A DNA stretch of 64,000 nucleotides from Spironucleus salmonicida (taxonomy: Eukaryota): assembly GCF_000497125.1 (NCBI RefSeq), contig NC_090599.1, forward strand, positions 558,001-622,000, in the 5' to 3' direction. Below the pieces are notes generated by a model. That model was not told the DNA's origin and did not search any database. It saw only the letters and a program-made list of their open reading frames with translations. Of the stretch, positions 1-64,000 are shown piece after piece; position 1 is the stretch's first letter, and each line of letters opens with the position of its first letter. The position numbers were made by a program, and so were the translations under genes.

Positions 1-738
1 ATGATCTATTGGGAATGTATTCTTACAAAATTACAAATTTGAGAGCTCAGGAGGAGCATCATCTTCTGGTTCTAGCTATTAAAATGTAACATTGTCACAA
101 TTCATATAAAAATAACTTTCTCTTGATTTTTAAAAGTTTTCTTCAATATCAATAGGTAAACCTACTGAATTTGAAACATATGACATAAACGCATTTTCTA
201 CCATCCAATCTCTTAATGAGTTAGTTTCTGGTCGTTCTTCATCCAAAATTAAGTCAAATTTCTTTCCTCCTAAGTTTTTCCCTACGCATACTATAAAATC
301 GGGATATACAAGGTACCATTCATTCCCTTCAAAATCTATTCCTAAACTGAAGTAATGATCAATATCTACCCCATCACGTTCATTATCTCCGAATTTCTAT
401 GTTGCATCACAATAAAATGTGTTAAGTAGCTGGGCAAAAACTTAATTTCTACCTGACAATGGCAATTCAGAAAATTCCTTGAAGTTCTGTAGATACACTA
501 ACTTTTTACATCGAGAATTCGGATTTTAATAAAACTATAGAGCTGCATTACAAGAATTCATAAATGGTGGTCTAACTCCCAATTTTAAAAGACAATAATG
601 AGCTATTATTGTACACAACAACCTATCTTCCGGTTACCTTAAAGTTAATGCTGCCATATATTCCTTGAAAGAAAAATGTGGCATATTAAGTAAATGCCTA
701 TTTTAATTTAGTGAAGAATAAGTGGAAAGAAAGTCCAT
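1..738 (-). CDS. Hypothetical protein with possible DDT + WHIM/WSD-like motifs (ISWI accessory subunit-like); runs off the window edge
   Basis: Code-6 ORF from ATG 738: MDFLSTYSSLNQNRHLLNMPHFSFKEYMAALTLRQPEDRLLCTIIAHYCLL resembles DDT (PFSFxxFxxAL...LLxxIHxxLL); LGIDFEGNEWY resembles LGxDxxGxxYW. C-rich motif upstream. Confidence 0.5.
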
Positions 739-958
739 TATATTAAAATTGGAGAGGGAAAATGGAACGATTTATATCATCATATTATTATATAGTTATA
801 AATACATAATTAAATGTATAAAACTAATGTAATTTAAATATAATAGAAAATCTTAAACATAGTGAATATAAAACAATTATAATATCATTATTAATTATAT
901 ATTATAAAATACAAAAATAATATTATATAATTATATAAACTTATTTTTCCGCATTAGA

Positions 959-3900
959 ATGCATTAAGAACTTATATCTGTACTGAACGAATCATTTGAC
1001 AATATCATCTAATAAGGGTTTTCCCAAATTAAGGACTATTTTAACCAACGCTAACTCCATGTCATGTTCGAAACTTCATTGAACTGCAACCCTAAAACCG
1101 ACCATTTAATGCCAAAAAATGTTTTTCCTATTTTCAAAGACCTACTTGAGTAGACATTCAAATAGACGTAAATACGGCTGATCCAGAGCGCATCTGATTC
1201 GATTAGAGAAATTGTCACACTGGATCAGGTTCTCCTCCCACCCCTTCCAGACAATGAGTTTTTGCTGACATTGTTGACCCAGAGCAAGAGGGCGCACCAG
1301 GATGCAATCAAGCAGTTCAGCGACGAAAAGGGAAAGCTGCTCGTCCAAGTATCGGACCTCAAACAGCAAATCTACTCGATGTGGAAGTCAGGAATGTGCT
1401 ATGCGCCGGATTTCATGGAAGACTTTTTCCAGAAAAGCGATAAGGACGACAAGCTGCAGCTCAAGGTCAAGAACCTCCTCAGCCAGCAGCACACGAAGGA
1501 GAAGAGCAGAATGGCCAAGCTCAGGAAGCACGTTATTTAGCAGGAGCAGGAGTTCGTGGGAAACATTTCTGATTTGGGCGTTTTGGAGATTATCTAGGTA
1601 CAGGCGAGCCTTAATGAGTCGAACAAAGTGCTTGATGACGCCGAGCAGTAAGTGGACACTTTCAATGTCAATTTTGTCAAAGATTTCAAAGATTTAGAGA
1701 GCAAGGAGTAGAAGTTACAGCGAGAAATAGCATAAATTTAAGCTAGAGCTAGAGATCTGCAGATTGATTTAACGTAGTCGCAATAGCTGATTGCATTCCT
1801 TAAGAGCAAGGTGCCTAGTGAGGATTGGGATAATCTAATCAGAGAGCAAAAGGATCTTATTGATAATGCTGATAAGCAGAGAAAGGCGTTAGATAGTTTG
1901 TATAGTCAAGATAGTAAGTTATCATTTGAATTATAAGATATATACTTTAAAAAGAAAGACATGATTAACTAGGATTTTGCAGAATAAAAAAACAACCTGC
2001 TTGATGACACTGAGTCCATAGTTAATGGGCACAACGAACGAGTTAGATAATTGTTATAAGATCCATCTTCAATGAATGTTAATCAAATTTAATAGCTGTA
2101 AAAAGAATACTAAAACCTATTTGACAATAATGGCGATATGTAGATTGAAATCTAGAAGATGAAAGATCAATGTGAAGGATATCTCTCATAAATTACTGAT
2201 TTAGAGACAAGTTAAATTAAACTTAGCGAAACTACTAAAGTTAAGAGCTCAAAAGGAGGTAAAGAATCTAAAGAAAGCAATCATAAAGATAAGAAAAAGG
2301 AAATCCTGGATACGGGAGTGCCAAAAGGGAAAAAGAAAATTACTCCTAAACTGGATATGAAAGCCACAACAGACTCTGCAGATCCGTCTAGTAAAAATAA
2401 TAATTAGAAGCACAAGGAAAGTGGGAGTTTAGGAATATTCTCACCTCAGTCTGCAACAAGAAATAAATATTTAGAAACTGCTGGCTGTAAAATTTAGACG
2501 TAAACAGACTTATCATTAATGCATGTAACTAATTAAATGATTTAATAGGCTGCACAGTAATAACTAGATGAATTTGAATTAGACGAAATTACTGGGTAAT
2601 ATAAGAATAAAGTAACAGGATAAATTATTTCAAAGGAGGAATTTGAAAAACTATAGACATACATAAAGGAATAATTGCTTAATAATTATTCCCCAGTAAC
2701 CAAAAACTCAGTTATCGATTTAGATGACTTTGCTTCTTCCTAAACTACTTTTACAAAATAAAACTCGCTTTAATAATCATCTGAAACACATGTATTGTCT
2801 TAAAAATAATAAGCATCAAAATTAGATCAGAAATAAGAGTTTGATTTTGATCCATCTACTGGATCCTATGTAGATCAAAAAACTGGGTTGATATATTCTA
2901 AAGAAGAATATTAAAGAATCTAAGCTGAATAACAAACTGTTGATATATAACTATTAAAACAATAAGAGATTTCCCGTTTAAAGAAAGAATTTGAGAATAA
3001 GTTTACATATGATCCTGAAACTGGTACTTATACCAATATTGAGACAGGTGAATAATTATCCAAAGATGAGTATAAATCTTTGTTGCAGTTAAATGAAATC
3101 TAAAATTTAGAGACTGTAAATTAATTATCTGAACATGATATTAAAAATTTATAAGGCTCACTATCAGATAATTAGGCTTCTAATACTATCGATACAGAGT
3201 ATAATAACATATATAACAATAAAAAATTATTAAAAGGCCAGACTAATTAAACTTAAAAATACTAGTAAAAATATGAAGATTTTGAATTTAACCCTGAAAC
3301 TGGCGACTATATTAACCGCAACACAGGTGAAACTATCTCGAAACAAGAGTACAGTTAAAATAATAAAAAAGTACCAAATTCACCATTATCGAAAAATTCT
3401 GTTGAAGAACAAATATTTACACTTTTTGGTCTTAAATATAACATATAAGATTCACCTTATTCATTTTTGCTTAATAATAATTTACTGCCAAATCATACTA
3501 TAGATATAAGAAGTTACATTAGTTAGCTTAAGTCAAAGAATAACAATATTTCAGAATTTGAATAAGAAAATTAATAATTTTAAACTAACATAAATACAAT
3601 TAATGAAGCATTTAATGTTGCTAAAAATGCCTTGTATGCGAAAAACTTTGGAGTTTAAGTAGTCTATGGTTAAATGAATGATGGCGATGTTGAAAATATC
3701 GAAGGAAATGAGCTTAACACTCGTTAAGATACAAGTATTAAAAGACACTTAACAGTAAAGCCAAATGGAAACCAGTTTTTGACAAATTACTATAAAGATG
3801 TGCCTGGAGCAAATGTTTATGAAAAATTATTCAATTCTGCAAAAGTCTTAAAAGAACGTTAATAAGAAAGAATGTTTAAGTATGGTGTTAATTTACAATA

Positions 3901-4552
3901 GAAATTAGCATCGCAACTGGAAAAGTAGTTAACCGAAAGTGTAGTTTTTGGATAGAAATTCTTTTACGAAATGGAGTTTTAAGATTCTGAAGAGGCATCT
4001 CAATTAACAATGTCTGCTTAGGAGATTATGAAGGCAGAAGGCTAACAGCGCATGGAAATGCTTAAATCAAAAATACTTGACTCTGACCTTAAGATTAGCT
4101 AGGGTATGTCAGTTATTACTCAACAAAAACCATAATTAGTTAATAAATAACTTTTATCTCTAGATGATCTTCAACAGAACTGGCGTGAAAATATTTAAAG
4201 CTCATCAGTATTGTATCTTGCTGAACGCTAGCTTACAAAGTCACATTTAACAAAATCAACCTATAAATTTTTATTAGAAATGCCTGGTGATACATATAAA
4301 AACTTTATTAAAACATAAATGTAGCAAAAACCTGAATCATTTAAAGGATATTTGAATAAATCTAGTGCTGGTATTAATCCAGATAGTACATTGTTATAAA
4401 GTAGTTAAGGAACGAGAACTACAGATGTGCATAGTATGCGTATTGGAAAGAACCTTCCAGTAATTTCTCCAGTTTCTCACTCTAAGTTCCCTCGAAAAGG
4501 AATTAGTAATTTAGAAATTCGAAATTATCAGAAATAAAATATATTTAAGTGA
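959..4552 (+). CDS. Large (~1197 aa) coiled-coil protein with four internal F-x-F/Y-(D/N)PxTGxYxxxxTGxxxSKxEY-like repeats
   Basis: Code-6 frame (includes track ORF 1262-1540) from ATG 959 to AAGTGA at 4552; frame spot-checked, not read codon by codon throughout. Confidence 0.75.
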
Positions 4553-4633
4553 TTGGAAAGATGAACCATAGTATGATTATAGTATACTTATAATAATATT
4601 TATAAACCATTCCTTTTTCATTCCACAAGTCAA

Positions 4634-5395
4634 ATGTCCTACTCTTCCTTTTAAGCTAATATTTGGTTAGATCAGCCTGCTTTTTCGTCTGAATCTGGAT
4701 TCCGTCGTTATGATGAACGTTCAACTTTTCTTAACCTTGAGCAGCAGCCTCAGGCATATCTTGCTCGTGTGACTGGTATATCATGTGGCCGTCGTAGTTT
4801 AGAGTCTACTCCTGATTTTTCAATCTTCCCTAATTTGCATTTCCTTGAACTTGATGACAATAACTTAAAAGAAATTCCAGGGCTTGCTAAGCTTGTAAAA
4901 TTAGAGGTGTTGAAAATTAATAAAAATTTCCTAACTGATCTTTCGGATGTTGAGAAATTGACAAAATTAATTCGTCTTGATGTAGACTTTAACGAGTTAG
5001 CCAAGCTTCCTGAGTTAGGTCATTTGAAATATTTACGCAGCATTCATGCTCTTCCAAATCCTTTATAGTTCACTTCCAGCTTACCTGCTAAAACTTAAAT
5101 GGACTAACGTGCTATTGAATGGTATGAAAGATTAGTGCAAAAGATGGAAACGCTTCCTATTTATAATGGTGAGCCTATTTAATATAGCACCAGAACTACT
5201 TCTGATAAGCGCAACAATAGAAATAATTTCTAACAAAACAAAGATGGTAATAAAAGAAATTTTGGTGGCTAATAACATTTTAACCGTCCTCCCGTTGCAT
5301 CTAGTTCATAGAACTAAGATGCTCTTGTTGAAGAGTTAAGAAACGAAATTTACTAGCTTCAGTAAGAAATTGTTCAACTTAAGCGCAATAAGTGA
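4634..5395 (+). CDS. Leucine-rich repeat protein (253 aa) with C-terminal coiled coil
   Basis: LxxLxLxxNxL repeats (NLHFLELDDNNLKEI, KLEVLKINKNFLTDL, KLIRLDVDFNELAKL); ends AAGTGA. Confidence 0.85.
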
Positions 5396-5668
5396 TTCCA
5401 TTTACTTGCTTACATATTACTATTATATTGATTAAAATAGTGCTTGATTTGTAGGTTAATTGCATTACTCAAATAAAACTAGTCTAAAAAGTTAATTTCT
5501 TTTTTATTTGATAAATAAGTTTATACTAGTACTTTTATTGGTTAAATAATTCTTCCAGCATAATTCATAATATTTTGACTAGATTAAAGGCTAATTCTAT
5601 TTTTAGAATACTCATACTCAATATATTAAATATCCAGTAAATATATTATAATGTAACGGCATTGCAAA

Positions 5669-6043
5669 ATGAACCTTAATCTTAAGTTATTGCATGGACA
5701 TACTACATAGTCACTAAACAAAAATATTGATTTAACAAAAAGTTATAATTAGGCTTTTCAAGAGTAAATACTGGATGTAAATTTATCATAACTTTCAGCT
5801 CGCTAGATTAAAGCAGAACTCATTACAATTGAATATAGTGACTCTACACCTAGCGAAGATTACAGTTCTCTGGATTAGTTATTATTTTGTTAGTAAATTT
5901 ATATTTAGAAGTTAAAATTACGGGCACTTGTTGACCATATTGTGCAAATTTCTACTAAAGCTGACCAATTAATATATTAAATATCTAAATATAACTTAAA
6001 AATGGTGTATTTAAATAAGAAATTACATAAACATAGAATATGA
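5669..6043 (+). CDS. Hypothetical protein (124 aa)
   Basis: Code-6 ORF, AAAATG start context, no recognisable motif. Confidence 0.45.
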
Positions 6044-6087
6044 TTATTATATAGTAAATATTGTATTTTTTCACTTTATTACTTTAA

Positions 6088-6696
6088 ATGGAGAAAATTA
6101 ATGCAGCAATCGAAAAAGTAAATATGGAAGTTTCCAGAACCTAGGTAAATAAATCAACAGAAACACACTTAGGTATGTTGAGATAAAAATTGTCAAAACT
6201 AAATCAACAAAAATAGGCGTTAGTTTTATAATAGTAACAAAAAGCAAATTAATCATAGAACTTAACACTGAAAGTGAAATCTAAGTCAAAAGTTAATTCT
6301 TCATGTTTACTTGATTTACAGAATTAATTTTTATAGCACGGACTTGAGCAGCGATAAATTCATTAAATCTATGCTGATAAATTTTCAATAGATGAATAGA
6401 AAAAACAAGATGCAAATGTAGATTTCACTTAGTATTTTGCAAATTATTCATAAAAAGATAAGATAGAACTATTATGTGAAAAGGTACTGCCTATTATACT
6501 TGATAATTTCCAAGTATAATTAAAAACTAAACCTTTATAAGTAGTTAAAGTAGGAGAGATTCTTATGTCATTGCGACCATTTGCAGCAACTTAAGTAATG
6601 CAACCTTAAATACTTGAATTAGTATAATAATGCTTTGAAATAGAAGAGTTGCAAGAATTTTTGGGAATTTGTAAAGACATTTGTGATGTTCTCTGA
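6088..6696 (+). CDS. Hypothetical protein (202 aa)
   Basis: Code-6 ORF MEKINAAIEKVNMEVSRTQ..., Gln-rich via TAA/TAG. Confidence 0.6.
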
Positions 6697-6755
6697 TAAA
6701 AGAAGGGTTAAGTATATTAGTAATTATTTATCTTTATATATTATTTTATATTAAA

Positions 6756-6989
6756 ATGAGTTAACGATCAAAATTTACTAATTTGTAAGATTCTTTACTG
6801 ATTTTAGGAATTAATAAGCATGCTTTAGATTTTGATTCAATTCAATAAGAATACCTACCTGAATATTCCTCTAAGTAATTGCAATATCGGTATAAGGTGT
6901 TATCAAAATAACGAAAGTATAAAGTAGATTCTAAAAGATTAGCTGAAATCCTGCTCAGAAAAGAATAAGACAAAAAACAACTAGAGTGA
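6756..6989 (+). CDS. Small Myb/SANT-like domain protein (77 aa)
   Basis: KFTNLQDSLLILGINKHALDFDSIQQEYLPEYSSKQLQYRYK fits the FTxxEDxLLxLGxxxxGxxWxxIxxxxLPxxSxxQxxxRY pattern; ends GAGTGA. Confidence 0.65.
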
Positions 6990-6998
6990 AGAAATCTA

Positions 6999-7313
6999 TC
7001 AATCTGTCATTGATAAAATTTATACAATAATTAAATATGACAATAATCCAAATGAAAAAGTAACCAACAAAAGATAAAGCTTTCGCTTATTATATAAGCT
7101 TATTCGCATCATAATATCATTTATGATCTGTTTTTCTTATGAATATTCTAAATATGGATAAATTTTATTAAGGTTCCTCAAAACTGCTTAAATATCATAC
7201 CTATTTAAAGCTTATCTGTATCCAGTGTAGTACTAATAAAACTTATCATATCGTTTCTAAGTTACAAAATAAATCCCAGATATTTACTATAACTGAGAAA
7301 TGAAACTTGTCAT
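6999..7313 (-). CDS. Hypothetical protein with C-terminal hydrophobic helix (104 aa)
   Basis: Code-6 ORF; LYLLLVTFSFGLLSYLIIV near the C-terminus. Confidence 0.4.
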
Positions 7314-7412
7314 TTTAAGTCAATATTATACTATAATCTATAATATAACAATAATCTAAATATTTATTTTAAGCTATTATTTTCTGACAACCATTATATT
7401 TAATAGTGCTTC

Positions 7413-7757
7413 TCACTCAACAACATCATAACCTGTTGGTACATATAATTTATTTCTTTTCTCTAAAAGAACCAGTTTTCTTTTTTACTCAGATAAAAAC
7501 GATGCTTTTTTTGATGCCTGAAATAATCCAAATATATGTGCAAATATTACCATTTCCATAATCAAAATGAAAGCTAAGCAAACTGATAGATATATTAGTC
7601 TAGATTTAATATCCTAATAAATTTATGTGTACTGCAGAATTTAATATATAGAATACGATATGCCTGATACTAATGTGATAACAACCACTTAAGTCAGTGA
7701 TAGATAACAACAAATGAATCCTTTAGAAGGTTTACCCAAAAAGATATCAATAAACAT
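7413..7757 (-). CDS. Small two-TM membrane protein (114 aa)
   Basis: Code-6 ORF with two hydrophobic stretches; ends GAGTGA. Confidence 0.5.
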
Positions 7758-7866
7758 TTTTTTCTAATGAATTAATATACAATATTAAATAATTAATTGG
7801 AATATTTAAATTTATATCATTATTATATCATAGTAGATATATAAATACAATTCATCCTCTAAGAAA

Positions 7867-9117
7867 ATGCTGAAGCAGTAGAAAGACCAACTTATTGAAG
7901 ATTCCGCTGTGGAGGATATAAAACAACATAAATCTCTACCAATTTCCGAACAAATATCATATTACACCGATATGGAGCGTGTGTATAGACTCCGTGCGGA
8001 CACCATTTCTGCGCCAATTTACGCCCTCAGCCTCCTGGAAACGATCGAATAGCCCCAGTAAAGGCTCATAACAGCGCAATCACTATTCAAAGCCCGCTCC
8101 CAATTTCCTTCCACATAAGAAAAAATTTCCGAATTTTTACTATAATTCCTAAATAACGATCTCCAGCTTTTGACGCTTTTCACTCAAATGACACGCTCGT
8201 CAATAAACGTCGAAAAGTACTTTTTGGTGGCTGAAATTAAGCGAATTTAGCTCCTGGAGCCCCAAGAAGCCGCAAACGCAGCAGAGAAAATATCATCAGA
8301 ATCAGCCCTTTAAGTGGACTTTTCGACGCGACTTGAGTATCTCTACACGCAATTCCAGCTCGTTGAGGCCATAAAAGACCCCGTTCGTGTCCTGCTAATC
8401 GCTCAAAAATATAACGCAAAGGCTTTCGAAAACTATCTAAAATCAGATAGTTCCGCAGAATTGAAATTGAAATCCCACGAATTCAGGAGCAAAATTTTGC
8501 TCATAATCGCAAGGGCGCACATCAGCCAAAAGAGGTGGTTTTCAGCTTCAAATTTGCTGTTTGAGAGCGCCATTTCGATGATCGAATGTTCGCTAAAAGG
8601 AGTGGAAAACGTATTTGAAATTGCATTGATTTGCGGATTCATTAGCGGAAATGCTGAAAAAATCGTAGAAAGTGGATATTTCACGATCGGAAAGGATGTT
8701 GCGAAGAGAATAATACATGATAATATGAATGATAATTGCAAGAAAATCGCTGAAATCGTACTCAAAAAGGAGATTTAGCACTACCAGATTTTGCAAAATT
8801 TAGATTTTTCGTTTTTACAAAATAAAGAAATGGAAAGTCAAATTGTATTCGGATTCGTGAAATTGTAATTTGACAAAATATACAAGGTGTTCACTAGGAT
8901 CACTTTGCAGAAATTGAGCCAAATGATTGGTGTTGACAGTGTCGAAATCGAGAAAGTGCTAATTTAAAACGACTATTTAATCAGCATTGACAGGGTGACC
9001 GGAATTATCGATATTGGGGTCAAAAATAAGGATTTGGACTATAAAACCATGGGATAAAGTGTTTAGGAGATCCTGTGGAACGTTGCCGAAATTAGCTATT
9101 TGTTGTGGGAGAAGTGA
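7867..9117 (+). CDS. RPN5: 26S proteasome lid subunit Rpn5/PSMD12 (PCI domain), 416 aa
   Basis: QFQLVEAIKDPVRVLLIAQK resembles [20 protein letters not shown]; C-terminal PCI segment YKVFTRITLQKLSQMIG...IDRVTGIIDI resembles YYTRITMKRMAQLL...VDRLAGIINF. Confidence 0.8.
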
Positions 9118-9137
9118 TATGATAAAAAATTATATAT

Positions 9138-9341
9138 TCACTAATAGTCAGATATTGTAAGTTCTGTCGATGAAGATTCTAGAATTTACGTGAAGTGATC
9201 CAACTTTTTCTGCTTATTTTCAAGCTAGGAAGGTCCTTTTTGCTAAATAACTTTTCCTAGTTGCAATTCCATAAGCTATGCTTCCTGCTCTTACTTAATC
9301 TAAGTTTGGAGATCTTTAACCTTTTTATACAAAGTGTTCAT
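9138..9341 (-). CDS. Small hypothetical protein (67 aa)
   Basis: Code-6 ORF preceded by CCCACTCC motif and ending TAGTGA. Confidence 0.4.
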
Positions 9342-9942
9342 TATTGGAGTGGGTGTATGATGAGTATAAATACCATAACAATAGCAAAAGCTAATAACAT
9401 TATAATCATTTATAATTTGCTAGAATAATGCGCTCCTATGTAAACTGGTTTAGCTCCTAGTCATAGTATTTTAGCTTTTTCTTGTAAATGTCAATCTGCA
9501 TAGGAGATGAGTGAATACACGACTTTCCAACTTTTGAATTTAAATCCATCTATTCGATTGCTTCTTCTAGCAACTAGCATATTTTTTACCGTTTGGCTAA
9601 TAGGTCTATCTTCCTGTTCATTCTAAAATAAGGAGGAATTAAATATATAAAAAAATAATATCTGGAGAAAAAAGAATTGTATTTAAAATTAATATTTTCA
9701 TAAATATTTTATAATATAAAAGGGGAAATATTTTTAATTATCTGTATAATTCGATAAAATTATAGTTTATTGATAATAATAATAATTGATAAAGGTTTTT
9801 GTGGTTCGGAATGAATTAATATAAATAATAATATAATATTATTATTATTTTATAAATTTTATAACTGTATATAAATGTATTTAAGTAATATTATATTAAA
9901 ATTTTATTACCATATTATATCGATATATGATCTAAATTAAAA

Positions 9943-10485
9943 ATGCTAGCGGTTTTAGCCTACACTATTACGGTGCCAAACGAAGAAAAAGTATGTTTTG
10001 GTCAAGAGTTAATTAGTACATCATCTATGTAAATAACTGTTTTCGTAGTTTCTGGTGGGGACCTTCAAATTTCAGCCAAATTAACTGACCCAGTTCATAG
10101 AGAGATAAAAACAATTCATAAAGAGTCTATGTTTACTTTTATCGAAAATTATGCATAGGAAGGGACATATTAATTTTGCTTTTGGAATTATGATCTCTAG
10201 CCAAGGCAAGTATCCTTTTTTATCGTTATTTAGGAACCCATTTAAAAAGTTGAGTTAGACTCTGTAGACTAAAAATTACTTACTTCATAGGAAAGAATGT
10301 TGAAAGTTTAGCAATTTTAAAGATAGTAATAATAAATGGATAATAGGTTAATTTTTATATTATAAACAGTAAAATCATCTCTTAGTTATAATGCATTCAT
10401 GAAAATTGTGGTCATAATTGGATGTGGTGGGTTTTAGATTTATAGTTTCAAAAGGTACTTCACTAAGAAGAGAACTGCAGTCTGA
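9943..10485 (+). CDS. p24/emp24/gp25L (GOLD domain) cargo receptor, 180 aa
   Basis: ITVPNEEKVCF...VVSGGDLQI...GTYQFCFWN, coiled coil, TM and tail FKRYFTKKRTAV. Confidence 0.9.
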
Positions 10486-10895
10486 TAAATTTTCATTATT
10501 TTTAAAGCATATTTGCCGTTAAAAAATTTTTATTGATTGGATCAGTAAAATGTATATACAAACCAAAAAAATACAGATTTTTATTATAAGGGCTTTGTAA
10601 CAATTTCTATAAACATGTAACAAATTAATAATTAAAAGATATTTAAAGAGCCTTTACGAATAATAATTATTCATTAATAATTTTTGAAATAAGGAACTAT
10701 CTATCTAGTAACTTAATATCAATTTTATATTCTGTTTATTTGAGCAAAATTTGTCGAATCAACAAATATTTATTTGAAGAAAAGACAAATTTATATTATA
10801 CTAGTGATTCATAATTTCATTTCTAAGTTTTATATAATAACGCCTAAATTTATAAACTCGAATTAAATATATAATAATGTACTATGTTGATTAAA

Positions 10896-11492
10896 ATGAA
10901 AGAAAATCTACCACCCTTGTATTTCGTACCACCTTTAGTTTTTTAGCCATAAACTTCACGAAATTAATCACCTATAGTTAAACTTTCTAATACTATTACG
11001 AGTAGGTCCAAATCTCTCCCAGATATCGATAAAGTCAAAATAATTAATAATCCTGTGCCAAGATTATCTGGCTCACCAATAGCACTAGTTTCCTTTATTA
11101 CAACTTCCACAGAATGCTAGATGAGGATGCCATATGTTGTTTAACTCTAAAAGTTGTACCCCAAAATTTTTTTCTTACTTATCTCTGTCCAAAAGCTTGA
11201 TGTTCTAGTCAAAACTTTTATGGAAATTCCAGAGCTTCTTTATTTAAACATTGCATGTGATCAGTAGGGAGTATTTAGGTCATTTTTGAGTTAATATAGT
11301 CAAATGGGTCTACCTCACGTTTTTGCATTTGATGAAAACGAGTCACTTATCTTTGATGGATAGCCACAATCACCAGAGCTTAAATCTAAACTATCTCGAA
11401 TTTAAGGAAAGTTCTCTATTTAGTCTCAGCCACGAAAATGCAGTCCAAGCCGAATTATGGAAATGAAATAAATGCTCTCAGGTAGGAAATGA
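10896..11492 (+). CDS. Thioredoxin-fold (TlpA/redoxin-like) protein lacking CxxC; paralog of 39649-40395
   Basis: ECQMRMPYVVQLQKLYP...GLPHVFAFDENESLIFDGQP pattern; aligns by eye with the paralog (SIPHVFIFN...IWDGHP; SPSR). Confidence 0.65.
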
Positions 11493-11530
11493 TAAGTACC
11501 GTAAGACCGCAACTGAATATTTAAGTTATA

Positions 11531-14131
11531 TCACTCTAGGACATTATCGATGGTAACCATCTCCTGCTTGCTTACACCATTTATAAAAAGGCTAAGTTTA
11601 ATTTTGATGCCAAATTTATCGCCTATCATATTGATTTTCTATGTGATATTTTTTCCAGAAGACAAGTTCTAACCTGATGCAACATCACTAATGACCTGAA
11701 CGCCAGTATGACCTGCATAAAGTGCTTTTAGTTTCACATCAGTACTAACATTCGTGTATAAAAATTGAACTTCTACACCTTTTTCTGTTTTTCTGGCTCT
11801 GGTGAAAATTTTCACAAACTAGTTTTCAAAAACTAATTTGTTAAGATTTTAGGATTGATTTAAGCCCATTATATCTTCCAAAAGATTAACCTTCTGCTGA
11901 ATAATTAAAGGTTTCTATGGTTCCTATGGCATTAAATCTAATAAATCTTCAACTGGAGGAGTAATTTTTCTAGAAACATCTGACTGTGGAGTAATGCGTG
12001 GTTCTGACTTTGGTAAAAATGGTTACTTAGAAGTAGGTTAGATATTTGCAAAATTACCACGTGTAGGAGCTTACATTGGAACAACTGGGATGTTTGGAAT
12101 CATTTGTAAAGGAATAATTTATTATGGAACTATTTACTAAATCTACTAGTTTGGTATAATCTATTAAATCTGTTATTATGGTAAAATAACCTATTATTAA
12201 ATAATTTATTAGCTTATAACTTGAGGAACTACTTACGCAACAACTTATGGCACTACTCTCTTACTACCTTCTGTAATTTATATTTTACTAACAGCTTTTG
12301 GTGGTGGAGGTATTTTTCCAAGAATTCCTGCTGCCTTGGGATTTCTAATAGAAAGGAAGTATTCACATGCTCTTTATTAAACTTCAGGATCATATGACTT
12401 CATGAGGCTTGACAGTAATTAGTGTGCCTATTCGCATGGTGACTTAGATTTAACAATAAATTTAGCTAGCGTAGAAACCGAATATTTAACCAAAAGCTAA
12501 GATTAAATTGAGCCTTCTACAATATTGTAGATTACATTAATTATTTCAATAGGCGACTAAACTAATACTGCTAACTCGCCAATGATGTATAATGATGCTG
12601 AAATTAAAGATTCATTATATAAAAGTGTCTATTCTGTTAAAGTAGAAGTTAATATGGCACTAAATGTATCATGAGCCTACTACTCTAGTTTCTTTTCTCT
12701 TGATACTAAAGAAGTAATCTAGCTTACTAAATCTTTGTTTATTTTAGTTGGGCCACATAATTAAAGACACTTAACATAAACCTCAAATTCCCATTTGGGA
12801 TCAGTAGAAAACATTTCAGCAATAAAAGCAACTGAGCTAACGATTTCCTATCTAATATCTTCGTTAAGAGCATCTTATAATATATAATATCTTCCATCTT
12901 AACTTTTACCTATTAGATTTAATAAACGTTAAATTATTATTTCGGCAGATTAGGAATCGGATATCAAAACTAATAAATTAAGAGCCCTTCTTCTTAAAGT
13001 CACAGACGACTCTTCCATACAATTTAATATAATATCTCTATTTCTTTACACACCTTAAGATTCTCCAGTTCTTTGAATAATTTAAACTATACTAGCTAAT
13101 GCTGAATATCTAACAGATTAATTTTTGTGATCTAAGCTTTATGTGAGAGAATCTGCAGCAGATGCTCTTAAGTTTTACAGTAAAACTTCGTTTCCTTCAA
13201 AAATTACTTCAGGTAATCTCATTATTGCTTTTGAGCATTCAAATATTAAAGCTATACGTGCTGTGACTCTTTCACCATTTTTATATCCTGTTGTTACAAT
13301 TTGCTCTAAAACCTCAGACAGTTTAACGCAATCGATAAATTACTTATCGACTTTCAATGTTAACTCAGAAACAAATCTAATTATCGCTGCCTATAAAAAT
13401 GGGTCTGAAACACCACCAATATCATGATCAACCGACTGATACTTAGGAGAAGACAATCTCTATAAGACTCCAACAAAATGCTGGAATTTATTGGAAAATA
13501 AATTAATACTAGAAGGAACACATCTTAGAAGTTCAATACCTAGTTCACACCCAGTCATACAAACAGAATGGACCTTGCTATTTACCGCATCTAAGCAAGG
13601 ATCAACAAAACTCTCAGCTATATCAGGGCACAATTAAATAGTTTTTAATGCAGCTATAAGTGCCTTTTTATGAAGACTATAAGATGTCCCCTCTTTTAAG
13701 CATATTTTAATCGACTCGCTGAGTTCAGAAAACATATCAGCAGTACCAATTTATGCTAAAGCTACAATAGCTATTTACTATCTGGTTTTTACATTAGATT
13801 CTAAATCTTATTTTATTGTATTACAAGTCATTGTAATATACATATCATTATCATGTGGAATCATAGCCATAGCTAGATATGCCAAACGCTTTTCCTTATG
13901 ATTTTTTGCAGACTAACATAAGTTAACAATTGCCATTTCTCCCCATGATACATTATGGCCTACCATGGAGGAATAAATAAGTTTAGATATATTGACTGAT
14001 TGATTTTACTGGTCTTTCTATTTAAGGGAAGTTCTGATAACAGCTAATTCATCTTAAATAACGTGATATTCCTAATTGCTTGATTTTGAGGCTCTAACAC
14101 GCTTAATAAGTTCATCACAAGAAATTGACAT
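11531..14131 (-). CDS. AP1G: AP-1 complex gamma-adaptin (866 aa) with Q/I/P-rich hinge and C-terminal ear
   Basis: N-terminus DELIKRVRASKS...IQDELAVIRTSL...NISKLIYSSMVGH...KEKRLAYLA...MTCNTIKQDL matches the gamma-adaptin trunk. Confidence 0.88.
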
Positions 14132-14552
14132 TGATTTAAAATGGGTATGCTTTCTTATTAAGTATATAATAATTATAAAATTTAGAAAGAAAGTATATAT
14201 TTACTTTGAAAAGAAATATTAGTTATAACTTGTAATTTTGGTTCTTAATCATCATATTGTTATAGCTAATAAATTAAAGGTTCAATATTGGTATTTTTAA
14301 CATTAAAATATAATCTAGTCTAAAAAGACTATATATCAGGTAAAACTCGATTTTTGGTTTTACATTATAATTTTGGTACAATTATATAAATTTATACTAT
14401 ATATCAATTGATAAATCAAAGGGAATCGTTTAATTACATTGAAGTAGAGTAATTAAATTCAACTTGATATTTATAAGTAATCTAAATTCTTATTTCAATA
14501 ATATTATATATTTTAGCTACTAAAAAACATATTTCCCCCTTCCTTTACAATT

Positions 14553-17500
14553 ATGGGTGTTCCACGTTTAAATCGTTTCATTTGTGAACGCTTTCCGTAT
14601 GCCATACGCTCTGTAACTAGAAACTCTCATCAAGTAGATCATCTTTACATAGATTTTAACGGTCTTATACATGAATCTACCTTGCGGTCTTCGTATGCAT
14701 CAATTAACCGTGCAGAGGATGTTGTTTTCTAATAAACTTTTTCTTATTTTTTATATATTGTAGAATTATTAGCTCCAAAGACAGTTTATATAGCAATAGA
14801 TGGTGCAGCTCCTTCTGCAAAGATTAGGTAACAACGTTAGCGTCGTGTTTTTGGTGCAATCCAGGCTGACTCTTAATCAGCCTATAGAAGGAATATAGGA
14901 GGATATGGGGATATGTTTAATAAAGTAAAGTCGGTTTCTGGAGCTGAAATTACACCTGGTACTGAATTTATGTCTCGCCTTCAATCATTTTTAGTTTTGA
15001 AAATTGCTGAAAGTATTGATTCAGATATTTTACAATGTAGTGTAGAATTTTCTGGTTCTGATGAACCAGGTGAAGGTGAACATAAAATTCTTAATGAGAT
15101 TAGGCGCAATATCCGTAATGTTGATGTTGGAAATTATTTTACGAATTCAACAAAGTATATACCTGAAGTTATCTTTAAGAAAAAGTTAAAGTTAAATGAC
15201 TAAAATTAAGTTGATATGCCGGTTCAAGATGTTTCTTAGTAAAAGGTGGTTACAGTAAATACTGAAATTGATGATTAAATAGATTTTACTTAAAAAAATG
15301 ATTTAAATTCAAATGAAGAACCATTAAAAATCCCTAGTCATTGTGTTTTTGGTTTAGATGGAGATCTTATTTTGCTTCTTCTAGGTCTTAATATTCCTGA
15401 GATTACTTTAGTCAAACGTTTTACTGGGTTATTCGTCTCTGATTTTGAGTCTGTATAAGAATCGAAGAATGATCCATGGAATAATGGCATCATAGCAATG
15501 GATATAGACTCTGTAAGAGAAGGCATAATTTACGAAATTCTTTAGAATCATTTTGAAGACGAGTAATAACTGATTAATCTTTGTGAAACATTTTTCCCAT
15601 AGAATTCATTTTTAGCAGAGTTTAAGTTGAAAACATCATCAATGCAAATGCCTTCTCAGTTCAGGTAGTTTGTTATAGAAAAACTAATTTGGGCTGATGT
15701 ATCATCTCGAATTATTCACGATTTTATTGCTCTTGCTTTATTTGTTGGTAATGATTTTTTACCAGAAGTACCAGGTTAGTCGATTAAGAATGGTGCTTTA
15801 GATTAATTTATTGATCTTTATAAATAAGAAAATGTAAAGAAGTTACCTTTTAAATTTTTACTCAGTTAACGGAAGCAAATAGATCTGTCTCAGATATGCT
15901 AAATGTTTACTGTAATCGGAGATAAGATTGAATTTAAATAAGTATTATAAGATATTAAAAATTTTTCTTAGTTAGCATCTAAGGTAAAGGAACTTTCCGA
16001 TAATTTTAAGGCGCATATCATAGAGGAATATTAATAGCTAAAGGATGATATAAGTATTGATATTTTGAACAATTTGAGAACAGCAAATATTAATAAAATT
16101 TAAAATGATAATAGAATTAAGCCTGTTGTTATGAATTATTATAGGTAAAAATATTACGCTAAATTTGACTAATTAAACATTAAAAATCAGATAAGATGTC
16201 CAGTAGGTCTTAACAAAAAGTAATTGAAAAGTTTAGCAATTCTAGATCATTATGAAAATCTTATTGAACTGAATCAACCAATTTCTCATGAACATAAAAC
16301 GTATATTAAAGATAATATGACGTGTTTAGCATTCAAAGGTATGCATAATCTCATCAGAACTTATTTAAAAACAATGTAATGGGTAATAGATTATTATCTT
16401 GATCCTTAAGGCATAACGTAGTGGAACTGGGAATTTCCATATCCATTTACACCTCTGTGTTCAGATATGGGAGTCTATTGCAAGTTATTTGCATTAGATA
16501 TTTAAATATGGAATGAAGAAGTTATATTAGATAAAAAACTAAATAAAATCATGGATGCAAATAGGCAGAAGGTAGAAAGTGTTCATGATATTGAATTTGA
16601 TTGTGTTGAATCAAGTTAGTCATCCGGAATTGGTGATGTTGAAAATATAGATGCAGATACAGGTGATCTAGAAATGGGACTGTTAAAAGGATATGTAGGC
16701 CCTTAATTTTTATTCACTAAAGATAAACCACATGATGTCTTAACTGCACTCATTTTCACACTATCCAAATAAAAAATGAATCTTGTTCCTTAGGAGATAT
16801 TATAAAAAATAGATAAGTAATTTTTTGATTCCTAACCCACTTATAAAAATGTTAATATTATTCATTATGAATCAGCATTTTAATCTTTAAATTAAACGAT
16901 GGATTTAAGTAGACCAAACCTAAATTTCTTAGATAAAAGGGGTCAAACTACATTAGGATTTGGTTGGACTCCGAATTTTACAGTATTTTATAAGCATTAT
17001 CCAATAGGTTTGACTGATGGAATAGATTTTGTAAAAGTAGAAAAAATGCTGGAAAAAGTAGACTAAAATACACCTTACTATTAAGCATTTTATTAGTCTA
17101 TAGGGAATATTATTATAGCAAAGAATACTGTACGGAACGATCCTATATAGAGTAAACTAGATAAATTTTAACTTGTTGCTAGCCCCGGAACTTGTATAGA
17201 GATTAATAAGTCAAAAGCTTCAATTGATCCTAAACATATTGTTATTCTGCCTCTATTAAATAAGAAGTTATCGTAGACTTTTATTTATATTCCTAAGTCA
17301 ACAAGTTTATAGGTTTTAAACAGTGTTTTTTATGCCAGCTTTTTTAAATTTGAGCAAAAATAGATCCCAATTTTTGATAGAACCTTCGTTTCTAAGTATA
17401 GAGGTCTTCATTTGATAAATGAAAACGCATAATAATTTTCAAAATAAAATCAACAGCTAAATATTATTAGTTAAGGTATTCGAGGCAACTGCTTAAAGAG

Positions 17501-19358
17501 TTCAATTTCTATTCAAAAATCTAAATCTATTTTATAAGAATAACATAACACAAACTTCTCTAACTCTTTATCTTTAACTAATGAAATTGATGCCTTTATT
17601 GAGGATTACATACAATTTGATGTTCATCCTCATAAATAGTAACCTTAAATTATACCAGACCACATTATAACTGAAATAGAAGAACACATTGAAGTAAAAT
17701 ACGATACTAATTAGTTAGTATCATATGAAAATGATTATTATGGCTAGATATTAGGCTATTTTTGTAATAACTAACTGTTCCTTAGGACGTTTACTAATAT
17801 CAATTCGAACATAGTGTTAGGCTCTTTTTCAGAGCAAACATTTATTGCTGAAAAAGTTCTTTAATAACTTAAAATTACTATCCCATTAAAATAAGTTATT
17901 TATAACAAGTAGACAGCATATTATACATAATCAAAAGGTAGAAGTATTTCGGATGCATAAGAAATAATTGTTTTCTTAATTAATGAAAAATTTGTATCCC
18001 ATGAGGCATGGCTTATGGCACTATTTTAAACAGATCAACTTAACCCTTCACACTTTAGCTCTTTGGCATTTTTAGATTAACTTCCAGTTACATTTTCACC
18101 TCTTTATCTGCTTCATAGAAAAACTCAGAGAACTTAATTTTTAAGATCTAGAATAGAAAAGTTCGCATTTGTTGTATCATCAAATTAAGAACTTTCAACT
18201 ATATTATTAGATTAACAAACTACATTTTTAAGCGATAAAAATTAAATTTTAATATCTAAATTTACTGACAAGGTAGCGTAAGAGTTATCTTCGGTTTTAA
18301 TTGGAAATTTCAATCGTATTATACCTAAAAAAGCTATTAAACAACATTATAAGAATAATGCATTTAATCAAGTAATTTCACGCAGTTTCGACTTTAATTT
18401 GCCGAAATTATGTTTACCAGACACTGCATCATTATCATACTCTCAGTCTATAGTAGACATATAAGTTTTATAAAAAGCACTCTAAATTAAAGTATCATAA
18501 AAAGTTTTATTTTCACTTCTTTCTTATTAAAATATGACATGTGTAGACCGTGCATCAAGAGATTTAGGATTAAATGTTTATACTAAAGAGTTTTATGACC
18601 CTAATTACATTCATAATGGAAAGATAACTAAACGATGCGCCTTAGCGCTGATTTTCATTTGTAGAGCATTCCCTAAACTTGTTAAGAGAATTGTTTGCCT
18701 GCGTGAAAATGGAAATAAACTTGATCATCAAGCATTTGATTGCGGAACAAAAGACGAGAACTTCCTAAATTTAGGAGACGTTTAAACTTATAATTTCAAT
18801 CAAAACTAACTTCCAATTTATGACTAAACGCCAGACTCCTAGCTTCAATTAGCAAATATTATATCAGTTATGAGCTTGTATATATAGAAATTTATTGTTC
18901 CTTTAGAAAAGAAAATGTTAATACCTAGATCATTTTAGCACTATTCTGGAGATATTGTAAAATCACTTTCAGAATTCACCTAAAACGTCAGCCTAGTGAA
19001 GTCTGATATAAAATCTGAAATTCCTAATCGTGAAGCTTTCAAATTCGCACTTGGAGATGTTATCTTTTCGGCAAAGTTCGGTATATGTGCAGTAGTAGGT
19101 ATAAGTGGAACTAAATTTAGATTTGTAGCAAATAGACATTTATATAACTATAATGATTGCTATTAATTTAATGCTTATGAAGATACTTTGGGTGAAAAGG
19201 GTTATTACCTTCTTAAAAAAGGTTTAGTAAAGCTTACTGAAAATTATGAAGAATTTAATATTGGTGCTTGGAAAAGATTCGTTATTGATGAATCCAAAGA
19301 AATTGATCAATGGCTTGTAGCTGAAAAAAATGATGGATTTTCCATCTCATTTGATTGA
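14553..19358 (+). CDS. XRN1: 5'-3' exoribonuclease XRN1 family (~1600 aa)
   Basis: MGVP start, LYIDFNGLIH, AIDGAAPSAKIRQQRQRR, ITPGTEFM, SGSDEPGEGEHKI, GLDGDLILL, GNDFLP motifs; the long C-terminus favours XRN1 over XRN2. Confidence 0.9.
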
Positions 19359-19592
19359 TTAATTAATTTGATTTCATATAAAATACTAGTTATCTATTAT
19401 TTTTTATTATCTACTATTAACATTTATTTATATATATAATATAAGTTTTAAGTCTTACTAAATATATTATTATATAATATTATTTACAATTTATTCTATT
19501 TGTATATTTTTCAAAATAAATATCGTATTAGCTAGTATAAAATAATTATTATCTCCATAACGTTTGTGCTTTTTACCTTTCCTTGAACTGAA

Positions 19593-21020
19593 ATGGCAGC
19601 TGAACTTAAAGATTAAGGAAACAAGTACTTTTTATCTGGGGATTATGCTCTTTCTCAGACATTATATACCTAAGCTCTTGATATAGAACCTGAAAGCCCG
19701 ATTATTCTTTCTAATAGAGCTAACGCTAACTTTATGCTTGGGGATTTTCTTCCTGCTGAGCAAGATGCATTAAAAGCTGTATAGATAGATCCTTAATATG
19801 TAAAAGGGTACTGGCGCCTTGCAGAGATTTATTCATGCACTACAAAGCAATAATAAGCTCTCGAAATGTATAGAAAAGCTCATGATATTTTACCTAATAA
19901 TAAGAAAATTGCCCTCGCCCTTACCAGTGCTATTTAAGTCGTTGGTCGTAGTAAAGCACCTAATCTTCTTAAAGGTCTTTCTGACATTCCAGTCCGTAAC
20001 TTAAATGATTTCATTAAATATTAAAATGCTAATAACCAGCTTGCTAATCCATACACAGCAAATTCTACTGGTCCTGAATCAGTAAATGAAGATGGCCGGC
20101 AATATAGATTTGATATTGAAAATAATATAGTTGGACTTTTTGAAGAATTATCATCCGGTAGATTCTTACATTCATAAGAAGTTTTCAGACTTATTCATAA
20201 GGCTGGTGAAGTAATCAACCCGCTGAAAGCAGTATCTGAATTTTCTTTCAATTCTAAGCTCTTCATTATAGGTGATATTCATGGTTCATTACCTGACTTT
20301 AAATAAATATTTAATGTTCATATTAAACTTAATGAATTCGATAAAAGTGATGATTCGATACTCATTTTAGGTGACTATGTTGACCGTGGTGATTTTGGCC
20401 ACTAAGTTGTTCTTTTCTTTGCTGCACTTAAAATTAAATATCCTAACAGAGTCCATATGATCCGTGGAAATCATGAAACCCCTCAAATGAACAGTTTCTT
20501 TGGTTATTAGTAACAAATTGAAAACAACTATGGTACGAAATCTGGTGTTTTCAGTTTCATGACTCAGTTTTTCGCTAATTTACCATTATCATATATTTTT
20601 ACAGATAATATTAGTAAAAATCGCTTCTTTGCTTGCCATGGAGGACCTCCAGTCAAGACCGAAGATTTTATGTCGTGCATTCCTGAGAAAACCATAGAAC
20701 CAAGCGACGAAGTAAGCTAATAATTGCTTTGGAATGATCCTAACAAGGACGGAAGCTCCGGTATGAGGCCAAGCCACAGAGGCGTAGGCGTTATATTTGG
20801 TAAGGACTTGAATTCCAATTTCTGTGCAAAGTACGGATTTTAAAGAATTTTCAGAGGGCACGAGGTGGTTTACGAAGCAGGAGGCGTCAAAGACGATTTC
20901 AACGACGGCAAGCACATCACCGTATTCTCTAGCTCCCATTACATGGGACAGGGCAACTATGGCGGAATGGCGCTTCTGGAAGCCGGGCAGGAAGGCTGGA
21001 AAGTCATCAAAACGATGTGA
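19593..21020 (+). CDS. PPP5: Ser/Thr protein phosphatase 5-like (TPR + PPP domain), 475 aa
   Basis: AELKDQGNKYF...SNRANAN...YVKGYWR TPRs; GDIHG, GDYVDRG, RGNHE, CHGG and LLWND motifs. Confidence 0.88.
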
Positions 21021-21153
21021 TTGGCGTTATTCACGCACTTAGCTCAATATTATTTTAGCAGGCTCACGGTATCCATGCGCCTGCTGACCGCACATAAGCC
21101 TAGTCCCTTTCCTCAATTTCGCGCTCAAACGCACCGCCAATCCACCTCGAAAC

Positions 21154-21897
21154 TCACAAAATCGCGTCCTAGTTGTCAAAGCGCACCCGCGTCTGTTTCA
21201 GCCGAAAGCGCGCCAGGTGGTCTGCCAGCGCCTCGCGCCTGTCGTAGAAATCGGCCTCGAATGGCACGTCCACGACGCTGGGCAGCACGTTCCGCTCGAC
21301 CCGGAGGCGCACGAAATCCAAGACCGTGTACAGGGCCAGAAACAGCTCCACGAGGACCGCCGTGTACGCGAAATGGAGCTTCGAGTAGAACGTCAGGTCG
21401 GCCACTTTGGAGGCCATGCTGGCGTAGAAGCTCAGTCCCAGCAGGTTGAAAAACAGCGTCAGGTAGCTCTGTGCAAAGCTGAACCCCTGGTGCGCAAATC
21501 GGTCGTAGCGCTGAAAAACGAGCGGCAGGACGTTGCTGGCGCTGGTGAGCGCTAAAATGGCAATTTTGATCGACTGTGGTACGATTTGGTGCTTGGCGAT
21601 CAGGTAAATGACTTCTGCGGCTGCGCAAAAGCCACACAGGAAGCACGCGTAGAAGAAGCGAAATTTGGCGTAGCTGCGTGATGTAATACCAGAAAAGTAC
21701 TCCAGAACGTGCGGTGTGCAGCTCTTCAAGTTGAACCGCTCCGCGATTAGAATTTTAGGCGTGAAAATTGTAAAGAAGAATACGCCTGAGAAGGTCAGAT
21801 AAGCGCAGGAAAGACCTAAGTAGAATACGCCCTACTTGAGAATACCCAGCTCGGCGGCTTGCGAAATTTGGGGTGCCGGAAATGGTATAGTTGACAT
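21154..21897 (-). CDS. Multi-pass membrane protein (247 aa), function unknown
   Basis: Extends track ORF 21169-21729 in code 6; several hydrophobic helices. Confidence 0.7.
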
Positions 21898-22273
21898 TTT
21901 ACTAATATATTAAATTAATTATATAATAATGGTAGTAATTGTTGGGGGACTGATTACACAAATGTGATATTTCTAGTATAAAAATCAGTTTTATTAATAA
22001 CGGTAAGTTGAGTATATATTTGAGTATCATGGAATCTATATTTTACGGTGATAATATACATATATATAGTAATAATATAAAAAATTGAAATTTTAAATGT
22101 TTGTTTTACTAAGCTTTATAATGATAAATATATCATATTTTTATTGAACATTACGTTGACTTCTTCTAGTACATTTATTTATTTTAAATATAAAACATAT
22201 TAAAAAACAAAAACAATGTACTTATGACATTATGGTGTATATAAAAATTAAAATTAAATTGTTGTCTTGTAAA

Positions 22274-23851
22274 ATGTTAATTTTGCTGTCTGATGTAACT
22301 ACGTGTTTCGATGACACAGCAAAACTAATTGGAATCGTTTAATAGTTTTAATACAATATGAAAGTAGTAAATGCAAAACCATCCCCGCTTAGATGTTAGG
22401 CTTTTAATAATACTGAGTCAACCGCTACTCTTAGTTATATGGATAGTACGGCCAAGACAATAGAAACCAAATTCATATATTTTTCTGATAGACCAATTGA
22501 AATTTAATTCAAAAGTGTAGATGAAACTGTCTTTAAGACAATGGCGGCTTTATCTATTATTTCTTATTCAGTGAAGCTTTCAAACGAATTAGATGTCTCT
22601 GGAACCTTTTCATTGATTTAAAATACTTTAGTAAATACTTCAAATTGTTGGAATACCATGACTCTAAATTATTCTAGAAGTGGTGATTCCTCATACTTAA
22701 ATCTATCTGCGGATCCTAATGATTGTATTATCACAGACCCAACCGCGAAATTTTAGTATTAGGTCGATAGTGTTTGGTATAACGTAGATATAGCACCTTT
22801 AGCATCAGCACCTTCAGATTATGAAGGATACAAAACACCTTTCGAACATATTAAAACTAAGTTTTATAGAGTTAATTTGACAGACTCAGCAGATGATGTT
22901 AAGAAGTAAATAGAAGATTTTTACGTTTAATTTTCTAAAAATAGAGCAATAAAAATGCGACTATTTTTAGAATTTACATAAACTGGCTCTAAATTAAAAC
23001 AATAAATATTTAGCCCTATAAGCAATATAGTTACAGTTAGTAATGAATGTTAAACTGCAATTAGTGGATTTGGAACAATTTCATCAGAATTTTTTTAAGT
23101 AGTAGGTGACTTAACTAAGTTAAGTACTTGTATAAATAATATAGCTACGGTACAATCTTCTATGGTGCTAGGAAATATATAATTATATGATGATAGATTA
23201 TTCAGTGTTATGGTTGGAATGGCTACGCTTATGTTCAAATTTTCATCTCCCTAGGATGCAATGCTCGAGTTACCATCTTCCCCAAACGCGTTAGTTATCA
23301 TGAGCTTCCTCGATGCTGATGGAAAAGTGGTTCGCGAAGAAGCAAAAGAGTACACTATCAGCCTCTCGTGCTTCTACAAGATTAGCGCAATAATTTCATA
23401 CGCCGAGACCTGTATTGTATTCTTCCCGGTGCAGACAGATAGGTGCGTATAACTTTACTCAAAAGCTGCGAAGACTCGGTTCCAGCAGATTTTGCAGGCC
23501 GATGCCGCCACAGCAAGCCGCCTGATCTACCAGGTATACGAATTCACGATGCCGTTCGAGTCAGTCCCCTACTTCCGGACCTGCCTGCGCGAAAACACTA
23601 CCTCTATGAACACCACGTTTACGTTCTTCCAAGGCTCCTACAGCGCACGGCAGCACGCCTTCGTGGACACCCTGAAGACCTCGTTCCAGCCGCTCGTCAT
23701 GTTCAACAACGACTACGACTTCCAGTTCCAGTACGTGGTGGGAATCGACCAGACCAGCCTGATAGCGATGCCCGTCAGCATCATCCTGGTGGTGCTGTTC
23801 ATCACCGTGGGCACCGTGTTCGCGGTACTGATAGTCAGGCTCAGCCAGTGA
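22274..23851 (+). CDS. Type I membrane/surface protein family A, copy 1 (525 aa)
   Basis: Hydrophobic N-terminus, Cys-spaced ectodomain, C-terminal TM (IILVVLFITVGTVFAVLIV); joins track ORFs 23261 and 23492. Confidence 0.85.
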
Positions 23852-24975
23852 GACTGTGATGTGACTTTTTTGTCTACTGGGAACTCCCGCCCGCGCTAAC
23901 CCAAAACCCTCACTTCTCGCCCCAGAGCCTCCTGCCCCAGCCGTACACCTGCGCCCGCACCATGTCGTCGCTGATCTGCTCCTTCACCCGCTGGTGCTCG
24001 CCCACGATGCCCTGGACTAGCGCGATGAGCTCCGCCTTCACCTCGCCGGTGAGCATCTCGCCCTTCTGGTAGCGCGCCTTGATCGAGTCCAGCCTCGCCT
24101 GGTCGTCCATGAACACCTCCAGGTACTGGACGCTGACGTCGATGGCGAGGTTGGCGCCGAACTCGCGCTGCTCCTCCACGGTGGCCCTGCCGCCGCTGAA
24201 CGCGAACTTGTTGATCTTCTTCTTGATCTGGGCTGCCGAGTCGTCCATGTATACCGCGCTCTGGGGATCTGATGCGGACATCTTGCTGTTCACGCCCTGG
24301 AGCGCCGGGATGAACGAGTTGTAGATCGTGGCCGGCTTCTGCAGGCCGAGCCTCGGGGCGATGTCCCGGGCCACGCGCCAGTAGGGCTCCTGCTCGTAGC
24401 CGCAGGGGATGAGGCAGAAGGGGGTGAGCTCGATGGGCGTCTGGCCCTGCTGGCTGAGCCTCCTCTGCTCGAACTGCTTCTTGGTCTCTCCCTCCTTCTG
24501 GGCGAGCGGGGCGATGGCCACGTCCGTCCTGGCGGCCCGCCAGGCCTTGCAGTACGCCTCCGTGAAGATGTGAGGGAAGGCCTGCGAGAAGGCGGGCTGC
24601 ATCTGCTTCGCGGGGAACGAGACGTAGCCCACGTTCTGGACGTCCGAGAACCCGAAGGCCCCGCGCAGCTGCGAGAGCGTGATGGCGCGCTCGAATACGC
24701 AGGAGAACTTGTATACGCTGCCGATGTACGCCGTGTTCAGGTAGATGAAAGTGCGCTCCTGGTCGAACTTGCAGGCCAGGATGTCCCTGATGTTGGACAG
24801 CGCGAACTCGTGGATCTGCTCGAACGAGAGCGTGGGGTCCCGCAGCAGCTTCTCGTCGTCCGTGATCTGGATGACCAGCGGGCAGCCGAACGCCTGCTGC
24901 AGGTACCGGCAGAAGTAGAACGGAATCATGTGGCCCAGGTGCAGGGCCGCAGAGGATGGGCCACGTCCGGTATAT
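23189..24975. repeat. Left arm of 1787-bp near-perfect inverted repeat (partner 41588-43374)
   Basis: Reverse-complement match by eye, with paired coordinates summing to 66563; four mismatches found. Confidence 0.95.
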
Positions 24976-25196
24976 AGATATACTGGACGACCCTGTTCAA
25001 AAGCATCCAAAAATAAATCAAAATCACGATGGGAAAAATAAAGAAAACGTGATAATAATGGATGCGGTTTTGAATTCGTAAGTTTATAAAATCTATCAAT
25101 TATCTCTTAGTTCAATTCGGAAACTCCAAAATTTTCGATAATTTAATTTTTAGATAATGAAGCAGTGGCTGCTGTCGCATCGATCTCTTTTGACAT
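23910..25196 (-). CDS. WARS: Tryptophanyl-tRNA synthetase (eukaryotic/archaeal type), intact copy, 428 aa
   Basis: YLYTGRGPSS, HLGH, QITDDEK, KMSAS and KINKFAFSGG motifs; ATG 25196 preceded by CCACTCC. Confidence 0.97.
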
Positions 25197-26697
25197 TTAG
25201 TTTAGGGAGTGGAAAGAAGATTATAATTTATATAATTTATATAATAATAATTAATAAAAATGAAATCTATATTACTAAAATTATACTTACTTCTTCTTTC
25301 ACTGTAATAAGTTGAATAAATTTCAGTATTATAATTATTGCTAATAATTTTTACATTTTTATCTAGCTATTCTTTAAATAAAGGATCATAAGCAATCTCA
25401 GTTTCTGAATCTACTCCGCATAGATATTGCTAAAAATGCTAACAAAATTTTCCTTTACGATCATATCATGTGAATCAAATTAACAAATGTGTATCCTCTT
25501 TGGATCATTTTTGCACACTCTTAGATATAGAAATCGGGGATTAGAATTTTTACTATTTCTTTTAAACAGTATTATTACTTACAATATTAGCATTTTGTAA
25601 TCTATTTATTAATATAATAAAACTTTAAACTTAAGATTAATCTATTTTAGTCCTTAACTTAGTTATTTCCATTATAGTGTTTCCCATTAGCTTTTTTCAA
25701 CTATTAAATGCTATTATGACCATAACAACAGGAAAATTATAATAAGAAGAGTATCTTTAAGATGAGTTTGATTTTGGGCTTACTTTAAATTTTTAAAACT
25801 TTACATCAGGGGAATAAATACTTTGGGGAACAGATTTATAAAAAAAAAATTCAAAGTTATACTGGTGGTTAGAAAATGACTATTGGAGTTGCTTTTGATT
25901 AGGTTAATTTTTTGATATATGATTATTTTTATTGTATAAATTAAATTATGATTTATGTATGACTTAAATAAAATAAAGCAAATTGACTGTTACACTGAAT
26001 ATTTACTGAATATTATATAATTGATATCTTTAATTAAAATTAAGTTATTTAAACTGCATAATCAAGAACTTCTACATTTGATAGATCATACTTTAGTTAA
26101 TAGTCTTCTGTTTTTTACTGATTAAACATATTGTTCGTAATTTAAGTAGTGAAAATAGGGCTGATTATAATTTAAAATATATTAAAATACTTAATATCGT
26201 AAATTGAAAATTAATATTTTTTTAATTTTATATAAGGTTTATAACCTATATTTTTAATATTATTTTCATTCAATAAAGCATTTAGGAATAACACAATTTT
26301 TATGAATGAAAAATACATCCTAATAAATTTTGTGCATAAATTAAAATTAAGTATCTGGGTTTATTTACCTCAAAAAGCTAGCACTATAAAGTAAAATAAA
26401 TAACATGAAACTAATCACTACATTAGGCTTTAAAATTAATATATACTTAAATTCAAATTTCATAGTCTATTATTTTTGCAATATTCATAATACTTATATC
26501 AAAATATGTAAAGAATTTATGAAAATACATAATAATTATTTTGATAAAATGTTTTCGCATACATTGCAGTATTGTGACATGTTATTCTAAACCGAGCCAA
26601 GTAATTTAGCAAATTCTCATAATTTTTTAATCTAACTGATACTGCAAATAACATTTAAATTGCACTATTATCATATATGGTTATAGAACCAAAATGT

Positions 26698-27618
26698 TCA
26701 CTGCAAATAATCAACGACATCTCCCTCAATGTTGAATACACTCTTAAAATCCTAACAGATATACTCACCACCTTCGTCTACCTTGTTCTACCGAATTAAC
26801 GTATTTATCTCGTAAATAATATCGCTGTACTTTCTGTAGACTACCTTTTTACCGTATATACCTTTCAACTCGTCAGAAACGCGTAATTCGTGCACAGTGC
26901 AGTTTCGCCGATGCTGGAAGTTCTTCTCATAGTCCTAAATGATTTTTCGCGTCAGCGGGTTCTTGGAGTTCGGGTTTGCCAGGCTCTCTGGGCACTAGCT
27001 GCTTTACAGAGCTGAACGCGGCCGTTAGCTCGAGTATTTAGGCCGTGGCTCAAACGACTCCTCAACGGCCTCTGGTAGATCGTTAGTATCCAGCTGCCTC
27101 CTTTTGACAACGCTAGAACTTTGCGGCTTTGCAGTTAATTTTTTCGATTCAATTTCAACTTTTCGCTCCTTTCTGAAGCATAAAAATTCCAAGCAATCTG
27201 CCATGCCCTAATCTATCCTATAAATACTGCTGTACGGGTCGTTGCGTGCCTTCCGGATTACGATCTGCGGCTTCTCACCGCTTTTTTCGCAGATGAGTTG
27301 CTCGAAATCGCGCAGCATTTCTGTCGGCTCTGCTCGCTTTTTCGCGGCGCTTCTGAGCGTTTCCAGCGCGTTCTGCGGCTTCTTCACCGCCACTTCGAAG
27401 AGGGCCTTGTATGCGTGCAGCTCCGCGTAGGGGGACTGCTGTGTAAGGTTCTGGAGCGAGTCGAGCGCGAAAATGAGCTTTTTTGAACGCAGGGCATCGG
27501 TTTTGATATCCTGTAATTTCAGAAATAGCTGGTGCGTCTTTACTGGCGAAAATTGCGAGGCATGCACGGCAGATGGCAGCGGGATCGTTTTAATTCGATC
27601 AAGAATTTGGGCTTGCAT
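26698..27618 (-). CDS. Hypothetical protein (306 aa) with N-terminal Mps1/Mad3-Bub1-type TPR-like segment
   Basis: Code-6 extension of track ORF 27208-27618, ends CAGTGA; YAELHAYKALFEVAVKKPQNALETLRSAAKKRAEPTEML. Confidence 0.65.
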
Positions 27619-27753
27619 TTTGGTATTACTGATAATTCATATATAATAATATATAAAATAATTTTGGAGAGGGTAGTGTAGAAAAAATAAAATGATGGGA
27701 TGTATAGATTGAAATATGGTGGATAGATGCTGGTTATATAAAGATATAGGGTA

Positions 27754-28146
27754 TCAGTCCTTTTTCTTAGCTATTAGCTGTGAATCTTCAGATTGCTAGG
27801 CTAACTGTGTGCTCTGAAAATCTAAATAAATGTTCCTCATACATCTATATGAGTTTATAACAAAAAACACTAACATCGGGAGCTTTGCATAGCACATTTC
27901 ATCAAGATATGAAATATTTAATTTTACAATAGTAGATTCAGGGAAATAATTGCTAATAAAAAGCTTAAAATGGTCAATTTTAAAGAGTACTATCATTGTT
28001 AGCAAAATTTACATAAATGGATAAAAAATACCAATAGTAATACAGGAAAATGATATTAAAATATAACTAATAACGTATCTATTGAACTAAAGATCAGAAT
28101 AATTTTTAATATATGCAAATATAGCAGTTGGTATATTGCAGTTCAT
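27754..28146 (-). CDS. Small membrane protein (130 aa)
   Basis: Code-6 ORF including track ORF 27796-28005; hydrophobic segments. Confidence 0.45.
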
Positions 28147-28510
28147 TTTGTTAGAAACCTATTGTGTATAGTAAATATATATATTAATTAATTATATGTT
28201 TAAAATACTAAGTATAGTAATTTAATATGATGATGCAGTTAAATTTCATTAATAAATCTTATTTACTGCATATTGATGATTAATGTTAAAATATAAATTT
28301 AAATGAACTTATTAGGAAGAAATTTTAGAGATTTATACCTAACTACGTGAATACAAATTTAATCTTAATTTGTAATGGTAAGTAATTTCACCTTTAAATC
28401 GAAGAATAAGCAGACTAGATCATGCAAAGTGATAAATTTATTGTAGCAGATTTGCTGTTACAAATAGAATGATAAATTTACTAGAATCCCAGTATTAATA
28501 AATCATGATC

Positions 28511-29602
28511 TCACTTAAATCTTTTACCATTATATTGCTTTTTATCGAACTTCCTTCTATAATCGTTATCCCAAATCTTATCACACTACTGCCTGCTCAT
28601 CCACATATCTACACTCGGCTATTCCATAAATTCTATTCCAGGAACTTTATCCTAGACGAAACTCTTAACTTTATCCAATACATCATAAAATTTTTTAACA
28701 TCCTCCCAGACTTTATCTCCATGTGATTTTGCATTTTCAAAGCTTTACCATGGCTTCTCTGCCACATAATGAATCAAAAAAACTTTTCGATCTCTTAAGT
28801 TGCCATCGTATACATTTTAATTACCTCTTAGTTAAAATTCACCCTTTTCGAATCGGTGAGCTAACCAAGGTATGCAGTTAAATTATCTAGAAACATTAGT
28901 CCAGTTTTCAATATTTAAAGAAATAAGTGTCTCATCAGGACCTGCATTAGGAATTCTATCATTCACATTTTATGAATAAAATCCACCATTAGAGTTATTC
29001 TTTATAGTTTAGATCAGCATATTGAATTATTCAATTGAAGGTGAAACACAGAAAAATGCCCCGGAAATACCATAACCATTGATTAATGCGTTATTTAATT
29101 ACTCATTATTAATTTTTATCCCACTTTCCATTCCTTCTTTATCCTTTCCTACTAGTGTTCCGAAAGGGGTTTGCAAGTTGAAAATATGTGAGAAATCATG
29201 TAAACAAAGCATATCCGCATCAAGAAATAGACACTTATCATATTAAGTAAGTAGAAAAATGTATAGCTTAGAAAAACAGCTTTTAAGCCAATTCTGATAA
29301 TTTTTAGCAAATCTAGGCCACTTGTTAAGATCTACAGGGAATTCTATTTTTGGAATAATAATTACATTAGCATATAGGTTCAATAACTATAGGGAATGTT
29401 ATGATAAATTTGAAGCAAAAACAATAAAATCGCATGAACTTTCTAAATGATTGGCTTTCAGAGATTAGAAAAGTGCAGCAGCTGATTGTGCATAAATATG
29501 TGTATCCATCACTAAGGTAGCAATAGAGAACTTTTTAGTAGGTGCGAACTCAAATGGTGTTGGCTTGATGTTATTAATATCAAAATCAGAGTAGTCAAGC
29601 AT
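28511..29602 (-). CDS. Glycosyltransferase family 8 (glycogenin/P13-like), 363 aa
   Basis: FSKLYIFLLTQYDKCLFLDADML (DxD), GPDE, IHYVAEKPW. Confidence 0.88.
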
Positions 29603-29632
29603 TTTTATTTATGAAGTGAAATCGTAATTCAA

Positions 29633-30106
29633 TCATTATATATCTCTATATGATTGATATGATTTTTCTAAAACGTCTGATAATTATTTCAAAAAAGTGA
29701 CGTAAATTTCAGGAGCTATTAGATTAACGGTGTCTTTACTCGCTAATGTAACTTAATCCTTTAATAAATTATAATTTCTCTGAATAATTTCAACTTTAAA
29801 TTCTGATTTCTTAATATTTAGGATTTTATATGGTTAGTCTTTTATGGTTTACAATTTTTAACATAAAATTATACCTGGGTATCCAAAGTACTTAATTGCA
29901 AGGATTGATGATCTTAAATCTAAAGTTGATACCAAAAATTCATAATCATCTCTAGTTTATGTTTTCAAAACTGTTGATAGAAAAAGAATATCTTCAATCT
30001 CTTAATCATTATATTGAATTTTTAATTCGGTAAAAATGCTATCGTCATTGTAATGGAAAATTTTTAATAGATGCGTATTAATTTTTGATGCTTGTTCATA
30101 ATTCAT
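29633..30106 (-). CDS. Hypothetical protein (157 aa)
   Basis: Code-6 ORF, no motif recognised. Confidence 0.45.
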
Positions 30107-30169
30107 TAAGAATTAAAGATATTAAAATATATAAAATAAAATTGTATCATTAATAATTTTTCATTAAAA

Positions 30170-30529
30170 TCATTTCCTCTTTATATATCCAGCGTTTATA
30201 TTGCGTTCCACCTCATAGCTAAATTAACCAAAAGGTCGTCTATATTTTTAAGGATGCTCCAAAATACCTTAATTAAATGTCTATTCTTATACTTTGTTAT
30301 CCCTATGCGTAGTTAATAGTTTTTCCAGTAAATTATTATTTGTACTGTGCTGAGTTGTCTAGGTATATTGAGTATAATCCATTTTTTAGGCAACATCTCG
30401 TCTATCAAGAGTAGCTAGTCTTTCATTCATTGCAGATTCTTGTCTTTATCGCATTTATAAAGGGTTAGGCATATATCCTATTTAAGCTTATTTGACTAAT
30501 TATTCAGGAGTTGGTTAGGGCTTAGACAT
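30170..30529 (-). CDS. Hypothetical protein (119 aa)
   Basis: Code-6 ORF MSKPQPTPEQLVKQAQIGYMPNP... Confidence 0.55.
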
Positions 30530-30579
30530 TTTAGCGGAAAAATAATTATATACAATTATATCTTAATTAAATTAATTGG

Positions 30580-31476
30580 TCAATCAAAAAGTGGGATTTG
30601 CCAATATTCAATTGGGTCACAGCTTCTCTCGTTCTTATTTAAACTGTTAATATAAATCATTTATTCTTCAGTAAGTGTGAACTCTAATTTGAAATTTGAC
30701 TTAATTCTTTCTTAGCAACTGGACTTTGGAATAATACTGTATTTATTAGTATTAAATCTTTGTAAATGCCATTTAAGTACAATCTAAGCTATTGATACAC
30801 CTAAACCTAGAGCAATTTCTTATAACTTAACATCATCTGAAAATTTTTAGATACCAGACACTCCCTAGTAGAATCCTCCTAACGGAGAATATGCCGTAAT
30901 ATGAAGTCCATTCTTTAAACAGAACTAAATTAAGCCTTCATTTTAGAAAAATGGGTGGGACTCGATTTGATTTACTAAAGGCTTAATACGGGCTCCAGAT
31001 AGTAAGTCATTAATGAGAGCAACATTGAAGTTAGATACTCCAATATGCTTAGTTAATCCGGTATCTACCAAGCTTTCCATGGCACGATATGTATCCATAA
31101 TTGAAAATCCTGACTCAAGCAATACTTCACCTTTATCGTTACGTGGCACAAGTTGTTTTCCATGTTAAAAACATACCGGCCAGTGAATTAAGAACAGGTC
31201 AACGTAATCAAGTTTTAGAGTCACAAGCTACTACTATAACTGCTATGTGACGTTAGAAGGATTATGATTTGTATTCCACAGCTTAGTAGTTATCCAGTAA
31301 TCTGATCTATCATGGCTTTAAAAGAATTCTTAAAACGCTTCACCAACTGCGGTCTCATTTTTATACACAAAAGCACAGTCGATGTGCTTATAACCTGTAT
31401 TCAATGCATTTAACACAATCTCCTTTGTGGCATCAAGAGGAGCCTAGTACGTTCCAAATCCGATCTGAGGGATCAT
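30580..31476 (-). CDS. Aldo-keto reductase (aldose reductase-like), 298 aa
   Basis: [58 protein letters not shown]. Confidence 0.95.
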
Positions 31477-31554
31477 TTTTGATTTAGTATTTTAATATAC
31501 AATTAATACCTTTACCCGTTACCTTCCTAATTTATTATTATACAACAAACCACC

Positions 31555-32604
31555 ATGTTAGCCAAAATGGACCAGCTTTCGCAGTCCTGGTATTCCTACC
31601 TCTCGCAAACGCAGCCATCCGAGACCCCGCTAGAGCCTAGCGCTTCCCAAATAGCTAGCTATCTAACGCTGCCGCCGGAAGAGCTGCAGGACCTCCTAAC
31701 GCGGAAACTCGCCGCGTTCCAAGCAGCGCACGACGCCTTCGCCCCCGTGAGCGCCCAGAACGTCACGGCCTTTCTGGAGAGCTTCGGCTACGACGCGGCG
31801 CCGTTTCGCGCGCAAATTCTGCAGATTTTGCCCGATTTCGCGCGCGAAACGCTCGAAAACTTCTGCCTCACCGTCGAGCTGCTACCGTTCCAGGCGACGT
31901 ACTTCCAGCTCCCGGGCCTGAACCGCGCCGGATTCGGCGTTTTCCACGAGCTGATTTTCTCGAAGCTGCAGCGCGTCGCGGGGGCGCTGGGGGCCGATTT
32001 TGCGGTAGAAAAGCGGCCGGATACTAAAATTCGGGCGCCAGAATCCCGTAAACTTGAAAAACGGAGCGATTTTTCAGGCGCAAAATCGACGAGATCGAGC
32101 GATTTGCGGGCGCAGCGCGCGCGGGCAACGCCGATTGCGCGCGTAGAGCCTCAACATTAAATCGCGCTCGACCTGCCGACCGGAAATCAGGTGAAATCGA
32201 TCCAGAAGTTCCTCCTGAAGCAGCAGAAAGCGCGCGAAATGAAGGCAGAAATTGCGGTCAAAACCGAAAATCTCGGCAGGAGCCAGGCTGGGATGCAAAA
32301 CGTGAAATTGAATTCAAATTCGATTTTCCACTCCTAATTGATGCATCTAAATTATCAGAAAGGGCGAAAGCGGCTGCTTTTCGACCTGAAAGTCGAGATT
32401 TTTGATGGTAAATTCGTGCCGTTTCAGATCTACGAGGGCGAGGACTGTTCTGCCAGTGTGGTGCGCTTCTGCAGGGTTTACAGCCTGAATGCTGGCCGTG
32501 GCGTCGTTTTGAAGAGTATTTTCGAGGGAGTTTTCGACCGTTTTGGCGTCGGGTGGGAGGCGGATGCTGAGTTTCCAGGTAGGCTTCATAAGTCGAAAAT
32601 GTGA
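31555..32604 (+). CDS. Hypothetical protein (349 aa)
   Basis: Track ORFs 31555-32160 and 32338-32604 are one code-6 frame; C-terminal LFDLKVEI..GK...QIYEGED....VVRFC motif. Confidence 0.75.
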
Positions 32605-32763
32605 TATTTAGCGATTTGGCGGTATAGCAAATTGAACGATTTCCGGGATTTGAAGTGAAAAATTGAATTGAAAATGGGTTTAGATATATTTTAGAATTAA
32701 TGGCCTGCAGAGCAGGATAATTTTTTGATTAAGCTTGATTTAACTAGATAATGAACAAAAAAC

Positions 32764-33666
32764 TCATACAAATAACGTGCTGCTAACATCGTAGTCATTT
32801 TAAATAATAGTTATGCTATCCGTGTTTCTTTTGGCAACCATAGGCCTCAGCTCGCCGAACCCACTGGAGATGGGCTTGTTGGAGGCGTCCTTGCGGCTGT
32901 TGGACTTGCAGCACACGATGGGCATCACGACAGCCATGACGAGCAGCAGGCAGATGCAGGCCAGCATGATGATCTGCGTGGTGGTGAACTTGATCTTCTG
33001 CTCGCCCCCGGTGAAGTTCGTCTCGATCTTGAGCGTGTCGCCGGATACGTAGGTCTCCTCGTACTGGAAGCGGTCGTTGCCGGTCGTGAAGATCTGGATG
33101 CTCTTCGCCTGCTTGAGGCCGTTCAGCTTGTCGAAGCAGGTAGTGGGGTTCACCTGCGCGAAGGACTCGGGGCAGCGGAGGGTGATGGTGCTGGTGCCGG
33201 CGACTGTGCTTGGGGCCGCGTGGTAGAAGTTGGATCCGAGCGTGATGAGGGAGCCCTTGGTGACGTCGATGCCGGCGGGGAAGGTGATCACGATGGAGTT
33301 GTCACTTTCTGAGGCGTAGTTGATCTTGACGCCGATCTCGGTCGCGCAGTAGGCGAACAGCAGCTGCTTTTTCGTAATAGTTATTTCAGTTGGAGCAGTA
33401 CCTGGTTGAGTAGTTATAGATTATTTTATATCCTTTTAAAAGTGTGCTGAAATTTTTTTTAAGTCGGTTTCACCAACACTCGCATCAAATTGAAATTTGT
33501 TTTCTCCTTACTTAAAGTCAAATTTATTTCCATCAACAGTTATTGAAAATTCTGATATACCTGTAATAGCAGAATCTATTGTAACAAATTGAATTGATAT
33601 AGTGGTGTTAGTAACCGTAACAAATCCCAGTGTTTTGTCCGCTGCAAAAAGAGCTAGGAACATCAT
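32764..33666 (-). CDS. Type I membrane protein family B, copy 1 (300 aa)
   Basis: Signal-like N-terminus, TM IIMLACICLLLVMAVVMPIVCC, cytosolic RKDASNKPISSGFG. Confidence 0.85.
32854..33390. repeat. 537-bp identical direct repeat (partner 40509-41045) inside family B copies 1 and 2
   Basis: No mismatches seen at offset 7655; flanks diverge. Confidence 0.92.
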
Positions 33667-34090
33667 TTTTTATAAAGTCAATTTATAATTATTTAGTTAA
33701 ACATATATTATTTGACTCCACCAAAAACATAAAACTATAGAAAATAATATATTCTTTGTAATGAATAAATATAAACGTATGGCAAAAACTAATCTTTAAA
33801 TTTTAAGTTTATCTGGTTTTCTGGGGTAAAAATTGATTCTAACAAAAGTTTGTAAGTGCCTACTATAATCTAGAATTTTACAAATTCATCCTATTTACTC
33901 TAAATACGAAAATAAAACTTTACTTCTTACATATTTAATATACAATAAGAATATTTTTATTCACTAGAATAATTTGAAGCATTACCAAATCCCATTATTT
34001 GTACTTGCCAACTATCTTTATCAACCCTGATACCTGAATATAACTTTCAAATACCTTTCCCGCACCCTCAAAAACGCAACTCAAACCCGA

Positions 34091-36298
34091 TCACTGGAAC
34101 GCGCCCCACCCGAAGCCGAAGCCATCGCCCTCAGCGGCGCCACCTGCGCCGCCATCTTTTTTGGGATCCCCGCTAAAATCGCCCCAGCCGTCGCCGTTTC
34201 CGGCCTGCTGCTCGCCACCAAAACCGCCGAAAAAGTCACCGCCGCCGCCAAAGCCACCGAAACCCCCAAATCCGGCGTCAAAAACGCCTTTCCCCTTCTG
34301 CTTCTGTTTCTTCACATTCGTGTACTCAGCTGCTAGTCTGGCGTCCCCGAAAGTCTTCGGAATCTCGTCCTCAGGCTCCAAACACGTCTTGCTGAACTCG
34401 ATGAAAATCTCATTTGTAGTCAAAAAGTCCACAAAACATTTGTTAATTTCGCCGTATCCAGAGCTGATAATTTTGTTCAAAGCAGTCAGATTCTGTGGCG
34501 CGGCCACGTGCGCGCTGACGTTGTTCTGGATCAAACTGGGCTTGTTCTGCACGAATTTCTGCTTCTCCTCAACGGCAGCCTCGTCGGTCAATTTGACCGC
34601 CAGACGCAGCAGGGCGCGCGCTATCGTGATGAAGTACGTCTGCTGGCTGGTACGCGATTTGAAGGGTATGAAGTGCGTCATTTTGTCCCTCAGAAGGCTC
34701 ATAAAGTCCGTTTTTTCGATCAAAAAGCAGCTGATTTCCGTCTCGAAATCGCCGAATTCCGCGAGCGGAATGATGATCCTAGAGGCGATAAAATGCAGAT
34801 TTGAGTTCTGCTCGAACGCGCCGAAAAGTGATATAACCTCTTGGAGCAAATTCTGCTATAAGAACTTCTTTATTACGCTAACGACGCTGATGCAGAGCGG
34901 CACGCCAGAAACGCAAAAAGTGTCTCCCAGCGGAATACTCGACGGGCCTCCGGCGCCTGAATGCGCGCTGAGCTGAAGCTGGCCAAAGAGGCCCTCTTGG
35001 ACGATTTAGACGCTCTCCTCGACTGCCTGCTCGCTTTGGCCGAACCAGTCGAGTTTGGTCGACTTTTGAGGCTATTTCTTGTTGTTTTGGAAGTACTTGA
35101 AAACCGCAGTTTTCGCATCGGCAGAAATAGCAAGAATTCTTGCTATGAAATGGAGCATCTGGAACGTTCCGTAACCCACGAGGTTGGGCGGGGCTTGATT
35201 TCTGAGGAATCTGATGCGGCTCTGAATAGAGCAGAATTGATCCAAGAAAGCGGCGAAAACTGGAAGATTCTTGAATTCGAAATCGTCGATTTCTTGAATT
35301 TTCAAAATTGGGAAGTTTTCTATCTGCTTATTTTTGATTTCAACCTGTTAATTAGTGTATAATAATTGGTGCTGGAATTCTTTTCTTTTTTAGAGAGTTT
35401 CAAAGTTAACTTTCATGATCTCGTCTTTGTATGTATGGTAAAGTTACACTTCTTTTTAAATCATGAAGCTTACGCAGCAAACGACAAGATTGCTAGCATA
35501 ATGAAGCCTAAGCAGCTGTTCGTTTTTGATTTCACTAAAGAATAGAAAATTCGAAATTTAATTCAATTTAAGGATAACTATTTCTGATAAAAACGGAGTC
35601 TATTAAGAGATAATATTAGAGAGAAGTTCCGAGGAATTAGAAACTCCCTCTAAAGGTATTTCAAGGTTAGTAATGAAACTAGATAAAAGATCAAAAACAT
35701 TTGACTTAATACACAGTATTTATACCTGCTTGTTAATATCATCAGTACGAGACTTAGAATCTAATAAAAATACTTTGAGAGACTCTGAGATTTATTAAGA
35801 TATGATATGTTGAGCCCAAGATTTAAAGTAACCTAGGTTTTCAGTTAAATACGTCGCTAATGCAGAAACACGCTTTGACGAAGCTAAAATAGCAGTAATT
35901 AACTTCAAAAAGGCATTATTGATGTGAGGAGGTGCTAGAGTTGATGTAAGTGTTGGTGATGTTGTTAGTTTCTAAAGAGTTTCAAACGGAATAGCCAGAA
36001 GGTCTGATGTTGAGAGAATAGATTGAAGAACAGAGCGAAGAGCATCTGGATTAGCAAAAATTTCAATTGCACGCTCAGTGTGATCAGATGGCTTTTCCGA
36101 AAACATATGCTTCATTAAGCGACGAATTGTTGATGTTTTGACTAAATAGTCTAAAATAACAGGATTTTCAGAACGTATTTCAAAAGAAAGTGTTTTAACT
36201 TCTAATAATTTTTCTAAATTATCTTGCTAGACTAATTACTCGATAGACTATGATTATTAATCATTATCATACAGAGACCAATAGAGATTATTCGCCAT
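34091..36298 (-). CDS. SIT4-associated protein / PP6 regulatory subunit (SAPS family), 735 aa
   Basis: N-terminus LEKLLEVKTLSFEIRSENPVILDYL resembles SAPS LxELMDExDVLQECKxQNxKLIEFL; FEQNSNLH resembles YTWNNFLH; G/F/W-rich tail. Confidence 0.75.
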
Positions 36299-36408
36299 TA
36301 TTTTAGAAGTGGTAGATTTAAATAGTTTAAAGTATATTATATGGTATACACTCAGTTACTTAAGTCAATTTGTTAATATAAATCATATTAAATCTATTGT
36401 CAATTAAA

Positions 36409-37305
36409 ATGAGTTGCTGTGGAAAACCGAAATAAGCAATTTATGAAGATGAACCTATTATTGGAGATCATTTTAAAACTTTTACATAGATTAAAGAATA
36501 TCTATATTAGACAGGAGTAAAATAATATGATGTAGTATTTTATTTAGACTTTTCAAGATCTAATTTACTAAACTAAGAGACTACTCTACTCCATACAGAT
36601 TCATAAACAAATCCATATTATATGGCACTAGAAGCCGTTGCACTCGCAGCAGCTTAATTGGATTCAGATTAAAAGTTTTTAGCCTATAGGTATGGATGTA
36701 CGGAGTCAAAACATTTACGGATTGTTCCTCTATATTAGGATTAAGTCTAATATGAAGGTATTGATGCACTATTGTGTGCATATAAGTAAGCTTGTCGCGA
36801 TGTTACATTTTCTGGACCCGTGTAGTTATCAAAATGTTTTGAAAATTCAATAGAATTTTCAAAATAAAATCCTGGGAAACATATTGTTTCTGTACTTATT
36901 ACTAATAGTTAATCTTAATCTGAGATAAAAGATATTAATGCACTTAAGTAAGCTAGTATGTATCCAATTTCTTTCTGTTGTTTTGGAGTTGGAAGAAAAA
37001 ATTTATAGACGCTAGAATTATATGACGATTTAAAAGGTAGAAATGTTGATAACTTCTAATTTGTAGATTTTGACAAGATCAAAAAGAAGGTGGTTAGATT
37101 AAGTGTGTCTGAGGCCAAACTTATTGATTTTATTGGTTGTTAAATTTTCATGGAGATTCCTTTTTAGGCAAAATAAATGCATTCAAAAGATTACTATAAT
37201 TTAGATAGAACTGTTATATTTACTGAGTACTCAGCTATTGTCACATCTAACCATGAAACTTAAGAAATACCCTTAAAATTTGAACATTTAGATATGCTAG
37301 AGTGA
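36409..37305 (+). CDS. Copine-type vWA domain protein without C2 domains (298 aa), N-terminal MSCC
   Basis: YLDFSRSN, NPY, SGP, ASMYPISFCCFGVG, DDLKGRNVDNFQFVDF. Confidence 0.88.
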
Positions 37306-37528
37306 AGATAAATTTTATATGAGCTAATTTTAGAATATTATTTTTATGTTTATATATCTTAGCGGAAAATATAATATATTTTTTAAATCTAACATAAAAT
37401 AATCTTTACAATTAATTAATACAAATGTGGTACTTAGTATTATATTTGATTAAGTAAATTATTAAGTAAAATAATTATATGATGATTAGTAATTTATACG
37501 TAATTTAGGAAAATTTATCATCTCAAAA

Positions 37529-37858
37529 ATGAGGAAATATTATTGCGAAGTGACACCTCTTGAGAAATAATTATAACAGTAAGAGATTAAATATTAAATG
37601 GTGTAATAAAGTAAATCATAAGAGTGCCTACTGGCTCCACAGAACTTTCATTTAAGACATAATAAAAAATCATGCATACATATGAAAGATTTCATTTAGT
37701 AATCATTTGAAGAAGTTAACCCTCCTGAAAAAGATTCGCCTTTACAGACTTAGTAAGAGATTTAGGATGATTTCCGGAGTTTTTTATAAAATTTAAGTCG
37801 GCCAAAACCACGTAATATATCTTTACCAAAACCTATTCCATAGCCATTAATGAAGTGA
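37529..37858 (+). CDS. Hypothetical protein (109 aa)
   Basis: Code-6 ORF ending AAGTGA. Confidence 0.5.
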
Positions 37859-37885
37859 AAAATGATATTAAACTGAGTGAAATTT

Positions 37886-38776
37886 TCATTCTAAGCTTAA
37901 AAGCTAACTCTATTCAATTTTTTCTCTAATGAATTCCTACCCAAATTATACTTCTGCAAAAATATCACTATGCTCTTTAACTATACGACATGCTCTAAGC
38001 TCATCATGATATCCAAGATTCTAACAGCGCACATACTAATCTGGTAGCTCCATAAAAGTTTTACAACACAATATTTAAGCAAAATCTTTGCTTTGATACT
38101 TGCGGCTAAGCGTATCCAAATGGAAGAATTAGAAATTATCAAATTTTCGGCCTTCGCAATCATCTAAAAACTCTAATGAATCGAAATTAGCATCGCCTAC
38201 CCCAATGCAGCAAATAGAAATAGGGAAGTAGCTTGCCTAAATGACGGAGTTAAAATCTTTCGTTATAGACTATGACGGAGAGTTAGTAAGAATCACACCT
38301 ATAGTATGCTCTTTAAATTATTAGCAATGTGTAATCATACTATCGATACAAGTACTTATTTACGTTGGTCCTGATAGTATAGTGGTCTTAAGTGCGCTAA
38401 AGTAAGCCCCCATTAGCTCTTCTGACGATGTAAATTTCGCTTAATCACCTAATAGTGGAACTACTCTTTTATGCTTGGAATCTACACAACCAAAACGATA
38501 TGCATGAAATACTCTATTGCTATCTAGTTCAGCAGATGCTGTTAATATCGCTTTTAAGGCAATAATATAAGGGTTATTCAGTGAATCAGTATGCTAAAGG
38601 GATTTTTACTGATTTATGAGGTTAGAGCGTGAAAAATCAAAATATATTACAATATCTAATGGATGTACAGCGATTTATTTAAGAATATCTTTTATTTAAC
38701 TAAATTTGGTGAATCGATCTGGATTAATATCCAAATCTCCCAATGCTAGTTCCGGCTTAAAACATTGTTTAAACAT
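37886..38776 (-). CDS. Second copine-type vWA protein (296 aa), inverted paralog of 36409-37305
   Basis: YFDFSRSN, NNPY, LSGPT, ASYFPISICCIGVGD, DDCEGRKFDNFQF. Confidence 0.88.
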
Positions 38777-38966
38777 TATAAAATATTATAACGCTCATAT
38801 ATGTACATAATAATATTAATTTGTGAAACTAGAAAAACTAAAATATAATATGCAAAGGTGAATTTTATTACTAATGCTCACTGTATTTTTATTAAATATG
38901 AATAACGAGCGTTTATTCTTAAATAAATAAAACAATAAATAAATAGCTGTATTAATGAATCATAAA

Positions 38967-39554
38967 TCATGGCTATTTTGGTAGCTTTTTAAGTATAAAA
39001 CAATATAAATTTTATCCCCATTAAGTATCCACTTCAATCCTTTTCTCTACTATTGTAATTGTAAATTTGTCTGGAAATGCTTCTTCTATCAGTTCATCCC
39101 TTTCACTATCAAAGGTTATCGAAAATATAACACCGTTATCTTATAGTTTTTCATACAATTATTCCAATGCTGCCATAAATGAGTCTAGAGGTGACTAAGG
39201 TGAAGCAATAACACAATCAAGACAACCCTTATCTAATATTAAATCATATTTGAATTTATCCTTAAAACATGTAACATCCTAAATTTCATATTCTATTTCA
39301 GGCCTAGTTTTCATATGCTCTTAAACTGCCTCCACTGCATTTTTCGAAAAGTCTATGCATTTAATGCATTTATATCCCTAATCGTAAAGCTAAAATGGGG
39401 TTCTAGACGTTCCGGCCCCAATAATCAGTATCTTCGCATCTTTTATCAAATACTCCTTTAATTCTTCTTCTAATTAGCATATCTAACAATAAAAGTCGAA
39501 AAGCTGCTAGTTCTGCTTATACCGGTCTTCCCAAAACTGACTTTGATGATACAT
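38967..39554 (-). CDS. Class I SAM methyltransferase, EEF1AKMT4/METTL13-N-like (195 aa)
   Basis: YHQSQFWEDRY, ILIIGAGTS, IDFS, YDLILDKGCLD. Confidence 0.85.
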
Positions 39555-39648
39555 TTTATTCAACAACTTATTATTATCACATAATATTAATATATTTAAC
39601 TTTTCACTCATTATATATTATTCTCCAATTTAATATACACTGCACAGA

Positions 39649-40395
39649 ATGGAATTCGAGCCGAGCCTCGTACCAGCCGGAATCAACTACGCAGCAAGCG
39701 CCCAACCCAGCAGGCCAACAACGGAGCTTCCGCCGATTTAGCAAAGCAAGTACACACGCGAGCAGTCGAACCGCGTGCGGCACGTCAACACCTTCGGGTA
39801 CAACAACATGCCGAACCGCTCGAACTCGATTCCGGACATCGAATCCATGGCGATTATCAACCAGAATCGCCCCTACGAGCCGGGGATGCCGATGGTGCTC
39901 ATCGGGCTCAACACGAACTCCGGAGACTGCAGAAACATCGCGCCGTATTTCCTGCAAATTCACAAGAAATTCTAGCGAATTTATTTCCTGCTGGTGTCGT
40001 ACCAGCCCTACGACAACATAATAAACACCTTTGCGAACATCCCGGAGCTGCTCCAGCTCAACGTCTCTCACGACGCGCACGGCTCATTTAAGGCCTTTTT
40101 GGCGCAGATGAACAAGCTTTCGATTCCGCATGTTTTCATCTTCAACCTCAGCCGGACGCTCATCTGGGACGGGCACCCCCAGAGCATGGCGCTGGGCACG
40201 AATCTGATGCGGCTGAACGGCCAGGTCGCTATCCACAACAACATGCGGGCGGTGTCGCCCAGTCGAGTTTAGGAGTGGCGGGCGCGTGGAATGAGCCCGC
40301 AACGCTGCAGGAGCGTCGCAACGACTTGGAGGAGCGACGAGGAGCTGTATGCCAGCAAAAGCATTGCGGAGCTCAAAACGATGAGGCTAGAGTGA
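39649..40395 (+). CDS. Thioredoxin-fold protein lacking CxxC (248 aa); paralog of 10896-11492
   Basis: Joins track ORFs 39775 and 39994; DCRNIAPYFLQIHKKF, IPELL, SIPHVFIF, IWDGHP; ends GAGTGA. Confidence 0.75.
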
Positions 40396-40418
40396 CTTAA
40401 TAGAAAATATAGACAAAC

Positions 40419-41321
40419 TCAGACAAAAAGCATCGATTCCTGCTTATAAATGGTCAATTCGACATTGCTCTTGCTGGCACAGCTCATATCACTTTTGGGC
40501 CTAAGGCTGCCGAACCCACTGGAGATGGGCTTGTTGGAGGCGTCCTTGCGGCTGTTGGACTTGCAGCACACGATGGGCATCACGACAGCCATGACGAGCA
40601 GCAGGCAGATGCAGGCCAGCATGATGATCTGCGTGGTGGTGAACTTGATCTTCTGCTCGCCCCCGGTGAAGTTCGTCTCGATCTTGAGCGTGTCGCCGGA
40701 TACGTAGGTCTCCTCGTACTGGAAGCGGTCGTTGCCGGTCGTGAAGATCTGGATGCTCTTCGCCTGCTTGAGGCCGTTCAGCTTGTCGAAGCAGGTAGTG
40801 GGGTTCACCTGCGCGAAGGACTCGGGGCAGCGGAGGGTGATGGTGCTGGTGCCGGCGACTGTGCTTGGGGCCGCGTGGTAGAAGTTGGATCCGAGCGTGA
40901 TGAGGGAGCCCTTGGTGACGTCGATGCCGGCGGGGAAGGTGATCACGATGGAGTTGTCACTTTCTGAGGCGTAGTTGATCTTGACGCCGATCTCGGTCGC
41001 GCAGTAGGCGAACAGCAGCTGCTTTTTCGTAATAGTTATTTCAGTCGAAGCATCACCTGGTTGAGTAGTTATACTTAAGGTTTGTTCATTTGCAAAATGA
41101 TCTGAGATTGTTTTCAAAGGTACAGTACTCACACTCGCATCAAATTAAAATTTGTTTTCTCCTTACTTAAAATCAAATTTATTTCCTGCAATAGTTATAG
41201 AAAAATCTGCTATACCTGTAATGCTAGCAGCTATTGTAACAATTTGAATAGAAACCGTAGTGTTTGTTACTGTAGAGAACCCTATAGTGTTTGCATCGAC
41301 TAGTAAAGTAAGTAGCAGCAT
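40419..41321 (-). CDS. Type I membrane protein family B, copy 2 (300 aa)
   Basis: Same length as copy 1; identical core, divergent N- and C-termini. Confidence 0.85.
40509..41045. repeat. 537-bp direct repeat, second copy
   Basis: Matches 32854-33390. Confidence 0.92.
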
Positions 41322-41469
41322 TTTCTAAAATAAGGATCATTATAAATTATTTATTTTTCTAGATATAAAAAATCACTTTACTAAATTTAGTTTCTTCAGT
41401 TTTAAGATTGTTGTAATTAATCATATAATAGACAAGAATATAACTGAAATCTTTACTTTTTATTTTAGA

Positions 41470-42653
41470 TGAATTATCTCAAATCTAAGTGTCTACGATA
41501 AATTTTAGGTGTCGTATTATCACTACTTATTATGCAGAATGCCGCTCAACTTTACATTCTAAGTATTACTGAATACACTATTTGATCATATACCGGACGT
41601 GGCCCGTCCTCTGCGGCCCTGCACCTGGGCCACATGATTCCGTTCTACTTCTGCCGGTACCTGCAGCAGGCGTTCGGCTGCCCGCTGGTCATCCAGATCA
41701 CGGACGACGAGAAGCTGCTGCGGGACCCCACGCTCTCGTTCGAGCAGATCCACGAGTTCGCGCTGTCCAACATCAGGGACATCCTGGCCTGCAAGTTCGA
41801 CCAGGAGCGCACTTTCATCTACCTGAACACGGCGTACATCGGCAGCGTATACAAGTTCTCCTGCGTCTTCGAGCGCGCCATCACGCTCTCGCAGCTGCGC
41901 GGGGCCTTCGGGTTCTCGGACGTCCAGAACGTGGGCTACGTCTCGTTCCCCGCGAAGCAGATGTAGCCCGCCTTCTCGCAGGCCTTCCCTCACATCTTCA
42001 CGGAGGCGTACTGCAAGGCCTGGCGGGCCGCCAGGACGGACGTGGCCATCGCCCCGCTCGCCCAGAAGGAGGGAGAGACCAAGAAGCAGTTCGAGCAGAG
42101 GAGGCTCAGCCAGCAGGGCCAGACGCCCATCGAGCTCACCCCCTTCTGCCTCATCCCCTGCGGCTACGAGCAGGAGCCCTACTGGCGCGTGGCCCGGGAC
42201 ATCGCCCCGAGGCTCGGCCTGCAGAAGCCGGCCACGATCTACAACTCGTTCATCCCGGCGCTCCAGGGCGTGAACAGCAAGATGTCCGCGTCAGATCCCC
42301 AGAGCGCGGTATACATGGACGACTCGGCAGCCCAGATCAAGAAGAAGATCAACAAGTTCGCGTTCAGCGGCGGCAGGGCCACCGTGGAGGAGCAGCGCGA
42401 GTTCGGCGCCAACCTCGCCATCGACGTCAGCGTCCAGTACCTGGAGGTGTTCATGGACGACCAGGCGAGGCTGGACTCGATCAAGGCGCGCTACCAGAAG
42501 GGCGAGATGCTCACCGGCGAGGTGAAGGCGGAGCTCATCGCGCTAGTCCAGGGCATCGTGGGCGAGCACCAGCGGGTGAAGGAGCAGATCAGCGACGACA
42601 TGGTGCGGGCGCAGGTGTACGGCTGGGGCAGGAGGCTCTGGGGCGAGAAGTGA
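41470..42653 (+). pseudogene. WARS: Second TrpRS copy: body near-identical to the intact gene, 5' end decayed
   Basis: In-frame TGA at 41583-41585 just before YTGRGPSS; the first downstream ATG (41634) lies after HLGH. 41472-41512 still weakly resembles the intact gene's 5' coding sequence. Confidence 0.8.
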
Positions 42654-43374
42654 GGGTTTTGGGTTAGCGCGGGCGGGAGTTCCCAGTAGACAAAAAAGTC
42701 ACATCACAGTCTCACTGGCTGAGCCTGACTATCAGTACCGCGAACACGGTGCCCACGGTGATGAACAGCACCACCAGGATGATGCTGACGGGCATCGCTA
42801 TCAGGCTGGTCTGGTCGATTCCCACCACGTACTGGAACTGGAAGTCGTAGTCGTTGTTGAACATGACGAGCGGCTGGAACGAGGTCTTCAGGGTGTCCAC
42901 GAAGGCGTGCTGCCGTGCGCTGTAGGAGCCTTGGAAGAACGTAAACGTGGTGTTCATAGAGGTAGTGTTTTCGCGCAGGCAGGTCCGGAAGTAGGGGACT
43001 GACTCGAACGGCATCGTGAATTCGTATACCTGGTAGATCAGGCGGCTTGCTGTGGCGGCATCGGCCTGCAAAATCTGCTGGAACCGAGTCTTCGCAGCTT
43101 TTGAGTAAAGTTATACGCACCTATCTGTCTGCACCGGGAAGAATACAATACAGGTCTCGGCGTATGAAATTATTGCGCTAATCTTGTAGAAGCACGAGAG
43201 GCTGATAGTGTACTCTTTTGCTTCTTCGCGAACCACTTTTCCATCAGCATCGAGGAAGCTCATGATAACTAACGCGTTTGGGGAAGATGGTAACTCGAGC
43301 ATTGCATCCTAGGGAGATGAAAATTTGAACATAAGCGTAGCCATTCCAACCATAACACTGAATAATCTATCATC
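41588..43374. repeat. Right arm of 1787-bp inverted repeat
   Basis: Reverse complement of 23189-24975. Confidence 0.95.
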
Positions 43375-44295
43375 GAAAATTTAGGTATCATTTAAGATCA
43401 TTGAAGATTATACGGTAACTATATCAGTAATACATTCACGCAACTAGGTAAGATCTCCTACTACTTGCAAAAAATCAGTAGAAATTGTTCCAAATCCACT
43501 AATTGCAGTTTAACATTCATTACTAACTGTAACTATATTGCTTATAGGGCTAAATATTTATTGCGTTAATGTAGAGCCAGATTATGTAAATTCTAAAAAT
43601 AATCTGGTTTTCATCAATCTATTTTTCGAAAACTCAATAAAAAAATCATCCATTTAAGCCTGAACTTCAGCAGTAGAATCAGATCTATTAACTCTATAAA
43701 ATTTTGTAGTCATATGTACAAAAGGTTTCTTATAACCTTCATAATCCGGAGGTGGTGATGCCAATGGAGCAATAGCTACATTTTTCCATACACTGCCAAC
43801 CAAATATTAAAACTATACAGTGGGAGTAGTGATAATACAGTCATTAGGGTTGGCTGTTAGATTGATATATGATGAATCACCACTTCTAGAATAATTTAGA
43901 GTCATGATATTCCAACAATTTGAAGTATTAACTAAAGTATTTTAAATCAATGAAAAGGTTCCAGAGACATCTAATTCGTCTTAAAGCTTCACGGAATAAG
44001 ATATAATTGAAAGTTCTGCCATCTTTTTAAATATAGCAGCCTCAACATTTTAAAAATAAATTTCAATTGGCCTATCAGAAAAATATTGAAAATTTGCTTT
44101 AATTGACTTAGCAGTAACATCCATATAATTTAAAGTTGCGGTTGAAGCTGTATTATTAAAAGCCTAACATTTGATGGGTTAAGGGTTGATGTTCTTTACA
44201 AGCATATTGTATTAGGACTATTACACAATTCCAATAAGCTCCGCGTTATCCTAGAAACACTTGGTTGGTTCAGCTAACAATAGCAATACTAACAT
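42712..44295 (-). CDS. Type I membrane/surface protein family A, copy 2 (527 aa)
   Basis: MLVLLLLAEPTKCFQDNAELIGIVQQ... is paralogous to 22274-23851, with an identical C-terminal ~220 aa. Confidence 0.85.
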
Positions 44296-44712
44296 TTCTA
44301 TCAGATCTACTGAATTATTTTATTCTAATATCAATAATAATTTTATCCACAAACTAACTAAGTATTATTATTTATTACTATATTTCAGTTATATGTTATA
44401 ATTGCTTTTAATTTTGAATACTTCAAATTATTAATTTTAATATACTAAAATTATTTTTTTGTTTTAAAATATACGATTATAGAATAATATTTACTAATTT
44501 AATCATAGTAATATTATTTTTTTACATCTTTTGGAGTTCTATATTTAAAATCGGATACTTACAAATCACTTAACTGTTCCATTAAAACCTATATTTACAA
44601 AATTACAATTCATAATAAAATACCTTTTAACTCAAATCTGATTCCAACTATCATGCATACCTATGTCATATATTTGTATATAATAATTATAATTCCAAAC
44701 TAAACTGAACGT

Positions 44713-45120
44713 TCATCTCTTGAAAACCAACAATAATATTGCAGCAAATATAGCGTAGAAGCAGTTACGCTTTGCCTCCCGTGCTTCTGAGAGCGCCATT
44801 TTTGCATCTGCTTCCACTAATTTTAGGCGCTGCTCGTAGGATAAAACGCTGCTTTCAATAAGAAGCGACAGCTTTTCTGGCTCTAAATTTCGCAGCTTTT
44901 CACAATTTTCTACCAAAATATTCCGAGTCGTTGACGGCGCACATGCACTAACGACGCCCTGTAGTGCATTGATGAGATTCGGAACCTCAGAAGTGCTATA
45001 TTCTACAACGACAAGTAGTGCCTTAAATGTTAGAAAGTCCTGCTCGAATGTGGAAAAATTAGGTTGTTGTAGGAAGAATTGCGTCTAGATAGCGCGTAAT
45101 TCGGATAAAATTTCTTGCAT
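44713..45120 (-). CDS. Tail-anchored helical protein (135 aa)
   Basis: Code-6 ORF ending CFYAIFAAILLLVFKR. Confidence 0.65.
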
Positions 45121-45386
45121 TTTTAGTATATATAAATTATATATAAATTATAAATATTTTACTGGAACTAAATCGGAAGAGTCTTGGCAGATAGGTGATT
45201 TGTTAGTAGTTAAGGTATTTTTAATAATTTTGATAGTTTATAATACTTAATAAATAGATATTTTAGTTTTTATTCTTATTTTAGTTGCAATCTAGTAATG
45301 ATGATTTGATGAAATTTCGGTTTTCAAATTAATGCATTTTCTGTAATAAAATATATATTATTACGCATTCTTATTTTCTTTCCGCA

Positions 45387-46775
45387 ATGTCTGTTAGAAA
45401 GCTTGCAGCTTAGCGATTAGGTATATAGCTAGCTGATCTCAAAACTCCATCCAAACAAGAGTTTATTAACAAATATAGAGATCCTGCTGTTGCTGATATT
45501 CATTTTAATGCTTACCTAGATTATTAAGAAAAAATAATCAGTGATCTCCGTGTAGAGGAGGCTCAAATTGAAGAAAAGGGTATTCTAAACTTTGAGTTTA
45601 AGACTTTAGGATCACCTGCTGATCTTGAAAAATATTTAAAACATGATAGATCAAATGCCAATTCAAGAAGCAATAATATGACATAAAAATAGAATCCACC
45701 ACATATCCTAAAGTAATTATAGGTTAAGTAACGTTATTTATAACAACTGTAGGAAGAAAAGAACCATAAATCAAAGCTTATGAATAAGATGGAAGAGAAA
45801 TAGTAACACGCTGACCAATTAGCGTAAAATGGTTCAGACTCAGTTAAATAATAGCTAGAATAATAAGCGTAGCTGAAAGCTGAAAAATAAGCTAAAATTG
45901 AAGAGTTACGTATAGATAACATGAAAAAACTAGAAAAATAAAAATAGGAGTTAAACGAAAAGCAAATTTAGAAACAAGCTCATATGGAACTTTAAAGCGA
46001 AAGAAAAGAATAAGAATTACGTGAAAAAGTTATAGCCTAATAAGCTTTGTTTACTGAAAAACAAGAAAAGATAAACTAAATTAATCAGGCGAAGAAAGAG
46101 TAATAAGAACGCATGAAGGTTGAATTCGAACACAAAACAGCCAAGGCCAACGAGTTTTATGAAATGAACCGGTAATAAAAACAACAGGAACTTCATGAAA
46201 AACTTGTAAAAGAGTAGGAACACCTCTAATAGTAAATGGCCGAGACAAAGCGTTAATTGGAAATCCACTAAGCGCAAAAGGTTGAGAAAATGGAGCAGAA
46301 AATGGCGCAAATAGACCAGAAACTATATGAACAAAAAATAAAGTAACAGCAAGAAATTGAGTTCAAAAAATAGCTGAGTTCAGAGCGGTAGTAGAAAATG
46401 TAGGAGCGCTTCGATGAGAAGCAGAAGCAACAGTTATTAAAATAGCAAAAAGTGGTTGAAAATCAGCAGACGAAATTCTAGCAATCCGAGGCGATAAAGT
46501 AAAAACAATGCCAGCAAACTAGGGAAGCAGCCGAAAAAGAAGCAGCCAAAGCAGAAATAGCGCGAAAGCAGGCCATCTAGCGTCAGAATCGTGAAGAGTA
46601 CGAAAAACAAATCAAATTTGCGCAGAATGAAGAAAAAACGGAGGAAGTGCGGATGAGGAAGGTGGCGAAAGAGCAAGAAAACGAGAGAATCAAAATGATG
46701 AGCATGCATCTCAACGGAATAGGCGACGTTGAAAAGGCGATAAACGTCCTAAAGAGAAGTCAGGGTGCTGAATGA
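45387..46775 (+). CDS. Q/E/K-rich coiled-coil protein (462 aa), possibly cytoskeletal
   Basis: Long code-6 ORF very rich in TAA/TAG (Gln), GAA and AAA; invisible in the standard code. Confidence 0.75.
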
Positions 46776-47607
46776 GAGTTATTTATGGTCGTTTAATATG
46801 GGAAATTTAACGTAGTGTTGGGTAGGAAAATGAAGTTTAAAGACAAAGATATTCATTCAAAATTAGAGGACATGACTGGTAACTTTATGGAGTTAAAGTC
46901 GTTATTGTAGTTAATTTTTGAGCATTTATATATTACTTAAAAAACGAAGAATGAGGTGTGGTGGTAAGAAACTAAATATAATAATGTTTGAGGTTTAATA
47001 ATTTATAGTTAGATTGTGATCAAAATATGTAGTTTTGTAGTCGTATAGGACTTATTAATTCAAAATTTGAGGCTTATTAGTTGGAAACGATGATTTGTCC
47101 ATTCTTTAATTTATGTTTTATAGTTTATATAAACTTAAATTCATATTGTAGAAATTTACTTGCAATTTTGATAAATACATTAACCAATATTACTGTCAGT
47201 ATTTTTATTTAAAGATTCCTACGATTTGGTACAATACGTACAAGCCATTAGACAAAAATATAAAGATTGTAGACTACTACTGGAGATTAAAATTACACTT
47301 TAGCAATACGTAACTATCAAAATACGCAAAAATGAATTGTCCCAAGTCGAACTCTAATATATTTAGAACATTCTAGCATTCGTTCGATTGATTAACATGT
47401 TTCCGCATCATCAAAATACTTTAAATATGGTTTCAGACAATACTGTTGATTTGTTATCGTTTTTCTTAAACTTTGAGTTTAAACCACAATTCAAATATAT
47501 TAAATTACAATATATAATAATTATCAATACTATCAGTTATGACATTAAAAACAATAAATGTATTATAATTAATATTATTAATCTACTGTAAAGCCCTTCA
47601 TTAGTAA

Positions 47608-47811
47608 ATGTCAGCATGGGATTTAATTACGACTCATTCGTAATAGAATCTAGATCAAATGTGTTTTCAACCATCTACTGATGTATACCGAGAAGACTAG
47701 CTAATACCTATGGACTGTTCAGACTAATAAGCCAGCGATGGTGATATAGACTAAGCAACTAGATAAACCTCGTATGACGGAGTTTCCCTAGCATAATAAT
47801 TAAAATAGTGA
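47608..47811 (+). CDS. Small hypothetical protein (67 aa)
   Basis: Code-6 ORF ending TAGTGA. Confidence 0.35.
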
Positions 47812-48067
47812 GTGAATGTATGTTATTAACGCCCCTCGCTTTCACAATTCGAATCTGACTTTCAATCTTAATTGGCGTATTTTAATACAACAAAAACAAT
47901 ATATTATTATTATACATTTTACAACTTATTTTATTATTAACAAAAACTATGAGATTGCTAAGTTTCCTTCATAAATCTTATTTTATCCGTTGAATGAACT
48001 CGAAAAAATTCCAAAATTTCACTTTAAAATCGATTTTCCACTCCAAACATCCCCTTCCTAATTTTGT

Positions 48068-50026
48068 TCACTCCACAATCCAGAAAAAGTTCTCTTTTCC
48101 GAGTCCCTAAATAACGAATTTGCTGCTCTTTTGGATCACGAAATTTTCGAAATTCCGCACCAGAAAATCCTCTCCGCCAATCTTGACTTTCAGCGCCCCC
48201 ATGCCAACCAGAATCGCCAAATCGCACTGCGCGGTGACCGTTTTGCTCTTCTCGTGCACCTTCAAAACCGCAAACTTGACATCGCTGTTTTATAATTAGC
48301 ACACTCCAGCAATGTTAAGTGGAGCGGAGGCAAAATTCAACTTATTTATAGTTATTATATTTTAATTATCAGATTCCCTTCCAAAAAGTTATGTGAATTT
48401 GCTCCGAATTCGCTGAATTTGCGGCTGTTCGAAGCACAAAGTGACGCTGTTTTCGGCCAGATTGAGCTTCTCGCCCATGATTTTCCGAAGCGGCGGAAGC
48501 TGTTTTTTGCCGAATTTGACGGGAATGAGAGTTGGAGGGAACGGAACTGTCACGAGTTCGGACTTTTTGGAGCTGAAAGTCGCCAGCGGCCGCGGGAGAG
48601 CGAAACTGAGCCGTTCGAAGTAGATTTCTAGGGGGTCCCTGGCTTGACTTTTGAGCGTTTGCTCAACAGCGATCGTCGAAAGGAGGTCTTTTTAAGGCGG
48701 TACGGCGCTGTCGTAGAGCGCGTCATACTCTTGCTGCAAGGATTGCGAAATTACGGTGTCCGTGAGCGAGAAATTCGATTTTGAGAGTTACGGCGAAGGC
48801 ACGGAAATGGATGAAAAAGTTGATTTCTTGCTGGTGATTTCTTCAGGGCCCTGTGAGAGGTTCTTCATCGGCCGCCTGGTTGGTTTTGAGATTTTCAGAG
48901 AAATTGAGTTGTTAAATGCGTCCAGTTCGCTGATATTTAGGCTCTAAACGAGGTTTTGTGAGTAATTTGAGAGTTTTGGGGAGGTGTGGGACAGTTTCTG
49001 TGGAGGGGTAATTGTTTTCTGTGGCGGGGACTGGTTTGATAATGTATTTGATTGCTTTATTGGCTGAGGTTTGGCCTTAGATAACTTAGCCTGGGCAGTA
49101 ATGACTTCATGAACAGGTGAGAGTGAGGTTTTCATGTATTCTTGCTAGCTCATTATTTTTTGGAGATGCTGTGCAGTCTGGTCCTCTATACTGACAATTT
49201 TAGCAGGATCAACGCGAACTGCATTTTGGATCTCTTTTTGAGTAGGCTACTTGCGCGCTCTCTTGATCTCTATTGTTTGGGGCTGCATGTCGATTTCTTT
49301 TTAGAGTCCTTTCTTGGTTTTTACTGACTATTAAGTTATTTTACCTGCTTTTACTTCTTAGACGTCTTTTCTGTTCTTAGCAATTGTATTAAGCTGGACA
49401 TATTCTTAAAAAGCCTGTTATTGAGGAACATCATCATAAATAGGATATTCATCATAGATTTATTCAGGTTCTATGCTTGATTCTGAAATAAGTTATTCTC
49501 TGGATCGTCGTTTTCTATGCTTCTTTTATTACTTGACTGACTCCTCGCTTTCTGATTCAGTGGATGAAGTATCCTGCTTTCTATTGTTTCTTCGCCTATG
49601 CTTATTTATGTCTTTAATAACCACTGTAGGTTCAGAGTCTGCAGACTAAGTGGTCTTCTTTAACTGACCAACATTTATATTTATGGTTGGATCAGCTTAT
49701 ATATCGAGTTAAACAGTGCCTTCATCATCTGTAGAAAATATATCATCTACTTTAATCATTGTTTTAACCATAGGCTATACAACGACTGTATCATCCACTT
49801 CTGAATCGTCTCCAATATCTGAATATCCAAAAAGATTAGAACTTGGAGCCTTCCGGTATGTTGCCTAAACTTCTACAGCCGAGCCTTTCATGATAGACTT
49901 AAATGACGTGTCCCCAGAACTCGATGATTCAAAGCCTTTATCCTGTAATACTTAAGAATAATGACTAATATTGTCATAATTTTTTCTTTGATGCTATGGA
50001 GAAAATGAAAAATCGGAATCTTCCAT
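48068..50026 (-). CDS. Long low-complexity S/K/Q-rich protein (652 aa) with C-terminal cupin-like domain; CENP-C/Mif2 candidate
   Basis: Code-6 frame including track ORF 48944-49135; DPLEIYFERLSF motif; C-terminus LAILVGMGALKVKIGGEDFLVRNFENFVIQKSSKFVIQGLG; ends GAGTGA. Confidence 0.55.
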
Positions 50027-50089
50027 TATATGGGTGAAAGGGAAAATTTTTATATATTATTATATAATAATTAGTATTTCAAACTTGAC

Positions 50090-51055
50090 TCATTTCATCT
50101 CGTCAAACATGCTTTCCCCTTTCCACTACGCATCGCACGCGTGCAGCGCAGCCCCGAGCGCGTTCCCATTGTCTTTAACGACCCAAAATTTAATATCTCT
50201 AAATTTACTGAAAAACGCGATTTTCGCTTCTTCCTGACTGTCCAAGCTGCCCCAGAAGCTCCCAACGCAAATCACGTCCGAAAACGTCCCCTGCGCCATC
50301 AAAACCGCCACCATTTCAGCCAAATACTCGAATTCCTCGCAGTAGACTTTGCGCACCAAATCGCTCTAATTCGCCTTCATTTCGACGTTGAAACTGGCCA
50401 CTTTTGCCTTGAAGCCAGCGCCGTAAAACAGCTCCAGAATTCCGCTGTCCTGGTACGTCTATTTTTCGAACCCGAAAAACGCAGAAAAATCGCTCCACAG
50501 CGACCCGAAATCGCCTGTCCGGAGGCCGTCCTGCACAGCGCAGGCCTCTTCGACGGCCCTGCGCACCGCCGAAAATCCGCAGCCGCGCTCCTTCAGGAAG
50601 TGCCCCAGGCCGCCGACCTGCGCCTTGAAAAATCCCGCAGAGCCCGTCCCAGCGATTACGACAGCTGGCGTCCTGCCGAACTGCCGCTGGAACATCTGAA
50701 TCGGGCCTGACGTGTCGTGCGTCTGAACGAAATTTGGGTAGTTGCTGAAGTGCTCTTTAACGAAGTTAGATGGGGTGTTGAAGCCAGCGACTGTGAGCCC
50801 TAGAGAGGTCGCGTTAGGGATTTTGGCGGCTAGGAGTGAAGTCTGGATAATTTCGGAGAAATCCTGGCAGACCTGGTTTATGGAGGTTAGGTAGTGGTTA
50901 GACGGAATATTGTAAAGTTTCGAGTAGATGACCTTTGAGGCCTTAAAATCAGCTATTACGATTCTTGTTTTCGTACCTCCGCCTTCTATGCCGATTGTGA
51001 GAGAAGATATGGTTTAGTTCGCTGGAACGACATTCGTGGATGCTTAGCAACCCAT
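50090..51055 (-). CDS. N-acetylglucosamine kinase-like (BadF/BadG/BcrA/BcrD ATPase), 321 aa
   Basis: IGIEGGGTKT, LGLTVAG, THD, VVIAGTGS, VGGLGHFLKERGCG, VGSFW, ALGAA. Confidence 0.88.
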
Positions 51056-52110
51056 ATTTATGGAAAGATACTAGTTATATATATCTTAAATTATGCGAAT
51101 GTGGGTAGAGTTAAATCTACCTTATAACTGATGCATTTATATTATTATATAATTGGTATGTTTGTATTTTTTATTTACTAAAAATTGGTAATAAATTATT
51201 ATATATAAATAAATATTAAATGAAATAGTGAAATTAAATAATTTAAGGATAACTATGACTATGGCCATATAATTTTAATATTCCAAAAGTAACATATACT
51301 AGATCGTAATGAAAAAAGCAATTACTATGCATAATTTTATTAATATTTTTTAAATTATAAAAACTGGACCATTTGATTCAAATAGCATATTACAAATGAA
51401 AAACTTTTGTTTTAATATAAACAGTATATATAATAAGAAATAGTGAGCTTTGTAAAACTTGCATCATCAATCACATCAGCAAACGATCATCTATTTAATC
51501 TACACAATTTTAATATTCCACTTAATTTATAGGCTTATTAATGATGCGAGGAGAATGTTAGCAGTTAAAAATTTCCTTTGAATAATTTTTGACGGGAATG
51601 CCTTTAAATGATAGGTCAAAATTCATTCTAAGGAATGACTTTAATTACGAATAGTTTATATTCATATTTAAAGTCATATTTATATTTGATCTATTCTAAA
51701 TTAATTTCCAAAAATATTAAGTATAATATTTATTAACGTAATATAATTGTATTTTAACATTGTATTTGTTTATATATTTATATGATTGTATAATATAATG
51801 ATTCACTTTTAGATAACCAATTTCGTGATTTAAACCGTTCATCTGGATACTACGAATCTAACGCTCTAACCTACTGGTATATATCTGAATACCCTGTATC
51901 TTGATAAAAATTATGATTTACAGAAACTATAAAATACATCTACCTATAATCAAAATAATATCTATAATCAGACTATTGCATTTTTAATAAATTAAAACTA
52001 ATATATGAAAAATAACTAGTAAGAAGTATGTGTTCGATTTAAAAAGAAGTATTATTTATATTAATATACATTATTTTTATATATAATAATTTACCACTCC
52101 ACTACGATTA

Positions 52111-53313
52111 ATGTCTGATCCAGAGCAGCACAATTTTTGGCCATCCTAACCAGTAGGACGTGACGCTTCTTCGACATAAGCAAAGATTATTTCTCCTGTG
52201 GATCGTAGCAAAATTTAACAAACCCCAATCACAGTACCAGAATTCTTAGAATTTTAACCTCTAACATTGCCAGAAAATCTTGACGAACTATTTACATTTT
52301 TAGCGTCTCATTATGTAGGTGATGCTGCGGGAACATCTAGATTTGCTTATTCGCGAGATTTTTTGACTTGGTGGATTGGATCTCAGTCTTCAAACCTTGC
52401 AATTGCGCTTCGTGCCAAATCTGACTATGAAAATATCAAAACCGGAGATATTTGTGGGTTCATTAGTGGTCTACCAATGGATTATTAATACAAGGAGATT
52501 AAAACAGTCTCTCAGTCTGTTGATTTTTTGTGTGTGCATTAGACACTCAGATCTATGAATTTGGCACCATTACTCATCTAGGAGATCACACGTAGGAGTT
52601 ATAAGAATAATGTTTAAACTGCTATTTTTACGGCTGCCTTCACCGCTAAGCAGAAGAATCCTGCAATTCCCCCAGTTTTAACTAGTACCTATTTCCATAG
52701 ATTGTTGAACCCTGTAAAGTTAATGCAATGTAATTTTTGTCAGAAACCATATAATATGGATCTAAAAAAATTTGAATTCGTCTACAGACTTCCAGCTATC
52801 AAGTAAACCTTGAGAAAAATGAGTTAGAAAGATATCTCTGATTGCTACAAGATCTACACTAATTATTAAGATAAATACGTCATTAAGCAATTGTTTAGTA
52901 AAAAATTATTTGAAAAGATATTTAAATCAAAAGATAATGTCGTTTAATCGTTTGTTTATGATGTCAAAGGCCAGGTAGCTGCATTTATCAGCTACTACAT
53001 TGTCGACAGCTAAATGTTAAGCCCAGAGGTCAACAAAATGCATAAATTCATAAGAAATGGGTACATTTTGTAATATGGTATAAGTGATGAAGTCGAGAAT
53101 AATATTGATCTTAGCTCTTTGGTCCTCTGCTTAATGCACGAAATGTACAAGGCAAAAATTGATGTATGCACATGTTTAGATATTTGCAAAAACATGGAGT
53201 TTATCGCTAAATTAAGATTTGATCCTGGAGATGGTAAGTTATGCTATCACGCTTTCAATATGGACTGGGGCAAAGAATTACAAAAACACGAACTTGGCGT
53301 CGTTCTTGTTTGA
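52111..53313 (+). CDS. NMT: Glycylpeptide N-myristoyltransferase (400 aa)
   Basis: HNFWPSQPV, HYV, FAYS, VDFLCVH...LAPLLIQEITRR, YFHRLLNP, GDGKL, C-terminal LGVVLV. Confidence 0.95.
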
Positions 53314-54108
53314 TTGAAGAGTTTCTGTGTTGATTTTATATATAAAAATATAATTAAACTGAATGGTTGGTTAGGCGTGCTTGATTTTAGATTAGAGTTA
53401 AAACGGATAATAAAAACATAACAATATCTTAGAAATGAACATATGTAAAAATTTATGAATTTGCTAAATTATATAATAATAAAATTGGCTGGAGTGTTAT
53501 ACATCAATATACTTGATAATTCTTCAAATCTGAACCCGCTACAATTCTCTATGAATACATGAATCAAAATTAATAATAATAAATTTAATGTTCAACAATT
53601 CAAAAAATCAAAAATATTCAAAAATCTGAATATTAATTAATATTTAATCTAAATAATTACCATATAAAAATTTTTCGTAGAATTTTTACATGTACCGTAG
53701 AAACTTTAAACGAATCATTTTTGTAGCAAAAACATTTATTATATAATATTAATATTATTAATCAAGTAAGTCATTATGATTGAAAAGTATGAAAAGACTT
53801 TCCCTTGATTGTAGTAAGAGGTTCATTGGCAATAAACCTAACTGAAGATTAACACTGCTATTTTAGTGATTTAAACTTATTGAGACTTACATGTTTGCGA
53901 AGTACTTAGCTTTAAACTAAAGTTTCATTTGAAATATTAAAATTCAAGGCTTATTCTCTCTATAACTAATATATGCTTTTAGAAGGAAAAATAATATCAT
54001 TTTCTGATAAAGAAAAGCTGCCGCTTCTACTTATTGGACTACTAAACATCCCTTTAAAGGAAGGTAATATAATTATTATATATTATACTATTTTATTTAA
54101 AATTTTAA

Positions 54109-55455
54109 ATGGCAATTCCAGCTGATAACTTGTTCTTGGCAATTTCAAATTATAAAGAGATAGCTGAATTGCATACATAATTGAAATAATCTTTTATAAA
54201 TGAGTAATATGCGACATCTAAAATAGTTATATCTTAAATTTAGGTATTAATATCTCCAAACTCAGAATTATTTAAGTAGCTTTAATAATGCCTAGTAAAT
54301 TTACCATAATCTTCAAGAGTTAGATAAAAATCTTTATCTAAGCCTAAAAATACTACCAAGCCACATAGATTTGTCGATAATTAGGCTATATCTCCATAAT
54401 CCTCATTTTACAACTCTCCACCATCTCTTACTTAACCACTTTAGCCATATTAAAACAATGATAACAGTTATTATTTCAATACTCTTAAAACTATGTAAAT
54501 TCCATATTAGTAATCTAAAAAGCCTGATATTTCTGATATTAATATTGAATAATTACGATAGGAGGCAATTTATAAGATAACTGACTAAAAGTAATAATTA
54601 CGAGAAAATGTTTATTAATATTATGCGTATCCTTAAAGTAACACACAGTAAAGTCTTTACTATAATACTAATGATAATGAACTGGAAGATGAAAATGATG
54701 GGTTTATTTAGCCACCATTTATTGATTTAGGCAGAAATCAATCATCAAATTAGGTTTAGAACACACATAATGCTGATACTTTAAAAACTAATCACAAACA
54801 AGATAAAACTGTTAGATTTTCTATCGAAAAAGAAGACCTACATTTTAATGAAATTCCAACATTACCTAAAATTAATTTATTAAAAGTTGATGTTGATTAA
54901 AGTTAAAGGTATGATTTTGAATAGTTGATAGATAATTTATCCGCTGAAATACCCCCAGAAGTATTTGGTTAAAAATTTGACAATGATATAGGTTAAATTT
55001 TTCAATAAAATAATAAGACCAGTTCGCCAATCTCTAGTTTCAACTCATTTTAGTTAAATCCTATTGTTTATGCAGCCGATGAGTATACTGCAATTCCATT
55101 CACGTTTTTAGATTCTAGTATCATACTGACAACAATTAAGCAATTAAATCTATGGGATAATGTTTAAACTGTTTACTAAAAGTTAGTATAAACATCAGAA
55201 TTTGCTAAAGAGATTCATTCAATCTTAATAGAACATGATATAGATATTGCCATAAACTTTGACTACTCACGTGATGAGGTAAGAGGACTATTGAATTTAG
55301 GAAAGATTTATTTCGGTAGAGCTAGTGTAGCTTTGCAACGTGCTGTACGATAACGTTCCCCACGACTTGGCAGTGATGTAAGATTTGGAGAGGCACTAGT
55401 TGATGCAGGCGATCTAGTAGGCTTATGTGCAATGCTTCGTGCGATGGGTGGCTGA
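54109..55455 (+). CDS. Hypothetical protein (448 aa)
   Basis: Code-6 ORF MAIPADNLFLAISNYKEIAELH...LCAMLRAMGG-TGA. Confidence 0.7.
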
Positions 55456-55628
55456 CCCGCTTCAAAGGTCTCCAGACGTTCCTCAATGGAAATTTTGGCG
55501 TCAGCTATGGTGCTCGGTGTGACTTCGAGGTATTCGCCAATGGAACCCTCGTCTTCTCCAAAGCCTAGGAGGGCGCCTATCCCAGTTCCCCCGCGGTGCT
55601 TGGGGCGATAGAGGCGCTCGTGGCATGA
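55425..55628 (+). pseudogene. Diverged SelW-derived copy lacking the CxxU N-terminus (open 67-codon frame overlapping the upstream gene's end)
   Basis: RFKGLQTFLNGNFGVSYGARCDFEVFANGTLVFSKAQEGAYPSSPAVLGAIEALVA versus the SelW at 62989-63216; in-frame 12-nt deletion; similarity begins at about 55456. Confidence 0.8.
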
Positions 55629-55634
55629 AAATGT

Positions 55635-55688
55635 AAACTGAAGCTGTGACGTGGGCAGGATAAGAGCCGTCCGTACTGATTGAGTTTT
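55635..55688 (+). promoter_or_regulatory. SECIS-derived element (altered 3' arm) copied with the SelW fragment
   Basis: ctgTGACgtgggcaggataagagccgtccgtacTGATtgag versus parent ctgTGATgtgggcaggataagcgcgagcccctgctaacTGAG. Confidence 0.55.
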
Positions 55689-55923
55689 TTCAATCGGCTA
55701 ATATTTTTTCATTATCTATTTTTATCCCCTTATCTAAATTTTCCACTAGAAATAATTTTAACGACCAAATCTCATCCATCCAAAATCTATTTTAACAATT
55801 TCTTTGACTCTAAAATTAAGATCAACCACCATTTAATCAATACCCTTAATAGTAGAATATTTACATTTTTATAAAATATATTATTTTATATATTTATTCA
55901 TATTTTTTATCCACTCCAAATTA

Positions 55924-57177
55924 ATGTACCTACACCAGCAAAAGTCTATTACAAAATTTCTGTCATCGTCAAACTTCAAAACACTCGTGACGAACCAAAC
56001 TGGCCTCTGTAGATCCCTTTTACCCCAGAATTTGATGCGCAAAATGTCGTTTTGCGCTACCTCCAAATTGGACTCCCAGGCCACAGATTTGGCTAATGTG
56101 TCGGAGCTCGTTTTCGTGATTTTGGAAGCAGAACAAGGCGAGGCGATCCAGCTCATAAACCAGATCCGCAAATACCTTGCGATCCAAATCGTCCAAATCC
56201 CGTCCGTTTTCCCACACCTGCCAGTGCCGGAGACGTAGAAAACGCCGCCAGCCAACTTTAGGGCCATTTCGCTTCCGTTAATCGAATTTTTCACTCCAAA
56301 TTTTACAATTTCTACGCTAGAATCGCTTAACAATTCGATTTTCCACTTCACAAATTCTACAGGTTACGGAACCGTAAAATCACACGTCAGCCAGGCCTTT
56401 CCAACCTGCATGTCGGGCCCAAGTCTGCACTACATTTCGCGTGATTTGACGCTTTTCAACAAATTCCGCACCTTCACTTCCTACGGTGCTCTGGTTTTTG
56501 AGTATTTTGAAAAAATTTCCAAGGAAGAAGCGGAAAATCAAATTGAAATTGAATTCACCATTTTACTCACTGATGCCATTTTTTGTGAAAATTTGGCTCT
56601 GGATTTCGCTGAATTTGCGCAAATTCTTCCAAAAATTGTCAATTCTCACAAAATCAAGCAAACGGAAGCCAAAAGGACGCAGAATTTGCACTTAATTTAG
56701 GAAGTGGAAAACGAAAAATCCTCTATCGATTTACACGTTCGAATGAGCAAAAATCTCATGACAATAATTTAAGAATTTGGGTTATATCAGTTAAAAGAAG
56801 TGGAAAATGAAATTCTAAGTGGATTTTTGAGTGTCGAGAACACTGAAAATAAACTGAAATAGTTAAAAATCAACGATAAACTGCGAGAGAAGTTTTGCAG
56901 GCTATACGGGCTCGTCCAGGGAAGCAATTTGCTCGGGAGTGGCTTCAAAGTGCAGAAGGTTATGTTTAATGACGGGCTTTTAGATAGATTGAACAAAAAA
57001 GCGCTATGTTTGAAAACCATCGTGGGCTAGAGTGTTAAGGGGTTTGAATTTTAGACATTGAGTCAAGGGAATGGAAAATTGAATTTCGCTTACATTGATG
57101 GAAGTTGCTGTCTTGGCGAACTAATCGAACTGGGCGGAAGTATTGGCTGTTAGGCCATAACACAGTGGTGGGAGTGA
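55924..57177 (+). CDS. Divergent Sec1/Munc18 (SM) family protein (417 aa)
   Basis: ISRDLTLFNKFRTFTSYGALVFE resembles DRxxDxxTPLxxxxTYxxLxxE; IDLHVRMSKNL...LKEVENEILSG; AYIDGSCCLGE; CCACTCC upstream. Confidence 0.65.
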
Positions 57178-58800
57178 TTTATAGTGGCTAGTATGGTGTC
57201 GAATCAAAAAATAATAGAGAGAAGAATTTAGTAAAATTAGATAACTGAAACCTCAAAATCGATAATAGTTTTGTAGATAAATAAATATACCTTCTTATGG
57301 TTATAATTAAAAGATTTACTAAGAAAGGTCATCTATTAGCACAAAGATTAAGAATATTTCCTATGTTGAAATTGTCAATGATTTTTACTTTATGATTAAA
57401 TCGAAAATTTTGTACGTGTATTATAAATTGTTGATATTTTAATTAGATTACGCTTTTTGTCATAAATTCGTTAACTATAATCTTAGTTGGTGTATTATAC
57501 GTTGAATTTGGTATGGATGAACTAAAATCAAGTTATTAACACTAAATAAAATCTGCTAAAATTATATATTTATGTGTTCTATATGCGAATAACCGCTAAA
57601 AATTATAATTGCGTTATCATATTTGTTAAGAACTCTAGTGTTTCCCCTCTTACCATACCAAAACTACTTGCAATTGGCTTGTTACTTATAACTTTACGGA
57701 TCTTGCTTTTACAACAAATTATTGTACCTCAATTGCTGGAATAAAAATAGTACAATACATATTAATACTATTATTTATAAAATAGTAAGTTTGATACTAA
57801 TTTTTATCGATAATATTCTTTTAGAGTTATTATGTTGGAAAAAAGATATTTAAATTACCATATATTATGTCTTTAGAATATCATTTTCAGCTCTAAAATA
57901 TTAGATAAAGATTTAAGTCTATCTTAACATATTACTGGAGTTTATTATGAAAATTAATTAGGGTATTTAGCCAAAGTTTATTATTCTCAACATTTTCTAT
58001 ATAAAATTTGAAACATAAGAGTTCATATTATCTATTAGAATAATCTATCTCTAAGGTGACCACTATCTAAATAAAACTATTTTATACGCACGTATAATTA
58101 ATATTAAGTCATATGAGACTGTATATAAAGCTTTTCCATGTATATGGCTACAATTTCTTGTTTCTTGGTAATATATATTTCTACTGTAAGAACCTTTTAG
58201 AAAAAAGTTGTAGTTCGTTAGTTATAAATATTATCAATTAAATATTTGAAAAAATAGGGTTATCTAGAATTGGTGTAAACGTCAATACGATGGGATCAAT
58301 TATTATTTCATAATTATGAATTTAATAGTATTTCTACTATTCGCAAATGAAGTAATTACTTTACTTTCAACTACTCTTGACAGTCCGATAACATTTTATT
58401 AATTGAGATTACAAGTATGAACATTATTTTCTAACGATGTTAAAACGAAAGATTCAATATATGTATATATTAATAATTAAAGGATATTAATTAAAAATAT
58501 ACTATTTTAAAAATAAATACGTATTGCAACATTTTCTACTATATTAATTATATGAGTGTCAGTAATAATATACTACAATTTTAGCTATAATTGTATTATC
58601 GTTACTTATAAAAAACTAATCATTATGAGAGCAATTAAAAAATAAAACTCTGATAATCACTGTAACTATCTTTCAAATCCACACTTTAAATAAGGTATAC
58701 TTTTAATGTACTTATGTATTTATAATATATGTTTTGGTTAACAATATAAATATAAACTATGAAATTTATTTTAAAAAATTACTTGAATGAGAATTAATAA

Positions 58801-59697
58801 TCAGATAATATTGTCGTGAACATTTTCTGAAGTGCGTATTTCAATACTAATTTTATCTGCATAGTAAAATGTTATATTATTTTCATATCTTTATGGTCCA
58901 AATCCACTAGCTATAGGCCTATTTGACGCATCTTTACGACCAGTTGTCTTTAAACATACGACAGGTAATACTAATGCTATTATTAAGAGACAACAAATGC
59001 AAACTAGCATTACTATCTATTGAGCAGTATATTTGTTGTTTTAACTTTCACCAGTAATATGTTCAATTATTTTTAGATTTGTTCCTGTAAAGTAAGTTTT
59101 TTCAAATTAAAATATATTAATACCTGTATCAAATATTTTTACGTCAGATACGTCTCTCAGCCCGCTAATTTTATCAAAACATGTAGATGGATTTTATTAT
59201 ACAAAAGAATCTGGGCAGCTCAATTTTATCTTATTGCGTACAGCTCCTTTTAAATGAAAATTAGATCCAAAACTTAAAAATTAACCTTATGATAAATCTG
59301 TTCCCTTTGGAAATTCAACTATTATTGAATTATTTTTTTCAGATTCATAGATCAAACTAATTTTTATCTCAGCAGATGAAGTTGCATATATCAATTTTTT
59401 CACATATATTCTTATTTTTTCTTATTTGTAGTCTACAGTGATTATCTATTCAGTACTATTTTAAAAATATTCAGAAATTTACCGTAGATCAGTACTCCTA
59501 ATAGGCGCTTGAAACTATAAATTATTTTATTGAGATTGAATAAAGTTATACTCTTCTCCATTAATATTTACTGTGAAGTCTGAAATATTATTTATATTCT
59601 TTCGCATTAACACGATCTAAATGCTGACTTTATCATCATATACTGTTAAAAATCCTATAATATCATCGCTTATTGCCATTGCCATTATGAAGAGCAT
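58801..59697 (-). CDS. Type I membrane protein family B, copy 3 (298 aa), AT-rich and divergent
   Basis: CPDSFVQQNPSTCFDKISGL, QIVMLVCICCLL and RKDASNRPIASGFG match copies 1 and 2. Confidence 0.85.
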
Positions 59698-59962
59698 TTT
59701 AAACTAGGATTGAAAACTCTAAAATCTTTAAATCTTATTTTGTTTATATATGCTTACATTATATAAAAGATTAAGTTTTTGTCTGACTGAGAGGTTGGAA
59801 CTAAGAAATCACTAAAGTATAATAATTTTTAAAACTAATGTATACAGACATGTATTAGTAATCGGTTAGAGTAATAGAGTTTCTAAGTATAAAACTAATT
59901 TATCTCATCAAATAGTAACTCTATCAATAAAATTTAAACTGAAAACGTAATAGCTACATAAA

Positions 59963-60424
59963 TCAGTCTAATTATTTGTACCCAACAAGTGACTTTAGTT
60001 TAATATTATTATAAGACTTTGACACCGGTGAATTATGTAAGGATACTATGGGCGATCTCCGTCGCATTCCACTTGAAGGAGGTAGTGATACGGGTGTTTG
60101 CTTAGTTTGAAGATGGATTGACTCAGGTTGCTCTTCAATGTCTAATGTCAACTTCATTATGTCGTATTATTCGAAAACCGACTTGACCATTCGCGGCTAT
60201 TTGTGTGTAACTTGTAAAATTTTGTTTATATTCAATTTTTAAGGGGATAATTAGCGCGTTTCGTTGTCTTTGATATGTATATGCTGCATTTCAAATTGCG
60301 ACTTGACCCATCTTGGCTCAGTGAGCATTCGGAAGGACATATCCTCAAAAAAAACTTTTTTGACTGTCAGGGGGGCTTTTTTTGAATTTTTGTGCATTTG
60401 CTGCGTGGTCAGCCTCGGGTTCAT
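59963..60424 (-). CDS. Hypothetical protein (153 aa)
   Basis: Code-6 extension of track ORF 59972-60157. Confidence 0.55.
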
Positions 60425-60527
60425 TTTGAAACTATTGATAATTATCCTTATAAACTATAAAATATAATTTGCTAAAACCACATTACTATTATAATCAAAT
60501 ATTTTCACTATTATCAAATTCAGTAAA

Positions 60528-60600
60528 TGAGGCCAACAGGAGTCGAACCCATGACCGTTCGATCTGGAGTCGAATGCTCTGCCAACTGAGCTATGGCCCC
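60528..60600 (-). tRNA. tRNA-Trp (anticodon CCA)
   Basis: GGGGCCATAGCTCAGTTGGCAGAGCATTCGACTCCAGATCGAACGGTCATGGGTTCGACTCCTGTTGGCCTCA folds as a cloverleaf: acceptor GGGGCCA/TGGCCTC, anticodon stem TTCGA/TCGAA, loop CT-CCA-GA. Confidence 0.95.
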
Positions 60601-60613
60601 GTATTATTTTTAT

Positions 60614-61453
60614 TCACCCTTTAAGCTGGAACAACAAAAATATCAAAAAGCTGCCAAACATGCTCAAAATCAGCAAAACGACCGAATCCGCAGCGCTCGC
60701 CGCCTCCAGCTGCCGCCCGAGCAGCCCCTCGAGCACGCGATTTTACTCGCTCAGCTGCACGATCTGCAGCTGGTGCAGGTTGAGCCTGGGCACGCCCAGG
60801 GCCTGGAGCCTGCGCGCCATTTCGCTCAGGCTCACCTTTTCCTCCTCCTGGTTCAGGCTCAGGAGGATCAAAACGTTGCAAATTTCGTCGATTTCGACGA
60901 TTTCGCGGCTCAAAATTTCGTAAAAATGAAGTTTCAGCTCCGCGACTTCCACGAAGCTGTTCGCGAGGTCGAACTCCGCGGCCTCGAAATCGGCGACGAT
61001 TTTACGAAACGCGAAAAGGACGTCCAGAGAGACCTCAGGAGATTGAATTTGGGGGAATTTGAGCGTTTCGGAAATGCCAATATTAGGAGTGGAAAATGGA
61101 ATTGAATTTGAAATTTGCGAATGTGATATAAGGGGTTTCTGCGTCGTAGAAGGCGAGGAGAGCTGTTTCTGCGTCGCTGGCGTCAGGTTGACCGTCGGGT
61201 TCGTCGGGGGCGACGCCTGCGAAGAGGATGACTGCATTGCCGAGAAGAGGCGCAGTTCGACGTCTGGGCGCGACTCGTTGTTCACCGGTGAGTTGATGTG
61301 CGTTAGCGGTCGCTCGGAAAGCTGGATTGTTACTGTGTCCGGGTTGTAATTGAAAGCTGACATGTCAAATTCCTGGATTATCGGCTGGTCGTCGTCCGAT
61401 ATCGCTAATGAGCTGTCTAGATGAATTGCGAGGCTAGAAATCTGTGATGACAT
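60614..61453 (-). CDS. Hypothetical protein with C-terminal TM helix (279 aa)
   Basis: Code-6 extension of track ORF 60743-61453; ends VVLLILSMFGSFLIFLLFQLKG. Confidence 0.7.
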
Positions 61454-61483
61454 TTTTGGAATTATATATAATATTATATAATA

Positions 61484-62497
61484 TCACTATTATTTCCTCT
61501 TCTCTTCTACGACCGATGCGATTATGCCTCCAACAACACCTCCAATCACACCAAATAGGCCCATACCGATACCGATTCCCATACTGACTGCTTTTGCTGT
61601 TATGGATTTTTCCTTATTCTCCTTTATTTTACTGAAAAATTCTGATAGTATTGCAGCGTTAGAGTCTAAGTGGAAAACCTCGCCATATCCGTTCGTAAGG
61701 CATTCCATAATAAGTTCAAGCTTATCTGTCGATTATTTCATATTTTATGTCATGAGATTCAAGTTATATTTCTTGTCTTCTGGTACAAGAAGGGGTGCAT
61801 ACGCACGAAAACAAACAGATATTAGTTGCTATTATACAAAAGAGCGCAAATCAGGATACTATAAGAAACAGATTAAAAGTTCTTGAGTAACATATGGAGA
61901 TGTAGAATATCTAATTCCAGAGGAAAATTAATATTTTAAGAGAATCTCTGGTTATAATTCACATTTTTTCATAACATTAAATAAGTCTTTATCATTCTTT
62001 TATAACAATTTAGTTGTTTCATGGCATTCTTAAACAAAAAATTTCTAATCAAAATGGGTTTGGTTATATAACTACGTCATAATTTAGGTTGCGATATTTA
62101 AAACATAATTTACATTGCTAAAAAACTTTGAAAGCGATAACTCTAATGGTATATACTCAATATCGGTGCTAGTTACCAAATTTATATCTGCAACTTCAAC
62201 ATAGCATGTAAATATTACTTCAAATATATCAGTTAATCCTTAATAATATAGCGATGATTTAACAGGTGATAAGGAAAGTATATGTATAAAAAATGATTCA
62301 AAAACACTTTAAATACTTCGAGAACTAATATTAGGATGAATACTTCTTAGATACTGCAAAGATCTAAGACAATCTTTATGGATTTTGTCATAAAGTTGTT
62401 TTGCCGAATCTTTAAACTCTGCAATTGAAATTTCTGGAAATTCAGTATCAGACTCACGATAATTTTTGCTAAAATAATCTTTAAGCTTGTTGAACAT
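61484..62497 (-). CDS. TBC-domain Rab GAP with C-terminal TM (TBC1D20/Gyp8-like), 337 aa
   Basis: KIHKDCLRS (IxxDxxR) and YYQGLTDI (YxQG) motifs; hydrophobic C-terminus. Confidence 0.8.
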
Positions 62498-62925
62498 TAT
62501 ATAATTATTCACTAGTTATAGTTATATAATATAATATTAATATTAAACGATAAAATAATACATTACATATACTGATAAAGATACTTATGAAACATACTAA
62601 AAGTTTCATAAAGAAGTGTAAAATAGAGTTTTAATTAAAAATAACAATCTAGATTTGCCGGACCTACTGTATTATAACAAGATAAATTAGTTTGATCTGA
62701 TTTTTATAAGAAATTTTCAATAACAATGTATAATTTTGTGTTTATAGGTAAAAGCAACCTAGCTAATTAAGTTAGTTTTAATAAAGGAATTTGATTCTTA
62801 GGTGTAAGGTTTAATTTTGAAACTATAAAGTACTATTAACTACAAAATTGTTGATATCACGAACAATATAAAAGAAGGATAGAAATGCCAAATAAAGGAA
62901 ATATAACAGATAATTGAAGAAATTA

Positions 62926-62982
62926 ACAAAACTCAGTTAGCAGGGGCTCGCGCTTATCCTGCCCACATCACAGCTTCAGTTT
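62926..62982 (-). promoter_or_regulatory. SECIS element (eukaryotic, form 2-like) in the SelW 3' UTR
   Basis: G-UGAU core, helix GUGGGCAGG/CCUGCUAAC, unpaired AUAA, apical GC-GCGA-GC ministem, closing UGAG. Confidence 0.8.
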
Positions 62983-62988
62983 ACATTT

Positions 62989-63216
62989 TCATGCCCCAAG
63001 CGCCTCTATAGCCGCCAGTACCGCGGGGGGACTGGGATAGGAGCCCTCCTTTGCTTTGGAGAAGACGAGGGTTCCGTTGGCGAAGACCTCGAAGTCGCCC
63101 AGAGCACCATACTCGAAGACAGCCTCGACACCAAGCTTTCCTTTGAGGAACGCTTGGAGACCTTTGAAGCGGGGCATGGAGCCTCAGGACTAACACATCA
63201 CGACCTTGATTTCCAT
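62989..63216 (-). CDS. SELENOW: Selenoprotein W / Rdx family selenoprotein (75 aa, CxxU)
   Basis: MEIKVVMCQSUGSMPRF...GDFEVFANGTLVFSKAKEGSYPSP; in-frame TGA at 63184-63186 in the CxxU position; Rdx motif GxFEVxxxGxLVFSK; downstream SECIS. Confidence 0.92.
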
Positions 63217-63808
63217 GTGAAGGAGTGGAGATTCGGAGTGGGATGGTTTTGTATAGTAACAAGTTAATATTATACATAATAAAATTATTGATAACAATTA
63301 GTAATGTTTTGTTTTTCTTAATATATAATAAGCTTATATTTCGTCTTAATGTGTATGTTTAACTTTATCAGTTTAAAATCAAGCAAATAATAACCGTCTA
63401 AAATATAAATTCTAAAAAGCCTGTAAGCTACTTCTGGACTTACATTATACTTAACTAACTTTAGTCGAAATAGCCTAATAATTATATCTGCGTTAAATTT
63501 TTTTATTAAAATTGATTATTTTTATTTTAGATGAATTAACTTCAATTATAGATAAATTTTTACATTAAATCAAAATTTATTTATAAAATTTACCAGTAGG
63601 CATTATATACCATATGTAAATTTTCGCTCTCTGCAAACCATTAACTTTTTATTGTCTTAATAAACTTTTGAGCTCTAACTATCATTATCATTATATATCG
63701 TAATTAAGACAATTTATTCAAAACCCAGCAATCCCATTAACTATATTATTATATATATTAACTTATAATTCGATTCCCTTTCTAATTTATTGAAATTTCC
63801 CTTTCACA

Positions 63809-64000
63809 ATGCAGTAATAACAGCACCCCTAAATATCAAACAACACCCAGTTTGTTGGTGTCACCTAGGACGAATCTGGCCGCCCTCTGTACATTATCAG
63901 AGACTAGGGCTAGAAATCCCGTAATCGAGGAATTGCAGCGCACAAAGCCAACATCGCAGTCGCACGTGCTCTCTCGTCCACCCTGCAAACGTCTTTAGGC
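63809..64000 (+). CDS. CCT5: Chaperonin CCT epsilon subunit (5' part; runs off the window)
   Basis: QDESGRPLYIIRDQGQKSRNRGIAAHKANIAVARALSSTLQTSLG resembles CCT5 DEYGRPFLIIKDQ...SLGP. Confidence 0.9.

Follow-up and report, generated by a model that had tools for sequence, protein, structure and literature searches.

An old inverted duplication that splits the tryptophanyl-tRNA synthetase gene of Spironucleus salmonicida, with arms probably homogenised by recurrent GC-biased conversion

The palindromes of primate sex chromosomes show gene conversion between their arms and, in the accessible portions of two reports, this conversion is GC-biased (PMC8981503, PMC8600007). In those portions a unique spacer separates the inverted arms of palindromes, which share an identity above 99% that is maintained by recurrent arm-to-arm conversion rather than youth and with G and C favoured, and the nuclear locus of Spironucleus salmonicida described here appears alike in these respects. 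The GC effect is, however, far stronger here than those portions describe (GC3 of 0.95 versus 0.20). The arms measure 1.8 kb, those of primates tens to hundreds of kb, and the host is a binucleate, probably mostly asexual protist. In addition one arm ends within an essential single-copy gene, so that one of the two copies is a fragment. Inversion of the spacer is possible in primate palindromes as a by-product of crossing over, a further likeness to this locus.

In plastids the edges of the inverted repeat (IR) leave boundary fragments, psi-ycf1 and psi-rps19, and the genome exists as flip-flop isomers. The accessible part of one report describes GC-biased conversion in the IR (PMC4524490). 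At the present locus, as in the plastid, a repeat edge cuts through a gene, and copy correction would preserve the identity of the full and truncated copies. Recombination between the plastid arms inverts the single-copy segment and leaves the products unchanged, the behaviour proposed in the original prediction for this locus; here such inversion may occur. The chromosome is nuclear and not that of an organelle, and any isomers or equimolar flip-flop here would be hypothetical.

Programmed DNA inversion switches, the Hin/Gin/Fim-type invertible segments and the shufflons, provide a third comparison. They share with this locus inverted repeats flanking a segment whose flipping connects one constant 5′ part with a different 3′ part. 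Unlike those systems there is no recombinase gene among the open reading frames (ORFs) scanned here, the repeats are 1.8 kb and not tens of bp, one and the same protein is specified by either 3′ part and the host is a eukaryote.

In S. salmonicida 19.2% of the genome lies in duplicated regions, with a mean GC of 44.7% compared to 30.7% elsewhere; these regions are mostly single-gene and the authors suggest gene conversion in surface-protein families (PMC9509377). Those duplicates span at least 2000 bp at an identity of at least 95%, a cut-off under which the present pair falls with a core of 1787 nt and 92–93% identity over 2.7 kb. The main text of that report makes no mention of intragenic GC3 steps, the tryptophanyl-tRNA synthetase (TrpRS) or the TrpRS repeat locus, and the terms ‘gene conversion’ and ‘codon usage’ are absent from the accessible portion of the 2014 genome paper. 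A literature search on Spironucleus, gene conversion and GC, confined to main texts, found no printed description of the locus.

The window, the whole stretch of DNA analysed, comprises 64,000 nucleotides of contig NC_090599.1 (positions 558,001 to 622,000, assembly GCF_000497125.1). A repeat search reported a single inverted pair within it, 22283–24975 and 41588–44280, of 2693 nt at 92% identity. The features of the locus are listed below.

22232–23851, plus strand: left surface/membrane-protein gene, 539 residues, an ORF under genetic code 6; codons 320–539 in the arm
22283–23188: outer, diverged part of the old duplication, partner 43375–44280
23189–24975: left arm of 1787 nt with a GC of 0.51–0.64, matching the right arm in reverse complement at 99.78% identity
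23910–25196, minus strand: intact TrpRS gene, 428 residues; codons 75–428 in the arm, codons 1–74 unique
24273–24957, minus strand: span of four diagnostic sites (left/right), 24273/42290 GCA/GCG, 24599/41964 CAG/TAG, 24696/41867 GTA/GTC and 24957/41606 CCA/CCG
24976–41587: unique spacer, 16,612 nt, about 13 ORFs
32854–33390, minus strand: putative second conversion tract, an exact run of 537 nt shared with 40509–41045 in direct orientation, 7655 nt apart
41588–43374: right arm, inverted copy of the left
41588–42653, plus strand: 5′-truncated TrpRS copy, codons 75–428 and stop, without codons 1–74
42712–44295, minus strand: right surface/membrane-protein gene, 527 residues, intact

Ungapped comparison of the near-perfect core matches 1783 of 1787 nt, and a repeat of this length at 99.8% identity cannot have arisen by chance. 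Each arm carries TrpRS codons 75–428 (83% of the gene) and the last 220 codons of the 539- or 527-residue membrane-protein gene. At the inner edges, 24975 and 41588, identity falls abruptly to 26–36%, the random level, whilst at the outer edge it is about 62% across the 82 nt beyond 23189. All four mismatches fall within the TrpRS reading frame, and each is synonymous when read with translation table 6. The only intact TrpRS 5′ end, codons 1–74 at 24976–25196, is at the left inner edge. The original prediction, made from the letters of the sequence, had described the arms, their gene content, the four synonymous mismatches and the intact 5′ end in the same way. It had also placed a decayed TrpRS 5′ end at the right edge, and this was not confirmed. 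A blastn comparison of 625 nt from the left inner edge with 627 nt from the right gave chance-level matches only, the best with an E value of 0.037 and on the wrong strand; the 73 N-terminal residues of TrpRS, used in a tblastn search of the whole window, matched the left copy alone. Homology stops at 41588.

The left gene encodes an intact TrpRS. The product matches Pfam family PF00579 (tRNA-synt_1b; E value 7.6e-25, 88.3 bits against a cut-off of 21.1), has 5551 relatives at E values of 0.001 or less among 7999 candidates scored, and shares 63% identity over 426 residues with TrpRS of Hexamita inflata. The alignment to the Hexamita orthologue is colinear across the arm boundary and the gene is therefore not a chimera. 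Both class I signatures are present, HLGH at residues 86–89 and KMSAS at 305–309, which we take to be the HIGH-type and KMSKS-type motifs of class I aminoacyl-tRNA synthetases.

The right copy encodes the same 354 residues under code 6, though one glutamine codon that is CAG on the left is TAG here. The homology is preceded, two codons upstream, by a TGA, and the first in-frame ATG is codon 90, one codon past HLGH, giving an ORF of 339 residues that is recorded as a predicted protein and shares a 90% cluster with the 428-residue protein. Lacking the 89 N-terminal residues and with no HLGH downstream of its start codon, it does not have the make-up of a functional TrpRS. An intron that would supply a 5′ exon was considered and set aside, as inspection of 41588 by eye revealed no splice-like junction. 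Only four introns are reported for S. salmonicida (PMC9509377).

Is the near-identity of the arms simply a sign of youth? The adjoining sequence argues that it is not. Over the 319 codon columns of the membrane-protein pair next to the arms dS is 0.83 and dN 0.175 (omega 0.21), compared to a divergence of 0.22% within the arms, a palindrome-like level of identity. The values just outside the arms indicate that the duplication is old and that the identity has been maintained. The outer part is a mosaic. Fifteen of its 18 bins of 50 nt are 64–80% identical, while patches at 22583–22682 and 22983–23082 (four bins, the first straddling the start of a patch) reach 94–100%; correspondingly the membrane-protein pair has low dS at codon columns 121–160 and 241–280. 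Third-party donors for this mosaic were rejected, since no other family member exceeds 50% identity. The near-identical patches are AT-rich (GC 0.26–0.32), and a GC mark is not an invariable result of conversion.

The two membrane proteins are 84% identical, the last 220 codons being identical in DNA, and each gene has its own 5′ part outside the arms. The left protein has a hydrophobic N-terminus, a C-terminal transmembrane segment and seven NxS/T sequons. No Pfam family matched it; it has four relatives, three of them outside the window and named hypothetical or transmembrane protein of S. salmonicida.

The most striking property of the arms is their composition. In TrpRS 15 of the 74 unique codons end in G or C (GC3 0.20) compared to 337 of the 354 codons in the arm (0.95; Fisher p = 2e-42), and the best change point lies at the end of codon 82, eight codons into the arm from where homology breaks off between codons 74 and 75. 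GC3 of the left membrane-protein gene is 0.07–0.33 up to codon 330 and then rises to 0.97. Even the 58-nt spacer between the two genes within the arm has a GC of 0.53, as against 0.18–0.23 for intergenic DNA outside. Along 22283–24975 identity and GC are correlated (Spearman 0.73, p = 5e-10, 53 bins). Coding content follows. The glutamine codons of the unique part are two TAA and one CAG, whilst all 29 in the body are CAG, and lineage-specific changes to GARP versus FYMINK residues number 10 and 3 in the body but none and six in the N-terminus (Fisher p = 0.003). The step in GC3 at the duplication boundary, from 0.20 to 0.95, together with the dS of 0.83 outside, points to arms that persistently exchange sequence.

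A second pair of paralogues is an independent replicate of this signature. The 537-nt run lies inside two genes for 300-residue membrane proteins and has a GC of 0.59 with flanks at 0.31–0.41; GC3 is 0.85–1.0 in the run and 0.05–0.37 in the diverged ends. A third paralogue of 300 residues, serving as a control, has GC3 of 0.05–0.25 over the same columns. In both pairs GC enrichment is confined to the converting tract, with the caveat that GC-rich islands without known partners exist too. The window has 16 such islands, 26% of its length, of which six contain all three in-window repeats and ten have no in-window partner. Six of the seven island genes looked up are alone in their 90% protein cluster, and a 247-residue island gene, with a 60-codon GC3 maximum of 0.92, yielded no relative in a protein search. 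These observations rule out that all GC islands are annotated duplicates. They imply that GC-rich DNA arises here by some other route as well, for example at hotspots of allelic conversion or through fragments elsewhere that lack annotation.

We consider it probable that this is an old inverted duplication with arms homogenised by recurrent GC-biased conversion, that is to say ordinary concerted evolution and not a gene switch. A segment of at least 2.7 kb, carrying the membrane-protein gene and the 3′ 83% of the adjoining convergent TrpRS gene, would have been duplicated in inverted orientation in a diplomonad nuclear genome. Both membrane-protein copies remain intact, the TrpRS copy being a 5′-truncated fragment without a start of its own. 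The inner 1787 nt would then have been homogenised repeatedly through homologous recombination between the arms, with repair biased to GC. Over the long term the bias would have raised third-position G+C in the duplicated portion of the functional TrpRS gene from about 20% to about 95%, removed TAA and TAG glutamine codons there and pushed amino-acid usage towards GC-rich codons. The functional gene would continually overwrite the fragment and vice versa, deleterious variants being purged once in the functional copy, and because it is continually overwritten the fragment would look as if selected. If such events were resolved as crossovers, the 16.6-kb spacer would be inverted.

An alternative is a single recent event, in which a pre-existing GC island at the 3′ ends of TrpRS and the membrane-protein gene was copied once to the right locus, the GC content being unrelated to exchange between arms. 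It is conceivable that the island is older than the duplication. Islands reaching a GC3 of 0.92 occur in genes without an annotated paralogue, islands often cover the 3′ ends of convergent genes, and the arms differ by only 0.22%. The breakpoint in TrpRS would, however, have to match an unusually sharp prior island edge to within eight codons, and the second repeat pair demands the same coincidence at both edges of its tract. Islands in unique genes are also more gradual, with a rich-side mean GC3 of 0.54–0.69 compared to 0.97 for the TrpRS body at the best single change point. The three sharpest intragenic GC3 steps among 30 ORFs (0.76) fall exactly at the edges of repeat tracts, and the next sharpest is 0.64; steps in unique-gene islands are no larger than 0.64. 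We regard a single event as unlikely. The original prediction had offered recent conversion from the functional copy as its simpler alternative, and this was nearer the truth in invoking conversion, which nonetheless appears recurrent and GC-biased.

The main reading in the original prediction was that crossing over between the arms flips the 16.6-kb segment to and fro, so that now one body, now the other, is expressed behind the single TrpRS 5′ end and the alternation keeps both under purifying selection. The spacer holds the TrpRS 5′ end with its 63-nt divergent intergenic region, genes for a DHHC palmitoyltransferase, a GT8 glycosyltransferase, an aldo/keto reductase, two copine-like proteins and a methyltransferase, hypothetical genes and the two 300-residue membrane-protein paralogues. 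The geometry is right, in that a flip would join the 5′ end to the other body and break no gene, 1.8 kb at 99.8% identity is ample substrate, persistent exchange is indicated and all four differences are synonymous. On sequence grounds the inversion is mechanically plausible. Nevertheless both bodies specify the same residues, so that there is nothing to switch and the product would be the same in either orientation. A Pfam scan of 18 ORFs, including 12 from the spacer, gave no match to a recombinase, integrase or transposase family.

Synonymy at four of four sites has a probability of 0.003–0.008 for random changes but 0.025–0.054 if changes run from GC to AT, and is weak evidence of selection on the fragment. 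Judged by GC composition rather than by an outgroup, three of the four probably originated in the functional copy, in which case their synonymy requires no selection on the fragment. Non-crossover conversion would be sufficient for all the data. The proposal of recombining arms thus stands on geometry and persistent exchange, and the right copy is indeed not drifting freely, as had been suggested from its synonymous differences, whilst selection on both bodies is unnecessary. We judge the alternating, selected pair improbable. Since it would break no gene and yield the same TrpRS, an inversion would be a neutral by-product of GC-biased conversion and not a switch.

Two further possibilities carry little weight. 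The right ORF might encode a TrpRS-like protein that functions despite its truncated N-terminus and is selected in its own right, being uninterrupted, recorded as a predicted protein and free of nonsynonymous differences from its parent. It starts past HLGH, however, without that class I signature, the TGA lies just upstream of the homology, there is no similarity to the 5′ region or promoter of the parent, and conversion accounts for the intact frame, making this very improbable. Least credible of all is an artefact of assembly or polishing that created the right arm or the near-identity: the Quiver and Pilon short-read polishing described for the species genome can homogenise repeats, but both arms run into unique flanks and are far shorter than the reported read N50 of 14.6 kb (PMC9509377), four differences survive, polishing can account neither for a GC3 of 0.95 nor for the graded outer edge nor for flanking paralogues that are diverged yet intact, an older partial protein record is identical over TrpRS residues 1–228, and contigs of four DNA runs, possibly from the source sample and so not independent, contain 97–98% of sampled words of 20500–28500.

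The TrpRS repeat locus adds a clear-cut case to a process that is already known. It is not a gene switch, and the original claim loses most of its appeal. Its value lies in being a natural experiment, in which the breakpoint splits an essential single-copy gene and the unduplicated and duplicated parts share promoter, expression level and protein. A GC3 of 0.20 versus 0.95 in one gene separates GC-biased conversion from selection on codon usage or expression better than comparisons between genes, and a population-scaled bias of roughly B = 4–5 would be implied under a simple mutation-bias model. A more speculative view, which we hold to be doubtful, is that the locus represents a nuclear counterpart of the plastid IR. 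The tetraploid, binucleate cell would contain the 16.6-kb segment in both orientations, and the truncated TrpRS would be retained as an in-cis template for repair and conversion, by which a largely asexual parasite would shield an essential single-copy synthetase gene against mutational decay. The cost would be recoding by GC-biased conversion, to a GC3 of 0.95, and a nudged amino-acid composition. Recurrent GC-biased conversion would, for its part, be able to rid the gene of a housekeeping enzyme of reassigned TAA and TAG glutamine codons and to alter the amino-acid content of its product. It would explain how a promoterless gene fragment has stayed ‘evergreen’ over a time equivalent to a dS of about 0.8, and offers a mechanism by which the GC-rich duplicated fraction described for the genome of this fish parasite could have arisen.

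A search of the window for repeats returned a single long inverted pair, 22283-24975 and 41588-44280, with 2693 nt in each member, 92% identity and a separation of 16,612 nt. Ungapped comparison in 100-nt bins divides the pair into a near-perfect core and a more diverged outer part. From 23283 to 24882 the bins are 99-100% identical, the two bins lying across an arm edge give 96% and 94%, the outer part (22283 to 23182) ranges from 67 to 97%, and beyond both ends of the pair identity is at the random level of 24-36%. The core represents the inverted arms of approximately 1.8 kb described in the original prediction. Comparing 23189-24975 with 41588-43374 position by position over the full length reveals mismatches at four sites only (24273, 24599, 24696 and 24957), a difference of 0.22%.

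The working TrpRS gene occupies the minus strand of 23910-25196 and, translated with table 6, is uninterrupted. The 428-residue product matches Pfam PF00579 and aligns colinearly, at 63% identity over 426 residues, with the TrpRS of Hexamita inflata; an older partial protein record is identical to residues 1-228. The right arm carries a truncated copy in which residues 75-428 are encoded identically, one CAG being replaced by TAG, which is glutamine in this code. In this copy a TGA occurs two codons upstream of where homology begins, and the earliest in-frame ATG is codon 90, directly after HLGH. The original prediction is largely confirmed with respect to the repeat and the synonymous differences discussed below, but the decayed TrpRS 5′ end that it placed at the right inner edge of the intervening segment was found with neither blastn nor tblastn. 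Open reading frames in the window are densely packed, lack introns and read TAA and TAG as glutamine; all ten further examples looked up match protein records letter for letter. Four introns are reported for Spironucleus salmonicida (PMC9509377). The sole tRNA gene found in the window, a tRNA-Trp (CCA) at 60528-60600 on the minus strand, sits just downstream of a GC-rich 279-residue open reading frame and some 35 kb from TrpRS; the presence of both in one window is probably a coincidence.

Are the arms similar because they are young? The pair of membrane-protein genes immediately outside them gives a dS of 0.83, a dN of 0.175 and an omega of 0.21 over 319 codon columns and, as judged from these sequences, is clearly homologous but old. 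Arms that are 0.22% apart, adjoining such a value of dS, indicate an identity that is maintained rather than recent. Two patches of low dS (0.15-0.23) in the outer pair look like older conversion tracts; two outer patches of 94-100% identity are AT-rich, which counts against a simple reading. The membrane-protein gene beside TrpRS has four relatives, namely the right-hand copy (84%) and three others (39-50%) named as hypothetical or transmembrane proteins of Spironucleus salmonicida.

The composition of the functional TrpRS gene changes with the repeat. GC at third codon positions (GC3) is 0.20 (15/74) in codons 1-74, outside the repeat, and 0.95 (337/354) in codons 75-428, inside it (Fisher p = 2e-42). 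The best single change point follows codon 82, eight codons within the homology edge, as expected if heteroduplex seldom reaches the last few homologous bases; one of the four arm differences, at 24957, falls within these last codons, 19 nt inside the boundary. The reassigned stop codons, too, are used in step with the repeat. Among glutamine codons, TAA accounts for two of three in codons 1-74, with CAG used once, whilst all 29 in codons 75-428 are CAG; within the arms TAG occurs just once, as the variant of the right copy at 41964. Lineage-specific amino-acid changes, polarised with Hexamita and Giardia, number 10 towards GARP and three towards FYMINK in the body of the protein, and zero and six, respectively, in the N-terminus (p = 0.003). 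Within the arm, the 58-nt spacer between the convergent genes has a GC content of 0.53, and intergenic DNA just outside 0.18-0.23. Two parts of one mRNA cannot differ in expression level or in selection on codon usage, and so the cause must be a process linked to the duplicated DNA as such. In the left membrane-protein gene GC3 is about 0.5 at the arm's outer edge and increases gradually to reach 0.97 at the 3′ end. Counted per 50 nt, GC goes up from 0.32 to about 0.7 on the approach to the inner edge, then drops abruptly. The profile fits a fixed inner limit of conversion, at the end of homology, and a wandering outer limit.

A second set of paralogues, a family of membrane proteins of 300 residues, provides comparisons within the window:

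32764-33666, minus strand, 300-residue membrane-protein gene
40419-41321, minus strand, 300-residue membrane-protein gene, in direct orientation to the first
58801-59697, third family member, AT-rich throughout, 39-61% DNA identity per 20-codon bin

The first two have an exact run of 537 nt in common (32854-33390 and 40509-41045), with GC3 of 0.85-1.0 in both copies, against 0.05-0.37 in their diverged ends; in the matching columns of the third member it is 0.05-0.25. When a GC3 step is taken as the difference between adjacent 25-codon blocks, the three sharpest among 30 open reading frames (0.76) coincide exactly with the edges of the TrpRS arm and of the 537-nt run, the next being 0.64. All three self-matches in the window fall within GC-rich islands. 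For the s48/45 domain of Pfam the family scores 17-18.5 bits, below the cut-off of 24.

Other duplicated sequences occur. The convergent copine-like or vWA paralogues at 36250-37305 (plus strand) and 37886-38776 (minus strand), matching Pfam PF07002 with E values of 1e-24 and 7e-26, are AT-rich (GC3 0.20 and 0.27) and are thus duplicated genes without the conversion signature. A short second inverted repeat (55456-55694 and 62922-63173, approximately 250 nt, 83% identical, 7.2 kb apart) has both copies within small GC-rich islands. By eye only, the C-terminal half of a GC-rich 248-residue open reading frame (39649-40395, plus strand) resembles the C-terminal part of an AT-rich one of 356 residues (10422-11492, plus strand), with common motifs such as PELL.LN and PHVF.F.

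The best explanation, which we consider likely, is that the inverted duplication is old and has been subject to recurrent GC-biased gene conversion. Homologous repair of one arm from the other, again and again, would account for the identity of the arms, for the step in GC, for the removal of TAA and TAG and for a promoterless fragment that is evergreen. Variants in the fragment would be either overwritten or copied into the working TrpRS and judged there.

The four arm differences (GCA/GCG, CAG/TAG, GTA/GTC and CCA/CCG) are indeed all synonymous in TrpRS under table 6, a pattern from which selection on both bodies had been proposed. Random changes in the 354 arm codons would be synonymous with a probability of 0.23-0.30, so that P = 0.003-0.008 for four out of four; for GC-to-AT changes the values are 0.40-0.48 and 0.025-0.054. 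Third positions in the tract are 95% G/C, and every difference sets G/C against A/T. Polarity judged by composition suggests that the left copy, with its A-ending codon, is derived at three sites and the right copy, with TAG, at the fourth. Three changes would then belong to the functional gene, in which nonsynonymous ones would be lost in any case, and one to the fragment; on that polarity the pattern is no evidence for selection on the fragment.

Crossover resolution of the same intermediates would invert 24976-41587. This segment contains about 13 open reading frames, including a DHHC palmitoyltransferase, a GT8 glycosyltransferase, an aldo/keto reductase, the two copine-like genes, a methyltransferase and a number of hypothetical genes; scans of 12 of these frames gave no match to a recombinase family. 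After inversion the junctions would read as they do now except at the four synonymous sites, no gene would be broken and the 5′ part of each membrane-protein gene would stay with that gene. On these sequence grounds inversion is plausible and probably neutral, and the proposed switch of the expressed TrpRS body is unsupported as a function. An assembly or polishing artefact is unlikely given that the arms are only a small fraction of the read N50 of 14.6 kb described for S. salmonicida with a 10-kb library (PMC9509377), that the four differences persist, and that polishing cannot yield the composition pattern or intact diverged paralogues.

There are 16 GC-rich islands, comprising 26% of the window, with a mean GC of 0.51 compared to 0.285 elsewhere (for example 20611-21910, 26800-27638, 33948-35304, 48031-49047, 50064-51006 and 60504-61470). 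They often cover convergent gene pairs and the 3′ portions of genes. Ten of the 16 lack a partner within the window, and of seven island genes looked up, six are the sole members of their 90% protein clusters. One of these, an orphan of 247 residues (21154-21897) with no relative among the proteins searched, reaches a GC3 of 0.92 over 60 codons. The unpaired islands and this gene indicate that some other process also generates GC-rich DNA here, with allelic conversion hotspots or unannotated fragments elsewhere as candidates. In unique genes the islands are less pronounced and shade off more gradually, with a mean GC3 of 0.54-0.69 on the rich side of the best single change point as opposed to 0.97 in the TrpRS body.

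The geometry of the locus is like that of plastid inverted repeats, known for boundary pseudogenes and flip-flop isomers, where a gene is cut short by a repeat edge and the single-copy region inverts back and forth. Conversion in the plastid repeats is reported to be GC-biased (PMC4524490). In its behaviour the TrpRS locus is like primate sex-chromosome palindromes, for which arm-to-arm GC-biased conversion is described (PMC8981503, PMC8600007). It does not qualify as a programmed inversion switch. In S. salmonicida, duplicated regions of at least 2 kb and at least 95% identity make up 19.2% of the genome and have a mean GC of 44.7%, compared to 30.7% elsewhere; allelic heterozygosity is 0.09%, and gene conversion has been suggested in surface-protein families (PMC9509377). 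A 2014 account gives coding GC as 36.2% and intergenic GC as 25.4% (PMC3916229). The locus adds an unusually sharp example to the duplicated, GC-rich part of this genome that had been reported before, and its main value is as a natural experiment on biased gene conversion within a gene.

Follow-up and report, generated by a model that had tools for sequence, protein, structure and literature searches.

Spironucleus salmonicida uses UGA as its only stop codon and reportedly possesses the machinery for selenocysteine (Sec) insertion; three selenoproteins have been reported, the selenoprotein W (SelW) paralogs fx080, fx081 and SS50377_17641. In the 64,000-nucleotide stretch analysed here (the window; contig NC_090599.1, positions 558,001 to 622,000), which matches the published annotation of this species by gene order, SelW-like sequence begins directly at the TGA of an unrelated open reading frame (ORF) and runs on into a SECIS-like element. 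The question raised by this arrangement is whether parts of a selenoprotein gene have been put to new use, either by recoding the host stop as Sec or as a new Rdx-type protein, or whether they are simply decaying in place.

The host gene and the duplicated SelW segment

The host is an orphan 448-codon ORF (54109..55455, + strand) that matches, by gene order, the published locus SS50377_13567, a 'hypothetical protein'. It carries the signature of a coding gene, with a codon-usage score of 0.211 per codon in frame versus −0.154 and −0.504 out of frame (0.09-0.26 for trusted genes of the window), a GC3 that holds steady at 0.22-0.24 through the GC-rich C-terminus, and a TATA-like, AT-rich upstream region (AT 0.80). 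The protein has no Pfam family, and a word-index search over 3800 candidates for homologues returned the query itself only. A full HMMER scan proposed P0005 (E 4.6e-7), which we rejected as spurious, this ORF being internally repetitive with one 50-residue stretch matched four times.

The source of the SelW-like sequence lies in the same window. Blastn produced a 255-column alignment between positions 55453-55694 (+) and 63176-62922 (−), with 82.0% identity and E 4e-69; megablast gave 83.0% over 253 columns. The copy (55453..55694, +; 242 nt) is a partial, inverted duplicate comprising codons 14-75, the stop codon and ~66 nt of 3′UTR, 7.3 kb from its parent on the opposite strand. The parent is a complete 75-codon SelW/Rdx selenoprotein gene (62989..63216, −; MEIKVVMCQSU...) with its ATG at 63216, a C8-Q-S-U11 motif encoded by Cys at 63195-63193 and a Sec TGA at 63186-63184, and a stop at 62991-62989. 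It matches the published fx081, scores E 1.7e-10 against Pfam Rdx (PF10262), and has PDB relatives 2ljk (E 3.6e-6) and 2p0g (E 0.0087). AlphaFold2 modelled it at pLDDT 82.9 as beta1-alpha1-beta2-beta3-beta4-alpha2, with strands at residues 3-8, 32-37, 42-46 and 49-53, and its upstream region is C-rich with a TATA-like element. Within the parent, the source segment covers the post-Sec body, the stop and the 3′UTR, starting 8 nt 3′ of the Sec codon (in the protein, homology starts 5 codons past U11) and ending ~11 nt past the 3′ core of a candidate SECIS.

The limits of the copy withstand shuffling tests. Similarity to the parent stays at the level of random sequence both before 55453 (matched by 327 of 1000 shuffles) and beyond ~55694 (by 209 of 1000), which places the start of detectable homology at the T of the host TGA. 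The three bases of the host stop (55453..55455, +) thereby also open the alignment of the copy, facing TGC in the parent (aTGCcccgc in the parent, cTGAcccgc in the copy); given a 2-nt overlap (TG), the coincidence can be resolved no more finely than that. Alternative junctions would be a GGCT microhomology or a flanking GGCTGA/GGCTAA repeat (55450-55455 and 55696-55701), whose 5/6 match has a chance probability of ~0.1 by hand calculation. An extension of the homology to the ATG of the copy, with ATGTG in both sequences and TCC-TGA versus TCG-TGC as a Sec-to-Cys change, was rejected: anchored alignments over 30, 45 and 60 nt were equalled or bettered by 483, 329 and 123 of 1000 shuffles, respectively. 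The original prediction, that SelW similarity starts at the host TGA and continues through the SelW stop into a SECIS-derived 3′UTR, is borne out to 55694 within the 2-nt resolution of the junction. Identity amounts to 148/170 in the coding part, which is interrupted by a single 12-nt in-frame gap, 35/37 between stop codon and apical loop, and 21/29 in the 3′ arm and tail; by hand calculation, the excess of the stop-to-loop stretch over the coding part is not significant.

The SelW reading frame of the copy

In the SelW frame, an ORF of 67 codons (MCNASCDGWLTRFKG...; 55425..55628, +) is open from its ATG, as had been predicted together with a new Cys-containing start. It matches Pfam Rdx with E 2.1e-5 and 25.1 bits (cut-off 22.6) over profile positions 11-72 of 74. 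Protein accession order together with gene order indicates that this ORF is probably the annotated 'Selenoprotein W' fx080, for which a significant expression change has been published (OXY log2 fold change −1.4; PMC6397501 Table 4), and these expression values imply that the fragment is transcribed. It could accordingly be a real small gene, expressed from its own or the host transcript, whose product would have 67 residues, derive from Rdx, contain no Sec and begin with a new C-x3-C N-terminus. The open frame, the Rdx match above cut-off, the indel that keeps the frame, a pairwise dN/dS of 0.49 and the listing of fx080 as a selenoprotein W with altered expression all speak for such a gene.

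The content of the ORF argues the other way. Its SelW frame contains no in-frame TGA that could serve as a Sec codon between 55402 and the stop at 55626, and neither CxxU nor CxxC occurs, the N-terminus reading MCNASC. Parent residues 1-13, which include beta1 (residues 3-8), are missing, and so are residues 31-34 (EAVF), four residues whose loss guts beta2 (32-37). By comparison with the parent AlphaFold2 model, alpha1, beta3, beta4 and alpha2 are retained in recognisable form and the complete beta1-alpha1-beta2-beta3-beta4-alpha2 fold is not. A single-sequence AlphaFold2 run of the ORF gave pLDDT 51.4, which is weak evidence and not comparable with the alignment-based run of the parent. The region upstream of the ATG, which itself lies inside host coding sequence, is neither TATA-like nor AT-rich nor C-rich: AT at −60..−21 is 0.57, versus 0.72-0.97 for 16/16 gene starts examined, and TATA-like motifs have been reported upstream of 80.7% of genes (PMC3916229). 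Nor was the ORF found as a called gene in a collection of 5.8 billion proteins.

Divergence from the parent is strongly asymmetric. Copy and parent differ at 14 of 58 aligned residues. Polarisation with the outgroups P0003 and P0004 assigns 12 of these changes to the copy and 2 to the parent (two-sided binomial P 0.013, by hand), and in 10 of the 12 cases, among them the G of GDFEV, the copy departs from a residue shared by the parent and both outgroups. The proposed dN/dS comparison was carried out with NG86 and gave Sd 10.2, Nd 15.8 and the ratio of 0.49, a pairwise value over 58 codons, obtained without outgroup DNA and of little power at that length. It agrees with a copy that drifts neutrally and a parent under constraint, and an even split of dS by hand assigns omega ~0.9 to the copy and ~0.1 to the parent. 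Only a fraction of 0.046 of neutral simulations fell at or below the observed dN/dS, and with 58 codons some constraint on the copy could still exist. The open frame is expected by chance: 26 random substitutions leave it TGA-free in 88% of trials (P 0.88) and, given a code with a single stop codon, open frames here carry no information on function. We therefore regard a functional small gene as unlikely; the predicted open frame is real, and a new Rdx protein, without beta1, CxxU or a promoter-like region and evolving at a near-neutral rate, is unsupported.

This result also bears on the selenoprotein count of the species. The copy, by gene order one of the three reported SelW paralogs, has no Sec codon and, judged by these data, does not belong in the selenoprotein count. 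Two of the published paralogs, fx081 and SS50377_17641, would be left as candidates.

The SECIS remnant and the host stop

A 2010 survey reported having detected no canonical SECIS in this lineage, and our literature searches turned up no paper that describes one. Comparison of copy and parent points to a concrete candidate in the parent 3′UTR (62920..62985, −), with a GUGA core (5′ GUGAU 62971-62967, 3′ UGAG 62935-62932), a helix II with 8/9 pairs, an AUAA loop and a GC/GC mini-stem. A crude SECIS pattern scan of the window requiring at least 8/9 pairs returned 5 matches, the parent element among them, versus a shuffle mean of 1.65. A metagenome scan with the SelW alignment gave 161 pattern matches, of which 2 loci were confirmed; both are unrelated, GC-rich sequences of bacteria, and the scan thus yielded no related 3′UTRs for covariation.

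The corresponding remnant in the copy (55647..55684, +) was delimited by pair ladder, pattern scan and alignment. Its 5′ core UGAC lies at 55647-55650 (GUGAC 55646-55650), followed by the 5′ arm of the remnant helix II (55651-55659), the AUAA loop (55660-55663), the 3′ arm (55668-55676), a new UGAU 3′ core (55677-55680) and, directly behind it, UGAG (55681-55684), the homologue of the parent 3′ core. The loop is identical to that of the parent, and its AA stands 12 nt after the A of the UGA, within the 10-13 nt expected of a SECIS. The quartet of 5′ (A/G)UGA and 3′ GA is present in the copy as letters only. Helix II (GUGGGCAGG/CCGUCCGUAC) retains 6/9 standard pairs in register with either 3′ core, and three interspersed mismatches break the continuous helix that a SECIS requires. 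Relative to the parent, two central pairs are lost and a third is weakened, the single change in the 5′ arm compensates nothing, and the mini-stem has disappeared. Elements with 6/9 pairs occur in the window at chance level (31 matches versus a shuffle mean of 24.3).

The best local hairpin of the copy, at −6.0 kcal/mol, aligns with neither core; the parent hairpin reaches −9.9 kcal/mol. The minimum-energy fold of the copy (−15.5 kcal/mol) includes a 9-bp hairpin (CUGAUUGAG/UUCAAUCGG; 55676..55697, +) that is new in the copy, spans the 3′ junction of the insert and covers both candidate 3′ cores. Folds constrained towards a SECIS had energies of −8.8 and −10.6 kcal/mol, rough values in that the forced closing pair is absent from the printed structures, and the pair ladders were relied on in their place. 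A SECIS-like form built on the UGAU core retains three pairs next to the quartet, with correct spacing to the AUAA. Stability singles out neither element (fold z-score −0.85 for the copy, −0.53 for the parent). At the gathering threshold, Rfam returned tRNA only; at E ≤10, its SECIS families, whose models seem not to cover this lineage, matched neither element, and both gave only weak C/D-box snoRNA-type and unrelated matches. Of the prediction, the UGAC/UGAU core is present as letters and the partial pairing amounts to 6/9, a level reached by chance in the window; the copy looks SECIS-like by descent rather than by retained structure.

As predicted, the host frame continues beyond the stop, for 61 codons to the TGA at 55639-55641 (55456..55641, +); it is the +1 frame of SelW. 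In the parent, the equivalent +1 frame likewise runs without interruption up to that stop, so that the openness of the extension is inherited. Coding scores of the continuation are negative (−0.09 and −0.46), and substitutions between copy and parent do not avoid codon positions 1 and 2 of the host frame (4/13/9 at positions 1/2/3), falling mostly on the second position. A captured SECIS adding a 61-residue tail would find some favourable circumstances here: UGA is the sole stop codon, Sec machinery is reported in the species, the host UGA lies ~190 nt upstream of the remnant in a context (ggcTGAc) resembling that of the parent's Sec UGA (tccTGAggc), and the core letters, the AUAA spacing and the three pairs beside the UGAU core survive. 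Against these stand the interrupted and uncompensated helix II, the competing hairpin over both 3′ cores, the chance-level pattern, the substitution profile and inherited openness of the extension, and a default 3′UTR length, as given in the published cDNA data, that would exclude the remnant from the mRNA. Sec recoding of the host stop is consequently very improbable and the prediction of it unsupported; were it true, the locus would represent a selenoprotein born by SECIS capture.

That default length is 9-14 nt in 122/134 published cDNAs of this species, from which the host mRNA would be expected to end near 55465-55470. The stop codon has been reported to overlap the polyadenylation signal, with AGTGA preferred and U-rich sequence downstream (PMC3916229, PMC1805757). 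Judged by its letters, the host stop is poorly placed for polyadenylation: it reads ggcTGAc and is followed by 20 nt of 40% AT, whereas the 19 other genes of the window have G at −1 in 12 cases, T at +1 in 11, C at +1 in none and at least 55% AT downstream in 17. Given this context and the fx080 expression values, the host 3′UTR may be extended and include the fragment.

The fragment could even supply the 3′ end of the host transcript, by read-through and polyadenylation after the SelW-derived UGA and its U-rich stretch, with no recoding involved, as a neutral or mildly useful 3′UTR and polyadenylation module. The atypical stop with its GC-rich downstream sequence, more like the parent's Sec UGA than like the 19 other stops, and the reported overlap of stop and polyadenylation signal agree with this, as do published differential expression values, in which fx080 and the host locus are both down in OXY (−1.4 and −0.66) and both flanking genes are up (+1.53 and +1.32). 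The short published 3′UTRs weigh against it, and the proposal overlaps with plain decay, which already assumes passive inclusion in the host transcript; as a separate explanation we find it improbable. If a displaced polyadenylation site were combined with a weakened, partly active SECIS using the UGAU core, fractional Sec insertion at the host stop with the 61-residue tail could result, an outcome that we hold to be highly unlikely. Irrespective of its fate, the locus is a natural experiment, in which a stop has had its downstream context replaced in an organism where UGA reportedly serves as stop, Sec codon and core of the polyadenylation signal.

Origin of the fragment and comparison with known systems

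We consider it probable that the fragment was left behind when part of the SelW gene was duplicated locally in inverted orientation, and that it is now decaying, the option that the original prediction had named last. A 242-nt piece of SelW would have been inserted immediately behind the TGA of an orphan gene to which it is unrelated, most likely through DNA-level repair or template switching with 2-4 nt of microhomology. From the outset, the inserted piece would have lacked promoter, first beta strand and CxxU redox centre. Drift would have followed, with replacements in the SelW frame accumulating at a roughly neutral rate and the SECIS helix decaying without compensation. Transcription is probably only passive, as part of a lengthened host 3′UTR, since the host stop is now separated by 240 nt of insert from the U-rich sequence that used to follow it. 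The homology and its limits, the asymmetric divergence, the lost pairs, the lack of promoter-like features and the coding signature of the host are direct results; the mode of insertion, passive transcription and lack of function are inferred from them. With copy and parent only 7.3 kb apart, an event at the level of local DNA is favoured, and the window holds other partial duplicates, a 2.7-kb inverted one of 92-93% identity that truncates a TrpRS gene and a 0.78-kb direct one.

Decay is favoured by the lost parts, the copy-biased changes, the weakened SECIS helix and the lack of a promoter-like region. We count against it the evidence of transcription, the open SelW frame with its in-frame indel, the passed Rdx cut-off, a dN/dS lower than in 95% of neutral simulations, the 35/37 stretch, the UGAU-core form, and a junction right at a stop codon, which by our own estimate has an a priori probability of ~1-3% for a random site in a ~230-nt spacer. 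Exaptation of selenoprotein parts in either predicted form finds no support, given the missing Sec codon and CxxU, the decayed SECIS and the near-neutral evolution.

An origin through RNA shares certain features with this locus. Like a processed pseudogene, the copy is 5′-truncated, and its 3′ end falls ~11 nt past a UGA with U-rich sequence downstream, which matches the poly(A)-site distance from UGA in the published cDNA data; in the parent, the segment that was copied starts 8 nt past one UGA triplet and stops ~11 nt past another. Unlike a processed pseudogene, it has no A-run, no poly(A) remnant being visible after 55694 (the sequence is CGGCTAATATTTTTTC), its flanking repeat is not significant, and its parent is only 7.3 kb away, a proximity that argues against dispersal through RNA. 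With no A-tail on a copy adjoining its parent, an RNA-derived fragment was rejected as the main reading.

Set beside other systems, the copy resembles each in part. It descends from a SelW gene in the same window, and differs from the SelW/Rdx paralogs of S. salmonicida in having no Sec codon, CxxU, beta1, intact beta2 or promoter-like region and in evolving almost neutrally. With the eukaryotic SECIS, defined by a kink-turn quartet, helix II and unpaired AA, it shares the 5′ UGA, 3′ GA and AUAA, all inherited from the parent candidate, but its helix II has gone from 8/9 to 6/9 pairs, its mini-stem is lost, and its 3′ core now occurs twice and is tied up in a hairpin. A decaying gene fragment as such is ordinary biology, and the closest likeness in kind is to unprocessed partial pseudogenes and local segmental duplicates: the copy is partial, inverted, neutral, near its parent and beside a 5′-truncated TrpRS copy. 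It departs from them in having landed at a stop codon proposed to double as a polyadenylation signal, where it may have changed the 3′ end of its host.

A SelW-derived fragment at the stop of an orphan gene

Reading the window as long intron-free genes requires a code with TAA and TAG as Gln codons and TGA as the only stop. The recognisable genes are, in order, a BadF-type ATPase (50093-51388, minus strand), an N-myristoyltransferase (52111-53313, plus strand), an orphan ORF (the host, 54109-55455, plus strand), a SelW-like fragment (the copy), a Sec1-family gene (55924-57177, plus strand), three to four hypothetical membrane or soluble ORFs, and a complete SelW gene (the parent, minus strand; ATG 63216, Cys 63195-63193, Sec TGA 63186-63184, stop 62991-62989). 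The parent protein, MEIKVVMCQSUGSMPRFKG...EALGA, matches Pfam Rdx (E 1.7e-10) and the solved Rdx proteins 2ljk and 2p0g, with a predicted beta1(3-8)-alpha1(15-28)-beta2(32-37)-beta3(42-46)-beta4(49-53)-alpha2(63-74) structure (pLDDT 82.9); a TATA-like element and a C-rich stretch lie upstream of its ATG.

Row by row, this order matches a published S. salmonicida expression table (PMC6397501 Table 4; supplementary file 3, rows 2775-2784), which runs SS50377_13565, 13566, 13567, EST46486.1 (fx080), 13568 ... 13572, EST46492.1 (fx081), 13573, with fx080 and fx081 both labelled 'Selenoprotein W'. From accession order and gene order alone, we infer that the copy is fx080 and the parent fx081. The copy thus appears to be already present in public annotation as 'Selenoprotein W', a name that its sequence does not justify.

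The copy at 55453-55694 (plus strand) is 82% identical to 63176-62922 (minus strand) across 255 aligned columns (E 4e-69). Similarity ends at both flanks: upstream of 55453, 327 of 1000 shuffles align to the parent as well as the real sequence, and downstream of ~55694, 209 of 1000 score as well. The original prediction of a SelW body, stop and SECIS-like element running on from the host TGA was anatomically correct. The first aligned bases of the copy are the host TGA, where the parent has TGC. Deleting the insert after TGA brings AT-/T-rich sequence against the stop, as is usual in the window, whereas deleting TGA along with it leaves the host frame running on without a stop. The simplest reading, then, is that TGA 55453-55455 was the host's stop before the insertion and that the TG it shares with the parent reflects microhomology at the junction.

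The host looks like a real gene, and Pfam and protein homologue searches returned no family or credible relative for it. Codon usage scores 0.211 per codon in the host frame, compared with -0.154 and -0.504 in the other two; trusted genes of the window range from 0.09 to 0.26, and the host score stays positive in all 150-nt windows to ~55300. The last 60 codons are GC-rich at positions 1 and 2 (up to 0.56-0.70 and 0.42-0.56) with an AT-rich third position (GC3 0.22-0.24), which assigns this C-terminus to the host gene rather than the insert. A TATA-like, AT-rich stretch precedes the host ATG, as in other genes, and a matching public locus has expression statistics (PMC6397501 supplement).

The copy lies 7.3 kb from the parent in inverted orientation, and two further duplications occur in the window: one of 2.7 kb, inverted, of 92-93% identity (22272-24975, plus strand; 44297-41588, minus strand), which truncates a TrpRS gene, and a 0.78-kb direct one of 93% identity (32843-33619 and 40498-41274). 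Given this setting, the copy probably arose by local DNA-level duplication or templated repair. An RNA origin was considered, as the two ends of the copied segment fall ~8 and 11 nt past UGA triplets of the parent, but the copy carries no A-tail and the flanking GGCTGA/GGCTAA repeat was not significant.

Of the two tryptophanyl-tRNA synthetase copies, the second (41634-42650, 339 codons) is missing approximately the first 89 codons of the first (23913-25196, 428 codons), and is thus a further partial gene duplicate in the window. The 0.78-kb duplication involves an ORF of roughly 300 codons with a C-terminal membrane span and Cys-rich tail, and 58804-59697 (minus strand) is a more distant third member; none of the three has a Pfam family.

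Coding potential of the SelW frame

A SelW frame open from ATG 55425, with a new Cys-containing start, had been raised as a possible case of exaptation. The copy begins five codons past the Sec codon and lacked beta1 and CxxU from the outset, and the new N-terminus, MCNASCDGWL, is host coding sequence in a different frame. Copy and parent differ at 14 of 58 residues, and alignment with P0003 and P0004, two relatives from other records, shows that EAVF of beta2 is missing from the copy. These relatives share six states unlike both parent and copy, and could therefore serve as outgroups. Twelve replacements were polarised to the copy and two to the parent (two-sided binomial P 0.013, by hand); 10 of the 12 fall at residues invariant in the parent, P0003 and P0004.

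The dN/dS comparison proposed with the original prediction (NG86, table 6) gave Sd 10.2, Nd 15.8, dS 0.27, dN 0.13 and a ratio of 0.49, lower than in 95% of simulations that place all 26 substitutions at random. Constraint on the parent alone is expected to give such a deficit, but the value leaves room for weak constraint on the copy. Splitting dS evenly and replacements as polarised, we estimated omega by hand at ~0.9 for the copy and ~0.1 for the parent. The open SelW frame is itself uninformative, since 26 random substitutions introduce no in-frame TGA in 88% of trials. In S. salmonicida, gene starts are reported to be preceded by a TATA-like AT peak (-60..-20), by a C-rich motif and by an A run (PMC3916229), and none of these precedes the copy ATG; AT content at -60..-21 is 0.57, versus 0.72-0.97 in 16 of 16 gene starts examined. 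Together, the missing beta1/CxxU, the skew of changes and the lack of a promoter-like upstream region argue against a functional ORF, and a small Sec-less protein from the copy is unlikely.

SECIS elements and recoding of the host stop

The 3'UTR of the parent, directly 3' of a genuine Sec gene, contains a candidate SECIS (62920-62985, minus strand). Beyond helix I, it can set GUGAU opposite UGAG and then form a helix II in which 8 of 9 in-register positions hold standard pairs; AUAA comes next, 12 nt past the core, followed by a type-2-like GC/GC mini-stem. The core is GUGA, not AUGA. The GUGAU/UGAG letters are those needed for the sheared G.A/A.G quartet. Minimum-energy folds of 71-78 nt take this shape, and a crude SECIS pattern with at least 8 of 9 pairs has five matches in the window including the parent, versus a shuffle mean of 1.65. 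The element matched no Rfam SECIS family and its stability is not unusual (z -0.53). A 2010 survey with ERPIN reported no canonical SECIS in Spironucleus cDNAs (PMC2874811), and our literature search found no paper describing one. A U-rich stretch after the parent 3' UGAG could double as a polyadenylation signal. In published tables, 13572, which adjoins the parent, is an OrthoMCL paralog of SS50377_17642, the neighbour of a third SelW (17641), so another, larger duplicate of the parent locus apparently lies elsewhere in the genome, and its 3'UTR would lend itself to testing the candidate SECIS.

Between stop and apical loop, the 5' half of the copied element matches the parent at 35/37 positions; its 3' arm and tail match at 21/29. 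Compared position by position with the parent, helix II has lost two central pairs (G-C to G.G, C-G to C.A), the pair adjoining the quartet has become G.U and the mini-stem is gone; the sole change on the 5' arm, a quartet U replaced by C, brings no compensation. A new UGAU lies four bases upstream of the homologous UGAG, and pairing with either one leaves a ladder of 6/9 pairs interrupted by three scattered mismatches. Locally, the best hairpin reaches -6.0 kcal/mol, versus -9.9 in the parent, and is out of register with both cores; the minimum-energy fold is instead a 9-bp hairpin at 55676-55697, built from insert end and flanking DNA, that covers both 3' cores. The UGAC/UGAU letters and partial pairing described originally are present, but pairing is at chance level: the 6/9 pattern occurs at 31 sites, versus a mean of 24.3 in shuffled windows. 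The remnant is recognisable through descent only, although the UGAU form might retain residual activity, since three pairs are kept beside the quartet.

It had also been suggested that such an element could recode the host stop as Sec, adding an extension of about 60 codons to TGA 55639-55641. The 61 codons in question are the +1 frame of SelW, and the parent's equivalent frame likewise runs open to that stop, so their openness is inherited. Copy-parent substitutions fall 4, 13 and 9 times on host-frame positions 1, 2 and 3 (re-indexed by hand), a pattern opposite to that predicted for a translated extension under selection, and coding scores there are negative. With the SECIS pair loss and the occluded cores, these data make recoding highly improbable.

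The 3' end of the host mRNA

Earlier cDNA surveys place the poly(A) tail 9-14 nt past TGA in 122 of 134 cDNAs and propose the stop codon as polyadenylation signal core, together with AGTGA, a following T and a U-rich region (PMC1805757, PMC3916229). By this rule, the host mRNA would end near 55465-55470 by default. In a separate instance, a tRNA gene (60528-60600, minus strand, 63.3 bits) starts 14 nt past the stop of ORF 60617-61453, approximately at the expected poly(A) site of that mRNA in this species.

The host stop is atypical (ggcTGAc, 40% AT downstream): in the 19 other genes examined, position -1 is G in 12, position +1 is T in 11 and C in none, and downstream AT reaches at least 55% in 17. 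For OXY, fx080 shifts by -1.4 (significant) and the host locus by -0.66, opposite to the flanking genes at +1.53 and +1.32 (PMC6397501). Stop context and shared direction together suggest that transcription probably runs on into the fragment. Co-option of the fragment as a 3' end module is unlikely. Plain decay, the alternative raised originally, best accounts for changes concentrated on the copy and SECIS pairs lost without compensation, and we consider the copy quite probably a decaying partial duplicate, a relic possibly lying in a lengthened host 3'UTR.

If the parent is to be expressed, its Sec UGA must escape polyadenylation. Its context, tccTGAggc, resembles the host stop, ggcTGAccc, both being GC-rich downstream, and differs from the usual stops of the window, where G precedes and T follows the TGA and the downstream sequence is AT-rich. 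This likeness hints that downstream composition may help to separate 'stop plus polyadenylation' UGAs from others.
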